The translations under genes and the position numbers were made by a program. The notes below the pieces were generated by a model, which did not search any database, was not told the origin of the DNA, and saw nothing but the letters and a program-made list of their open reading frames with translations. Positions 1-64,000 of a stretch of 64,000 nucleotides of DNA are shown here, in pieces (within the stretch, counting starts at the first letter, position 1; each line of letters begins with the position of its first letter). The DNA comes from Lingula anatina (Eukaryota; Animalia; Brachiopoda): NCBI GenBank assembly GCA_051362555.1, contig CM120649.1, positions 4,092,001 through 4,156,000 on the forward strand. Direction: 5' to 3'.

Positions 1-3000
1 TGGCCAAGAGTCAAGTTTTTGTGAAATACTTCTAGCACATTACACTGATTTTTTACTTGTAATATATTCTAAGGCAGAAACCTATCTAGCACTGAATTTC
101 CCTATAATATAACACCTGCTTCAAATAGATTTCAATAATGAACGCGTCTCCTCATCTTTTACAATAGGATTTTATTTGTGTTTCGTATCAGCGTGCACTC
201 CATATTAATCTTTACCCGGCAAGGCGTCCAAGCACTACGAACAAAGATTTGAGAACTCTCTACCCTCGTACACGTTATAATTCATACACCCGAGGTGCCT
301 TAAGGTAAAAACATAAACCGGGTAGTGGCTAGGACCTGGACGAAAGGGATCTAAGGAGAAATCTTAACGGATATCAAAACCGATTAAAGAGTGGCTGCCT
401 GCATGGGCATAAGACTTCACGGGATGCACAGGTTACTGTAGGTGCTTGCATGTGTGCGCGTGCGTTTGCGTGTGCATGTACTTGTGCGTGCGTGTCTAGT
501 GTTGTCCGTTTGCATGGCTATAGCTGTTAGCATGTACTGATCTTCGTATGTTTTACGTACGTTCCCCAACGTGCATAGCGACACATCTTTTTCCTTAAGC
601 ACCCGTGATTAAAAACGCGAGGAAAATTTTGTTGGAATCTTAATGAAAAAAACATGTGCAAGCTAACATCATCTCTCCACCAGAAGAGATCGCTCTTATG
701 TTTACACTACCCACGATCTACACTGAAATGCGGACACCTGGAAAACACCTGTGACTCCCAGTGAAACGTTACTCTTTCTTCCCTACACCCTGGGATATTC
801 AGGGAGTACCTGGGACAGAAGAGGTGTTCTGATGACGGAGACCGGTTCCTATTAATCTCTGAAACTCAGGGTACCCCAGGGATCTACGGTGTAAGAATCC
901 AGTAAGACCAGACATTAAGATCCAATTTGTGACAAATTCAATTCGCATTATTATTTTCATTAAGTCATGAAAACATGAACCTTTGATAGCGCCGAATTCC
1001 ATTTTGCTCCTTTTTATTGAAATTATTATATTTATTAGTGTGTGTGTGTGTGTGTGTGTGCGTGACAGCCAAATCGTCTGGTTATTCGAACAGCTACAAG
1101 CAGCAACAGCTTAGAGGAACGAAATATATTTATGCTCACGTTAAAAGTCTACAGACATGAACACTCAATCAATATCTTCTGGATGTCACTTTTCAGTTCA
1201 TAACCACTTGATATTCAGGGTTACCCATCTTTTTCTTGCCGGCACGTGATCCCTATTGCACCCTTCAACTAATCCAAAATGACATTTTGTTAACAAGAGG
1301 TGCTTAGAAGGTTTTAGACCATGTATTTTTTTAATCTCAGTTGATCAATTTCATAATAAAGACATATGGCCCTTAAAAAATGCAATGTTAGATTCCGTGC
1401 TCTTGATTGCATTGTTTGCATTGCCATTTTAATTGTTTTCTATAATAGTGACTTTATATCCTGTTCCCGTTTGTTTTAAAATCTTAGTTTTCATGTTCAT
1501 GACAATACTATCATTAATAATTCACCATCTAACTGTAGCATGTGTGATGATTATTGCACTTCAGTGCTTTATCTGTAAAAGGCCTGCATATTCTCGACAC
1601 GATTTAGATTTTTTTCACATAATTAGTTTTGGTAAAAATCTATTCTCTACCATTCATCGAGTGCAACAGCAACTAGTTTCATAAACGATTAATGACGATA
1701 AAACTTGTTTAAATGTCCGAGTATTAATAAAAATGTTATTATCAGTTAGACTAAACCTCGACGTAGACTTAAACCCTATCCTGCAAGCACGCATGTACGC
1801 TTACGCGCAAAAACACCAACACAAAAATCTACATTATCAGGTGACATTACAAACAGGTGATCGACGAGTTATAATTATAATTCCCAATTATTTCTACACA
1901 GATCTCTACACCTGTGGTGGGCGGACATGCCTATTTCTGGGAGGCTCGTGAATATTACCTTGTTTATTTTCAGAGCACCTACCTGACTTTCTAAGAACAC
2001 ATATCTTCTCTCGATCACCGTCTATATAAGGTGTGGAGATTAATCGGGCTTTTCTCTGGACTATGATTCTTCTCACGCTTTATATATAAAACTTGACCAT
2101 ACTGTTAAGGTGGGGGGGTTGGGGGGGTCTCTCATCTTGTGCTCTCACCCTCACCTCAACCCTTCTGTTTTCTTTGAATCGAAACATACCGGTATTTCTA
2201 GGGCCAGGGGCTGTGCATAATTATATGACTATATGGCTGTGCTGCTGGATTTAACATGGTAGACCAATGAAACAGTCATTTGGTTTCTACACGATACACT
2301 ATAACAGCCTATACTGCTAAATGCAACTGGGGCGGAGGCCCTGCTTCCAGTACTTACATTCCAATATGCCCATACCGTATATGTGTATATGTCTATGTAT
2401 AGTAAGCATGTTAATTGCAGCTTATGCACCAGCATTATGATTTTTATCAGAATATTTTGTATTTACATTTACCAAAAATATCACTATTAGTCTAAAGAAC
2501 GCCAATAGGCCTACCCCGCGTTTCATCCCCCAACCCCACCCCTACTCGCCATATCTGATATCGACCCTTGAGGCGGTTACTGCCACAAATTTGACCTCTC
2601 GATTGCTCCTGACCTTTACTTACAATACGATTATTTATTTGTTCAGTTATTTATCTATCTATTCATTTATTTTCACTTTTGAGACAAATTGTTTTATACT
2701 AAACACAAAGAATTTAAAAGGCCGAAATAACGACCGAAAATGACGGAATTTTACAAAGAGCGAAACATGCGCTTAACAGGTTCTACAAAACACTAACTAG
2801 TCAGGTCCCCCCTCCCCCACCCGAAATATACACACAACTTCTTTGCTCCCCGAAATACGAGTTATAATCTTCTCAGTGCTTGGGAGCACGGCGCGATTGC
2901 CCGACGACGAGTGAAGTGGTTTTCACGGCCATGTTTACAAACGTAGTTAAACCCCTATCGTTTCCCTCGGTAAACATGAACATCAATGGACTCTCGTGCT

Positions 3001-3970
3001 TCATAGGTCCATATTAAGAGGAAGGGGTTGACTATACACCCGATGCTAGAGTATAATTAACTGATAGTTAATTAATTTAAGGAAAGCTATTTGTTTTCTA
3101 CCAGTAATGGTAATGACCAAATGTTCTCGTGAACATAGTTTTAATCTATTAAAGCAATAACGTTATTCAGCTGTATCATAATATTTGTCATGCCAGTTTT
3201 CAGTGCGACTATTGGTTATTTAAGAATCTAAAGTAATGGTAAAAATTATCGCAATTGAAAGTCTTTGTTCCAACGTAACCATACAAATGTAAAAGGCGAA
3301 TAACTTTCCCTTTATAACAATTTAAATATGAATTCTCAGCACTGAAATTTGGCTTTATCAAATACTTTTATCGAGGTGGGTATATACAATATTGTTCTCT
3401 TTCTTATGTTCAGGGACTACTTAATAGTTACCAACAATAAATAAAATTCAACCATTTTCTTACAAATTCTCTTCTAAAAAATCCCCTTACTCAATTCTAT
3501 ACGAATCTACATTATCTCTCCACTTTTCGCTCGGATAAGAACTAGCCGCGAAAAAGAGGCCGCCATTTTCAAGAGATGCATACGTACTTATCTCTAACCC
3601 CTCACCCATTAGCTAGCATGACGTAAAAGTAAGACGTTTCACCCTGCATAAATATCGTGGCACGTGTCAATTTGCGGTCCCTCTCGCAAAGGTCAGGACG
3701 CCAGTTCTATTTCTAGACAAGGTAGCTGCATTTTAACATCATTAAGTGAGGTGAAAATACCCACTAAAGCAACTATATGAGGTCGGGCAGACAGTACTCT
3801 CTACCTGGGCGACAGATTTTTTTTTTGTGAACTTTTCTCTTAGCTTGCTTTACAGATATTGAAAAAAACTGATAATTTATTAAATCATTTATGGCATATC
3901 AAAAACTATTACAAAAATCATCTCCCAGCGACCCAATCCCTTTTCGCATTCATGAATAATGTTGAAAATT

Positions 3971-4004
<34 letters not shown>

Positions 4005-5291
4005 CACACAACTTCAACCATAAATATTAAGCCATTGTGCGTACTCCACAATATGCCCTATATAGGCTTGCCGCTATCTTAAAAACAGCGGGATAACTGT
4101 GCGTAAACACACTGACTAAAAAAGCCGAATATTTTACCCTACACTTGATCTCAAATATGCATTTTATCGGCACCTACAATTACAGTACTTCTTTTCTTCC
4201 TTTTTTCACTACACGAAATATGAAACATACCAACGGGTTCAGGACTCTATCAGGCCAGGAGGGGGGAAGGGGGGGGGGTCAGCGTTTATCTTTATGCATG
4301 GATCCAACATTTATTTAGCAGCATGTCAACAAATATATGTGGCCAAAAAGGAGGATCCGGTTACACCCGCCCCACCCCACCCTCTCCTAAACTTATTTTC
4401 ACACTAGGTCCCACCCCTGTTTTATAGCCGAACCCCCGCCCCCAACCCTGTGATATATATATTTTTCCTGAAAATCTTCGTACGGTTCGAGGACAGAACA
4501 GTGTTACGTGAGTTGCATGTAAAAATTCAGAATTTCAGCTCCACAATGCTCAACTTGAAGTCATAGTTTGAGACCAACTCTGTTTGTTTAACCGTACTGC
4601 CTTTAAGAAGAGCTGCAGGATTCACCTTTACAAACTTTAAGAATTCACGCTGGTTTTTAATTAAATATTTATCCGCTTTAACGTAAATATTTGCGCATTC
4701 CCTAACCATCTGAACGTGGTTTTCTAGACATGTTTTCAATCTTTCCATAGTTAAGATATAACTGGTGAAACTGCGAAAAGGGTAACATTTCAGCATTTAA
4801 GGGCGTTCCATCACATCCATAGTCCCTAATGTGCGTAGTTTCTTCACTTGCGGGGTTGTAATACCCTTAGTTTACTAACCCTCACTTTACACGTTAAATG
4901 TTCTTGTTATATTTCACATCCAATGCTTTTGTTATATTTCCTACTCCTGCTGTATTTTGTTATGACCTCTTAAAAGAAATGTTTACAAACTTATTCATTG
5001 CTACATGAATACTGTAAATCATCAATAGAAACCGCCCTGAAAATTTGGCGTTTTTGGAAATACTCATGAAAGATAGAACGATATCTTATCCCTATTTCTT
5101 TTTATTGCTTGGTAAAGCCCATTCTAACACTTGCCATCTCGTCGAGCATCGAGGTCGAGTAAAGGTGTGTAAATCCAGAGCAAATTTAATCTGCGTGAGT
5201 CAGCATACCAAAGGCTCCATATATCAGTGTAGAGTTATTCACGCTCAAATCACATCAAAGTCTTGCAACAAAAAAACAAGAACACCCTTAC

Positions 5292-5325
5292 CTTCAAGTT
5301 CTTCAGGATCCAGCTTTTTCGCCAT
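5292..5325 (-). CDS. Putative first coding exon (MAKKLDPEELE, phase-1 donor) of an unidentified gene; remaining exons not found in window
   Basis: Minus strand aaagacaATGGCG...GAAG|gtaag: good start context and strong donor. Only 11 codons, so no product can be assigned. Confidence 0.35.
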
Positions 5326-8300
5326 TGTCTTTGGAAACTTTCGAGAAAAATCCACCGGAATAAGGCTCTCGGAATGCAGCAGACGATCAGTCAGCGTTCT
5401 TGGCAGACGACTCCGAAAACAATCTCTTTCTCGTTTTGACCCTGATTGACGTGCGTCTTACTGAGAACGCTTAATGTCAATACAACCTTATACTCTAAGA
5501 CTTGGCTCTAATCCCCCACCACCAAAACTAGGGTTATGTTAAATATTTAACAATGCTTCGCGGCATACATTGGTGTTTATTTAACATTTAAACACGAGGC
5601 ATTATGAGGACTGACGGAAATTAGGGCCCTAGCATATTTCATGTCAAACACGTGAAGTGATAATGAATTCAGAATACGGGAATGGGGGTTTCTCGCTCCC
5701 TCTCTCTCTCCCTCTCCCTCTCTCTCTCTCTCTCTGAACGTAAATTGCAAAAAATTATTTAAAATTTCCCCAGCAATAACTAGGGACGGATTGAGACTGG
5801 ACGTCTTCTGAGTCTACCGGAAGACGGTTAGATTTTAAAGTTTACATTGACGGGTATCTATTTTCTCTGTCGAAAGACGGTCAAAAATGGAGGATGGATC
5901 AACAAAAATAATTTAGAAGACTGTCAGAAAATATCTCTGGATCCGCCCCTGAATAAGGGACAACAATCTGCTGAATTTTCAACCAACTACGGGCCAGGTG
6001 AGAATTTTAAAGATTTCTTTTCAATTCAAAAGTACCACGCTGCGCAGATAAAGTTTCCAAAAATATCCTCCCATTCAGAAAAGATGACAATGAAATAAAG
6101 AAAAACTCCTGGCTGGGAGTTAAACTGGAATAATATTCACAGTCGGCAGGTAATCTGATCTACCCCACCTTAGCCGGTGTTAGTCCAAATTTAATCCGCC
6201 AGGTGGCTCTTGCGTCGGGCAGCAAGGTGTTGGCCGCTGCTTTGCACCTGTTTCTGTTCCATATCATTTGAACCTTGCAGCTATGCTAGATTTGGTGGGT
6301 CAAAAGGAAGGCGGTTATATAATACCATACCTTAGCTAAATCAGGTTTGCAAAGGAAGTATAGTATCTAAGGTTTTGGCGTAAAATGCCTTTGCGATTTC
6401 ATCTAGTTGTATATTATAATATTCTTTTGAAATCGTTAATTTCCAGCAATGGAATTGATCGTCATAGCAAAATTATATCTTGGCAGGAACAAAAAATTGT
6501 GAGTTTATCTTTAATTTGAGATGAAATTTTAAAAAAAATAGAGAGAGGATAAGAGAACATAGTTTGCAAATATCTTTAGGAACTTCACCATAAGTCTAAT
6601 TCCAAATGAAGTTCTTGTGAAAATAATTCGTCAGTCATGCAAAATGAGATATAAAAGATTTTCATAAAAATGTGAAATAAGGCATTAAACGTGACATCGA
6701 AATGTTGAAACAATACACACGCGATGTTTTAAAGTATGATGTGAAAAGGAGGGATCAATTCCAGGAAATCTTCCCGATTGATATAAATGGATTCCTTTTT
6801 CTGACATTTCCCGACATAAGTCCCTTAACTAGGATAACCAGACACCTGCCAACTGTGACGTCATCAATAAAAATGGAGGTCAAATTCGAAGAGGAATAAA
6901 AACCACCTTTTTGGAGCGCAGGTAACCTCCATTGCAAATAGGTTTATCAAAATGCATAATTTCCAATGGTAGGCACGGGCTAGAAATTCAAAGAAATGGA
7001 AATCACCATCTACAGGTTTTCTATTCTGGGAGTCAGGTTCGAAATCCCTGGATTCTGAGGTTACGCAGTCGCACAGGGCGGCTTCCAAGTAACGACAAAC
7101 CAGGTGGAATGCACACACTGATACAATCCCACATGAAAATCAAAAATCGATTTTGAAACCACTCGAAGTTCTTTCCAATTATTTCACTCTCAAACATATA
7201 TTCCTCTTGTGAAAGAGACTCGAAGCGTCTTTTAAGGATCCGGGGAAATTCGCAATTAGTCAGTCCAGGTAGGGGGGAGAAACTGCGTGCTTACCTTCGA
7301 TTTCACCTTTGCTAAGATCAGTCTGTAAAAGATAGAAATTGAATAAATAAATATCCACTGTATATTTTAGCTTTCATAAAGCACTGAACTGACAGACATT
7401 TTCCAGTTGGGGGACTTAGTTTAAATTGTAATTGGTTCTTTATAAAAGATAAAGTTCACTTTCCGCCCTCTTAGTCACGTGAAGAATTATTTGAAATTTG
7501 ATAACGTTGCTGAAAAAAAATCATGCTTCAAAGAATACAAAATACTCAACAGCAATCTTCACACCGGAATATTTAATAGACACTGAAAAATTGAAGCGCA
7601 AATTATTGCAAACTTACCATGATGTCTGTGTGGTAAAATCCTCGGACGTGCGATGCGTGTTACAGAGAAGCGAACTGAAGCCTGCTGTATCCAAAGAACA
7701 GGAATGATAAGCACGTATTGACTCCCCTTTCCGCTTGGGGGCGCTTTTAACGATAGAACGTGCCGGATGAGAGGGGTGTCAGGTTGCGCCAAGATGCACA
7801 GATAGGGCGTCAAATTTCACTCAAAACTTAGGAATTCTTCAAAATGTATATTCTTACTATATGTTTCTACCAAATAAATACATCAAAACCAATATTTTAT
7901 TCAAAATTTTGCTATTTTTCCTAGATGAGGTTACTGATTTTTTATACCCATCCCTCCCCTTCATATGCACAGTGCCCTAACTCCAAAAAAGGTGTCTTCC
8001 TTCAGATCGTCTGCAAGCAGCCGCATATGCGCTGCATCGTATAAATGGAGCACAGTTGTTATTCGATACAAGCCTGCCAGTAAAGCCGGCGCTGTTTTGT
8101 GGCCAATATGGTTATACAGGGGGGATAGGAAGACGATAGCATATAGACCAATACATTTCGCTTGTTGGTCTATTTACCTGAGAATTCCCCACTACCATCT
8201 GCTACTAGGGATCTCTAACAGTTTCTCCTGGGTTTCTTGGGGCTTCCGGCTTATCATTGGTGGAAGCAGGTTTTGGTGTGCTTCAAAACAACAATAATAA

Positions 8301-8639
8301 TACAGCAGGTTACCTAGAGGGTATATAGTAGAAGCGGAACGCGTGCTGAGGCGGGAAGGATAACGATCTATATGCGCAAAATTTACCCGCAATGCTGTTA
8401 ACGCAATACTGTTGTTTTGAATTGGAGGTTTTTGGCAACGGGTGCATAGCGCGCTTAAGTGACTTCTTGCCAACTTCGCAATGTCCCTCCAACGAGGCGT
8501 GCAGTTATATATATCACCTGTAATCCAATAAAATAAATCACGTTCTTTAATGATTTGCTAGCCTATGGATGACTGGGAAAAGATGTATACCCAATAATAC
8601 TCCTATGATAGTGCAGTTTATAACCCTGCAACAAAACAG

Positions 8640-9487
8640 GGCCCGGTTGCACCAACAGGGCGTAAATTTACTCGGCTACGACTGTCGTAAACCGCAACGC
8701 CTGGCGTCCGTGCGCCAGGTTTACTCTCCCTGCTTACGCCTGTTGCACCAAGACAAAAACTGATCGTCGTAACTACGCCTGGGTAACGCTCCGTTGCGTC
8801 ACTGGCCAACAATACGTGAATGGTGTTCTCAGCTGCAGTCATAATGGAATGATGACAAAAATAAACACAAAATGAGCATTTCAGAGACGGAGTAATTCAT
8901 AAGCTACATTATTCCACTTTGATTTAGAAATAAGAACGTAAAATACGTTAACTTTGATGTTGCCTTGGATATATAGCAATAAAATCGTAAATATATTCCG
9001 AATCAAAATATTATAATATTATAGTATGCTATTATAGTATGCTGTTGTAACACCTTCACATTTGTTATTGAAACTTTTGAGTCTGAAAATAATGCAAAAA
9101 CGCCAACATTGCTCTCTTTTTATAATTTTACAACAGTGCCGACAATTTCTTACTTCTTAACTATGGTTACACCGTGAGGTATCATTTAATCAATCGAGCT
9201 TACATCTTGGAGATTAAGAAATACAAGAGACCTAATACATATTATATGAGCCTTGAAATGTTGATATTTTAAGCTTTCGTCTCTATGTTTATATATAGTA
9301 AAATATGAATGATATAAAATGTGAAGAAAGAATGACTATGGTTAGTTATGGTTCGTCAAAAATTGTGAAAAGAATTAAAGAAACCGTACTGCTGAGAGCC
9401 AAGACGTACCTACATGAGTGGTAAGATTTAATTTGAACATATGCATATACATATACATGGCTACACATATGATGTATTTAGTAATCA

Positions 9488-9554
<67 letters not shown>

Positions 9555-9864
9555 TTGTTTTAAACCATGCTACACAGACGGAAGTTTTGAGTAAGAAACT
9601 AACAAATAACAACCCACATTTTCTACGTTAACTACGATAATTGTCATCAAACTCTCTCTGTGCTTGCCTAGCCATAGTGGACAACGAGCTACGACCGTCT
9701 TACACCACCTAGCTGGCAGGCGTAAATTTACGACTAAGTTTAGACCGACGTAAACACTATTCTAGTTTGGTGCAACTGGCTTTACTCGGGCGTAGAGAGT
9801 TGCGCCCGGTTTACGCCGGCGCAACTGCTACGCCTCACTTACGACCGGTTGGTGCAACCGGGCC
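8640..9864. mobile_element. Non-autonomous DNA transposon (PIF/Harbinger-like MITE), 1225 bp
   Basis: TIR GGCCCGGTTGCACCAAC / GTTGGTGCAACCGGGCC, with CAG duplicated on both sides (8637-8639, 9865-9867). The paralogous segment near 19790 shows the empty site with a single CAG. Confidence 0.85.
9491..9546. repeat. (TA)n microsatellite
   Basis: Uninterrupted ATAT run; similar runs occur at ~11656, ~18963 and ~61171. Confidence 0.95.
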
Positions 9865-9966
9865 CAGATGTTTTACGTATTTATTTGGAGTGGGTTGAAC
9901 CGTATTTTAATACTCTAGTGGTACCTTCTGATCTTCTGATGCACCCCCTCCCCCCCCCCCCCCAAA

Positions 9967-10003
<37 letters not shown>

Positions 10004-10522
10004 GAAAGACAGACAGAAAGAGAAAAAGTGGCATAAACATAAATACTTCAGAACTTCAGAGGGTATTAATAGATGTTTTCATCTGTTTGCTGCCAGATGC
10101 TCCTCGTAGCATCTCTATTATATTTGGGCTCCAAAAGAAATACCTTTCCTACTACACAACATTTCTACTTGGCGTTAGCTGTTTCAGAGGGGATGGGGGC
10201 ATGGTGATATTCGAGTTTCTCACTCTGTTTCTGGGATGCCACATTCTAACCCTCCCCCCCCCCCCAACGCAAACAATGATATAACAACTGAAACGAGACA
10301 AAACCAAGTGATTTTGCCATCCACATCTGTGCCCTATATACACTGTATTATATTTTTATGTAAAATTTAAAAATTGTCGATCTTCATCATACGCTATTAT
10401 ATTGATTTCTTGCCGCACGAAGCGATGCAAAAATATTAATCCTCATGTCCCCTTTTCCAGGAAAATGCCTGATCCGTGTGTACGTATTAAAGATAGCAGT
10501 TGTAACACCTTTCTTGTAACAG

Positions 10523-10598
10523 TCGGTGACCGACGTACACCATATTTGTTGATTTCTGACTCGGTGACCGACGTACACCATATTTGTTGATTTCTGAC
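10523..10598. repeat. 38-bp tandem duplication
   Basis: TCGGTGACCGACGTACACCATATTTGTTGATTTCTGAC occurs twice; only one diverged unit is present in the paralogous segment at ~21350. Confidence 0.85.
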
Positions 10599-11450
10599 TG
10601 TAACATGCAGGATATGAGATACCGTGAAAGGCTCGTGTCACATACCTCACCTCTGCCCACACACCTGCCTGGTCCTACACCTGTTTAACTGAGCGTCTGC
10701 GTCTTGGTGCTTAATCCAATAAGCCGACCATCCGTCCGTCATTCATTCATTCATTCATTCATTCATTCGTTCGTTCGTTCGTCCGTTCGTCCATTCATTC
10801 ATCCATCCGTACAGCCATCCATCCCGAAAAATCGGACTGGTCACACAGCATGAAATGGTCACCAAAGGGTCAGCAATGGGCAAGGTAACTTGGACAAAAA
10901 TAATCTTTAAATAATGTCCCACTGTAGTCAAAATGAGTGACCCTTATGAAAAAAAATGTATCCGTACCGAACATGCGTTTTATTTATATTTATCTATTTT
11001 ATATTTTATTTCGAATCTCAGTCAGCCACGTTGAACAGATCTTAAACCTGATCGAGAAAAGTCTTAAAATCTCGATTAAACCTACTAAGGCAAATGCTGA
11101 AGTTTGTCACCGGTAGATGTTGTGTCACTAACTGTAGTAACTTGAACTGGGAGATAAAAATAGGCAATAAGCAAACATAACGTCTCTGAATCAAACTAGT
11201 GATCAGATATATAGTCTGGGATCAAAATTCGTCACGATTTTTACCTGGGAGATTAAAATCGTAATTTTCCAGGGAAGTGTAGGTAAACAAACTCTTTGTT
11301 AAGAGCTTGAAGCGTGCTATTATTGCAGCATATTATGGGACGAAAATCGCTATCAGTCATGCAGTGTGATTTCATTAGCTTATGTTGCTGCATTTTGAAA
11401 AGCGTGTTGTATTCCAAATCATATTTTGTAAAAAACAGCGCTTAACAGAC

Positions 11451-11607
11451 TTCTCAGAAAATCGGAAAAAATGTCCATTTATGGCCACCTAGTCGACCAC
11501 GACTGAAACTGTAGCATATATAATGGCATGATCATTCAGATTGCCATTCCGCCTGACGTCCTCAAGGCATTGAGTTCACAGCGGTTCCAGCTGGTCATAA
11601 AGTAAGT
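11451..11607 (+). promoter_or_regulatory. Type-A promoter and non-coding exon 1 of peptide gene copy 1
   Basis: TTCTCAGAA (11451), TATATAA (11517), CCATTCC about 25 nt downstream, donor AA|GTAAGT at 11602. Homologous blocks at ~22420-22577 and ~29487-29585; the exon-1 part is also seen at ~17119-17182 and minus ~36056-36120. Confidence 0.6.
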
Positions 11608-11654
11608 TTTTAAAAATAATTTTATGATATATATATCATATCATATATCATGAT

Positions 11655-11697
<43 letters not shown>

Positions 11698-12386
11698 TTT
11701 TTTTTTGTTTTTGTTTTTGTTTTTTTTTTTTTTGTATAAATTTTTGTGCAAGGGATAATGATTCAGAAAATGACATTTAAACCGACCGTTGATGAAAATG
11801 TTTAAGAATGATGAAATGACAAGCGTCAAAGAGGGAAAAGAGCAGACAAGGAAACTTTTTATTTTAAAACCAGTATGGGAAGCCCCAGAGAAGACAAAAA
11901 GTTGAAAAATATTAAAGGAACGAATGTCTCCACGAGGCGATTGCCGATTTAATCATTATCATATTTAATTAACCGTTTCTTCTCTATCATTTCAATTTAT
12001 TAAATCCTTAAGCTCTATACGGCTCATCAGAATGGTATTATATGTCGCAGGTCAAATTGAAATCCAGTCAGATTTTAAATTGGCTTTTGATTTTACAGTA
12101 TTTACTTTTTGTTTTCAAATTTGTGAGTTTTTAGCAGGGAATCTGATAGTTTTTATGAACTTTGATGCGTTCCTGATGACAGTACAGTATCGTCAGCATT
12201 CATAAGAAAGAAGAGATTTCTCCACTGTCACAATTTTCGGATAAACAAAAACTGTCGAGGGGTTTATGATCATTCAGATAACGAAAATGCGTTTTTGTTC
12301 CTGCATCTTATTATTCAAAAATGCATCTACATGTTGTGTCATTTCATTTTTACCACTTTCTTACATGTATTACAGATCAACGCGAA

Positions 12387-14531
12387 ATGGAGACCCGTGT
12401 GTTGATTGGTTTCTTTGTCGTGTTTTGCATTGCGAATGTCTCGGTCGCAGCTCCTGTGGACGAATCTCAAAGCGTCAAGGACAGTAACGACGAGGTAAAG
12501 ATGTAAACTGTTAAATAAAATTTCAACAATAAATATTACTGAACTTTTGTCTTCACACGCTGCTGATAAAATAAACTAATACCCCCGTCACACTTAATCG
12601 GAATCAGCAGGAATCAAGAAGAATGAGGCTGAATGAAGAATTTTAAAAATTCGCACCACATTCGGGAAAAAAGTTCAAATTGACCTTAATTTTTGTAAGA
12701 GGACCGTTGGAATACTCAGAATGCGCTTGAATTCGCCTGGAATGATAAGTGCACTTTCGGCTGTATTAGCTCTCAAATGCAGTTCGAATGTTTAGTTGGA
12801 AAACTAGGAATATCTATAATGCTGTCAGAATGCAGTAAGAATATTTAGAATACACTTTGAATGGCGTACTAGTGTAGTTCGATTGCTAGCAAAATTAAAA
12901 TTTCAGCTCATCCGATGCACATTCGAAACATTCTGGCGGGATTTTATACTCCCGTCACACAAGAGGCGGAATGATTAAGAATGGCGTCGGAAATACAATT
13001 CTTTGTGCATTCCTGGATATTCGAAGAGCATTCTAAAAATTCCGAGTGCATTCCAAATATTTTACACATTCTTGTGGCCGGCTCGAATGTGTTGCTCATG
13101 TCAAAAACTTTCGAAGTGCATTCCAAGTGGAAAATTACCGAATGGCATTTGAACATTATTCTAACTGCACTATGACTGCATTCTAAATATTCTTACGGCA
13201 TTCCGACAGCATTTGAAACATTCTAATCAGTTACCATTCCAGTGGCATTATTTATATACTCTGGGCATCGTGTTACATGAAACATTAAACATGTTAGAAA
13301 GTAATTTTAGTATTTTACTTATTTCAGCTGCATTCTGTTTGAATTCTTTATAATTCAAACCATCATTGGCAGCCATACCGGGAGCATTTTGACTGCATTT
13401 GAGTTCGCTTCGTATATCATTCGAGGCACCTTCTTACATACTTCAGCCTGTATTCGGCCAGCAGTCAAACCACACCGGTACGGCATTTGAATTTCATTCG
13501 GAATATTCTGACTGCATTCTAACAACATTCGCAATATTTCCTCCCGATTATGGCACGAATTTTTCAATTATTTTATTCCATCTGGTTCTGCTTGATTCCT
13601 ACTGGTTCAGGATAAGTTTGACAGGGCCCTTAAGTCACGTGCCAGTTCGAATATCCCTCGAATGTGATCAGAATGTCTCGAATGTTGCCAGAATGCTGTG
13701 AGAATATTTAAAATGCAGTCATAGTGTAGTTAGAATACTATTCAAATGCCATTCAATAATTTTTCACTTGGAATGCAATTCGAAAGTTTTTTAACATTCG
13801 GGCCGACCACAGTAATGGGTAAAAATTTTTGAAATGCACTCGGAATTTTTAGAATGCTCTTTGAATATCCAGGAATGCACAAATAATTGAATTTCCGACG
13901 GCATTCTTGCTCATTCTGCCTCTAGTGTGACGGGGGTATAAGACAAAGTGAAATAAATTCTCCAGCCAACACTGCCCTTGACTATGACATAAGTGCTGTA
14001 GAAATCTTGAACAATATTAAAGTATAGGATTAGACATGAAAGTGGCAGTATATAATGAATGGAATCTGTGAATTTTATACAAGTATGGTGGTTTTTATCT
14101 GTGTATATGATAAATTTATCCCGAAAATGAAGTTTTTAAGAGCGACAGAGAAATGGAGGGAGAGGGGGGAGGTGAAGAAGAAAAAATGGCTTAAAAGGTC
14201 TAATTTTTGCCTTTCAAAAATTGCCATAAACATTTATTTTCACAACTACGTAATATACTTAAAATTCAGATATCTAATTTAAGCATTATAGATTTTAATT
14301 CTAGTGAATAGAAAATCCTTTTGGACAGTGTGTCATATTTTATCATTTTAGGCCATGGTAAGAGCCAAACGTGGACATTGCATTTGGCAATGTGGCTACT
14401 GGGGTCACTTCTTGACCTGTCCAAGTGGGTTCTTCGTCCGGGGAACTTGCAGCTCTGGATTTAATCCAGATTGTTCTCATACCCACTGCGGCAGAAAGAC
14501 CTGGCACGCCATCTTGTGTTGCCCGAAATAA
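12387..14531 (+). CDS. Secreted 8-Cys prepro-peptide, copy 1 (95 aa; exons 12387-12494, 14352-14531)
   Basis: METRVLIGFFVVFCIANVSVA-APVDESQSVKDSNDE|AMVRAKR-GHCIWQCGYWGHFLTCPSGFFVRGTCSSGFNPDCSHTHCGRKTWHAILCCPK*. Phase-0 GT-AG intron, signal peptide, furin-type RAKR site, conserved across paralogs. Confidence 0.92.
12580..13938. mobile_element. Composite non-autonomous DNA transposon(s) in the intron of peptide copy 1
   Basis: Termini TACCCCCGTCACACT / AGTGTGACGGGGGTA; internal related termini at ~12946 and ~13616-13632; interior rich in GAATGC/GCATTC motifs. Confidence 0.75.
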
Positions 14532-16275
14532 ACTTGTGCAACAACATCCGTCGTATTCAGATATATACACAAGAATGCTTTACAAACTGAGCAGAATTTT
14601 GAATTTCATTGATGTAAAAGATAAAAACTTAGTTGGAAACTATTCGGTTTATTATCTTTGCTGTTTTGGAGTGTATTCACTTCGCAGTTGGTCAAATAAA
14701 AGAATTGTTTTATTTCTGAAAATGGCTATTTGATACTGCACATAGGAAGAATGACACCCCCCCCCCCCCCATGTGACTTTTCCACGTGTTTGTAAAATAA
14801 ATGTTATAGTGAGTAATGACGACAGCAGTTTGGAGCTTCCGAACGTTTATTCACCGACTCTTGCTTCATACAACTTCACAAATATTTAAACTCGATTTCT
14901 CCGTACTGATCACGCATTTACTTGTTTTCTTTTCCATTGTCTTTGCGTGATTACAAAATATTTTCCATTCGCATGTTGCAAGTCACTATGCAACATTTCC
15001 TTATTAGGTAATCCCTAAGAGACTTGTTTTCAATTAAATTTATCTAAAATATTATTTGGATTACTCATACTTGGACCTTATCCAAAACTCAGTTATCATG
15101 TGATAAATAGATGATCGAAATTAAAATATGTTATGAGATTAACCAATCACATTAATTGTTACTGACTTTGACCTTTTCCATCTTTTTCTGACACTAAAAA
15201 CATGTACTACACTTGTTGACTCTTGGTGAAACTTAACTTACACTCAATGACTTTTTGTCTTTTTACTCATTTGATTCCGCTTTAATTGTTTTCTGTAATT
15301 AGTGAAAGTGTAAGTAATTTGCTTTACAACATAAAGGTCTACCCCAAATTATTTTCAGTTCATTTTCACGAAGTCGCCTTTTCTTGACCCATAAATTCTT
15401 CAGAAGCCAGTGCGAACAACAGAATAAAATGCCTATTTATCAGTGTACATTCTTGATCAAAGATATCTTATGCGGGGTTTCTCGACGAATCGAATTTTCC
15501 TTGAAAAAAGGTGATTTTCCCCAACTCTCGAACGGTCCGTGCACTTGGATTTAAGAGCAAACAACAACTGATTCCTGTAGTTATTAAAGAACAGTTATAA
15601 AAAAAAACATTTAAAAAGCCTGCCACGGCAAGTAAAAGTTAACAAGTAAATAAATAAATTAGTAATCTCCCATCTCATCTTCTGTGTCAGTCTGAATCAT
15701 TGCAGTCTTTTTCCAGCTCAGGGATTAAAGTGAAAACGTGTTATGCGATTCCTTTGTGATAAAGTTTCTTGTAAGTAACAACTTTACCAACTTGATGTCG
15801 CTTTCTTGATTTATCAATTGCCTAATTTTTCAAGATTTCAGGGTCTGCTACGGCATCCCTACCCATATTGTCAGAAACTCAGAACTTTTAAGGAAATTAA
15901 TCTTTTGCATTTTTTCCTGGCGTTGGTCTTTGCGTTTCCTGGATTTTGCTCTCCACTGCCTTAAGATGGGTACATGCTATATTGTTACTCTCTTCTTTCT
16001 TCAATTATTTTCAAGGCCTGCAAATTAAAATTCAGTTACTTCGTATTACCCAAGCATTTCACATTAAATTTGTGTACAAATTTTGATTTTTGACAACGTT
16101 TTAGTTTACCTTTTTATGAAAACTTTCTTATTGTCCTTTTCCACCAAATTGTTTAATTTATCAACTTAATCACTTAAGTTATGTTGAAGCACTTTTGAAT
16201 ATTTTATATTGCTGAGGTGAGCCGGCCTCAACTCATCAATTTGGAGATTTATTCTTGTATTGTGAATATTTGTAT

Positions 16276-16313
<38 letters not shown>

Positions 16314-17118
16314 CAGTGTTTGTTTGTGTGTGTGTATATTAATTATTTTTGTGCACCACATTGCACTATATATGTAATTCTAGAAAATCGTAAAAAAATC
16401 CATCATTAAACCTTAAACTTGGTAATTCAAATTTCCAGAAAATATAAATGCTGCACATTTATTAAAAAGAAAACAGTTGTAGACACTTTGTTATTGTCAC
16501 GTACATCTTACAGCACCATGCAATCTGAAATTAACCCCAGTAATGTAACTACTTATAAACAGGCAACTCTTGAAATTACAAAAAAAAAATCATTCCATTG
16601 TATTTTATATCCTAAAGTTTTACTGTAAATTCTAATTGGTCATTTCTGATGCATAGGCCTCTATCAGGCGTACGTACGAATGCCCTACATTCATCGCCTT
16701 GTCATCACTATACTTTGATACGCGAGCACGGGTTAAATATTATTTTTACTGTTCTCTGTCTCTGTAAGCAAGATTAATGAAACTAAATACTGGGACTACA
16801 TTTCTGCTTATTGTTGCCCTTAACATGAATAGTTTCTCCGGGTAGGTTACTTAACTCTCGGACCTGGGACTGGCTTATTCCTAATTATATCAGGTGCGGT
16901 GACTGTGTTTGGTAAATAGATAAAAAGAACCTAATGACTAAAAAGACGTCAAACTACATGTATTCCCGCTGTTTTAGAATTTCCTTTTTCTGTCATCTTT
17001 AAATGGGTGGACATGTAATTTTTTAAAATTTATTACTTTAAAGAGATATATTTCTGATTTTGACTTCCCTTCCGTAACTTAGAATTGAATTTAAGAGCGA
17101 AGGTAAACTGTATAAATC

Positions 17119-17182
17119 CCATTCCGCCTAAAAACCTAGAAACATAGAGCTTACAGAGATTACAGCTGGTTATAAAGTAAGC
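17119..17182 (+). pseudogene. Orphan type-A non-coding exon 1 of a decayed peptide gene copy (signal exon absent)
   Basis: ~16000-17250 matches the reverse complement of ~36050-36900 (copy 3 upstream region), with a donor at 17177. Intron-2-like sequence follows at ~17490 with no METxVL exon. Confidence 0.55.
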
Positions 17183-17654
17183 GTTTATATTTACGTAATA
17201 TTTTAATAGTTGTGCTTTTTAAAGATTTAGAAGTGTTAACTCACCTTATCATAGAGGAAAATGTTTGATTATAGTGTTTTTACTTTATTGTTGTAAGTTT
17301 TTGAATTGTGCTTTTGGAGGGGGGGGGGGGGGGGAGTCGTAAATCGAATATGCAAACTTACCGGACCATTGAGGAAAATGTTTGAGAATATTATTACATT
17401 ACCATTTCGCTTGTGGAAGCAGCAAAACATAGAATATTCGTCATAGCGAATCTTACATTTTTCTTTCATTATAGTCCTGATATTTGAATATTGACAAAAT
17501 TAAATGTAGATTTACATCTTAAGACAGAAAGGCGACTGTATACCCCCCCCCCCCCCCCGCCCCCCCGGCACATATTGAACGGTTACAGTGAATTATGTGT
17601 TTTCATTTTGTTTTGATTAGTGTTAACAACATTTCTATCAAAAAGTGAAGCTTT

Positions 17655-17698
<44 letters not shown>

Positions 17699-18138
17699 CG
17701 GCTGGAGAAGAAGAATATATTTACAGTGAATTTTTTAAAGATCAAATAATTCAGAAATTGAAGCTTTCAGAAAGAAAGGGGGAGAGGGCGAGAGGGGGGT
17801 GGGCAAAGATGAATAAGAAACGGATGAAGCAATTCACAAATACTTATCATTCAGGCATTGCTTAGCACACAAGTTTATAGATAGGACTCTGGGAATTGTT
17901 TGGGGTAGGGTGTGATATGGTGATGTAGGGAAATTGCTGACATTTCTATACAATTTAACGTTATTTTTGTGACGGTTTTTGCTTTGCCTTGATATCGCTA
18001 ATCCCTCCATTTTGCTCACTAATAGGGGATAAATGCAACAATTCAAAATATTTTTAGAATATTAACAGATATATGTGGTATTCATATTATTGCATATGAT
18101 TGCTCATATCTGAATACTACAAGTATTTTTTCGAGTTT

Positions 18139-18253
18139 TTTCGAGTAACAATAGATGGCGTACTACGTCTTACTGTGGGTATGAGAAAAATCAGCATTTT
18201 TTCCCAGAGCTGCACGCTTCATGGATAAAGATCCCACTTGGACAGGTCAAGTA
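18139..18253 (-). pseudogene. Degraded fragment of the peptide mature-domain exon
   Basis: Minus strand reads YLTCPSGIFIHEACSSGK-(frameshift)-NADFSHTHSKT*YAIYCYS; 5' part missing and several Cys lost. Confidence 0.8.
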
Positions 18254-18423
18254 GTCTGATCAGTTAATTAGTTATCACCTATTGTGAATGGCCCCTGAGA
18301 TGAACAACAACTGTGAGCATAGATGGTTGTACATAATTACTGTTCTGCTAATTACAGTTATAGTTCAGGATGCGGAGAGGGGGTGGCAGGAACGTGGCTA
18401 TCTTCTTAACGGACCAAGATATA

Positions 18424-18960
18424 CACTGAGACTAAAATTGGAGTCATTTGACTCTCTAGTCAGAGTCCAGCACCCCTTGACCCTCATGGAGTTAATTTGA
18501 CTTGATAAGGGTCAAATCACCCCACTACCAGTCTTTAGACTCTCTTATCAGAGTCAATCACCCCCTGGCTCTCATGGAGTCAATCTGACTCTAAAATCAG
18601 AGTCAAATTACCGGGGGCCGGTGTCTGGATGACCCCTTTCACCGACTCTTTTCGCTCGCTGGACAGTAAGCCTCGTTTCAGTACTTGTGATGGCAGTGAG
18701 CAGACGGCGTGGAGAGAACAGTTTTCATCATCCTTTGTCCGTAAAATCATTACTTTATTGGTCATAGTTGGTTTTATGCATGAACAAGTGGTTTTCTGTG
18801 TGTTTCTGCATGCAGAACTCGTGCACTTATTACTTTCAGTTGCCCACACCCTTTATGTGATATGTTGGTATACAGGTCAGCAGGTTTTGTTTCCAGGTTG
18901 TAGGTTTGACCCGCCAATGCATGTCACTGGGGAGGTATGCTCACTCATTGGCAAATTTGT

Positions 18961-19038
<78 letters not shown>

Positions 19039-19462
19039 ATGCTGTTTATTACCGGATTTACAAATTGTTTGTTATTGCTGTGTTACATCAAATTCTGTAT
19101 GGCCTTATGGTTGGAGTGTCCGCTTCCGAAGCTGGAGGAGGCGGTTTCAAGCTCGTCCAGGGACTAAGCTTTTCTGATAAACGATACCTGCTGTCTTCCC
19201 GTTTGGCACTGTTATTTTTGTTGTTACCTTTTTCATAATGTGTCAAGGAGTCAAAAATTCCTTAATATGGGGTCATGGTGACTCTTTTGTAGAGATAAAT
19301 CAAGGGATGAAGGGATGTGTGAATGGAGTCAATTGTGACCCTCCTGTGGGGTCTGGGAGGGCGTTACTCCATCGGAGTCAACTTGACTCCAATTGGGAGT
19401 TATTTTAGGCACCACTGCTGGACTCCAAGTTTGGAGTCACTTGGACTCCGATTTTCTCAGTG
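18424..19462. mobile_element. Non-autonomous DNA transposon with CACTG termini (EnSpm/CACTA-like)
   Basis: TA-CACTGAGA...TCTCAGTG-TA with many subterminal GAGTC/GACTC motifs. Empty site GGACCAAGATATACCGACATG in the duplicate segment at ~26170-26190. Confidence 0.8.
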
Positions 19463-22080
19463 TACCAACATGTTGCATATCAATAAAAATCGTTTTAATT
19501 TAAATATATTTTCATTTCATATTCTTATTTTATAATTTAATAGTTGAATAAGGAGATATAACGCTTCAAATGTTTTCTCAGAGAAGATTCAGACCAGTGA
19601 CAAAATCAAGTACAACCGCCAACCCATAAAAGATGGCATTTATTCGGTAGATCTAAACTCTGTCTGACGGAATGCGCCTGGGGTTTCATTATACCATTAA
19701 ACCAGCCCAAGTGATGTGGGTGACTGGGAAAAGATGTATACCCTAGTACTTCTATACTATGATAGTGCAGTTTATAACCCTGTACCAAGACAGATGTGTT
19801 ACGTATTTATTTGGAGTGGGTTGAACAGTATTTAGAAAAAAAAACAGAAATAGAAAAAGTGGCATAAACATAAATACTTCAGAACTAACAGTGAGGGTAT
19901 TAATAGATGTTTTCATCTGTTTGCTGCCAGATGCTCCTCATAGCATCTCTATTATATTTCGGCTCCAAAAGGAATACCTTTCCTACTACACAACATTTCT
20001 ACTTGGCATCAGTTGTTTCAGAGGGGATGGGGGCATGGTGTTTTCGAGTTTCTCACTCTGTTTCTGGGATGCCACATTCTAACCCCCCCCCCTACCCAAA
20101 CAAAAATAATACTTCATGTATAACAACTGAAACGAGACAAAACCAAGTGATTTTGCCATCGACATCTGGGCTCTATATATTATATTTAAATGTAAACTTT
20201 TACAATTGTCAATCTTCGTATACTGTTTTGTTCTTGCCGAGCGAAATGGTTCGATACAGTTTAATCCTCATGCCCCCCCCCCTTCCAGGAGTATTATAGA
20301 TGGCAACTGTTACACGCTCACTGCAATAGAAATTATGAATATGAATAATGGTTAAAGAGAGAGATAGAGAGGGGGGGGGAGAGGGGGGGCTGGGTGACAA
20401 TAGTATGAGAAAAATGCTAGGTGGGGGGCAGCTGTTAAAGTACGAAGTTATTATTAATATAATTTAGCATTTGAATTATCAAGTCGTATAATGGTTCACA
20501 AAACACACCTTATGTTTGATTCAAAAACCAAAGGAGAGAAAAAAAGAAAACCTTCCTTTTTACCTACAAGCAAATCTTAACTATGAAGTATATGCTTTAG
20601 TTTATTCAGCCTCAAAACAACATACTCAAGTATCACGGATCTTAGTTTGTGAGGAGATCAACTTTTTTCTAGGAAACGAAGAACGGTGTTGACTGTTGAT
20701 TTACCAAAGAAAATAAAACAGCTGATTTGTATGACATTATTGTTTCCCATATCGTATATCCATCTGAGTTTCGACGGCGATTCTTCTCTATCCAGCATTC
20801 AATAGCAAACTTTCCAAACTTTTAGACCAAATTTTTGCCCTGTTTTGGTTCAAGATAAACAAAAGTAGCCCACTTCAAATAATGTTCTGAATCATGAACA
20901 GCGCATTTTTAAAAACATAAAATGGGCACAATATTTTAATTTGTCTTCTACTGGTTTATTATGGATCAAAAGTGGACTTAATTCTAAGTCTATCAATACC
21001 GACTGATTGATTTTCGGACTTAAGTTCTCTTGTCAAGAGACCCTTCCTCCCCCCCCCTTTCCCCGGCTAGTGTTGGCCTTAATTAAACTCCCTTTACACT
21101 GGACGGCGTGCTTTCTGTGTCCTTTGTGAGACCATGAAACTGACATCGCTGTGGTGGTATACAGGAGGTACAAGCATCGCTTTGGTTGCAGGATGAACGC
21201 CCCATGATCGGCTAGTTGTCAGCACGTAAAGTATCTTTTTTACTTTCAAACGGTACCGTACTAAGAGACGCAGGGGGTTCAGTGTAAGCGGTTAACAGAA
21301 GTCAGCTCTCACCAGATTCTGAAACAAAGGGCTGCGAGAGACGGACTCAGTGGCCGACATACTCCATATTTGTTGATTTCTGACTGTATTAACATGCAGG
21401 ATATGAGATATCGTTAAAGGCTCGTGTCATATACCTTACCTCTGCCCACACACATGCCTGTTCTTACACCTGTTTAACTGAGCGTCTGCGACTTGGTGCT
21501 TAATCCAATAAGCTGGCCATCCGTCCGTCATTCATTCGTTCGTTCATTCATTCATTCATTCATTCATTCACTCATTCATTCGTTATTGCATCTATTCCGA
21601 AAAATAAAACATTGTGAAATGGTCATCACAGGGTCAGCAATGGGCAGGGAAACTTGGATAAATATGTCTTTAAGTGTGGTCAAAATGAGTGAACCTGATG
21701 AAGGAATAAATGTACCCATAAAGATATGATTTACATTTTATTTATTTATTTATTTATTTATTTATTTCGAACCTTAAGCAGCCACTTTTGCGATGAACAT
21801 ATCTCAAACCTGATCGGAAAAGGTTTTATAGTTTCGATTTACCTTACTCAAGAAAATGCTAATGTCTGTTTGATATTCTGTCACTAACTTAGTAACTTGA
21901 ACTGTAAGATAAAAATAGACAAAATGTAAACATAACGTCTTCCTCTGAATAAAAAAATATATAGTTTGGAAACACAATTCGTCACGATTTTTACCTGGGA
22001 GATAAAAATCGTACCTTTTCAGGGAACTTATAGTAAATAAGCCCCTTGATAGGAACCTATGGATTGAATGGTGTTTTTGA

Positions 22081-22291
22081 CCCCATTCCCACAGATTTTA
22101 GATCGATCTATCCCTGTGGGGAGTCTCACTAGATTACTGTCAGCTTAGCCGGCTTAAATGTCTGTCCCGCCTACTAATAGCTGTAAGGGGGTAATTAACT
22201 ACCGTGCGAGCTCGGCTGACAGCAATTTAGCGTGAACCCCCAGGGAGTTAGGTCGATCCAGATGGATCGATCTAAATCTATGGGAATGCAC
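22081..22291. mobile_element. Palindromic MITE (second copy at ~50218-50400)
   Basis: TIR-like CATTCCCA(C/T)AGATTTTAGATCGATC ... GATCGATCTAAATCTATGGGAATG; absent from the paralogous site at ~11290. Confidence 0.7.
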
Positions 22292-22420
22292 TCTTTGTTG
22301 CAACATATTATTATAAGATGGAAATAGCTATAAGTCATGCATTGTGAATTCAATGTAATGTTGCTTGAATAGGGCGCAGTCTTCCAAATCGTATTTTCTA
22401 GAAAACAGCGGTAAACAAGT

Positions 22421-22577
22421 TTCTAAGAAAAATGGAAACAATTTTCATTTATGTCCATCACAACGTATAACTAAAATGGTATGAATATAAGTATGATCAA
22501 TTTATCTGGATGGCCATTCTGCCTGGCAGCCTGGAACCACTGACTTTGAAGCGGTTGCAGATGGTAATTAAGTAAGT
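22421..22577 (+). promoter_or_regulatory. Duplicated type-A promoter and exon 1, upstream of the 168-aa Cys-rich gene
   Basis: TTCTAAGAA (22421), TATAAG (22486), CCATTC, donor AA|GTAAGT at 22572; homologous to 11451-11607. Confidence 0.5.
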
Positions 22578-23208
22578 TTTTAACGATTACCTTTTTTTCT
22601 TTACTGTATAATTGAGCGTGGGGTAATGATTTAGAAAGTGACATTTAAACAGACCATTGATGAAAATGTTTAAGAATGCTGAATTGGCAAGCCGGTAAGC
22701 AAACAAACAAACAAAATAAACAAAATGATGTGATTTTCAGTTTTAAATTCAAACGAGCATAGGAACATCCAAAAAAGAACGAATATCTACACAAGGTGGT
22801 CGTAGATATTATCATTTATCATATTTTATTTAACTGTTTTTTCATAATCATCGTTATCAGTTCTGTAATACTATTTTATGGTATTATTGCACTTTTGCTA
22901 AAAGTGATGGAATAAACTAACAGAATATTGCATCTGCGATTTCAATAAATTCAAACAAAGACATAATGAATTATTGATCGAACTGCACGTAAGATGGTGA
23001 AGATTAAAAGATTAATAAATAAACAATTTACGAAAAAAGTGACAAGTTTAATTGTACCCAGGACTTTAGAATCGATCAAATGGTAGAATCAATTAGACGT
23101 TTCTCTCTTCTCGCGCTATCCCAGCGTCAACAGAAATAGTGTTTAATAAATAGCCGAACAGGGTTGTCTTTTCTGAGACCGTATCACTCTTTTTTCAGTC
23201 GTGTTCAG

Positions 23209-25421
23209 ATGACAATCAGAATGGAGATATTACCATTGGTATTGGTTGTTTTAGGACTACAGACCGTTGTTGGTGATGTATCTTTCTTATAATATTTTCT
23301 CGATCGACAACCTGATTTCTTAGATTTTCAAGCTCAGGGCTTCTTATATTTCATTCCCATTGATTTCCTATATGTTGCTCTCAGTTTTTTTTACCTCCGT
23401 CAAGAAGATTGTTTTCACCTGCGTTTATCCGTAAGTCTGGTTGTCTGTCTATCTGTCCGTCCCTCACCAGCCTAACTCAAATGTTATGAATGGATTTTGA
23501 TGAAACTCTTAGGTCAGAAATGGATTTACTTAAAAGTAATCAGATTTGATGATGATCCAGTATTCAATGAATATTTACTATTATTATTAAATCGTTTGTC
23601 TTTTTGTCTGTTAGTAACATCGTGCAAACAGTTACGGAGGGATTTTAATGTAATTTTCGGGATAAGCTATGTCATGGTTGTATTTAAATTGTTAGTTTAT
23701 TAATTATTTAATAATTGATAATGATAAGAATTAAGCTCATTTATAAGTTAACTTATAATTAATTATTAATGGTTAAGTTAATTTATTAACTGATTAAAAA
23801 TAGTTAAGTCTTGGCGGAGGAGCACAGCTAATGAGTGGTTTTCTAGTGTAAGATTTTATTTTAAGTTTTCCGTTTATCTATCAATTTACTCACTTTAGGC
23901 CTACTTAATTCACAGGGAAAGGCCTCACGTACTTCGGACCGAAGTCAACTAGCGCAGACGACGCAGCCTCCCTCGTGGCTTGTCCTCCAGGATTCGTTGG
24001 TACGGACTGCGCATGCTCCAATGATGCTGACAGGTGTGACGGAGCGTACTTCAACAGTGACGGTGTGTGTACAGCTCGTAACACGTGGAGGAGAAGCGGA
24101 ATAAGAGTGAGTGGTAGTTTTTTAAGTGTTTATTGACAGTGCTTTTTTATGGCAAAATATACAGAAAATGCTGCAGAAAACGTCTCAACTGAAAACAATG
24201 AAGCAAGTGATTTGATCCATCCTCCATTTAGACCGTCTTCCGTCAGAAAAAATTAGATGCCCGTAAATGTAAACTTGAAAAGTTCTGACCGTCTTCCGGC
24301 AGACCCAGAAGATGGCCTTTATCCGCCTCTGCCTGTGTACGTTTGTGATTCTCGCATCACTCAGTTGGTCAAACGAAATCATACGAAATCATACGTGATG
24401 TATGGGAGGGAGATTGTTAATGTAAACATGAATAGCCGTGGGTTTGGATGTGAAATATACACCGACTTCACAACAATATATTATACCATACAAAATTAAT
24501 TGCTACTTTTACTTATTATTTGACTTTTGTGATCTTTCAGGCACGTGTAACCTGCCAACCGCTAGAGTCTCTTGTTCATATGACCAGTGTGGGAAGCCCT
24601 GGCTACGTGCATAATCCTGTGGTTTCCTGCCCCGACGGCAGCCACCTCCTCCACTGTGGTTTGAGTCATCCGTGAGTTTTATAGAGTTTTCTGGTATTTT
24701 TACCACTACAACTTAGATCTTCCAGCAGTTTTGTAGCATCCGTTACTTAACCACAAACTGAATAAAACTTCTATATCTTTGCAATTTCCCTTTTTATGCA
24801 CGTGTGTCTGTACATATAGCCATCGCCTGTGTCTGTCTGTATGTCGCCGTGCACTTTCAGTGTTATGTAAATAATACATGTATAAAACTCGATTTTCTTT
24901 TTTTAATCATACAGGCCTGATGAATATTATAAAATACAGGTCAAGTTTGAAACTCAGCCTGATCGGACCATTGTTGGTATATCTGTCAACGTGTATTGTG
25001 TAATTAAGTGTCAAAAATTGAAATAAATTCAAGTCAGTGCAGTATGTCAGGTTCAATTTTTCACGGTGTTCAGAATCTCAGAAAGGAGCAAATTGGACAT
25101 TAATGTGTCAGTGCTATTTTTGTCATTTAAACAAAATCAATAAACATAAATTACACTCGCAATTATGGAAATGGTTTGAAACGATATCAAAGGACACCTA
25201 ATAGACTAAGCCTATAGCTATAGCTTTGTAGTAGCCAATAGCATACCCAAAGTAATATATTACACTAGTACTGTAGCTCCTCACTTATGTTTCATTCAAG
25301 GTGGATTCAAGATGAGAGAAACCCACGCTTCAAAATCATCACCAATGTGCAGCAAAAACAATGCAAACTGGATCGCCGATGTGTCGGCTGCCGCTTATAT
25401 GCCTATTGCATTTCCGTATAG
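23209..25421 (+). CDS. Secreted 12-Cys protein with two PCSK9-C-terminal/resistin-like modules (168 aa; exons 23209-23272, 23916-24106, 24541-24671, 25301-25421)
   Basis: MTIRMEILPLVLVVLGLQTVVG-KGLTYFGPKSTSADDAASLVACPPGFVGTDCACSNDADRCDGAYFNSDGVCTARNTWRRSGIR|ARVTCQPLESLVHMTSVGSPGYVHNPVVSCPDGSHLLHCGLSHP|WIQDERNPRFKIITNVQQKQCKLDRRCVGCRLYAYCISV*. Intron phases 1/0/2 are all compatible with GT-AG and give no stops. The fold assignment is by motif resemblance only. Confidence 0.82.
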
Positions 25422-28354
25422 GTGCGTATTGATCACAGTTATAGGAGTCTATTTAACAGTAGGCAACTAAAATATTGGTCTATATTTTACAGTGGCTGAA
25501 AGCATTAAGGATCATTACTCATTCGACTTACACAGAGAAAAGAAACTAGTACATTTACCGGGGTACATGTACAATGAAGCGGTTTACGGCGTTTTCAATA
25601 TATACATTCTACTTGTGGTTCATTGTCCACTTCCATTTCGATCAACAGCATATACATGAATGGTATGTTTTATTGATAGTGGACGTCTATTTAGAAAATA
25701 CATTGCTTTCTCTCTGTTCCAGGAAACTAAGACCCCTGGCACTACGCGCATGCGTCATATCAAAGCAGAAAGAAATGGCATTTCTTGGCGAAATTCTGCA
25801 TCGGACTGGTTGCAGAATATGATTATCTGACAATAAGTTCCGAAAGATAATTTCTTTTGCGATACTCTTGTAGACTATCGCACTGAATACTGGCAAAATT
25901 TAGACCAATCTATATAGACGATAATATGAAATACATACAGTCATACAACTAGTAATAAAATGCCATGCTTGAAGCCTGGTTTACTTTTTTCTATCAAAAT
26001 CATGGAGCTCTTGTTAAACAGGTTTGATGGAAGTACAATGCAATGCAGCACTAAGATGAACAACAACCGTGAGCATTGATGGTTGTACATAATTACTGTT
26101 CTGCTAATTACAGTTATAGTTCAGGATGCGGAGAGAGGGGGAGGCAGGAACGTGGCTATCATCTTAACGGACCAAGATATACCGACATGTTGCATATCAA
26201 TAAAAATCGTTTTAATTTAAACATATTTTCATTTCATATTCTTATTTTATAATTTAATAGTTGCATAAGAAAATATAACGCTTCAAATGTTTTCTCAGAG
26301 AAAGATTCAGACCAGTCACAAAATTAAGTACAACCGTCAACCCATAAAAGATGGCATTTATTCGGTAGATCTAAACTTTGTCTGACGGAATGCGCCTGGG
26401 GTTTCATTTTATCAGCCACGTTTTCAAACTAGAGGGTAAAATTTCAATTATGGTACTGTAAGAGGTATCGCTGAAGTGATAATTTTATAAAGAGAGGTGC
26501 TTAAACTGGTGTCCTTGCAATCAGTTATTGGTAGTGGGTTCATTGGTCAAAGTGAGTCTAGAAATAAATGTATTGTCATTCTATTCCGGGAGTGAAAATA
26601 GCAAACAATGTATACGTAAAAAGATTTCGATGGGAATGAAGAACTTCATAGCATACAGAAAGTTGAAAACTTTTAAAAAAGAAGGACTGGCTGTCAACGT
26701 TGACAATTGCCAGAGGGAGATTCCCCGTTGAAACGCTGTTCCTTTTTTTAAATGAACTGTTATTAATGCTCAGGAATGTAGGGCCTCGGGTCATTTTCTT
26801 TAAATATGTAAGCAGTTTGCTCTAATCAAATACTTTGACTACCCAAATTAATATAAGAAAAATGAAATCGGCAAATAAGTAATTGGTTAAATTTCGATTT
26901 AAGTCTTTCAATGTTTCGAGAATTTAATCAACTGTTTTGCATCTTGGTAATTGTAGCATCCTGCTTTAATCAATAATTATATTTCAGTGTCTGTCGTGTC
27001 GCTTTCATCGTGGATTTAGCTGCTTTCACGTAGTTGGCCTAACTTTCTACATACATGTATATGTTGTTGAGATTTCTTTGTAAATTACCAATAATCTCAT
27101 TTCATAAAAATTCAAATTTTCAATTATCAAATCAAATTATCCCAATGTCCTTCAATCCGTAATCTGGACAACTTATTTTTTTAAATGATCGGTACAAGCT
27201 TTTTTCCCATGACAACACTAACATGCCTGAACATAGTGTTCAGGATGTTACTCACACAAGGACACGACGCAATTTTAATTTGTCTTTTGGGTATTTACTC
27301 TCTATTGTTTACTGCGTCACTACCCTCCATCAATAAAACTAACATAACATGTGACGGCACATTATCGGGAATGAAATCAAGGCACATTCTAGAGAGGAAA
27401 GAAAGAAAAGCCTGATAGATCGGGAGTTTTTTTTTTTTTTTTTTTTTAGTTCGAATCGGAAAATACGTCACCAAATCGGGGAGATCGGTAGTGCGTTGAC
27501 AGGCTTGCGCGAGGCGGTTGCAGATTTAAACGTTTATTACGTGTGACATGAAGGATTTTTCTAACAATCATCATTATTAATTGCCATAGTTTATTCTAAA
27601 CTCTCGCTAAAATGATGGAACAAACTAACAGAACATTGCATCAGCGATTTCAATAAGTTCAAACTAAGACTTCATATGGTAGTCATATGGCGAAAACTTA
27701 ACATAAACAAATTACAATTAACCTGTAAAGCCTGAAGGAATATATCTTTGAACCGATCAAATTGTAGAATTTAAATGGCAGGCTTCTTTCGTTTTGCGGC
27801 ATCCCATAAGTAGGTTAAAAGTAACTTGTCTCCACAGAAAAATCTTTTCATAAAGACCAAACTAAACCGGGTTATGTTTTCTTACGGTAAACCATAGACT
27901 TTCTTTAATTTCATTTTGTAACTCATACTTTACAAGCAGAGTATCCATGCTCAAGTGCAACCTTGCCGGACTCGTAATATATAGTGCATGCAAATGCGGT
28001 TTTCTTATCCAAACCTGTTCTTTCAGATAAACATGAATGATGGACACGTTTTGAATTGTCATGGTTAGTCAGCTTAACTTAACAATGACATCCTGTTATG
28101 TGAGCACGAACGATTGTGTTGAGGCAAAAGCGATGAAGTTTTTTTGTATAAAGCACCGTTTCTCTTTTTTCACTATTTAATTGCCAATAGTGAAGAAAAT
28201 GCTTTTTTTTAAAAAAAGAAGAAAATTAAAACTTAGGATTAAAAACTACTTTTTTCTAATGAGAAAGATGCCATTTGGCCTAGTGTGTATTAAAAAATAT
28301 TAAACCCTAAAATTTTTTTGCCTTGGTCTATCAACTTCCTTATGTTCTTTATTG

Positions 28355-28470
28355 TATAAATACCGCAGCACTGACAAACCATTCCCCACACGAGATGTTC
28401 TATTGGTAGAGCAAAGAGTGAAACACGTTTCGGAGCTGCAAGCGAACCAAAGGCTGATAAAAGGGTGAGT
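28355..28470 (+). promoter_or_regulatory. TATA box and putative non-coding exon upstream of an orphan signal exon
   Basis: TATAAATA at 28355 and donor AGG|GTGAGT at 28465, about 540 nt before the exon at 29002. Confidence 0.5.
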
Positions 28471-29001
28471 TGTATACGCCACTGTTTAAGTTGTCTGCCT
28501 GTCTTTGCTCTGCACAAATATTGCTTCTTTCTCTTTTTTACTTTCTTTTTTTTCTTTCTTTCCTTTTTTTTGTGCTTGTTGCATAATTTACTTATGATAA
28601 GAAACGCTCCTTAACAGCCCCCGAAAGTAAAAGTAAAAGGGCTGTTAAATCTTGTTATCAAGTTACACATTAAGTTTAGAACTGTTTGCACATGAAACAT
28701 TCCAAAGTCATTTTTTGTCTTCATATCCTGCAAGAAAATAACTCGTCATTTAGAACTACATTTTAAAAATGGGTTTAAAGAACGAATCCACGCGATTTAA
28801 TGATTCGTGAGTAGGTTAAATTACATTTCTTTCTCGAGGACAATCCGTTTTGACGGAACAGCCACGTATAAATAACCGTAAGGAATCAAAATCGAAATGA
28901 CACGTTTCCTTTTCGTGCGCTTCCTCAGTATACTGTATGTAAATTCAACAAGTAGGAAAATTTTCTTTCATCGACAGGAATAGTGTTTCAGTCGAGTTCA
29001 A

Positions 29002-29065
29002 ATGACCACCGCAATGGTGATGTTACCATTGGCATTCGTTGTGCTTGGAGTACAGACCGTTGTTG
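29002..29065 (+). pseudogene. Orphan paralog of the signal exon of the 168-aa protein
   Basis: MTTAMVMLPLAFVVLGVQTVVG|gtgatt versus MTIRMEILPLVLVVLGLQTVVG|gtgatg; no matching downstream exons found. Confidence 0.7.
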
Positions 29066-29582
29066 GTGATTTATTGGGCCTGATATTTTCTTAACAGACT
29101 GATTTTTTTTAAATTTTCAAGTACATACTCTTTTTTATTTTTCTTGTTATTTTTTGTTTACATTGTTTTACTGGATGTTTTTATCAGCTTTGTTTTAGAT
29201 TTCCTTTTCAGTTATCCAATTCTCTATCAATTCACTGCCTCCGCCAAGGTGACATGTGTGATTTTTTTTTTTTTTTTGGTTCCGTCTGTTTGCTTGTTTA
29301 TTTGCAACAATCTGCAAAAGAAATTGCCTTTGGTAAGATCCTGAAGCGTGATTTTATTATAACATATCACATAAGGCGGAAATTGGTATTAGTCATGCAT
29401 TGTGGTTTCAATTTTTAATCACGCTGCATTTTGAATGGCGTGCAGTGTTCCAAATCATATTTTCTGGAAAACAGCGATTAACAGACTTCTCAGAAGTATA
29501 AATACGATTTCCATTTATGCCCATCCCTGTCGATCACGACTGAAATTCTATTAATAAAGGCATGATCCTCTGGTTATCCATT

Positions 29583-29824
29583 CCAGTTTCACAAAAAAAA
29601 CTTAAGTCCGGTTCCCTGGCTAATAGCTTAATTACCAAGGTTACATGGTCACATGCACACATCTTACCCTATCAGGAACAGTGTTACAACACTCTCATGG
29701 TCACATGCACACATCTTACCCTATCAGGAACAGTGTTACAGCACTCTCATGGAAATCCTAGACAAATAAGCCAGGGAGCAGATCACGACTTAGTTTGTTT
29801 TTTTTTTCTTTTTGAAACCGGGGC
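29583..29824. mobile_element. MITE-like insertion in exon 1 of peptide copy 2, with an internal 52-bp tandem repeat
   Basis: Imperfect TIR CCAGTTTCACAAAA..TAAGTC..TCCCTGGCT / AGCCAGGGA..GACTTAG..TTTTGAAACCGG interrupts the CCATTCC-GCCTG sequence seen in copy 1; repeat units at 29644 and 29696. Confidence 0.6.
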
Positions 29825-30630
29825 CTGGCATCCTTGAAGCATTGATTTTGTTGTTTACTTTAGGTTTTTAATTGGTGTGCTTGTTGGGTGGGCAACGATT
29901 AAGAAAGTGAAACATTGATAAACATGTTTAAGAATAAAATTTGTTTGGCATTTCATGAGTGAAAAAAGAAGATAATAAAAAAGGTTAAAACGGGTATAGA
30001 AACTCTCAAGTTGACAAAAAAAGTCAAAAACTTTTAAAAGAACGAAGATTTTCCCAAAGCGGTTGCAGATGGATTATTTATCAGAAGGGCCATTTAAAAA
30101 AGATTGGTTAATTTTCTTCTCAAAGCTCAATACTAAATCTTTTTCACAAAAAATTAGATTATATTTTTGAGCAACAGGGCTGAAAGAAAGAAGTTAAGTT
30201 TTGAAATGAAATTAATTTAAGAAGCGATATTCCAAATCTTCCAAGAGAATGAAGGAAAGACATGACTGATCTGCAGTTTATATAAGTAAAATATTCAGCT
30301 GTACTTATTAAAATTATGTTTTCATGGCTGATATTTCTCAAAACATTTCAATTTAAAATAGTGAACCATTTTTTCTTGAATAATACATACGGATAAAATA
30401 TTTAATATACTCCAGAATTTTTTTACAAATTTTCAGATAGTTAATTCAAATAAAACCAATACTTTTAAATTACTCATAACTTATCTCAATAAAATTCTTA
30501 TTTCTTCTTATGCAGTATTTTCTGATATAATTATCATTATTATAATTCTTACCGTTACTTTTTACACCAGTAATTAGTTGTCTTTCATGAAATTTCATTT
30601 CATTTTCATCTTTTTACAGTTTAACGCAAA

Positions 30631-31425
30631 ATGGAGACCCAAGTGTTGATCTGTTTCTTTGTCGTGCTCTACCTGGCGACTGTCTCGGTCGCAGCTCCTG
30701 TGGACGAATCTCAAAGCGTGCAGGACAAAAGTAACGAGGTAAAGATTTCAACTGTAAAATAGAGCTACTGAAATAATCACAATCACCACAAAGTTGCTAA
30801 ACTATTGTCTTATTTGAACTATGTGTTTTTTCCCTCTTAGATACATTACTTCTTTTTGAAATATGCAGTATGGTTGTCTACCGAAGCATTTTTTTAATTT
30901 TTCAACAAAGTGGAAAATGGTCAATAGAGCGATTTTCATCACAATCATTGTATTGCATGAAATTGCACTCTTTGTGCTGTTATTCCATATGACAACTGTC
31001 AGATTGCATGGACCTTCTATACACCTGATTCTATCCTCTGCATTCAAAACAATCCATGTATTTAAACGGTTTTTGCATAGAGAAAAATGTCCATTCTTTG
31101 GCGTTCAAAAATACATCCAGTTTCACAAAAACATAAGGTACTCAAACTTGAGAAACTTTATTTTAAGCATTTTAAAAAGACTTTAATTCCAGTGAGTAGA
31201 AACTCCTTTTAGACAGTCTCTCACATTTTATTGTTTTTATTGTTGTAGGCAATGGTAAGAGCCAAACGTGGATCATGTTTTTGGAGTTGCGGTTCCTATG
31301 GTACCTTCTTGACCTGCCCAGGTGGGTTCGTCGTCCGGGGAGCTTGTGGCTCTGGGAAAAATGCGGATTGTTCTCGTACCCACTGCGGCCGAGGCACCTA
31401 CCACGCCATCTATTGTTGTAATTAG
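30631..31425 (+). CDS. Secreted 8-Cys prepro-peptide, copy 2 (94 aa; exons 30631-30738, 31249-31425)
   Basis: METQVLICFFVVLYLATVSVA-APVDESQSVQDKSNE|AMVRAKR-GSCFWSCGSYGTFLTCPGGFVVRGACGSGKNADCSRTHCGRGTYHAIYCCN*. Confidence 0.9.
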
Positions 31426-32511
31426 TAATTTCGACAGCCAGAAATGCGAGCAATAGCCGAAGTGCACAGAACATTGCGCAAGAATGCTTTCATTAACCAT
31501 GCAAAATTTTCAAATGGTTTGATCCATTTTGATGCATTAATTATAAGATATAAACTTACCTGAAAACTGTTTATCTTTGATGTTTTGGCCGGCTTTCACT
31601 TTTCACTTCTCAAATGGAAAAAATAAAATTATTGAGCTTCTGAAAATTGCGTGTTGCCGTTGTGATTTTTCCCATTTGACAATATTTCTTCTGTTTGTTT
31701 CTGAGCGGGCTCTTCAGTACTTCACCTGTATTATAAAGGATGCATCTTCGGTGACTAACCCATGCGTCTCTGAAATAAAGGTCTATCCTACCATGTGATA
31801 TCACAAGGGTCTCTGTAGTATAGCCTGCTACAAAGCAAAGTCGATTTAACCAATTTGAAAAAGACTACTAAAGATCCCTGTGGTCAAGATACTCTCAAAT
31901 ATGGAAATCAATTTTTAGTGGATTTTCATGAAGTCAGTTCTTCGTGATCCTCCAATACTCAAAATACTGGTTCGAACACCAAAGCATTAGCCACATATTA
32001 CATCAAGTAAGCGCTTTTTGATTAAAAGTATCGTACAAGGTTTGAACCTCGAATTAGTTTTTTTCTTGAAAAAAAGTAATTTCTTCTTACATAAACCATT
32101 GCTCAACCAATCCCAGCACTTGGGAAGATGCTTTATATAATTTCTAATTAAATAATCTCACATTAAATGGCTGACCAGTCATTTAGTACGTCAAGTCTTC
32201 CTGTATTTTTCAAAAAGAAATATCCATGTCAAGCACTTTGTTTTGAGGGGTTTTATTTGGTCGTATATGAACTGAGAAGGACTTAGTGGTTTTGAGAGAT
32301 ATGCGGGCAATGAGAATATGACTTTTTGACATATTCAAATGCAATCAGTACACTTTTGAAGAAATCGAAAAAAAATGATGATATAATTTTTATTCCTCTT
32401 AATTGGCTATTTAATTCACCAGTTTTACACATGCGGACGTACACCTGATCTTGCATGTCATTCTCCGCAATAATTTTACGAAAACGCCTATCCTTCGGCA
32501 CCAAGATGAAC

Positions 32512-32545
<34 letters not shown>

Positions 32546-34754
32546 TTATTTCCAAGAACTAATAGTTAAAAATCCATATAGAATGTTCAGTAGATTTAAC
32601 AGGGATAAAATGGGCAGAATGAGATGAATAAATATGAGCAGAATCAGATAGTAAAATATATACATGTAGGAAAAGATAAAAAGCCAGTCAATAAATCTAA
32701 TTAACAAGATACAGAGTATAATTGCTAAAACTCGGCAATTCAAATTGCAAAGAAATAAAATGTATTTTATGCCTTAATGAGCATCTATACATATACATGT
32801 ATAAAAATAACCCTTTCTTCTGTTAATCTACAAATTAGTTCTTTTCTAAGGAGTGTTGTACCGTCGTGTTTTTCTGATGTTCGTTGTGCAGCGAAACAAC
32901 TTGAAGTAATTATTGGATTTCTAGCACTGAGCCTCAAGGCCTTAGAGCTTTTCAGAGCTTTGGAGCTTTTCAATTAATTATTATATGTGTACTGAGGACC
33001 GATGTGAACATGGGCAACGCAGTGGTACTGCTTGTGAGGGGGGGGGGGAGACGACGCTTTTGTCCATGAGCTTGCTGACCAGCTCAGACTTAAGGCAGCT
33101 GCAAAGGAGGCTTGTCTACGTCGACTAGCAACAAATAAAAAACGATTTAAGTTTCCTGTGAAACGGGGGCTTGGTAAATTTGAGACCAATCCATATAAGT
33201 GGCAATGTGAAGGACAACTTTTTATAAAACATCATGCTTCAAGTCTTGTTCTCCTTTTTTCAATTAAAATCATACAGCTCTTGTCAAACAGGGTTGATGA
33301 AAGTTCAATGCAAATAAAGTAGCAATAACATGAACAACGACTCCGGCCAATAATGATTGTATGTAACTACAGTTCCAATATGTCATTTATATATGTAATA
33401 AACGTAGTCGTGATCAGACCGTCTTAAGAAAAATGAAAATAAGTTTAAACGTTTATATTATGGCTTATTTCGAGGTCAACATTTAAAAATGTCATATGTA
33501 AAACATGACTATCATCAATGAATTCAAAACATTATAGATTATTATGAAGTAGAATTGTGTACAAAATTTAAAATAATTTTGGCCACGCCCGTTCTGGGCC
33601 TTCCCACGTCTACCAAAACTGGTAACGAAATGCGGGTGCGCAGGCTCCTCGTGTTATAAACTATTCTAAGACTTGCACTGAGCATCTCATCAATGAAGAA
33701 AAACACATCCACAGGGTAGTGACGGTTCCGTGGTTTTCACTGTCGTCCTATACCGCCAAGCCATTACATGTTTACTGACAGTCAATGAAACGCTCAGAAA
33801 AACTTTCTGGTACTTTTTTTTTACCGAGAAACGATTCCAATCATATAAACGAGTACAAATACACTTGTTTGGTCATAAGAGAGTCACCTTGTTTGACTGA
33901 ATAATGGGTCATATTTCACACGAAAAATGTTATTTTCTTAATGTTCCAAAGGAACTTAAAATATCATTTGATAAAGAAACGATGCGTTTTCATTGGCTGT
34001 CAGTATATATTTTCTCTGAGGCGTACGTATCCAGGGGTTTTGACCTACAAATCAAGTTTTCCTTCAAAGAATTTTTCTGAAACTTACAAATACTTACTCG
34101 ACCAAATTCTTTACTTGGGTTTTTGATGTTTAATACCAATTAATAGAAGAATTTGATTTTGAAGGAATGGCCAGTTATGTATAAACCAAGTCTCCGTGTA
34201 TATTTCAATAGGAAATATGGACATCAGGCACTTTCTTTTGACAGTTTATAATGTTTTCAAGGTTTGCATTGGGAAGGACTCGGCAGTGTGCAGGATATAC
34301 AGACGGAGAAAATATGACATTGGGACATTTTCAAATGCAAAAAGTACGAGTACACCTTTCAGATGATAATAATGATGATAATAATGATGCAATTTTTATT
34401 CCATTTAATTGTCTATTTGATCAGTCATTATAATACATTCTAAAGATATGTCACTCGAGGGACTATTTTGTACGTGTAATACCCAGGGCCCCTTTCAGAA
34501 AACAAACAGAAATATCACTGTCCAATGAACTAAATCACAACGGAAACACGCAATATTTAGAAGGTCATTTTTTATTTTTCCAACTGCAAAGTGAAAGCAG
34601 GCCAAACAGCAAAGATAATAAATCAAATTGTTTCCGAATAAGTTTCATCTTATGCATCAAATCAATTCAAAATTATGCACAGTTGACAAGAGTATTCTTG
34701 TGTATTTATCTGAATACTGCGGATATTTTTTTTTCACGTTTCTGGCTTTCAAGT

Positions 34755-35750
34755 TTATTTCGGGCAACACAAGATAGCGTGCCAGGTCTTTTTGCCGCAG
34801 TGGGTATGAGAACAATCCGCATTTTTCCCAGAGCCACACGCTCCCTGGACGAAGAACCCACTTGGACAGGTCAAGAAGTGACCCCAGTAGCCACATCTCC
34901 AAATGCAGGATCCACGTTTGGCTCTTACCATGACCTTAAATGATAAAACATAAGGGACTGTCAAAAAGTGTTTCTACGGTACTCACTGGAATAAAAATTC
35001 ATAAGGCTCAATATAATATTATCAAACTTGAGTAGCTTATGTAGTAGTAATAATGGATATATTCGACTATTTTGAACGCCAAATAATAGACCTTTTTGTT
35101 CCTACAAAAATAAGTCGTAAAAAAAAAATACCTGAGATGTTATAAATTCAAGGATGTTGAAGCAGATGTATACATAGCCCATGCAGTCAGGCAAATTTAA
35201 TATAGCAATGCAGTACATGGGGTGGAACTTCATTCAGTGCAATGATATGATGTATATTTACCGCTGTATCTATATGCCATTTACCATTTTGTTTAGAAAT
35301 GAAAAATGCTTCGGGAGATAGCCATAAGATATAATAGACAAAGAGGAAATAGACAATACAATCGTACAGAAAAAACGTATACCATTCGCATGTATTCTGT
35401 TTCCCGATCACCTCTCTCTCTCCCTACCTTTTGAAAGCTTCCATTTTAGGATAATTATTTTGTAAACACAAATAAGAAAAAATTAACACACATAATTCAC
35501 ACATCACATAATCCGTTCATTCAATACAATCACCTTTATGTCTAAACATATGTATCTACCCTTCATTTTATCAGCAGATGTTGAAGGAAGAAGTCCAGTA
35601 ACACTTATTGCTGTAATTTTATTTTAAAGTTTACATCTTTACCTCGTTATTTCTGCCCTCTACGCTTCGAGATTCGTCCAAAGGAGCAGCAACCGAGACA
35701 GTCGCCAGGTAAAGCACGACAAGGAAACAGATCAACACTCGGGTCTCCAT
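34755..35750 (-). CDS. Secreted 8-Cys prepro-peptide, copy 3 (95 aa; exons 35750-35643, 34934-34755; non-coding exon ~36120-36062)
   Basis: METRVLICFLVVLYLATVSVA-APLDESRSVEGRNNE|VMVRAKR-GSCIWRCGYWGHFLTCPSGFFVQGACGSGKNADCSHTHCGKKTWHAILCCPK*. Confidence 0.92.
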
Positions 35751-36654
35751 TTTTAGTCGATCTGTAAAAAGATAATGATAAAAATGAATATTGAGTGACA
35801 TAACATCAACAAAAAAGCAGTCACTGATAAAATATCACGTTAATAATAGTAATGTAAAATATTTTGAAAGAAAATATAAGGATGAGAAAAAAAGGTTAGA
35901 TTGGAACCTATGAATAATCTGTTCCGCCGTTTTCACTCGCGAAATGCCAACAAATAATATTCTCATATTCTTCAGTGATCGGTAAGTTATCATTTTCAAA
36001 TCATTATAACTCTTAAAAGCACGACGATAAAAATCTAAAAGTATAAAACAAAAGCACTTACGTTGTAACCAGCTGTAACCTCTGTAAACTCTACGCTTCC
36101 AGGTTTTCAGGGGGAATGGATGTTCTACCGTTAATCTTCGCTCTTAAATCCCATCCTAAGTCACGGAAGAGAAGTCAAAATCAGGAACTAAAGTCTCTTT
36201 TAAGTAATAAATTAAAATAATTATATATCCACCCATTTAAAGTTGACAGAAAAGGGAGATTCTAAAACAGTGGGAATACATATGGATTAATGTATTTTTA
36301 GTCATTAGGTTCTTTTTATCTCTTTACCAAACATAGTCACCACACCTGATATAATTTGGGGTAAGCCTGTCCCAGGTCCGAGCGTTAAGTAGCTTTCCTA
36401 CCTGGAGAAGGCTTATTCATGTTTAGGGCAAAAATACTATAATGTATTCCCAGCATTAAGTTTTATTAATCTTGTTTATAAGTCGGACACAAATATATAT
36501 TCAGAAACAGAGTAAAATAAAAGTTATATTTAGCCCGTGTCCGGGTATAAAAAAATAGAGATGACAAAGCGAAAAATTTTAAGTATAGACACGTCTGATA
36601 GAGGCATTTAAATGAGAAAAAAAAACTAATTTAAGTTTAGGTGATTCTAATATA

Positions 36655-37017
36655 TTTTACGGTATTTAAGTACGTTAAGCCAGAATCTCCAAAATGATGA
36701 GCTGACTTAAAAAATATAAATTATCAAAAAATGGTTCTACAGAAATTAAGTGGTTAAGTTGACAAATTAAAGAATTCAGCAGAAGAGGACAATGTGAAAG
36801 TTTTCACTAATTTTGGCAAACTAAAATGTGGTACAAATGTAATATGAAAAGCTTGGGCTTGGGTGATTTGAAGGCATTGAGTGGTGTAATTCACGAGGTC
36901 TTGCAAGCAGTTGGGGTGATAAAAACGAAACATACTCGAAGCCAGTATAGGGCAAAATCCAAGAAACGCAAGCCCTGAGTTTTTTCCTCGATAGTTTCTA
37001 GATTCTGTCAATATGGG

Positions 37018-37052
<35 letters not shown>

Positions 37053-37445
37053 TAAATTAAAGAAACAAGGCATCGTTAAATTTGTAACTTCAAGAAAAAA
37101 ACTTTCAAAAAGGAAGCATTGCACACGTGTTCACTTAAAGTTTGCCTATCACAGCAAGTAAAAGTCTCAATTGAAGTCAATTTCTCCCATCTCTACTTAT
37201 ATCTCGTGTGTCACTGCCTGAATCAAACCACCGAGGCATTTCTCATTTAATTTGTTTGCGCGTTCCTGTCCGCATTTTAGTTTACCAAAATTAGTGAAAA
37301 CTTCCTCGCTGTCCCTTTTCACCGAATTCTTTAATTTTTCAACTGAATCACTTAAGTTCTTTAGAATAACTTATATTGTCGAGGTCAGCTGGCTCCAACA
37401 CATCATTTTGGAGATTCTGACAAAATGTACTTCAATAACGTAAAA
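36655..37445. repeat. Centre of an inverted duplication (arms ~36655-36860 and ~37245-37445)
   Basis: Opposite-strand ORFs 36754- and 37252+ share PHFSLPKLVKT..FFN.ST; similarity continues outward to the two peptide exons at 34755 (-) and 39450 (+). Confidence 0.7.
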
Positions 37446-38857
37446 TACTAAACCACTTAACATATCTTTGCATATTCTCAGGATAAGTCAAGAGGGAGTA
37501 CACGGGCAGCCAGGAGCTACGGGGAGTGAGTCATATATTTCAGCCCCTGTATATAAAATGGTCCTTAAAATAAAATTGCTGTTTTACGATTTTTCTGCCC
37601 CCCCCCCCCCCCCCACCCCCGGAATTTGTGAGCAGTTCCTAATGAGGTTGAGATTGTCGTATTTTCCCTAATTGTTGGGTATTTGACGAAACGAGCTAAT
37701 TAATTTTTGGACTCCCTGAACTGAGCTCTAAGGCTTTAAATTATATCATCATATTCTCCAAATTTTGCATTTATAATTGTCCTTTCTCATCCCAAAATAA
37801 AATGTTAATTAGAAAAAAAAATCCCAATTTTCATAGGAAAAGCTTCAAATATGTCATGCCCGGGTAAAATGTGGGGATCTGAAAATCTGTCTTTGACTAG
37901 CGCACTATACACATGTCTTAACACTGTGTTGAATTTTTATGTGTTCTTTGTACGTATATACATGTATGTTTAAATAATCGTCATTGTGCCGTGCACCTCA
38001 AGATGCAGTGGTATTTATTTAATGTTGAATTAACCGTCATTGTAATCTTCACCAGTTGTGATTGTATGTAATATCTTGTCACCGTTCTTGAATTGTTCAT
38101 GTTAGTGTGACCCCGTGCACCAGTATGTGTGTGTCGAGTGTGGGTGACAGTGTGAGTGTGTGCACGCACGCGCGTGCGTGTACGTGTAATTGCTTTTGTG
38201 CACTACATTGGGATATGATCTAGAGTTGTGAAAATTGTAATAAAATTTATTTTGTCGACTTTTAAACTTGGTAATTCAAATTTCCATAAATGCTGCACGT
38301 TTATTTAAATAACTAATAAATGTTTATATTCAAATTGTTTCTCCTCAAATAGGTCTTTGATGACACAAGTGACCTTGATTACCTATGAAACCCCTTCCAA
38401 AAGTGAAATTCTTGAAATGATAAATATTAATTATTTCCTTGTTTTTTTTACATCGTAAAGATTCGCCTAAACTTCCAAATGGCTATTCCTGATTTATAGG
38501 CCTTTATCGCCATGTCATCACTACATTTGATACCCGGACACGGGTTAAATATTCATTTTCATTCTACTCTGTCTCTGATTATACAGTATATTTGTGTCCG
38601 GCTTGTTAACAAGAATAATAAAACTTAATACTGGGACTACATTACTTCTTTTAGTTGCCCTAGACATGAATAGGTCTTCTCCAGGTAGGAAGGATACTTA
38701 AAACTCGGACCTGGGACTGACTTGCCCCAAATTATATCAATTAACATCTTTACACATGGTGACAGTTGGTCACAGTATATAAAGAAAGGGACATGTAAAT
38801 TGCATGTGTTGATTTTTTTCTCTTTTTGTGTGTGCGAATTAATGCAAAAGTGAAGCT

Positions 38858-38895
<38 letters not shown>

Positions 38896-39449
38896 TGGAG
38901 AGACAGATTCACGTAGAAGTCACGCCACTTAGGCATCGATTTTTACACAGGTTTATACACAGGTTTATACATCAGATCAGAATTCTGGGAAGGGTTTGGG
39001 GTAGGATGTAGTTGGTGATAAAGGGGATATTGTTGACACTTCTATACAACATTATATTTGTGATGGCTGGCTTTTGCCTTGTCATAATGTCGCCGTGCTA
39101 ATCCCTCATTTTCATATGGCTGTCCATAGGGGCGTATTGCAACAATCCAAAATATTCTTAGATTATTTTCTTTTTTTCTGTCATACGGTATGGGGTTGTC
39201 TCCAGATCTCCGTTGTATTGAATGACATAACACCCGCTGTGCTGCAACCATATCACCTCAGGTACTTGAACGATTTTTTGACAAAAAGGCCCATTTTTGC
39301 CGTTCAAAAATATCTCAAAACATTCTTTTTCACAGCTATGAGGTACTGTAAGGTACTGAAGTTTTAGAAATCTAATTTAAGCATTATAAATTTACATTAC
39401 AGTGAGAAGATACTCCTATCTGACAGTGTCTCATATTTTATCATTTAAG

Positions 39450-39779
39450 GTGATGGTAAGAGACAAACTTGGAACCTGCATTTGGAGATGTGGCTACTGG
39501 GGTCACTTCTTGACCTGTCCAAGTGGGTTCTTCGTCCAAGGAGCGTGTGGCTCTGGGAAAAATGCGGATTGTTCTCATACCCACTGCGGCAAAAAGACCT
39601 GGGCCCCGTATCTCGAAAGCATCGCGTATTGCGACCGAGCGCAAGCGTCTCGATTCCATAACTCGCCGATACTCGTTCCATATAACACATTGTAGCCTCT
39701 ATGTGATATCGCTTTTTGCAATACGCTATGCTTTCGAGTTACGGGGCCCTGGCACGCCAGATATTGTTTTCCGAAATAA
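39450..39779 (+). pseudogene. Peptide copy 4, pseudogene (MITE in exon, cleavage site and one Cys lost, no signal exon)
   Basis: VMVRDKL-GTCIWRCGYWGHFLTCPSGFFVQGACGSGKNADCSHTHCGKKTW-[MITE]-HARYCFPK*; nearly identical to copy 3. Confidence 0.88.
39602..39748. mobile_element. 147-bp PIF/Harbinger-like MITE
   Basis: TIR GGCCCCGTA(T/A)CTCGAAAGCAT(C/A)GCGTATTGC, with CTG target duplication (39599-39601, 39749-39751). The empty site AAGACCTGGCACGC is present in the intact paralogs. Confidence 0.9.
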
Positions 39780-39990
39780 ACTCGACAGCCAGAAACCTGA
39801 ATTCTATATTTCTACATGTATGTGAAAAAAGTCCTTCTCTTACGCACCTCAAGGTACAGTATGCTTCTTAATGTTGAATTAACCGTTAATGTAATGTTCA
39901 CAAGTTGTGTTGTGACGTCCTGTTGTGATTGTATGTAGAATATCTTGTCACTGTTTCTTGTATTGTCCCTGTGCTTGTGTGTGTGTGCGC

Positions 39991-40021
<31 letters not shown>

Positions 40022-40519
40022 AACATTTTGTGCACTGCTTTGGGATTTATTGACGCTTAAACTTAGTAATTCAAACTACCCGAAAATGCAAATGGTGGAC
40101 ACTTAATGTATTTAAATAACTCTTGCATAATGTCAATTCTTAAATTAGTCCCTCCTAAAAAAAAACTTTGATGACACCAGCCACCCCATCAGCATATGAA
40201 GACAGTTGGAGAAACTCCGTTATTGTCACGTATATATTACAGCACTATGCAATCTGAAATTAACCCTAGTAATGTTTCTACTTATTTGAGTAAAACTCTT
40301 GAAATGAAGGAAAAACATTTTCTTTCCTTGTATTTTGCATCCTTAATGTTCGTCTGCATTTCAATTTGGCTATATTACATTTTTTACTCAGACAAACAGT
40401 CATAGTTAGATCTAACAAGGGTATTTAGTTAAAGAGTTAAATTATCATGTTTGAATTATTAATTGTGGCGTTAAAAAGAAACGTTACGCAATTTTCCAAT
40501 TTATTTCCATGACGAAGAG

Positions 40520-40620
40520 TATAAATACCCCCTCATCTTGTCGGTGAGACTAGTAGGTAGAGATTCCTGTGTGAATAACAGGGTACAGGTCAGAAACTGA
40601 GTACAAAAACAAAGGTAAGA
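40520..40620 (+). promoter_or_regulatory. Type-B promoter and non-coding exon 1 (upstream of peptide copy 5)
   Basis: GAGTATAAATACC, then CTTGTCGGTGAG, donor AAAG|GTAAGA at 40615; paralog at 44635-44731. Confidence 0.6.
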
Positions 40621-42711
40621 TACAAGATCTTTTCGTTTTTCCATCTTTTCATCTTTCCATGTACATAAAACTTTGAAACCTTTGAGACGTTCCGGTGACC
40701 ATCATAGACCTTTATCAGTCAAATACGGCGTCCGGTCCCGTTTAAAAAGAATTCAATTTGTTTTACTTATTTTATAGACTTAAGGTTGCTACAGATGTAG
40801 GTTACAGGCCATGACTAAGTTGCGTTTCACAAAGACCTTTTTAAAAAGGCCGCCAGACAAAACGGATAAGTTGGTTAAAAAGCGCCTACCCTATAAAAAG
40901 GGTTGTTAGAAGATATTTTGTATTTTTTAAACATGTGATGTTTAAATAATACAACAGCTAAATTTTTGAAGATGGTCAGTCAGTGTCGGTTTCTGTTTAT
41001 TCAATTCTATTCGTGGCGAAAGAAATGTCAAATCCATAGTTTGGGCGTTAAGATAATAAAAACGACAGCATTAACATCCAGCCCAGTTAAAAAAGGAATC
41101 CGTTTTTTTTCTTTTTTTACTAAGACCTTAATTTATTATTGTTCAGATGCCCTCGGCCAAATTTTGTTTCACAAAGACATTAGAAGGCCGACAAAACTGA
41201 TAAGTTGGTTAACGAGCGGCAACCCTGGAAACGGGGAAAGTAGACGAAATCTAATTATTTTTGTACATATGATGTCTTAGAAGGACAGCTGCTAAATTTT
41301 GATGTCAGTTTCTCAGGCAGAGCTTTCTTTCTTTTTTTTCAATTCTATATAAGGTGAATGAAATATCAAATTCATAAGGTGGGCGTCATATTACCAAACC
41401 AATTGCCCATTTTTCGATTCGACAAACAGGTGCGAAAAAAATCCTTTTCTCCTTTCTTCACTTGTAAACCAACTTATCATTTTATCTGCTGGGTGGAACT
41501 AGTTGCATTTGACGAAGGTAAAGTATATTTTACAATTTGACAAATGTTTACAATTTGATAATTTTTATTACCTTATTCATTTTATCAATGATTAACTATG
41601 ATAGGATCATTTTATAAATGATAGGATTGGACAACATTAGCGCAATGAAAGTGGAATACTTAAAGAAAGAAAAGATTGCGCGCAAATAGCAATACGTATC
41701 TTTATTTTAAATTTTGGGGTGAGTGGTACAAATGTGGAATGTGGTACAAAGCAGACATACGTTTTTGTCTTTCCAAGGAAGTGTGACACCTCCTTGGTCT
41801 ACGATCGTTAAAGCCCCTTTACACTGGGCGGCGTCCTTTGCGCGACAATGAATCTGGAATCACCGTGGTCGTAGGAAAGAGGCACAAGCATACCTTTGGT
41901 TACAGAATGAATGTTCAACAATCGGCCAGTTGTTGGCGTGCAAAGTGTTTTTTTTTTCTCTCAAACAGGGCCGTACCACGGGACGCAGAAAAGACGCCGT
42001 CCATGGTACATGTAGCAACACTTTCGGCTGTCACCTTGATCGGTTCATGAACCTTTAAAAAACTGTAGAAAATGACTAGGTGGTGTTTCACTCCAACAAC
42101 TTTAAATTTGGTTAATGCCCCTCTCTCATCATCATCCTTCATCAAACAGCAATTACCGCTTTTATATTCATGAAATATTAATGTTTTTTACATTTGTTGA
42201 GCAATTAGCGAATTTGAATTTGTTTTTTATACCGCTCATCATCTCGTACCTGTTCCTTCAAGACCGCACAATAATGTCGTGAATGTATCATGTCTTTTTT
42301 ATTCAGCATTCTGAGTAAATGTGCAGATAAAAAGAAATAATGTCAGGCTGAGATGTTATTCTTACATTTTATCACTCAAGGCGCATTGAAGTGTGTTATA
42401 TAAGCAACATTATGCAATTTTAATCAACCTGCATATACTTGTAGAAGATGCAATTGATTTATTAAATCTATTACTTAAAACTCGATTCATAGTAAAAGAG
42501 TGGTTAATCACCATTATGTACTTAAAAAACTTGGTTATAAAACAAATGATTTTACAATTATCATAATCTCTTAAAAGCAAATAATTATCTATATTCATTT
42601 AATTATCATTTATTGTCAAGTCAATTAATTTATCAATATTTTTCATTAATCCATATATTTGTTTATCATTATCATTATTTTTCGGTATCTATTTTCACAG
42701 GTCGCCATAAA

Positions 42712-43288
42712 ATGAAGGTGCAAATTACTGTCGGGCTTGTCCTTGTAGTTTTAGCTCTGTTTGCCATGGCAACGGTTACCAACGGCGCTCCACAGGTAAG
42801 AACCGCTTCAAACTTGTAAGTGAAACTACGATGAAAGGGTTGTGTACAGTGTCACTAGCGGAGCTAAGGGGAAGGGACAAAAACATATTATGCTGAGCCT
42901 GGCGAGGCAATTGCATGTAAAAGATAATTATTTATCTGCATTATGTTAGGGGTAGAGGTGATGGAAACATTGCTTGGTTTTGTGTCATTTTGCTTGTCAC
43001 ACTGTTAAACATGTACATTTTTTCTCACAATGCGCATTATAAATCTTTCTAAATAATTCCAGAGATAAAGAATACTCTGTTACAGTTCCTCATATTTAAC
43101 CATTTTAGGCCGCGGTAAGAGCCAAACGTGGCACTTGCTTCTGGTGATGTGGCTACTGGGGTCACTTCCTGATCTGCCCATGGCGGTACGTGGTCCGAGG
43201 AGCGTGTGGCTCGGGGAGGGACGCGGATTGTTCTCACCACTACTGCGGCAAAAAGACCTGGCACGCCATCTATTGTTGTCCGCAATAA
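42712..43288 (+). pseudogene. Peptide copy 5 with in-frame TGA at 43145-43147 (exons 42712-42795, 43109-43288)
   Basis: MKVQITVGLVLVVLALFAMATVTNG-APQ|AAVRAKR-GTCFW*CGYWGHFLICPWRYVVRGACGSGRDADCSHHYCGKKTWHAIYCCPQ*; otherwise intact with all 8 Cys. Confidence 0.85.
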
Positions 43289-44634
43289 ATTCGACTGCCA
43301 GAAATGCGAGAAATATCCGAAATATTCAAACAAATGGATAGGAAATTTTTAACTAACTGTGCAAATTTTTGAAATGATGTGTTTTTCTAGTTTCGACTTA
43401 TTTGGAAAATGTTACAGTTTTGGCTTACTTCCAATTTTCAGTTTGAATAATATCAAAGTTTGAAAGCAGCTTGTTTTTGTTGTGATGTTTTACATTGCAT
43501 GATATTCTCTCTGTTTATTTATCGCTGATGACGTACAGTATTTACGTGTTAATTGAAAATAATGAAGATAGAAATATAGGCCTATCTTAAATAGGTATGG
43601 TGTATATATATCTGAATGCTCCTTTGGTCCCTCCCCACAGAAGTGCGGCACCGTCATTGTACTTAACAGCATACGAAAACAGTTGAGGAAAATTTTCGTC
43701 ATTGACTAAAAATGTAAATTGACATTAATATTTAGTCTCGTATGATGAACTCGTGTTACGAGTTACGCGGTGCTTCAATTAGATTGTCATTAATGTGTGC
43801 TTCCTCCAAATGCTCTAGAAAACAGCAAAACGAGTGCAATTGTAGAATAAAACTGAGGAAAACGATTGTGTCTGAATTCCCTCCCTCCCTCTCCCCTCCT
43901 TCTCTCTCTCTTTCTTCCTTCCTCTCTCTCCCTTCTTCCTTCCTTCTCTTTCTATCGCTCCTCCCTCACTTCTTTTCTCTCCCTCCCTCCGTCCCTCACT
44001 TTTTCTCTCTCTTTCTCATACCATTTACATTGTTTGAAATAATTAATACTGTTGTGATTCTATAATAGCATTATTGTGTCTCTTTACGTGGTCAGATACA
44101 AAATATTTTCTCATACTTTCTCAATCATGCACCAGAACGAGAAAGTATGAGAAAATGAACTGACTTGAAAGAATATTCTAAAGCATTTTAATGAAAACAC
44201 TCATGTCGGCCTAATTGATACTCGGCAATTAAAATTTCATAAATTCTTTAAATATTTCAGTTAGATTCATGAAATGAATAAGCACATAAATCAAATTAAC
44301 AATTGTCCAGTTTTCTCACGCTTTTTTCAAAGACAAATGGATTCATCGTTTATATTCATGAAGGGAGTCACTTTTCTAAAGGTTTACATAACAAGATTTA
44401 TCTAAGTATAATAATATATAATGTCATTTCCTAGTGTTTTGAATCCTGATGTTTCATTTGAATCTCAAAATGGATATTCCTTGCAAAAAGGTCACTGATA
44501 GAATAATAAAAAACGCATATTTTTAGCGTTTACTTTTTTATGTAAGTTGGAACTATTGAGTGTGAATTTAAACAAATCATACTCCCTTTATTATCTACTT
44601 GATAGTATTTCCAATTTATTTCCGTGACAAAGAG

Positions 44635-44731
44635 TATAAATACCTACTCCCCTTGTCGGTGAGTCTAGATGGTAGAGATCTCCTGTGTGAGTAACAAGAC
44701 AGAAAGTGTAAAGACAAAGACAAAGGTACGA
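44635..44731 (+). promoter_or_regulatory. Second type-B promoter and non-coding exon
   Basis: GAGTATAAATACC...CTTGTCGGTGAG...CAAAG|GTACGA (donor 44726); homologous to 40520-40620. Confidence 0.55.
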
Positions 44732-44802
44732 TATATTTTACACAATCACAATAGCAAAATCTCCGAGGGTACAGCTGGTCATTCCAACCAGATGATCAAT
44801 GT

Positions 44803-44970
44803 CAGGCCCGTAGCCAGCACTTTCAAAAGGGGGCTTCTTTTTCTGAAAAAGTGGACTTTTTTACAAGGAAATTTTGTGTACCTAGGTCAATTTTTACACA
44901 GAATGGACCTTTTCCTGACAAAGTGGGTGGTTCTTTCGAACCCCCAGAATACCCCCTGGCTACGGGCCTG
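44803..44970. mobile_element. Small MITE
   Basis: Perfect 15-bp TIR CAGGCCCGTAGCCAG / CTGGCTACGGGCCTG; no clear TSD. Confidence 0.65.
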
Positions 44971-45115
44971 TCTGTGGCTATGTAAATATTTTGCTGGACC
45001 TGCCAAGGTGTGAGAAAATCTGAATAGTGTTTCGCGACATATCACATAACGCATTATTTTAATAGCATTGGAATCTGATACTGTCATCAAAACTGTTTCT
45101 TTTACAGCTAAGGCC

Positions 45116-45254
45116 GTGACATAAAGACTAACTTAATAAATTGTTCTTCATGAACAAACAAATAATATACAATTATTATAAACTACAATTATACGGACTT
45201 GCCAATTGGCGATTTGAAAAACATAAGTGATCTGATAAATGCATGGATTTTATC
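45116..45254 (+). repeat. ~140-bp direct repeat (other copy 59680-59818)
   Basis: GTGACATAAAGACTAACT...TGATAAATGCATGGATTT at both sites. Confidence 0.85.
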
Positions 45255-45813
45255 CCCCCTACCAAAAAATATCCTGGGTCTGCCACATTTATACACACTG
45301 ACGGTTTATTGGTATATGTATATAGCGGTTATGTTTGAACGATAATAATAATTATTCTTAAAAGTTTAGTAGATTTTACAATGATGAAATGCTACAATAT
45401 TGTACTGTTAGCATTAAAAACAGGCTATAAAACCACAGTGAAGACATCAAATTAAAGGGTGCACTTCAAATTACAATAATACAGTTACAATACAATTACA
45501 ATAATAGTTTTACACTTAAAATAACTTCAACCACAAAATATTTTGAAGAAATCTAAAACCATAGTTAAGGTATTAAATAAAAGGGTAACTTTAAAATAAC
45601 ATTAATTTTTTACACTTAAAATAACTTCAGTTATATATTTTCTGAAAAAGATGAAAGGTTTTGAGTTTTTTTTTAACCACTATTACCTGCAATTTGAGTG
45701 AAAACGACAGAAAATTCTAAGTACGCATTATTCTATTAATTTTTTTTTTCAGAAACCAACTTCAGGAATAGAGTATACATTTTGACTGATATTTTTTATT
45801 GTTCATATTTATT

Positions 45814-48800
45814 CTATAATCGCGTATCTTCAGTTTCATCTTCATGTTCATCTCTTGTCTGTACTCGTTGCCTTTCCAATGCCCGTTGACCAGTTGATGC
45901 AACCCCTGCCAGTACAAACAAACGCTCAACTTTCTTCCACAAAGGCAGTAAACAAATATGAATAAAGGCACATACGATAGGCCGCATGTTAAGCATAACT
46001 AACTGCACCCACTGCGCAGCGTAATCAGACACTGGTTTGTTCTTTAAGTGCAATATACACGAGACTGTGAACGGGAACCAGCGTATAGCATCGGATAAGG
46101 CAATTTCAAAAAAGCAGCACATACTGCGAAAATCAGTGAGGGATGATGAAGATCTTAGAAAATACAGCAAATGCAGGAAAACTCCTGCGAAAGTAGTTAG
46201 AGAAATAACAGACATTGACAGATATGTGATTTCAATCGGTAAAGAATTGTACTGTATTTCAGTCATAAAACTGCTTAAAACGAAAGGATAACATGTACCA
46301 GAATGGATTTCTACCTCCATGGGCAATAGAACACCAAAAGTAACTGATGCGGTGAGGACAACGACTATGCCAACGCATACCGTGCGCTTTAATAAATGCG
46401 TTTTTTCGATTCCAGCGGCCCGTAATATAATGGCGTGTATAGCAGCGAAAAATATTATTAAAGGAACACAAACCTGAGGAAAAATGTAGAAAAACGACGC
46501 TACTTGACACGATGGGCTCCTGCGCCAGGAATCAGACATGCTGGAATAAGTATCTGTCATCCGCATATTGTTAACAAATATTATGACAACTGGTATTATG
46601 GTTTGCATTTCAATAACATTCAATGCAACAGCAATTTCCTTCACCTGAAACAGTCCTTCAAGCCCTAAATACGATTTGAGCAATCCTAACGAACACATCA
46701 CAGAAAGAAGACCCATACCAAAATACGAGTACTTAACCACTATCTCCATGAACATACCTGAACACGAAGCAAAAAGATCAACTTTAGACTGACATAAATT
46801 TGCCTGATGAAAAATGCAGCAGACACTGAACGTATCTGCAATTATAATGTCAATATCACCTGGTGGTCCGTCCTGTTTGACCTCCAACGGGTTTCCAGAC
46901 AGATCAATCGCCTTCACTTTGTGCCAGCCACAAAACAACCAGGCATTAAATTTCTGGACATAATTTTTCGATATGTTTATAACACCAATGGATACGTTAT
47001 AAAACGAACAGTTGTCCAGGACAAACAGTACACCAGCTGACAGATCAAGATGCTGCAAAGCTGGAAGATTGTGGAAACAAAGTTGCGGAACGGAAGTTAC
47101 TGGGTTGTTACTTATGTTCAGCACTTGAAGAGAAATCATATTGGAAAATGCACCACTTTGGATGCTGCTGATGTTGTTTTTTGAGAGATCAATTCTGCGT
47201 AGATTGACAGTGTCTTGAAACATAGTATTATGAACTTCAACCAGTGAGTTGTTTGATAAGTCAAGATGTAACAGTAGAGTGTAGTTGTCCAATGTGACCT
47301 CTGATATAAGATTATCTTTTAAAATGAGACTCCTTACCATATCTCGTCCTATTATAAGAGGCACCTCAGTTAATCTACTCTGATTAGAATTTTGTGACCA
47401 CTTGAATACCGACCCAGGGCAAATTACCGAAAACCCTTCACAAACGCACTCGGGGGGACACTGAAACCCATAGAATGTTTCATCATCTCGCAGTTTACAT
47501 TGAGGGACTCCGTCCCGCACCTCTCTTTGTGGCAAGCAATTGTTCTGCCCTCGACATCTGTACATACCTGGGCAGGAGTAGTTGTTACAGGCTATTTCGT
47601 CACTGCCATCGTGGCAGTCTTTGACCCCGTCACAAACTGATCTGGCAGGTATGCAGTACGACGACGGGCATTGGTGATATAAATCTGTGGGACATGTGAA
47701 CCCGTGGCATAATGTTGATGGCTCAAGAAAAACTGCTTTATCCACATAATTCCAGTATTTTGAGTTGAGGCGAGACACGTTTTGTGTGAGCTGCCTCCCA
47801 GTCCTGCAGGTTAATGGGATGTCGTATTTATTTCTTTCGTAAAAGCAAGTCCTGTTCATATGGAACACCTGGGCATTTTTGTAATTTTTGCCGGATGAAG
47901 TCTTAACGAGAAAAAATGATTTTTCGTGATAAGAATATTTGTCGCAGCTGTACATGTAAGTGAGACACGGCCCGATGTTTTGATATCCACACTGTTCCAT
48001 CAATGGTTGTTGTAACGACAACTCGTCCGCCTCGTCTTCTTCGAAGGGTCCTAGACAGTCCACCACGCCGTCGTGTTTCTGTGAGTACGGAATGAATGTA
48101 TCAGAAAAACAAGAATAGAATTTCTTCCTATAGATATTTGCGCACTGAGCCTCATCTGATCCATCTTTACAGTGGGGTATCAAGTCGCATCGTTCGCTCA
48201 TTTGAATGCATTCTTCACTGCCACAGTGAAACTGATGTGCGTTACAAGGCGGATTCATACAACCAATTTCGTCTGAGTTGTCCGAACAATCAGCCACTTT
48301 GTCACAAAATCGGGAGAAATGAAGATAATCTCCGTTCTTACAACGCCCGAAATGAAGCAGATGACAGGTGACATTTTCGTCACTGCCGTCGAGGCAATCT
48401 TTTCGTCCGTCACACCTAGAGTCTATAGAAACACATGTGCCGTCTCCACATTTAAACTGAAAATCAGAACAGTTACTATTTTTGGTCGTTTTCGACGACA
48501 CTCGCGATCGACTGCCTTCATTGGCGTGTCTTGGGTATTCACATATCACAGAGGCTGCATGGAATTCTCGCGGACAAGGAATCATGATCCAGTTGGACGA
48601 GTAGTGAGGATTGGTGACCATCATAGCTGCACATGAAACATCATGGTCATAAACAGGATGTCTTGAATTGAGAAGATTTGATCTCGACATGAATGCAAAA
48701 TCGCTGAGAGCAATTTTTGAATATTTAGCCGCGGTTCGAAAGCGTTCCTCTATAAAGAGTTTGTCATACTGTGGATGGTACCAGTCCGAAAATACAAGCG

Positions 48801-51800
48801 GTGTGTTGTCTATCCACCGGAGCACGTTCTAAAAAGAGGTAACAGCCATTTCGTGAAAAATACCAATTTCAAGACGAGAAATGCAGAACTAGGATCTTCT
48901 CAAAACTGAATTTTTTTATATGTTTTAACAAAGAAATATTCAGAAAGTAACACAAGAATTTCTACCCACACCACTACTTCTCTTTATGAAATATACACGT
49001 GTGTACACAATATATTTTCTTCTTTAGGGTGGTTTGGTAACATCTACATAGGCTTTACAGCCTATGAGCCAAAGGCCAAAAAATTAATTCTATTGTCTAA
49101 AATTTGGGAATATTTTACATGTTTTTGGTGAATTTGAAATAGTTGAAGTCTTTATATTCAATTTATGCCAGTTACTTTATCTTAAATTTGTATATTTGAA
49201 CACAGATGGCTCTAATCCAAAATGACCACCACATAAGATGTTTTTTTTTTTTGATATGTCAACAAGTCTTTCTTACTATAAAGTTCAATTTTGTATTCAT
49301 CTTCTAAGATTTTGTAAGTATTAGGAAATAGTATTGGCACTTTAGGGTTTCTGTCAAACGAAACAAATGACAGATGTTTTTGAATATAGTGCTGTCAATT
49401 AAGTATGATATAGTCCTTAATCAATTAGTAGGCAAATATCTACTATGCAAGTGAAAAGTTGCAATTTCGTGACAGAGTTAGGATGTGACAATACCTGTTT
49501 GGATGTTTTTCAGATAAAAGCGCACTTTGGTGCATACAGAAACGACAAATGTTACATTATAAGTGAGTAAAATAAAAATGATAAACCAGTGAGTGGCAAA
49601 TGGTGCTTCCCATGTTTTTCTGACACTCAACTTTTGGGTATATCATTCTGTATGGTACGTGCATTATTTATAATGACAGAATTGGGTTACCATTGGATGT
49701 ATCGTGAGTTAAAAAAGCGCACAGAAAGTTCATTCATAAGCATAATAACCTTTTCTAAAAATCTGCTTTAAAACCTGACAAAGTTAAGGCTTTACTGAGT
49801 GACAGTGATTTAGTGCGAGGCCACTGTAGCTTACGAAAATATTAGATAGAAACATCATTTAGGATAAAAGAACCATGGCTGCAAATTAATTGAGGCCAAA
49901 TAGTGCTTAAGGATGGAAACATATTTCTGATTTGACAAATCCGCTATCTACTTAAAGCGACACGTAGAAATTGTGCTTTTCGCAGTGTATAATTTTGGGG
50001 TTCCCATCAAGAGGAGTTCTGCCATGTGCATTGTTGTTTATATGTAGAACACATTTTCCAAACGTAGAGCACTAAAAATAACATTATTTCATGGAGTTTT
50101 ATTGCTGAAAATAGGCCGCGACAAGTATTCTTCAGAATTGGAACTCTTTATGTAGAATGGCTGTTTATTGCTACAAGTATATGGCTGTGTCTAGATAAGG
50201 TAGGGATTACTCTATGGGTGCATTCCCATAGATTTTAGATCGATCTATCCCCATGGGGAGTCTCACTAGATTACTGTCAGATAATCCGGCTTAAATGTCC
50301 CGCCTACTACAAGCTGTAAGGGGGTAATTAACTTTCGTGCCCGCTCGGCTGACAGCGATTTAGCGACCTAATTGGATCGATCTTATCTCTGGGAATGGGG
50401 TCTATGACTGATCATAATTACTAACCTGTTTTTCTCGCCTAAGACCCAAGAACAGGAGGAACCGATGTTTGACGTATATCTCCAAAAACCACTGCGTATT
50501 AATTACAGTTTGATTCAAAACGGCCTTTAAAGTGAAATCGTCCAAGGCGGTCGGTAGGTCGCCTCCACTGGCCAGACACAGCTCACGTGATCTCAACCAG
50601 GTAAGGGGCGGTCTCGCGTCTTCGGATTGTAATTCGGTGAGTAATTTATAGCATTTTCCAGAGATACATGACGCTGCGATACCGTTATGAAAATCTTCAA
50701 TTAAGCTATCAGAGATGGCAACATAGTTTTCAAGATTGTACGAAAGGTCAAGGTCTGATTCCATCCAAGGTTCGGACTCAGCGGGTAGGGGTTCTAAGAC
50801 AATACAGACTGTCCACGCACTGAGAGTGTTCCAAGAGTATTCAAAAGTGCCACCGGCGTATTTAGTATTTTTCAAGATAAATGTCGGTGTGCTAGCGAGT
50901 ATGCGACCTGTGGGAGCTTTGTTATGCCCTTCACCAAAGGCAGATGTGGAATATTCTTCTATTTTAAGTTTAAGTTCAGTTCCAATGGATCGACACAGTC
51001 TTATTGTGAAATTCAGAGAATAAAAACACCATTTGCAATACCTGTCCTTTTTTAATGTTATTGTATATGTAATTCCGGTATATTGCCGTCCACAAAATCC
51101 GAATAATGCACCTGTCGATTTAGTAATCGTTTCGTTGCGCGTTCTTTCTTCATTGGGTTCAAAAAATTCTTCCGAATTCTCCAAATAATTTTGTGGCCAC
51201 AGATCATTGGTAAAAGATAAAGATGAACAAAAAGTACGAGTCGTAAAAATGTGACCGTTAAATCTTGTTGTTGTTATTTCGAACACTTTACCTTCAAATC
51301 TTTTGTTGTGTTCTCTGTAAGAGAGGTCACATTGTTTTCGAATAGAATCCCGCCATCTTTGTTCAAAATATATCGTCATATGAGTATCATATGGGAAAAA
51401 CCTGTACCACCGTTTTACCAATGGACTCCCTAAATAAATCAACAGCATTCCATTAACTTGACAACCAGATCTTACCGGCACTCGCACATTAATTGAAGTA
51501 TCATATACATGACCAGAACTTCCGTTATATCTTGTTTGGCATGTGCTGTTGTTGCTAAAATATAGAAAATTAACCCACTGCCCAATCTGGATGTTTGATT
51601 CATTCCAGTGCACAATATGGCTGTCTTCAAGCCTATATGACAAACTGAATGTTATTTTACGTTTAGGTATTAAACACGACCCATTGATATTGTCAAATCG
51701 AAAACAGTAGAATATCACACGTGGTCGACTAAAAAAGATAACCGCCTTGAGTTTTTCCATACCATCCCTGTGGTCCATATCATCGTAGTTACAACTCGGC

Positions 51801-53065
51801 CCGACCACCGCCAAGTTATTATACAAGTCACTGTAACCAGTAAGTATTTTTCCAAAGAACAGGCAACTGTTTCCAACCTCTCCTTGCAGCATAGCAAAGG
51901 GTGATATCAAATTGCGAAAATTGCTTTCTAAACTAACCGTGGAATTTGAGAAAAGATCGATATCATAGCGAACTAAGGGTTCAGGGGATACGGTTAGACG
52001 AACCGAAGTGTGATTATTGAGGTTTGAACAAATCGTGTCCAAGCGGCCGTTAGCGTTTCTTGAAGATTGGCATAGTGTCCCGGGGGTATAGTGTGTTACA
52101 AAAGACATGTAGCGGGCAACAAACACCCATGGTGTAGGACCCAGTGTGTGCCTTTCCTCCGTTAAGTTAAAAAATACATTCCAACCTATAGTGCGGATGG
52201 AACCATTTTTCAATGGGATCTGAGTGTCAGTAGGATACAAAATTATCCTGGATCCTGGAGGTCCGTCGTAAACGTGCAATGTATACGGTACAGAGCTGTT
52301 TAAAGAAATGTTTGAATACACTTCCCAGTGTAGTGAAATTTGATCACCACCTCCAGCAATGATATGAACGTGATATTCCACTCTATTATTGCACTGCGTT
52401 GAAATGAGCGTTGTTTTGGGGTGAAACTCGCCTTGGCGCGACGACAAAACTGTAGGCAGCTGAACCTGATGGCAGTCTGAAAATACAGCCTGATATTCGA
52501 TGTGAAATCCGGACAATTCTTCAAAACCATATGTTAAATATTCCATGCAGAGCTTATTTCTGGGAAGGGTGAGTTCCGTTGAGTTGAGATACGTCAGCTC
52601 TCCCCAAAATTTACCAAATAGTCGGGAGTCGTTACACGATCCTAGAGATATGGAAAGATAATCATAGTAGTTATAATCTATTGAGAAATGATTTAATCTT
52701 AACCTTATCCTGCTATCCTTTGTAGTAGTTATCTCCCAACTCTGTATGTGCGGTGGATCAGAACTTTGGTCAAAATTTGGATTTTGAATAACACCGCATA
52801 TCCCATTGATGCCCAGAACATGTGTACCACCCTCGGTATATTCATTCGTTTGTTCCTCACACTCGCCCCAGGCACACTTGTGAATTAACTTCCTCGCTTT
52901 GTAATCCGTCAACGCCGGTAATTGCAACACAGACCTCTTCACGCATTCGCGAATTAATGAACGGGCATAAGACGCTGTCAAGTGACTAATGTGGTCACCG
53001 ACACCACTTTCAGAGAAAAGCGTAAAAACTAAAAGGAATATGCACCACGTCTTTTTGATTCCCAT
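45814..53065 (-). CDS. GRL101-like LDLa-LRR G-protein-coupled receptor with N-terminal CUB-like and C-type lectin domains (1884 aa; exons 53065-50426, 48828-45814)
   Basis: Signal MGIKKTWCIFLLVFTLFSESGVG; CUB-like motifs (CGVIQNPNF..WEI..RIRLRLNHFSID; LHVYDGP); C-type lectin joined across a phase-0 intron (LTW..SRELC..GGDL..FLGLRREKQ|NVLRWIDNTPLVFSDW..CAAM..WIMIPC..ICE); six LDLa-like repeats (e.g. CDGRKDCLDGSDE); LRRNT CPPECVC, several LRRs, CC hinge and seven hydrophobic segments. Confidence 0.9.
50218..50400. mobile_element. Palindromic MITE in the receptor intron (same family as 22081-22291)
   Basis: Shared GATTTTAGATCGATCTATCCC..GGGGAGTCTCACTAGATTACTGTCAG core and inverted ends. Confidence 0.7.
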
Positions 53066-54292
53066 CGCCAAATCTAAAATCGACTGCCGCCTTAACACTG
53101 AGTACTGCGCGCGACTGACACGCGCGAAAAAGTGCTACTCTTTGACTTGTCGACTGTAATCAGTTAATGGCCGCCGTGCAATCAGATGATGGATCTTTTA
53201 TTGATAAAGATACATTAATATTTAAAAGAAAAGGACACAAGCGTCAAAAAAAGGTGAAAGTCATTATTTGGTGTAGTGGATGTGTGTGTATGAAGTCTCG
53301 CTGCCGTGCCGATGTAACGTGAATGCAAGTCCGTTCTATAAGAACCGTAGTCCGCTTCCCATTACTTTTGTACAGGTGCCATTCGCCCCATATACAGACT
53401 TGACATTTAATAGGGAATATTTTCTCCAAATCATAATTAATCAATTTTTCCCATTTTGCTGACTGATAAATGAAAATAAGGATTTTTCGATGCCATTGTG
53501 ACATCAGTTCATTAATTGAATTCGCCAGTGAAGCAAACAAAAATACATGTATATTGCCTATTTTAACTCATACGACAACCATTGAAAGTGATATTTTTGG
53601 ATCTCCGTATTTTCCAAATTATCGTCTTTAAAAGAGTTGCATGCCCCACAAAGGCCCCTCCTTGTCGTATCCGACATAGATATCTTTTGAAGTCATATGA
53701 CGTAATGTGTTGTAGTCCAATAGCTCTCAAGTAATGCGTCGGCCTCTTTGTGTAGAGAAATTAACTATACAATTAAAAGTAAAGTAGACGTAATTAGATC
53801 CACGTAAGGTAAGAAATAAGTATATAAGCGATACCTAGAGAGAGAGAAAAGAGACATGTAGAGGACAGCTAGAGAAAGCAGCCAAGGAAGAGATTGGAAG
53901 TGACGGAATACGGAACAGACGAGTTACATGTAGGAGTTGGAGACCACTTAGAATATGTAGCTACCGAGCGACAACGAATAAATTGTTTAACTGGTCATCA
54001 TGTGGACATGGGTTTTCTTTGCGCGACCTTTTACGTAAAGCCTAGATCCCAACCGAACGTACGGGCTACTACGTGTGGTCTACGGTCAAAAAGGTGGAGC
54101 CTCTTTGCAACCCCACAAATGTAATGTGTGCAAAATTGTTGGTAAATAATAACTTTTGTTGACTCGTCACATCACAATTTTTAGGATGATGAGTCTGATT
54201 AAATATTTGACATATAATTTTTATCCCTAAGGCCATAACATTTAATACAGGCAACAATTTGCTACATTGTTATTATTGTTAAAACGATTATG

Positions 54293-55094
54293 TGTAGTGT
54301 TCACAAATATAATTCCCAGACATGTAAATTAATTTGATTAGAGTCGATTGCTTGTGCACTCGACTCGTTTTATGGCCTTACCTGTAGTTATGTAACTTAA
54401 GTGGATGTGTGCAATTTGAATAATTAAAATTAATATGTACCGCCAAATACTGCAGCACAGAATCCACCTATAGATAAGCAATACGTATAAAAAGATGTCT
54501 AGAATTAAGATCGGGGGGCAGACTGAAGAAGACACGAAGTGGACCGCTAAATATGTTATGTACCTTTACATATACATATGAGATGAATGTCCTAAACTTA
54601 TATAATTTAGAACGCTTAATTCAAGCGTGGGCTCGAAATAGGACATTACGTTTTAAACTTACTCAGTGGATAACGCAATTCGAAATTCCACGGTTCGTGT
54701 CAGATTTACGTAATGTCGCGCAAAGAAAACCCAAGTCCACATAATGACCAGTTTAATGGTTTATTCGTTGACGATCTCTAACTACATGTTCTATACGTGA
54801 AGCCTCCAACTTCTAAGCCGTCTCCCATAGCTCCGACGAGCGGTCCACTTCGTGTCTTCTTCAGTCTGCCCCCCGATCTTAATTCTAGACATCTTTTTAT
54901 ACGTATTTCTTATCTATAGGTGGATTCTGTGCTGCAGTATTTGGCGGTACATATTGATTTTAATTATTCAAATTGCACACGTCCACTTAAGTTACATAAC
55001 TACAGGTAAGGCCATAAAACGAGTCGAGTGCACAAGCAATCGACTCTAATCAAATTAATTTACATGTCTGGGAATTATATTTGTGAACACTACA
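54293..55094. repeat. Long inverted repeat (256-bp arms 54293-54548 and 54839-55094, 290-bp spacer); foldback-like element
   Basis: ORFs 54338- and 54852+ give near-identical translations; the arms differ at only a few positions. Confidence 0.92.
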
Positions 55095-56259
55095 TATGAT
55101 AGACGGGTTATATAACAAAACCGGCCTCGTTTTGGCAAATCACGAACAATCAATATTCCTTGTTGCCTTCTTTCTTGTTATGAATGAGACTATAAAAGTT
55201 TCTGGTAGACTACACTGAGATGGAGGAGACATTAAAATGGGGAAAAAGTGGGAAATCGTGCGTGAGGAGCACCTCCATCGTGCTACTTTTGGGAGGACGC
55301 AAACAGCACGTAGACACTTTTCGACATGATCAACAGCTGCTACGTGCGATCTACATGTACTGTAGCTACATGTACGTCCTGGCTGGACGCAAGGAGCCTA
55401 AAAACCGTGCGTCCAAAACGTATATAGTTGGGACCTTGGTCTAAATCTGAATCTTTGAACGTGGAATCTTTGGATTGCATTATCCACTAAGTTAGTCTAA
55501 AACGTAATGTCCTATTTCGAGCCCAGCTTGAATTAAGCGTACAAAATTATACAAGTTTAGTACATTAATTCCTTATGTAGATAAAAAGGTTCTTTATGAG
55601 TGCATGAATTGAGAGGAGTCGCCGAGGCTAGTTTGCTGTCAAAATTTGTTATCATACACAACACAACAGAATCAAATAGATGTAGGTTGAAAATGTCATT
55701 TTATTGACATTTGCACTTTGATTAATGTTCAAAGTACGAATGAAAATTACTGAGAGTTAGATATAAATCTATGAATGACAATCATGTATGTTATTTAATT
55801 TTCAAGCTTAAAGATATAATTTACATTTCAGCAAAGATGGAGGGAAAAAGAGCCCACACATGGCAGTATGTTTTAGACAAATTTTATGTCCAAAATTCGG
55901 CCGAGGCTGAGAGCGAGCTGCGCAACCCCTACCCTTCAGGAAGGGGACGTAGGTTTCCTCAATGCTCTGACAGCCCACTAATAGAGTTGTCTCTCTTGGC
56001 CTTATAACTGCCATATGTGCCCTATGCTAAGGTTATGCCCTGTATGTTGACTTAAACAAAATGAGAACTGCTATCCCATAGAGGCTTACCTATATGTCAA
56101 ATATTTCTGAACATAAATACCATACATGTTATAATGATACATAGAATTAATAATTGTTTTGCAGTGTTAATTAATCAGGGAAGATTAGGGAGGGACAAGG
56201 TTGGGTTTGAGAAACTTTATGAAATTCACTTAAAACTCTTCTCTCCTGAGCATGTTTTG

Positions 56260-56760
56260 GCACCAATGTGTTATCCACTCTAAATAGTGACGCTTTCAAT
56301 GACTCTATAGTCACTTAAGAAGTGGTACACGCCTTGTTGAAGGCCTCTTGAAGATGTCTGTAAAGTCTGTTTTGACCGGTTTGGCGGTATGGGTAAAATC
56401 TGGCCTCAATAAAGAAAGCCACGCGGTTTCAGTGTTCTACCCAGAAATGGTCATGGTCCCCAATTCATTAGAGAAACAGGCTACGCTGTTAAGCTGTTTA
56501 CAGTGGCTTCCGCAGAGGTCGCCTGATATCCTTACCTGCTGAAGCCATTTTAGTGTTAGCTTAGAGCCTTGAAAAACGCGTTTTGGTGACAATTTGTCCC
56601 TCATTCAAAACGGACTGGGTGGTTTGGGTTAAATTGCAGCAGCATATCCTGTATGTATCCTGTCTGGGCATAATCTATAAAACTCTGCAGACCATTCCGT
56701 TTGACACAATAATCTGTCTGGCAATGTCTGACTTTTTCTACCACAAATTAACAAATTTGT
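56260..56760 (-). mobile_element. Highly degraded Tc1/mariner-like transposase remnant
   Basis: Minus-strand fragments KSDIARQIIVSNGMVCRVL (HTH-like) and RVAFF-EARF..GQNRLYRH..EAFNKAC (resembling the VLFSDESRF region), with stops and frameshifts. Confidence 0.45.
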
Positions 56761-57442
56761 AAAACACTGCATAGCTCATTTTACCCACTGCAAACCCACC
56801 ACTTGCATGCAATATTTCAAATTCTTCTAAGCAGCAGTTGCCGACATGGATACTTTTTTGACAGAACCATGCTTCAGCAAAGGTAAGCTTTGACTAGCCC
56901 AAAGGAGCACTAGACAATTAAATGACTGCAAATAACACAACGCAGAAGTGGAACAGACTTGGTAGTCAGTTAAGTAGCGACACACCTGACTTCATACTTC
57001 TACAGTCAGATATCTTATGTGAGATCTGAGTTTTTTAAGAAGAACGCATTTTTACCTAGGTATACCTTTAAAGCTGAAATATTCCCTATGAAATGACATG
57101 TCTGTAGTAACCCCAATGCTCCTTATACCCCCTAACCAGTACAAATCATATAGGAGTTTGGACTTCCATTCCTAGGACTTGCATTCCTGTTACACCGGTC
57201 TGACATGCCAGAGTGTCCCACACGATATAGAGTCCGGTTGCCATTAATGTGCTCAGGTGGGCCTCGCCCAAGATTTTGATCCACTTACGTCAGGCCAACC
57301 CTAACTTGTATAATTAAAAGGAGGGTGGGCTCTCTGTTACAGGGAGCCTAAGTTTTGTCACACCGATGTCAAATTTTGGTTTATTTTTTCTTCTTTAAAT
57401 CTTGTTCCTAAGTAGTCTCTTATTAATCCAAAAGTATGATAA

Positions 57443-57444
<2 letters not shown>

Positions 57445-57496
<52 letters not shown>
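57445..57496. repeat. (TAA)n microsatellite
   Basis: Direct observation; another occurs at ~32512-32545. Confidence 0.95.
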
Positions 57497-57497
<1 letters not shown>

Positions 57498-57859
57498 TTA
57501 CTTTGAGTCTAAAATCCATTATAACATGTTCAGAAGTCTTTACATATACATGAAACAATTTCTTAAGAAATCAATTATTAGGAATAGATGAGTAAAAGAT
57601 TACACAGCTTAACGACAAAAAAAATTAAGAGTGTTCTAGATAAAACATACTGATTCACATATAAAAGCACTTACACTACACAACTAAAAATTGTTTATTA
57701 AGAAAAAAAATAATCAAGTCAAGGTTTAAAAAACAGCCTCATTTGCACACTGAAAAAATTATAAGTAGAGCAGGCTTGTTTCTTACAGTGCACAAATGCA
57801 ATTGCTATAAAATTTGTGAAATCAATTTAAAAGTTGATTAGTCAAAAAATTTCCTGCAT

Positions 57860-58232
57860 AGGTATGTCTTCAATTCTTTTTCTTGGTAGACTCAATTGAT
57901 CGGATTTCCAGTGGTAATAAATTCCATTCCTTTGGACCTGTCACCATAGGTTTTAGGCGCATTTTTACCGGCTAAAGTAACAGTTTTTCTACAGACCGCA
58001 GATTTCTTGCTGGAACATAGTGAGTGACTAATTCACTTCAGTAGATCGGTGCAACTTTGTAAAAGGCATCATGAGCAAAGACTAGACATTTAAATAAAAT
58101 CCTGGCTTGCAGAGGTAGCCAATTTTACTCTTTTAAAACTGGGGTGATACGGTAACTCATGGATGTACGGGTTGATTATCTAGCTGAGATGTTCTGAATA
58201 CGCTGCAGTCTTTTAATCTGGTTTTTGGACAA
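57860..58232 (-). mobile_element. Degraded 3' fragment of a CR1/L2-type LINE ORF2
   Basis: KRLQRIQNISAR*..RITPVLKE*NWLPLQARILFK..APIY*SEL..YVPARNLRS..LKTYL matches the typical LQRxQNxAAR/ITPVLxxLHWLP/PxRxLRS tail. Confidence 0.75.
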
Positions 58233-60264
58233 CCATATAATAAAAAGTAATTATAATGATAATGTTTATAATCTAATGTTTACAAAAAGATTTATGACCA
58301 AACAAACACATAAGTAGCGTAATTAAATATGTAATCACAGCACAATAAGTATACCCAGGCCTGTTAGCGACTCTTAAATGCCTATGTATTTGTTGAGTCT
58401 TGGTTTCTGTCTGACTTTTAACTACGTGAGATTTCAATGTTTTAATTAATTAATAGCATTTGAAAGAATTGTGTTGTTCATTCCTTCTGAAAATAAATAA
58501 ACGAGAGCGAACCGAATCTCATATTATTTATAAAAAGAAAATCATAATAAATTTTCAAAATGCTGAGATTAATACTTGTAACTGTAACAATATAATCTTT
58601 GTGTGATTTGATTGAAGTTTTTAACGGTTCCCAAACTTTTTCTTTAAAGCTTATTATACTTGCTTAATTTCTATTCACTATTAAATGCCGTCTATAATCG
58701 TAGGCTCTTTAAGAAATTGTATTGGATAATTTGGCTTTTAAATTTGTGGGACTACAGCACTGTTAACTCTGCATAGCGCCGCCACATGGCAGCACTGTTG
58801 CAAAAGCGACAGTTGTCAATCTAATCGGTCTCTCTGTAGCACTATCAGTGATCCCGTATTACTTTGCAGTGTGGGACATCTGCTTTACACGCTATGATTC
58901 AACTGTGCTGTTTAATTTATAAAATAGATGTCGTTCTATCGCAGCATGAGCGACCGTATTTCCATTTAAGGAACTTTTTGCCTACACTGTAAAATGATTT
59001 GAACTAGCTCTAAATGATAAGGGAATTTTCCACTAAGTAAATATACATGTGCATACCCTATTTTTATTTACAATTTCATATAGTTTTTTACTATTCGTCC
59101 CTTACATAGCAAATGAGTATAAGTGGTTTCAATATCAGGAATAACAGCACATACGCTTATGCGCACAGCAAGTTTTATTTTCCTTCAAACAAATAGTTTT
59201 ATCACTGACAGGTCTAGATCAGGGTGATCAACGCACCCCTCCCAACTCCAAAATTCCAGGTGGACCTTTATTATTCGAAGGTTTGGTGGCTTAACAGTGG
59301 ACTGCTAGGCTCATCAAATTTTAATCAGTTACCAATGAATTAGTTGATGAGCTCACCTGAGGAAGCTACCCTCGATGCCTTTTCTCCGAACAATCCAATT
59401 CATCGCTTTCCTTACTCAAAATTTCAAGCTGTAACGTCAAATTTAATCTTAAATTGAAATTGACTCGAAATCAATTTAAGGTTCCATCGGAGGCAAGCTT
59501 TAATTACAGAAATGCAGGTAAATGGGTGTATAATTCTAAATGGAAGTCCATTTTTAAATGCCAGAAGGCTCCCCTCTTTAATTAGTGGACAGGTGTCTGG
59601 AGTTGACAGGAGACAAGAAAATCACGGTAAAGATGATATATCTGATAGGTCTAGATCAGGGTGATCAACGCACCCCTCTGTGACATAAAGACTAACTATA
59701 TAAATTGTTCTTCATGAACAAACAAGTAATATACAAGTACTATAAACTAAAAATATACAGACTTACCAAGTGGCGATTTGGAAAGTCTATGTGATGTGAT
59801 AAATGCATGGATTTCATCAAAATTGACAGTCCACTCTCACCATTGGTACATGTAGGCTATTGACCGCGGACGTTTTTTTTTTTTTTTTTTTTTTTTCACC
59901 GTGACTGTTGAATTCTTGTTTGCCATTTTTTATCATTTACTATTATTTTATTCTATTTATTGTCAACTTTATTTATTATTTTGTACAAGGGTGGTAAGGG
60001 TTGATGAACAGTGGTATAAATGAAAGGGAAATCTTGAAGAAAACAAGTCTTGCGGGAAGAAGACAATGAAGACGGGAAAGGGGCAAAAAGGGGAAGGGGG
60101 TGTAAGTCTCCGAACGTTGTTATACAGCTCACCAGGGCTCAAACTCAAGTGTGGTAATGCTGTATTAGTAAATATTACGCTGAGATAAAAGTAATGCCTT
60201 TCTGACTTTTAATTTCATCATAAGTTTTATTGATTGTGTATATTTTTTCACAGATAGCTACAGA

Positions 60265-61108
60265 ATGAAGGCACAGCTGGCAGTCGGGTTCTTCCTAATA
60301 GTTGGCGCTCTGTCCGTTATGGTGACGGCTGTTAATGGTGATCACGAGGTAAGAAAACATCCCCAACAAAAAAGAATAATTATAATAATATGAATAAGAG
60401 ATTGAAGCAAAGGGGAAACGTCCACCATGTAAATGTCAATAGAATAGTCTTTTCAAGTTTTATGAAAATTATCAGTAAGACGATGATGATAACATTATGT
60501 CAAAAATTTGACCAACGCTTTCAGGGCCCAAGTTAAAATATTTATTAAGATCTGGATTGTTCACGTCCACATTTCGGCAAAAGAGCGCCAGTAACCTGAA
60601 TTTTTTCAACTTTTTTTTTCAATTTCTATTCATTCATTTTAATAAGTTATAATTCATTTATACATTTGTAAGTTTTATTTTTATTTTTAAGGCAAAATGC
60701 CTTCGGTGTCACTGTGGCCGACACTGGCCTCTTACTAATAAATTTAAACTGCCTCACGTACTTTTTTTATACTTTCACCGTCTCATAGATAAAAACGTAA
60801 TTATTCATCCCCCCCCCCCCAAAAAAAAAAAAAAAAAAAAAAAAATCCTGGGTCTGCCAACAACATTTACTAGTCTTCTCTGTCCTTTATTCCAGGCGGA
60901 CGTCGTCAAACGGGAAACCGATTTGGGGGAGTGCACTTGGAGATGCGGCTACTGGGGGCACTATCTAATCTGCGCGCAGGACCACTATGTGAAAGGCACG
61001 TGCAGCTCTGGGGAAAACGCGGACTGTTCTCACACCCACTGCGGGCCCAAAACATGGCACGCCATTTTGTGTTGTCCTGCTTCAACTTTGATTCCCGTGA
61101 CTCCATAA
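60265..61108 (+). CDS. Secreted 8-Cys prepro-peptide, copy 6, divergent acidic paralog (98 aa; exons 60265-60348, 60896-61108)
   Basis: MKAQLAVGFFLIVGALSVMVTAVNG-DHE|ADVVKR-ETDLGECTWRCGYWGHYLICAQDHYVKGTCSSGENADCSHTHCGPKTWHAILCCPASTLIPVTP*; AATAAA at 61261. Confidence 0.92.
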
Positions 61109-61623
61109 AGGCCAAAAGGCAGTTTCATGAGGACAAGTGCTACTGAGAGTGATTTGGAGTAAGAAAAACAATATATATATATATATATATCAGAGAACGT
61201 TCCAAGTACACATACCTCCGCCAAGGAAAAGGGCGGCTGTACAGCTGAAATGGCTTTTTCAATAAAAGAATATGTAAAATGTTATTAGGTCCGAGTTAAG
61301 TTAAAATTTTAATCATTTGTCCCTTTTTGAATTACTGATCTGCATGGAGATTCCTTCGAAATTTGTGCTAATTTTTTTTGAGTTTTAATAAATTGATATT
61401 TCACAAGTTTGTGCTATTATTGTTAAAGGCAACAGACCACAACTGATAAAATACAATGTCTTCGTCATATTTATAAATAAATATATATATGACACAAATG
61501 AATATATCGCGTCTTCATCTCGTTTTCGACGTTTGCAACTTTCTTTTACCTGAATAATAATAAAATAAGTTATTCAACATCTGGCATCTTTGAATTTAAC
61601 GGTTAGTACCGGTATTGGGTTAA

Positions 61624-62305
61624 GGCCCAGTCACAATGTCGGCGATCTGTCGGGGATTAGTTTTGGCCGGGGGTCGTCGTAGAAAATAAAGAATCATTGA
61701 ACAATCCTAGCAATAATCCTAATAAAAGTGGAGCAGTCACATTGTCTGAGATTTTTTCAAGGATTTTGACCCGGTTTTGTTGAAAAATCGTGGGATTAGC
61801 CTGCATCGGAGGCGATCGGAGACGATATCTGCGAGCGTCTTTTCTTGTAATTTTTTTCCCCCTGGGTATATGTGAGGGAAAAGGAGACGATCACATAAAG
61901 CGTACGAATCGACGCAGGGCGCCTCCGATTCAGTCGGAGGGCGCCGGAGACTACTCGCAGACATTGAATCTCAACCTGATTTTCCAATCCCACACAGAAT
62001 ATTGCGACTAGTCTCAGATTATTCGGAGGACGCCTCCGATTAATCGGAGGGCATCGTAGGTCATCGGAGATTGTGTCTGGGATGCCCAAAATGGGTGAAA
62101 AATCTTGCGAGCAATCTTAAAATTTTAAGTTCAAAGTTGGGGACCGCGACGGGTGTGGCGATGTCTAAAAAATCTGCGACAACCCGCAGGCATCCGGAGA
62201 GCGCCTCCGACGGGTGCAAAATCGTGAGATCTGTCTCAAGATTTTGTTCAAATTTCCCGGGTTTTACCCATCCCCGACGCATCGCAACTGATTTGTGACT
62301 GGGCT
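61624..62305. mobile_element. Non-autonomous DNA transposon
   Basis: Termini GCCCAGTCACAA..CGGGGAT / ATCCCCG..TTGTGACTGGGC; interior rich in ATCGGAG/CTCCGAT motifs; ends resemble the 12580-13938 element. Confidence 0.7.
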
Positions 62306-62638
62306 TTTAGGCTTATTTTCGTCTACAAACCAGTTTGTTAAAATTTATGCCTATAACTTTTATGTAAGGGGATTGCGCGCGCGTCTCTTACTGCTAAGAT
62401 TGGCTGGACTCGGTATTACTGTTAGACGGCTAGTTGCCTGTAGGGCTCTGAATAGTTTGCCGAACGGATTGATGTTGGCGGCGCTTTAACGTTTTGACAA
62501 CGGCCCATAGGGTTGAATGACTTCTTGACACTTTCTGCCGGCCAGCCGGGTCGGGTTAATGTTCCTGACGTCACGCGCATCCCCCTCGTATGCTGAAGAG
62601 AGCTCCTAGTGGTGTCCATGTGAAGATCATGTGCGTTT

Positions 62639-63567
62639 TTATACTTCGTTTTCTTCCCTGTTGGGGTTTCTGCCATCATTTCCGTCTACTCTGTCGCTTT
62701 CAGTCACTGAGAACTGTTTTTCATTTCCGTCATCGACTGTTGCTATACTTGAACGCGACTCTTTACTTAAAACGCTTAACCTATTTGCGGCGTTCTGATG
62801 GCTGCGCAGACTCGACACTGACCCCTGATGACGTAGAGCAGGGCGGCAGCAACAAATAATGCTGAACAGGATTTGTCGAAAACGTGCACCAATGAAAGCA
62901 TAAACGAAAAAATTGGCAGCCGAATTAATCACGATCAGAACAATATTGATGCCGAAGTAGTACTGATAGTTGACTAAAATCTGTGGATCGATGAAAGCTC
63001 GGAACGCCAGGAAGAACTGAGACAAAAATGTCGGAGTCGCACACCCAAGATAAATCATGATGACCACAATAAACGACCGCGTAAGACTCCGAGACTCCGT
63101 GGCCTCTTTTTCTCTTTTCGTCATAGTTTTCCGTCTGGCATCTGCCCTTTTAAGAGCAAGGATCAGATTATAGTTCACATAAACAAGGATTGTAATAGGC
63201 ACGACGTATAAGCACAGAAGGTGCAGAACTATTCGATACCCTATTCCATAGACCAAGTTATCGATGAATATGTTGTAGAAACAGTAAGCGGTTGGGTTGT
63301 TAACACAGGGAAAAAATCCGATCCGAATCGCACCAAGGTAATTTGGCAAAATAAACAGAATTGCCATGATGACAACAATGACGATGGTTATCCGGGCCCT
63401 CTTGAGAGTGCAGAATTCACTAGCCTTGAATGGCCGACAGACGGCGTGATAGCGGTCCACTGCCACAGCCAAGATAAGCCAATTTGATACCGTCATGAAA
63501 ACGTATCCTGTTGGCCAGGTATATCGCATCATCTTGGGAATGAAATCCATGTACCATTTAAGATATC
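62639..63567 (-). CDS. Terminal coding exon of a rhodopsin-class peptide GPCR (FMRFamide-receptor-like); TM1-2 exon lies outside the window
   Basis: Acceptor ttcatttcag|GA at 63567; TM3 AVAVDRYHAVCRPF, TM4 ILFILP, TM5 YVVP, TM6 YLGCATP, TM7 INSAANFFVY..GARFR, CCC palmitoylation-like site, Ser-rich tail. Confidence 0.9.
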
Positions 63568-63846
63568 CTGAAATGAATAAAATGTATTTTTCATGGCGAC
63601 AACTTAATTATAGTTCACAGCAAGTTGATAAACATGTGCAGAGACACGAAATAGGCTATAATATAGCGGTTCCTTGGATTTGGTGAGCCTTTCGGTGCAC
63701 ACTAAAATTGGGGCATAGGTAGGCTCAGCACCTGTGCTATGTTTTATGAGAACTTTTGGGACAAAAAGGCCAATATATGAAGTCACGTCGTGCACGCACA
63801 ATATGAACTGTTACCAGAGACCAAATGCCAGAATTATCAATCTACT

Positions 63847-63885
63847 CATGGACATAATAAGAGGCCTTCTCTTATTATGTCCATG
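63847..63885. mobile_element. 39-bp TIR-only transposon remnant (P-element-like CAT...ATG ends)
   Basis: CATGGACATAATAAGAG-GCCTT-CTCTTATTATGTCCATG flanked by duplicated ATCTACT (63840-63846, 63886-63892). Confidence 0.7.
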
Positions 63886-64000
63886 ATCTACTCAACCGTC
63901 TTGAACAGTTCAATATTCATCTGCTATTTCTTATTCAAAATAGGAAAATTAAAATGAAATAAAATAATATAAAGAACCCTAACCCCTTTGCATTTAGCCA

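Follow-up and report, generated by a model that had tools for sequence, protein, structure and literature searches.

The peptides encoded by a tandem gene family of the brachiopod Lingula anatina are, judged by sequence comparison, single repeats of an unnamed protein module that is usually present as three repeats, which is a new finding. The family was analysed in a window of 64,000 nucleotides (GCA_051362555.1, CM120649.1, positions 4,092,001-4,156,000 of the forward strand; positions below are counted from the window start). A profile search (hmmsearch) returned two three-repeat proteins with E values of 2.8e-14 and 4e-14, and hhalign against an alignment of 71 sequences scored 99% (E 3.6e-18). 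Reciprocally, an HMM built without the window sequences found all seven gene copies. The window peptides share the (W/Y)G, CP and GxCGSGxNxDC motifs with the module (P0001, P0002, P0066, L002, L003 and relatives), whose homologues carry three repeats per chain and no convertase sites, whereas each window gene encodes one repeat behind a spacer and a RAKR or KR site; the window peptides are also more basic and richer in His than these homologues. No greater likeness of the window peptides to repeat position 1, 2 or 3 was observed, and hence there is no sign of paralogues specialised as one of the three. The three-repeat module has no Pfam or NCBIfam model: at E 10, Pfam gave only scattered weak matches to 71 three-repeat homologues (TNFR_c6 in 6/71, SCRL in 4/71), and NCBIfam gave a single match on the repeats, to the BSAP5b family, in 1 of 6 members.

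A profile search of a protein library found the module in 365 proteins, about 150 of which were listed; as the library profile came out in the three-repeat form (192 positions), three-repeat matches were favoured and single-repeat relatives ranked low. Of these proteins, 151 were retrieved, comprising 122 with three repeats, 21 with two, four with one and four with four to six. All four single-repeat homologues contained a broken second repeat, and a clean single-repeat precursor was absent among the 151. None of 242 linkers between homologue repeats contained an RxK/RR site, and the repeats have a mean net charge of -0.7. The triple unit is fused to an aerolysin-type ETX/MTX2 domain (P0002), to the CEL-III C-terminal domain (P0032, P0124), to MACPF, behind which the module sits (P0115, P0126, P0132), and to LBP/BPI (P0060), GH16 (P0111) and C-type lectin domains (P0028, P0073). 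Pore-domain fusions made up 6/150 among the matches listed, and a Pfam partner was absent in 53 of 70 scanned homologues. By its place in these sequences, the module occupies the position of the binding domain in pore-forming and pattern-recognition proteins. Further fusions to trypsin, lipase, TSP1, dermatopontin and a pilin-type N-terminus indicate that it is not specific to defence. The many homologues that are plain secreted three-repeat proteins or matrix fusions (TSP1, dermatopontin) would suit window peptides that serve as non-immune secreted binders, be it as parts of mucus, tube, adhesive or egg coat, as gamete-recognition peptides or as cytokine-like ligands of host receptors, and on/off expression across samples, paralogue switching across runs and purifying selection (see below) would agree. 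We nevertheless consider such roles quite unlikely, because turnover is fast, a small peptide is probably released by a convertase, and several fusion partners are pore-forming or pattern-recognition domains.

The sequence-only reading had claimed at least seven copies, and all seven were found in their places (Table 1). Four are intact, one contains a stop, one is split by a MITE and one is a fragment. Each intact copy encodes a precursor of 94-98 aa and contains a phase-0 GT...AG intron. In copy 1, the ATG of exon 1 is preceded by an AG acceptor and the exon is followed by a GT donor at 12495; its hydrophobic core has a KD9 of 3.2. The full 8-Cys spacing was found five times in the window and in 0 of 100 dinucleotide-block shuffles, which together with the RNA support below led us to reject an artefact or chance origin. 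Copy 4 is dead on several counts, since it is split by the inverted-repeat element, its cleavage site is altered to RDKL and no coding exon 1 was detectable. The single stop of copy 5 was considered as a selenocysteine codon and rejected, as no copy has Cys there. Coding exon 1 is absent from the copy 6 remnant. With three of the seven copies dead, the tandem birth-and-death turnover proposed for this duplicated family is borne out. A multi-repeat gene spliced from several copies was rejected: a stop follows each module, and copies 2 and 3 lie in convergent orientation. Receptor genes neighbour the cluster, their link to it being one of proximity alone.

Table 1. Features of the peptide gene family, in window coordinates.
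Feature	Position	Strand	Basis and remarks
Copy 1 likely 5' UTR exon/promoter	11544..11607	+	Putative; homologue of the copy 3 UTR exon shown by RNA (blastn 77% identity, E 3e-8)
Copy 1 coding exon 1	12387..12494	+	Predicted signal peptide followed by the acidic spacer
Copy 1 coding exon 2	14352..14531	+	Predicted: RAKR, 52-aa 8-Cys mature peptide, net +3
Copy 6 remnant	16643..17232	+	Homologue of promoter and UTR exon; 76% to copy 3 upstream region
Copy 6 exon-2 fragment, inverted, frameshifted	18255..18140	-	nhmmer E 9e-23; tblastn matches in 2 frames
Copy 2 coding exon 1	30631..30738	+	Sequence; run X18 contains reads of the copy-2 type
Copy 2 coding exon 2	31249..31425	+	RAKR, 51-aa mature peptide, net +3; run X18 reads match 12/12 diagnostic letters
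Copy 3 coding exon 2	34934..34755	-	RAKR, 52-aa mature peptide, net +4; 3' UTR to ~34564
Copy 3 exon 1	35761..35643	-	ATG at 35750; 2,514 junction reads
Copy 3 non-coding first exon	36110..36062	-	CT..AC ends; junction crossed by 2,219 reads
Copy 4 pseudogene exon 2	39450..39778	+	Protein 98% identical to copy 3 up to the insertion
MITE inside copy 4	39602..39748	.	Element of 145-147 bp with terminal inverted repeats; target site duplicated (3 or 5 bp)
Copy 5 coding exon 1	42712..42795	+	Intact predicted signal peptide, copy-7 type
Copy 5 coding exon 2	43109..43288	+	RAKR, 8/8 Cys, single TGA stop in frame (43145)
Copy 7 coding exon 1	60265..60348	+	Sequence
Copy 7 coding exon 2	60896..61108	+	Predicted: KR, mature peptide of 64 aa (net -3), slightly extended at both termini

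The family members are predicted secreted prepro-peptides. Behind the RAKR or KR site, eight Cys follow with the spacing 3-8-9-7-4-9-0, as had been described, and only two residues (eight in copy 7) separate the dibasic site from the first Cys. All copies contain one repeat and a stop directly after the module; there is no pore domain in these genes. Further properties read from the DNA held in full for copies 1-3, namely a net charge of +3 to +4 and a richness in aromatic residues (7-8) and His (2-5); the mature peptide of copy 7, unlike these, is acidic. Others needed adjustment. The spacer is acidic, but only mildly so (net charge -4 to 0), and the reported motifs are present, but the correct form of the second is GxCxSGxNxDC, with three residues between SG and DC, and CxWxCGYWG reads CFWSCGSYG in copy 2. 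Pairwise dN/dS of the mature region ranged from 0.07 to 0.72, with no pair above 1; thus, the mature region is under purifying selection, with no sign of diversifying selection.

A signal peptide, an acidic spacer, a dibasic site and a basic mature peptide rich in aromatics and His are features of monomeric classical cationic antimicrobial peptides, which would disrupt membranes through their charge and be inhibited by the anionic propiece, as the sequence-only reading had modelled them. The high expression described below would suit such peptides, as would a weak structural resemblance to alpha-defensin (31 residues, Z 3.0) and the three-exon layout with signal and dibasic prodomain that the genes have in common with big defensins (as given in an excerpt of PMC7203481), the cleavage in the window peptides being read from sequence. 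Even so, this mode of action appears unlikely to us: the charge is low, reaching -3 in copy 7, the spacer is barely acidic (-4 to 0), the best-conserved residues form a Gly/Ser/Asp loop common to neutral and acidic repeats, and selection is purifying.

Four of nine listed raw-read RNA runs (X12, X14, X15, X18) were mapped, on copy 3 only. Run X15 confirmed the junction 35643/34934 proposed for copy 3 and revealed a new 5' UTR exon, with many transcript ends at 36106-36110, a likely start site. Depth over exon 2 was ~4,000 on the correct strand, and 12,487 of 9.5 million records fell on copy 3, corresponding to ~1,300 reads per million. Run X18 yielded 2,039 records, mostly of spliced copy-2-type transcripts, an assignment that rests on the diagnostic letters of exon 2 and on 8/9 of those in exon 1. 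The proposed copy 2 junction 30738/31249 is thereby supported indirectly, because these copy-2-type reads were aligned on copy 3. No reads were found on copy 3 exons in runs X12 and X14, and copy 3 RNA revealed no further coding exon. Expression of copy 3 and of copy-2-type transcripts is very high and restricted to certain samples. Paralogue use switches between run X15 (copy 3) and run X18 (copy-2-type).

Four near-invariant Cys together with G11, S28, G29 and D33 are present in all four intact copies and are 80-100% conserved among 413 repeats. Outside the Cys, conservation in these repeats was highest at G11 (93%), S28 (92%), G29 (91%) and D33 (80%), with an aromatic residue at position 10 in 78%. 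In 288 scorable repeats, the co-occurrence counts were 169/3/17/99 for Cys3/Cys50 and 21/0/2/265 for Cys7/Cys39, the latter being the extra pair of the window peptides, which is also found in 21/288 homologue repeats; p-values for these counts overstate the case because the repeats are related. Cys3/Cys50 and Cys7/Cys39 are gained and lost as pairs. Disulfides Cys16-Cys49 and Cys26-Cys34 are predicted. In a mean-field coupling analysis, C3-C50 ranked first and C26-C34 second, and C16-C26 (4.06) scored above C16-C49 (3.70).

No characterised family matches the window peptides, which are not members of the defensin, SCRiP, ApeC or resistin families. The earlier failure to recognise a known family was upheld by sequence, profile and literature comparison. 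The four window peptides matched nothing in Pfam at E 10, PDB sequences gave no match beyond chance-level VMO-I and ribosomal L37, and no match resulted from a word-based search with copy 1 alone at near and at longer lengths, from viral contigs, from metagenome contigs searched with a peptide-only profile or from a viral fold library (best E 1.6). In CS-alpha-beta (cis) defensins, two disulfides connect an alpha-helix to the last strand. This family was rejected: the peptide model (pLDDT 72) contains no helix of at least four residues, and Pfam gave no match at E 10.

Prepro architecture and tandem turnover are also typical of peptide toxins, and the window genes would in this respect fit toxins of venom, skin or mucus that target the ion channels or cell membranes of animals; moreover, the module fronts pore-forming domains in other proteins. 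Coral SCRiPs have the same precursor layout, with signal, convertase site and an 8-Cys mature peptide of similar mass, in the account excerpted from PMC2652719. Membership in the SCRiPs was rejected on the motif Cx6-7Cx4-6CPx3-6Cx4-6Cx5-6CCC given in that excerpt (PMC2652719), as against the window spacing, and SCRiPs are anionic, unlike window copies 1-3. A toxin role is very unlikely in our view, as no solved peptide toxin was among the listed sequence or fold matches, the window genes stop right behind the module without a pore domain, diversifying selection left no sign and there is no evidence of a venom gland; none of the findings speaks for venom in particular. Big and trans-defensins have six Cys, and big defensins an additional hydrophobic N-terminal domain, as far as the excerpt of PMC7203481 describes them, whereas the window peptides have eight Cys in another spacing and lack that domain. 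The ApeC domain, which according to an excerpt of PMC9585378 measures ~200 aa and has eight Cys and three DXED motifs, was likewise rejected: DXED is absent from the window peptides, and 0/71 homologues matched ApeC at E 10.

The peptide fold is predicted to be all-beta. With the single-peptide model, the top three Foldseek matches were resistin and RELM-beta (prob 0.75, TM 0.57, best E 0.57), below significance. VIA aligned 42 residues with resistin/RELM (rmsd 2.2-2.3, Z 2.9-3.1); alpha-defensin and an unrelated sensor domain ranked level with the resistin type at Z 2.9-3.5. Resistin acts in mammals as a cytokine-like ligand for a host receptor. The resistin/RELM-beta head (PDB 1rfx, 1rgx, 1rh7) resembles the window peptides as a secreted single module with a terminal CC, but there is no sequence match, the mature window peptides lack the N-terminal helical coiled-coil tail, the head has 10 rather than eight Cys (excerpt of PMC13647132), and resistin genes have three coding exons (excerpt of PMC4467842), compared with two in the window genes, which have an additional UTR exon. 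These papers further report that the RELM-beta head in isolation permeabilises anionic membranes (PMC13647132), that Retnl genes, like the window family, underwent tandem birth-and-death, and that a vertebrate survey found resistin genes in tetrapods and coelacanth only (PMC4467842).

A three-repeat homologue was modelled (pLDDT 87) with 12 strands, four per repeat. Its best matches, the PCSK9 C-terminal domain and apicomplexan APC-beta, were weak and below significance (E 0.025-0.027, TM ~0.3 (0.2-0.34), rmsd 10-11); VIA placed the C-terminal region of Vip3A on top (Z 5.3). The PCSK9 domain and APC-beta resemble the three-repeat homologues in having three disulfide-linked repeats, whereas repeats of double-layer beta-prisms comprise ~80 residues and six strands and the homologue repeats ~50 residues and four strands. 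APC-beta is described, in excerpts of PMC5943054 and PMC6294395, as a prism of three repeats through which a MACPF toxin attaches to membranes, comparable to the module that sits behind MACPF in three of the homologues. The lectin PhoSL forms trimers of single-repeat chains, and tandem-repeat homologues of it exist (excerpt of PMC11186620).

Since each peptide corresponds to one free repeat of a module that otherwise comes in threes, assembly of three peptides is likely, and the mean charge of the repeats together with the binding-domain position argues for multivalent binding and against simple lysis of membranes through charge. We postulate, giving the idea even credence, that single modules released by a convertase form trimeric prisms, which bind surfaces in host defence. 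The putatively secreted prepro-peptide would be cut at RAKR/KR, presumably by a convertase, which would free a 5-7 kDa module with four disulfides; three free modules may then form a prism-like trivalent binder, its binding site probably being built from the conserved (W/Y)G and CGSGxNxDC loops. The likely ligands are sugars or anionic lipids of microbial surfaces, and agglutination or membrane damage, which the added His, aromatic and basic residues of copies 1-3 would help, may be the outcome. The proposal of a defence effector family thus stands as the best guess, but that of an orphan cationic scaffold gives way to a repeat of a widespread module. A further-reaching version appears doubtful to us: the peptides would be the invertebrate counterpart of the resistin/RELM head, ancient beta-prism modules freed by convertase to form homo- or hetero-trimers and hence combinatorial, trivalent, microbe-binding and membrane-damaging prisms, with the three-repeat domain as the missing link that connects resistin with APC-beta and the PCSK9 C-terminal domain, and as a new targeting domain common to three unrelated classes of pore-forming toxins.

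The window thus holds a highly expressed family of disulfide peptides of 50 residues, undescribed so far and open to synthesis and assay. It points to an unnamed domain that hundreds of proteins of bacteria and eukaryotes carry, among other places at the apparent binding position of aerolysin-type, CEL-III-type, MACPF, LBP/BPI and GH16 proteins, and the free peptide would be the simplest handle on the ligand of the three-repeat domain. If the likeness to resistin reflects homology, the family would bear on the origin of vertebrate resistin/RELM and on whether their first role was antimicrobial.

The sequence-only reading had proposed at least seven tandem copies of a gene for a secreted eight-cysteine prepro-peptide. 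Six-frame pattern search, tblastn and nhmmer recovered all seven where proposed, between 12.4 and 61.1 kb of the window, and inspection of the sequence bore out the tally of four intact genes, one with a single stop, one broken by a MITE and one fragment. Copies 1, 2, 3 and 7 are intact, with two coding exons, phase-0 GT-AG introns and precursors of 94–98 residues. Copy 5 retains its signal exon and carries one in-frame stop. Copy 4 is interrupted by a 145–147-bp MITE and has an altered cleavage site; its coding exon 1 was undetectable by tblastn and nhmmer of the window. Copy 6 consists of an inverted piece of exon 2, preceded by a copy of the promoter region. Searching the window for the full cysteine spacing gives five hits, against none in 100 shuffles. 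The signal exon divides the family into two sub-lineages, copies 1–3 versus copies 5 and 7. Pairwise dN/dS of the mature region was 0.07–0.72 in the 14 of 15 pairs that were computable (copy 1 versus copy 7 was saturated and left out), with no pair above 1. The intron structure, together with the receptor genes nearby, points to an invertebrate animal.

Coordinates of features in the window and on two module-bearing contigs
Feature	Position	Strand	Description
Upstream duplicate	19717-22851		Duplicate of copy-1 upstream region; no coding exon found in it; possibly an eighth, promoter-only remnant of the family
UTR-exon homologue	22514-22577		Weak (E 0.007), within the upstream duplicate
X15 differences in copy 3 exon 1	35643-35754		Stretch with six letter differences in X15 reads
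Copy 3 UTR exon	36062-36110		Joined by new 5' intron
365-bp element	26051-26414		Recurs at 95% identity in 18295-19696
Split second element copy	18295-19696		Divided by ~1 kb insert; adjoins copy-6 fragment
MITE in copy 4	39602-39748		Near-perfect terminal inverted repeats; CTG or CCTGG duplication; single copy within window; presumably PIF/Harbinger-like
Two very long open frames	45817-53134	minus	910 and 1,004 aa, separated by 1.6 kb and lying between copies 5 and 7; CUB, then LDLa repeats, LRRs, hydrophobic C-terminal region; taken by us to resemble a GRL101-type receptor with unusually few introns
Nested inverted repeats	53931-55590		Include 262-bp pair, 98% identity (54287-54548 / 54839-55100); probably a young non-autonomous DNA transposon
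GPCR exon	62642-63607	minus	Rhodopsin family, peptide-receptor-like; 7tm_1 E 7e-21, Srw E 3e-8; start in another exon
Three-repeat protein, L002	3001-3564		Stand-alone, secreted; AT-rich bacterial-looking contig
Three-repeat protein, L003	675-1238		As for L002

Four of nine RNA runs were mapped, on copy 3 only, at 80% likeness. In run X15, 12,487 reads of 9.5 million records fell on copy 3 (~1,300 per million), and their strand agrees with that of the gene. Of the four coding junctions for which an RNA check had been proposed, that of copy 3 is spliced, with 2,514 X15 reads spanning the intron, and a further 2,219 span a new 5' intron leading to a UTR exon. Run X18 gave 2,039 reads, also spliced. 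Of the sites checked in them, all 12 in exon 2 and 8 of 9 in exon 1 show the copy-2 letter; these reads may derive from copy 2 or from a near paralogue elsewhere. Depth on the copy 3 exons was zero in X12 and X14, two runs of a single study. Thus, the family is real, abundant and on in some samples only, and the dominant paralogue differs between samples. Among the matches listed, X15 differs from copy 3 exon 1 by six near-fixed letters, two of which alter residues in the signal region, reflecting either another individual's allele or a very close paralogue.

The window peptides matched nothing in Pfam or PDB sequences, and copy 1 as sole query retrieved nothing in a word-based search. A four-copy profile yielded two matching proteins among 38 candidates: a secreted 192-residue protein from a Myxococcales genome bin and P0002, 352 residues long, where the module precedes an ETX/MTX2 pore domain. 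Each contains three module copies. A full HMMER scan returned 365 proteins at E 0.001, and the reciprocal search likewise links module and peptides. Repeats were counted in 151 proteins, the best 150 of the 365 matches and one cluster twin: 122 have three, 21 two, four one and four have four to six. Because all four single-repeat proteins contain a broken further repeat, none of the 151 is a signal-spacer-KR single-repeat precursor. Because the search profile itself came out with three repeats, the scan places relatives with one repeat low in its ranking. None of 242 inter-repeat linkers in the matches listed carries a furin-type site. The module also occurs on bacterial-looking contigs (L001–L003) and in transcript collections from eukaryotes, where three of the entries are labelled Bolivina argentea. 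At the sequence level the homology is secure, and the window peptides represent, on this evidence, an unnamed domain in a derived form with one repeat.

Over 413 repeats of the matches listed, C16, C26, C34, C49, G11, S28, G29 and D33 form an invariant core. C3 and C50 are gained or lost jointly (169/3/17/99), as are C7 and C39 (21/0/2/265; both in repeats of the matches listed). Since both pairs appear elsewhere in the family, the eight-cysteine form is not unique to the window. By elimination, the remaining disulfides would be C16-C49 and C26-C34, which coupling analysis backs in part. The single-peptide model (pLDDT 72, pTM 0.55) has three strands; Foldseek placed resistin and RELM-beta on top, below significance (prob 0.75, TM 0.57, E 0.57), and VIA gave PCSK9, RELM-beta, resistin and APC-beta Z 2.8–3.5, on a par with its scores for alpha-defensin and for an unrelated domain. 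A three-repeat homologue model (pLDDT 87, four strands per repeat) ranked PCSK9 and APC-beta first (E 0.025–0.027, TM ~0.3) and, by VIA, Vip3A (Z 5.3, rmsd 3.9, 106 aligned), all below significance. Two models and two programs indicate the same fold group, with no match significant; the modelled module likely folds as a prism.

A signal peptide, predicted from hydropathy, would direct secretion, and a convertase would cut at RAKR/KR, freeing the mature module. As this is only one third of the usual domain, a non-covalent trimer is proposed as the simplest solution. Precedents are resistin heads versus the three-repeat PCSK9 domain (PDB titles; PMC8253364) and PhoSL versus its tandem homologues (PMC11186620). 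Such a trivalent molecule, enriched in His, aromatic and basic residues, would attach to microbial glycans or anionic lipids, leading to agglutination or cell damage; damage of this kind is done by the isolated RELM-beta head in acidic low-salt conditions (PMC13647132). Given this proposed trivalency and the enrichment, very high levels in particular samples and tandem birth-and-death, we give such a defence effector an even chance and favour it over the alternatives. Among these, plain monomeric antimicrobial peptides come first, though we regard them as unlikely, followed by a non-immune binder or ligand and, least probable, a toxin.

Pfam was run on 70 of the best 150 of the 365 matches, all long ones and a sample of short. 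Nothing matched the repeats themselves; partner domains were found in 17 and none in 53. Partners were CEL-III C-terminal (P0032, P0124), MACPF (P0115, P0126, P0132, one also with ricin lectin), LBP/BPI (P0060), GH16 (P0111), C-type lectin, TSP1 and fn3 (two proteins each), dermatopontin, trypsin and lipase (one each) and a pilin-type N-terminus (P0023). P0023, a pilin-type N-methyl protein with three repeats at its end, is likened to adhesin tips. The lectin domains of CEL-III sit N-terminal of its pore domain; in P0032 and P0124 the triple repeat occupies that place, N-terminal of the CEL-III C-terminal domain, which is positional evidence, not proof, for a binding domain. CEL-III itself is listed among the ricin-type beta-trefoil lectins, its pore formation being induced by ligand (PMC11186620). 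Three unrelated pore-forming classes are joined to the module in at least six fusions, P0002 included.

Family comparisons drew on PMC4467842, PMC2652719, PMC10608444, PMC8253364, PMC13647132, PMC5943054, PMC6294395, PMC9585378, PMC11186620 and PMC7203481. The window peptides lack defining features of resistin/RELM, SCRiP and ApeC, and of CS-alpha-beta and big defensins; for the last two, the sequence-only reading had likewise not recognised the cysteine spacing. Full-text searches of the openly accessible literature turned up no description of the peptides or domain, although the peptides may be present, unnamed, in supplementary tables of transcripts or peptides. The family is real, expressed and undescribed as far as the searches reach, and is placed among the secreted cysteine-rich effectors as a variant. 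The fusions to LBP/BPI, GH16, CEL-III C-terminal, MACPF and ETX/MTX2 domains are likewise undescribed architectures, and each fusion of the three-repeat module to a recognition or pore domain is a separate lead.
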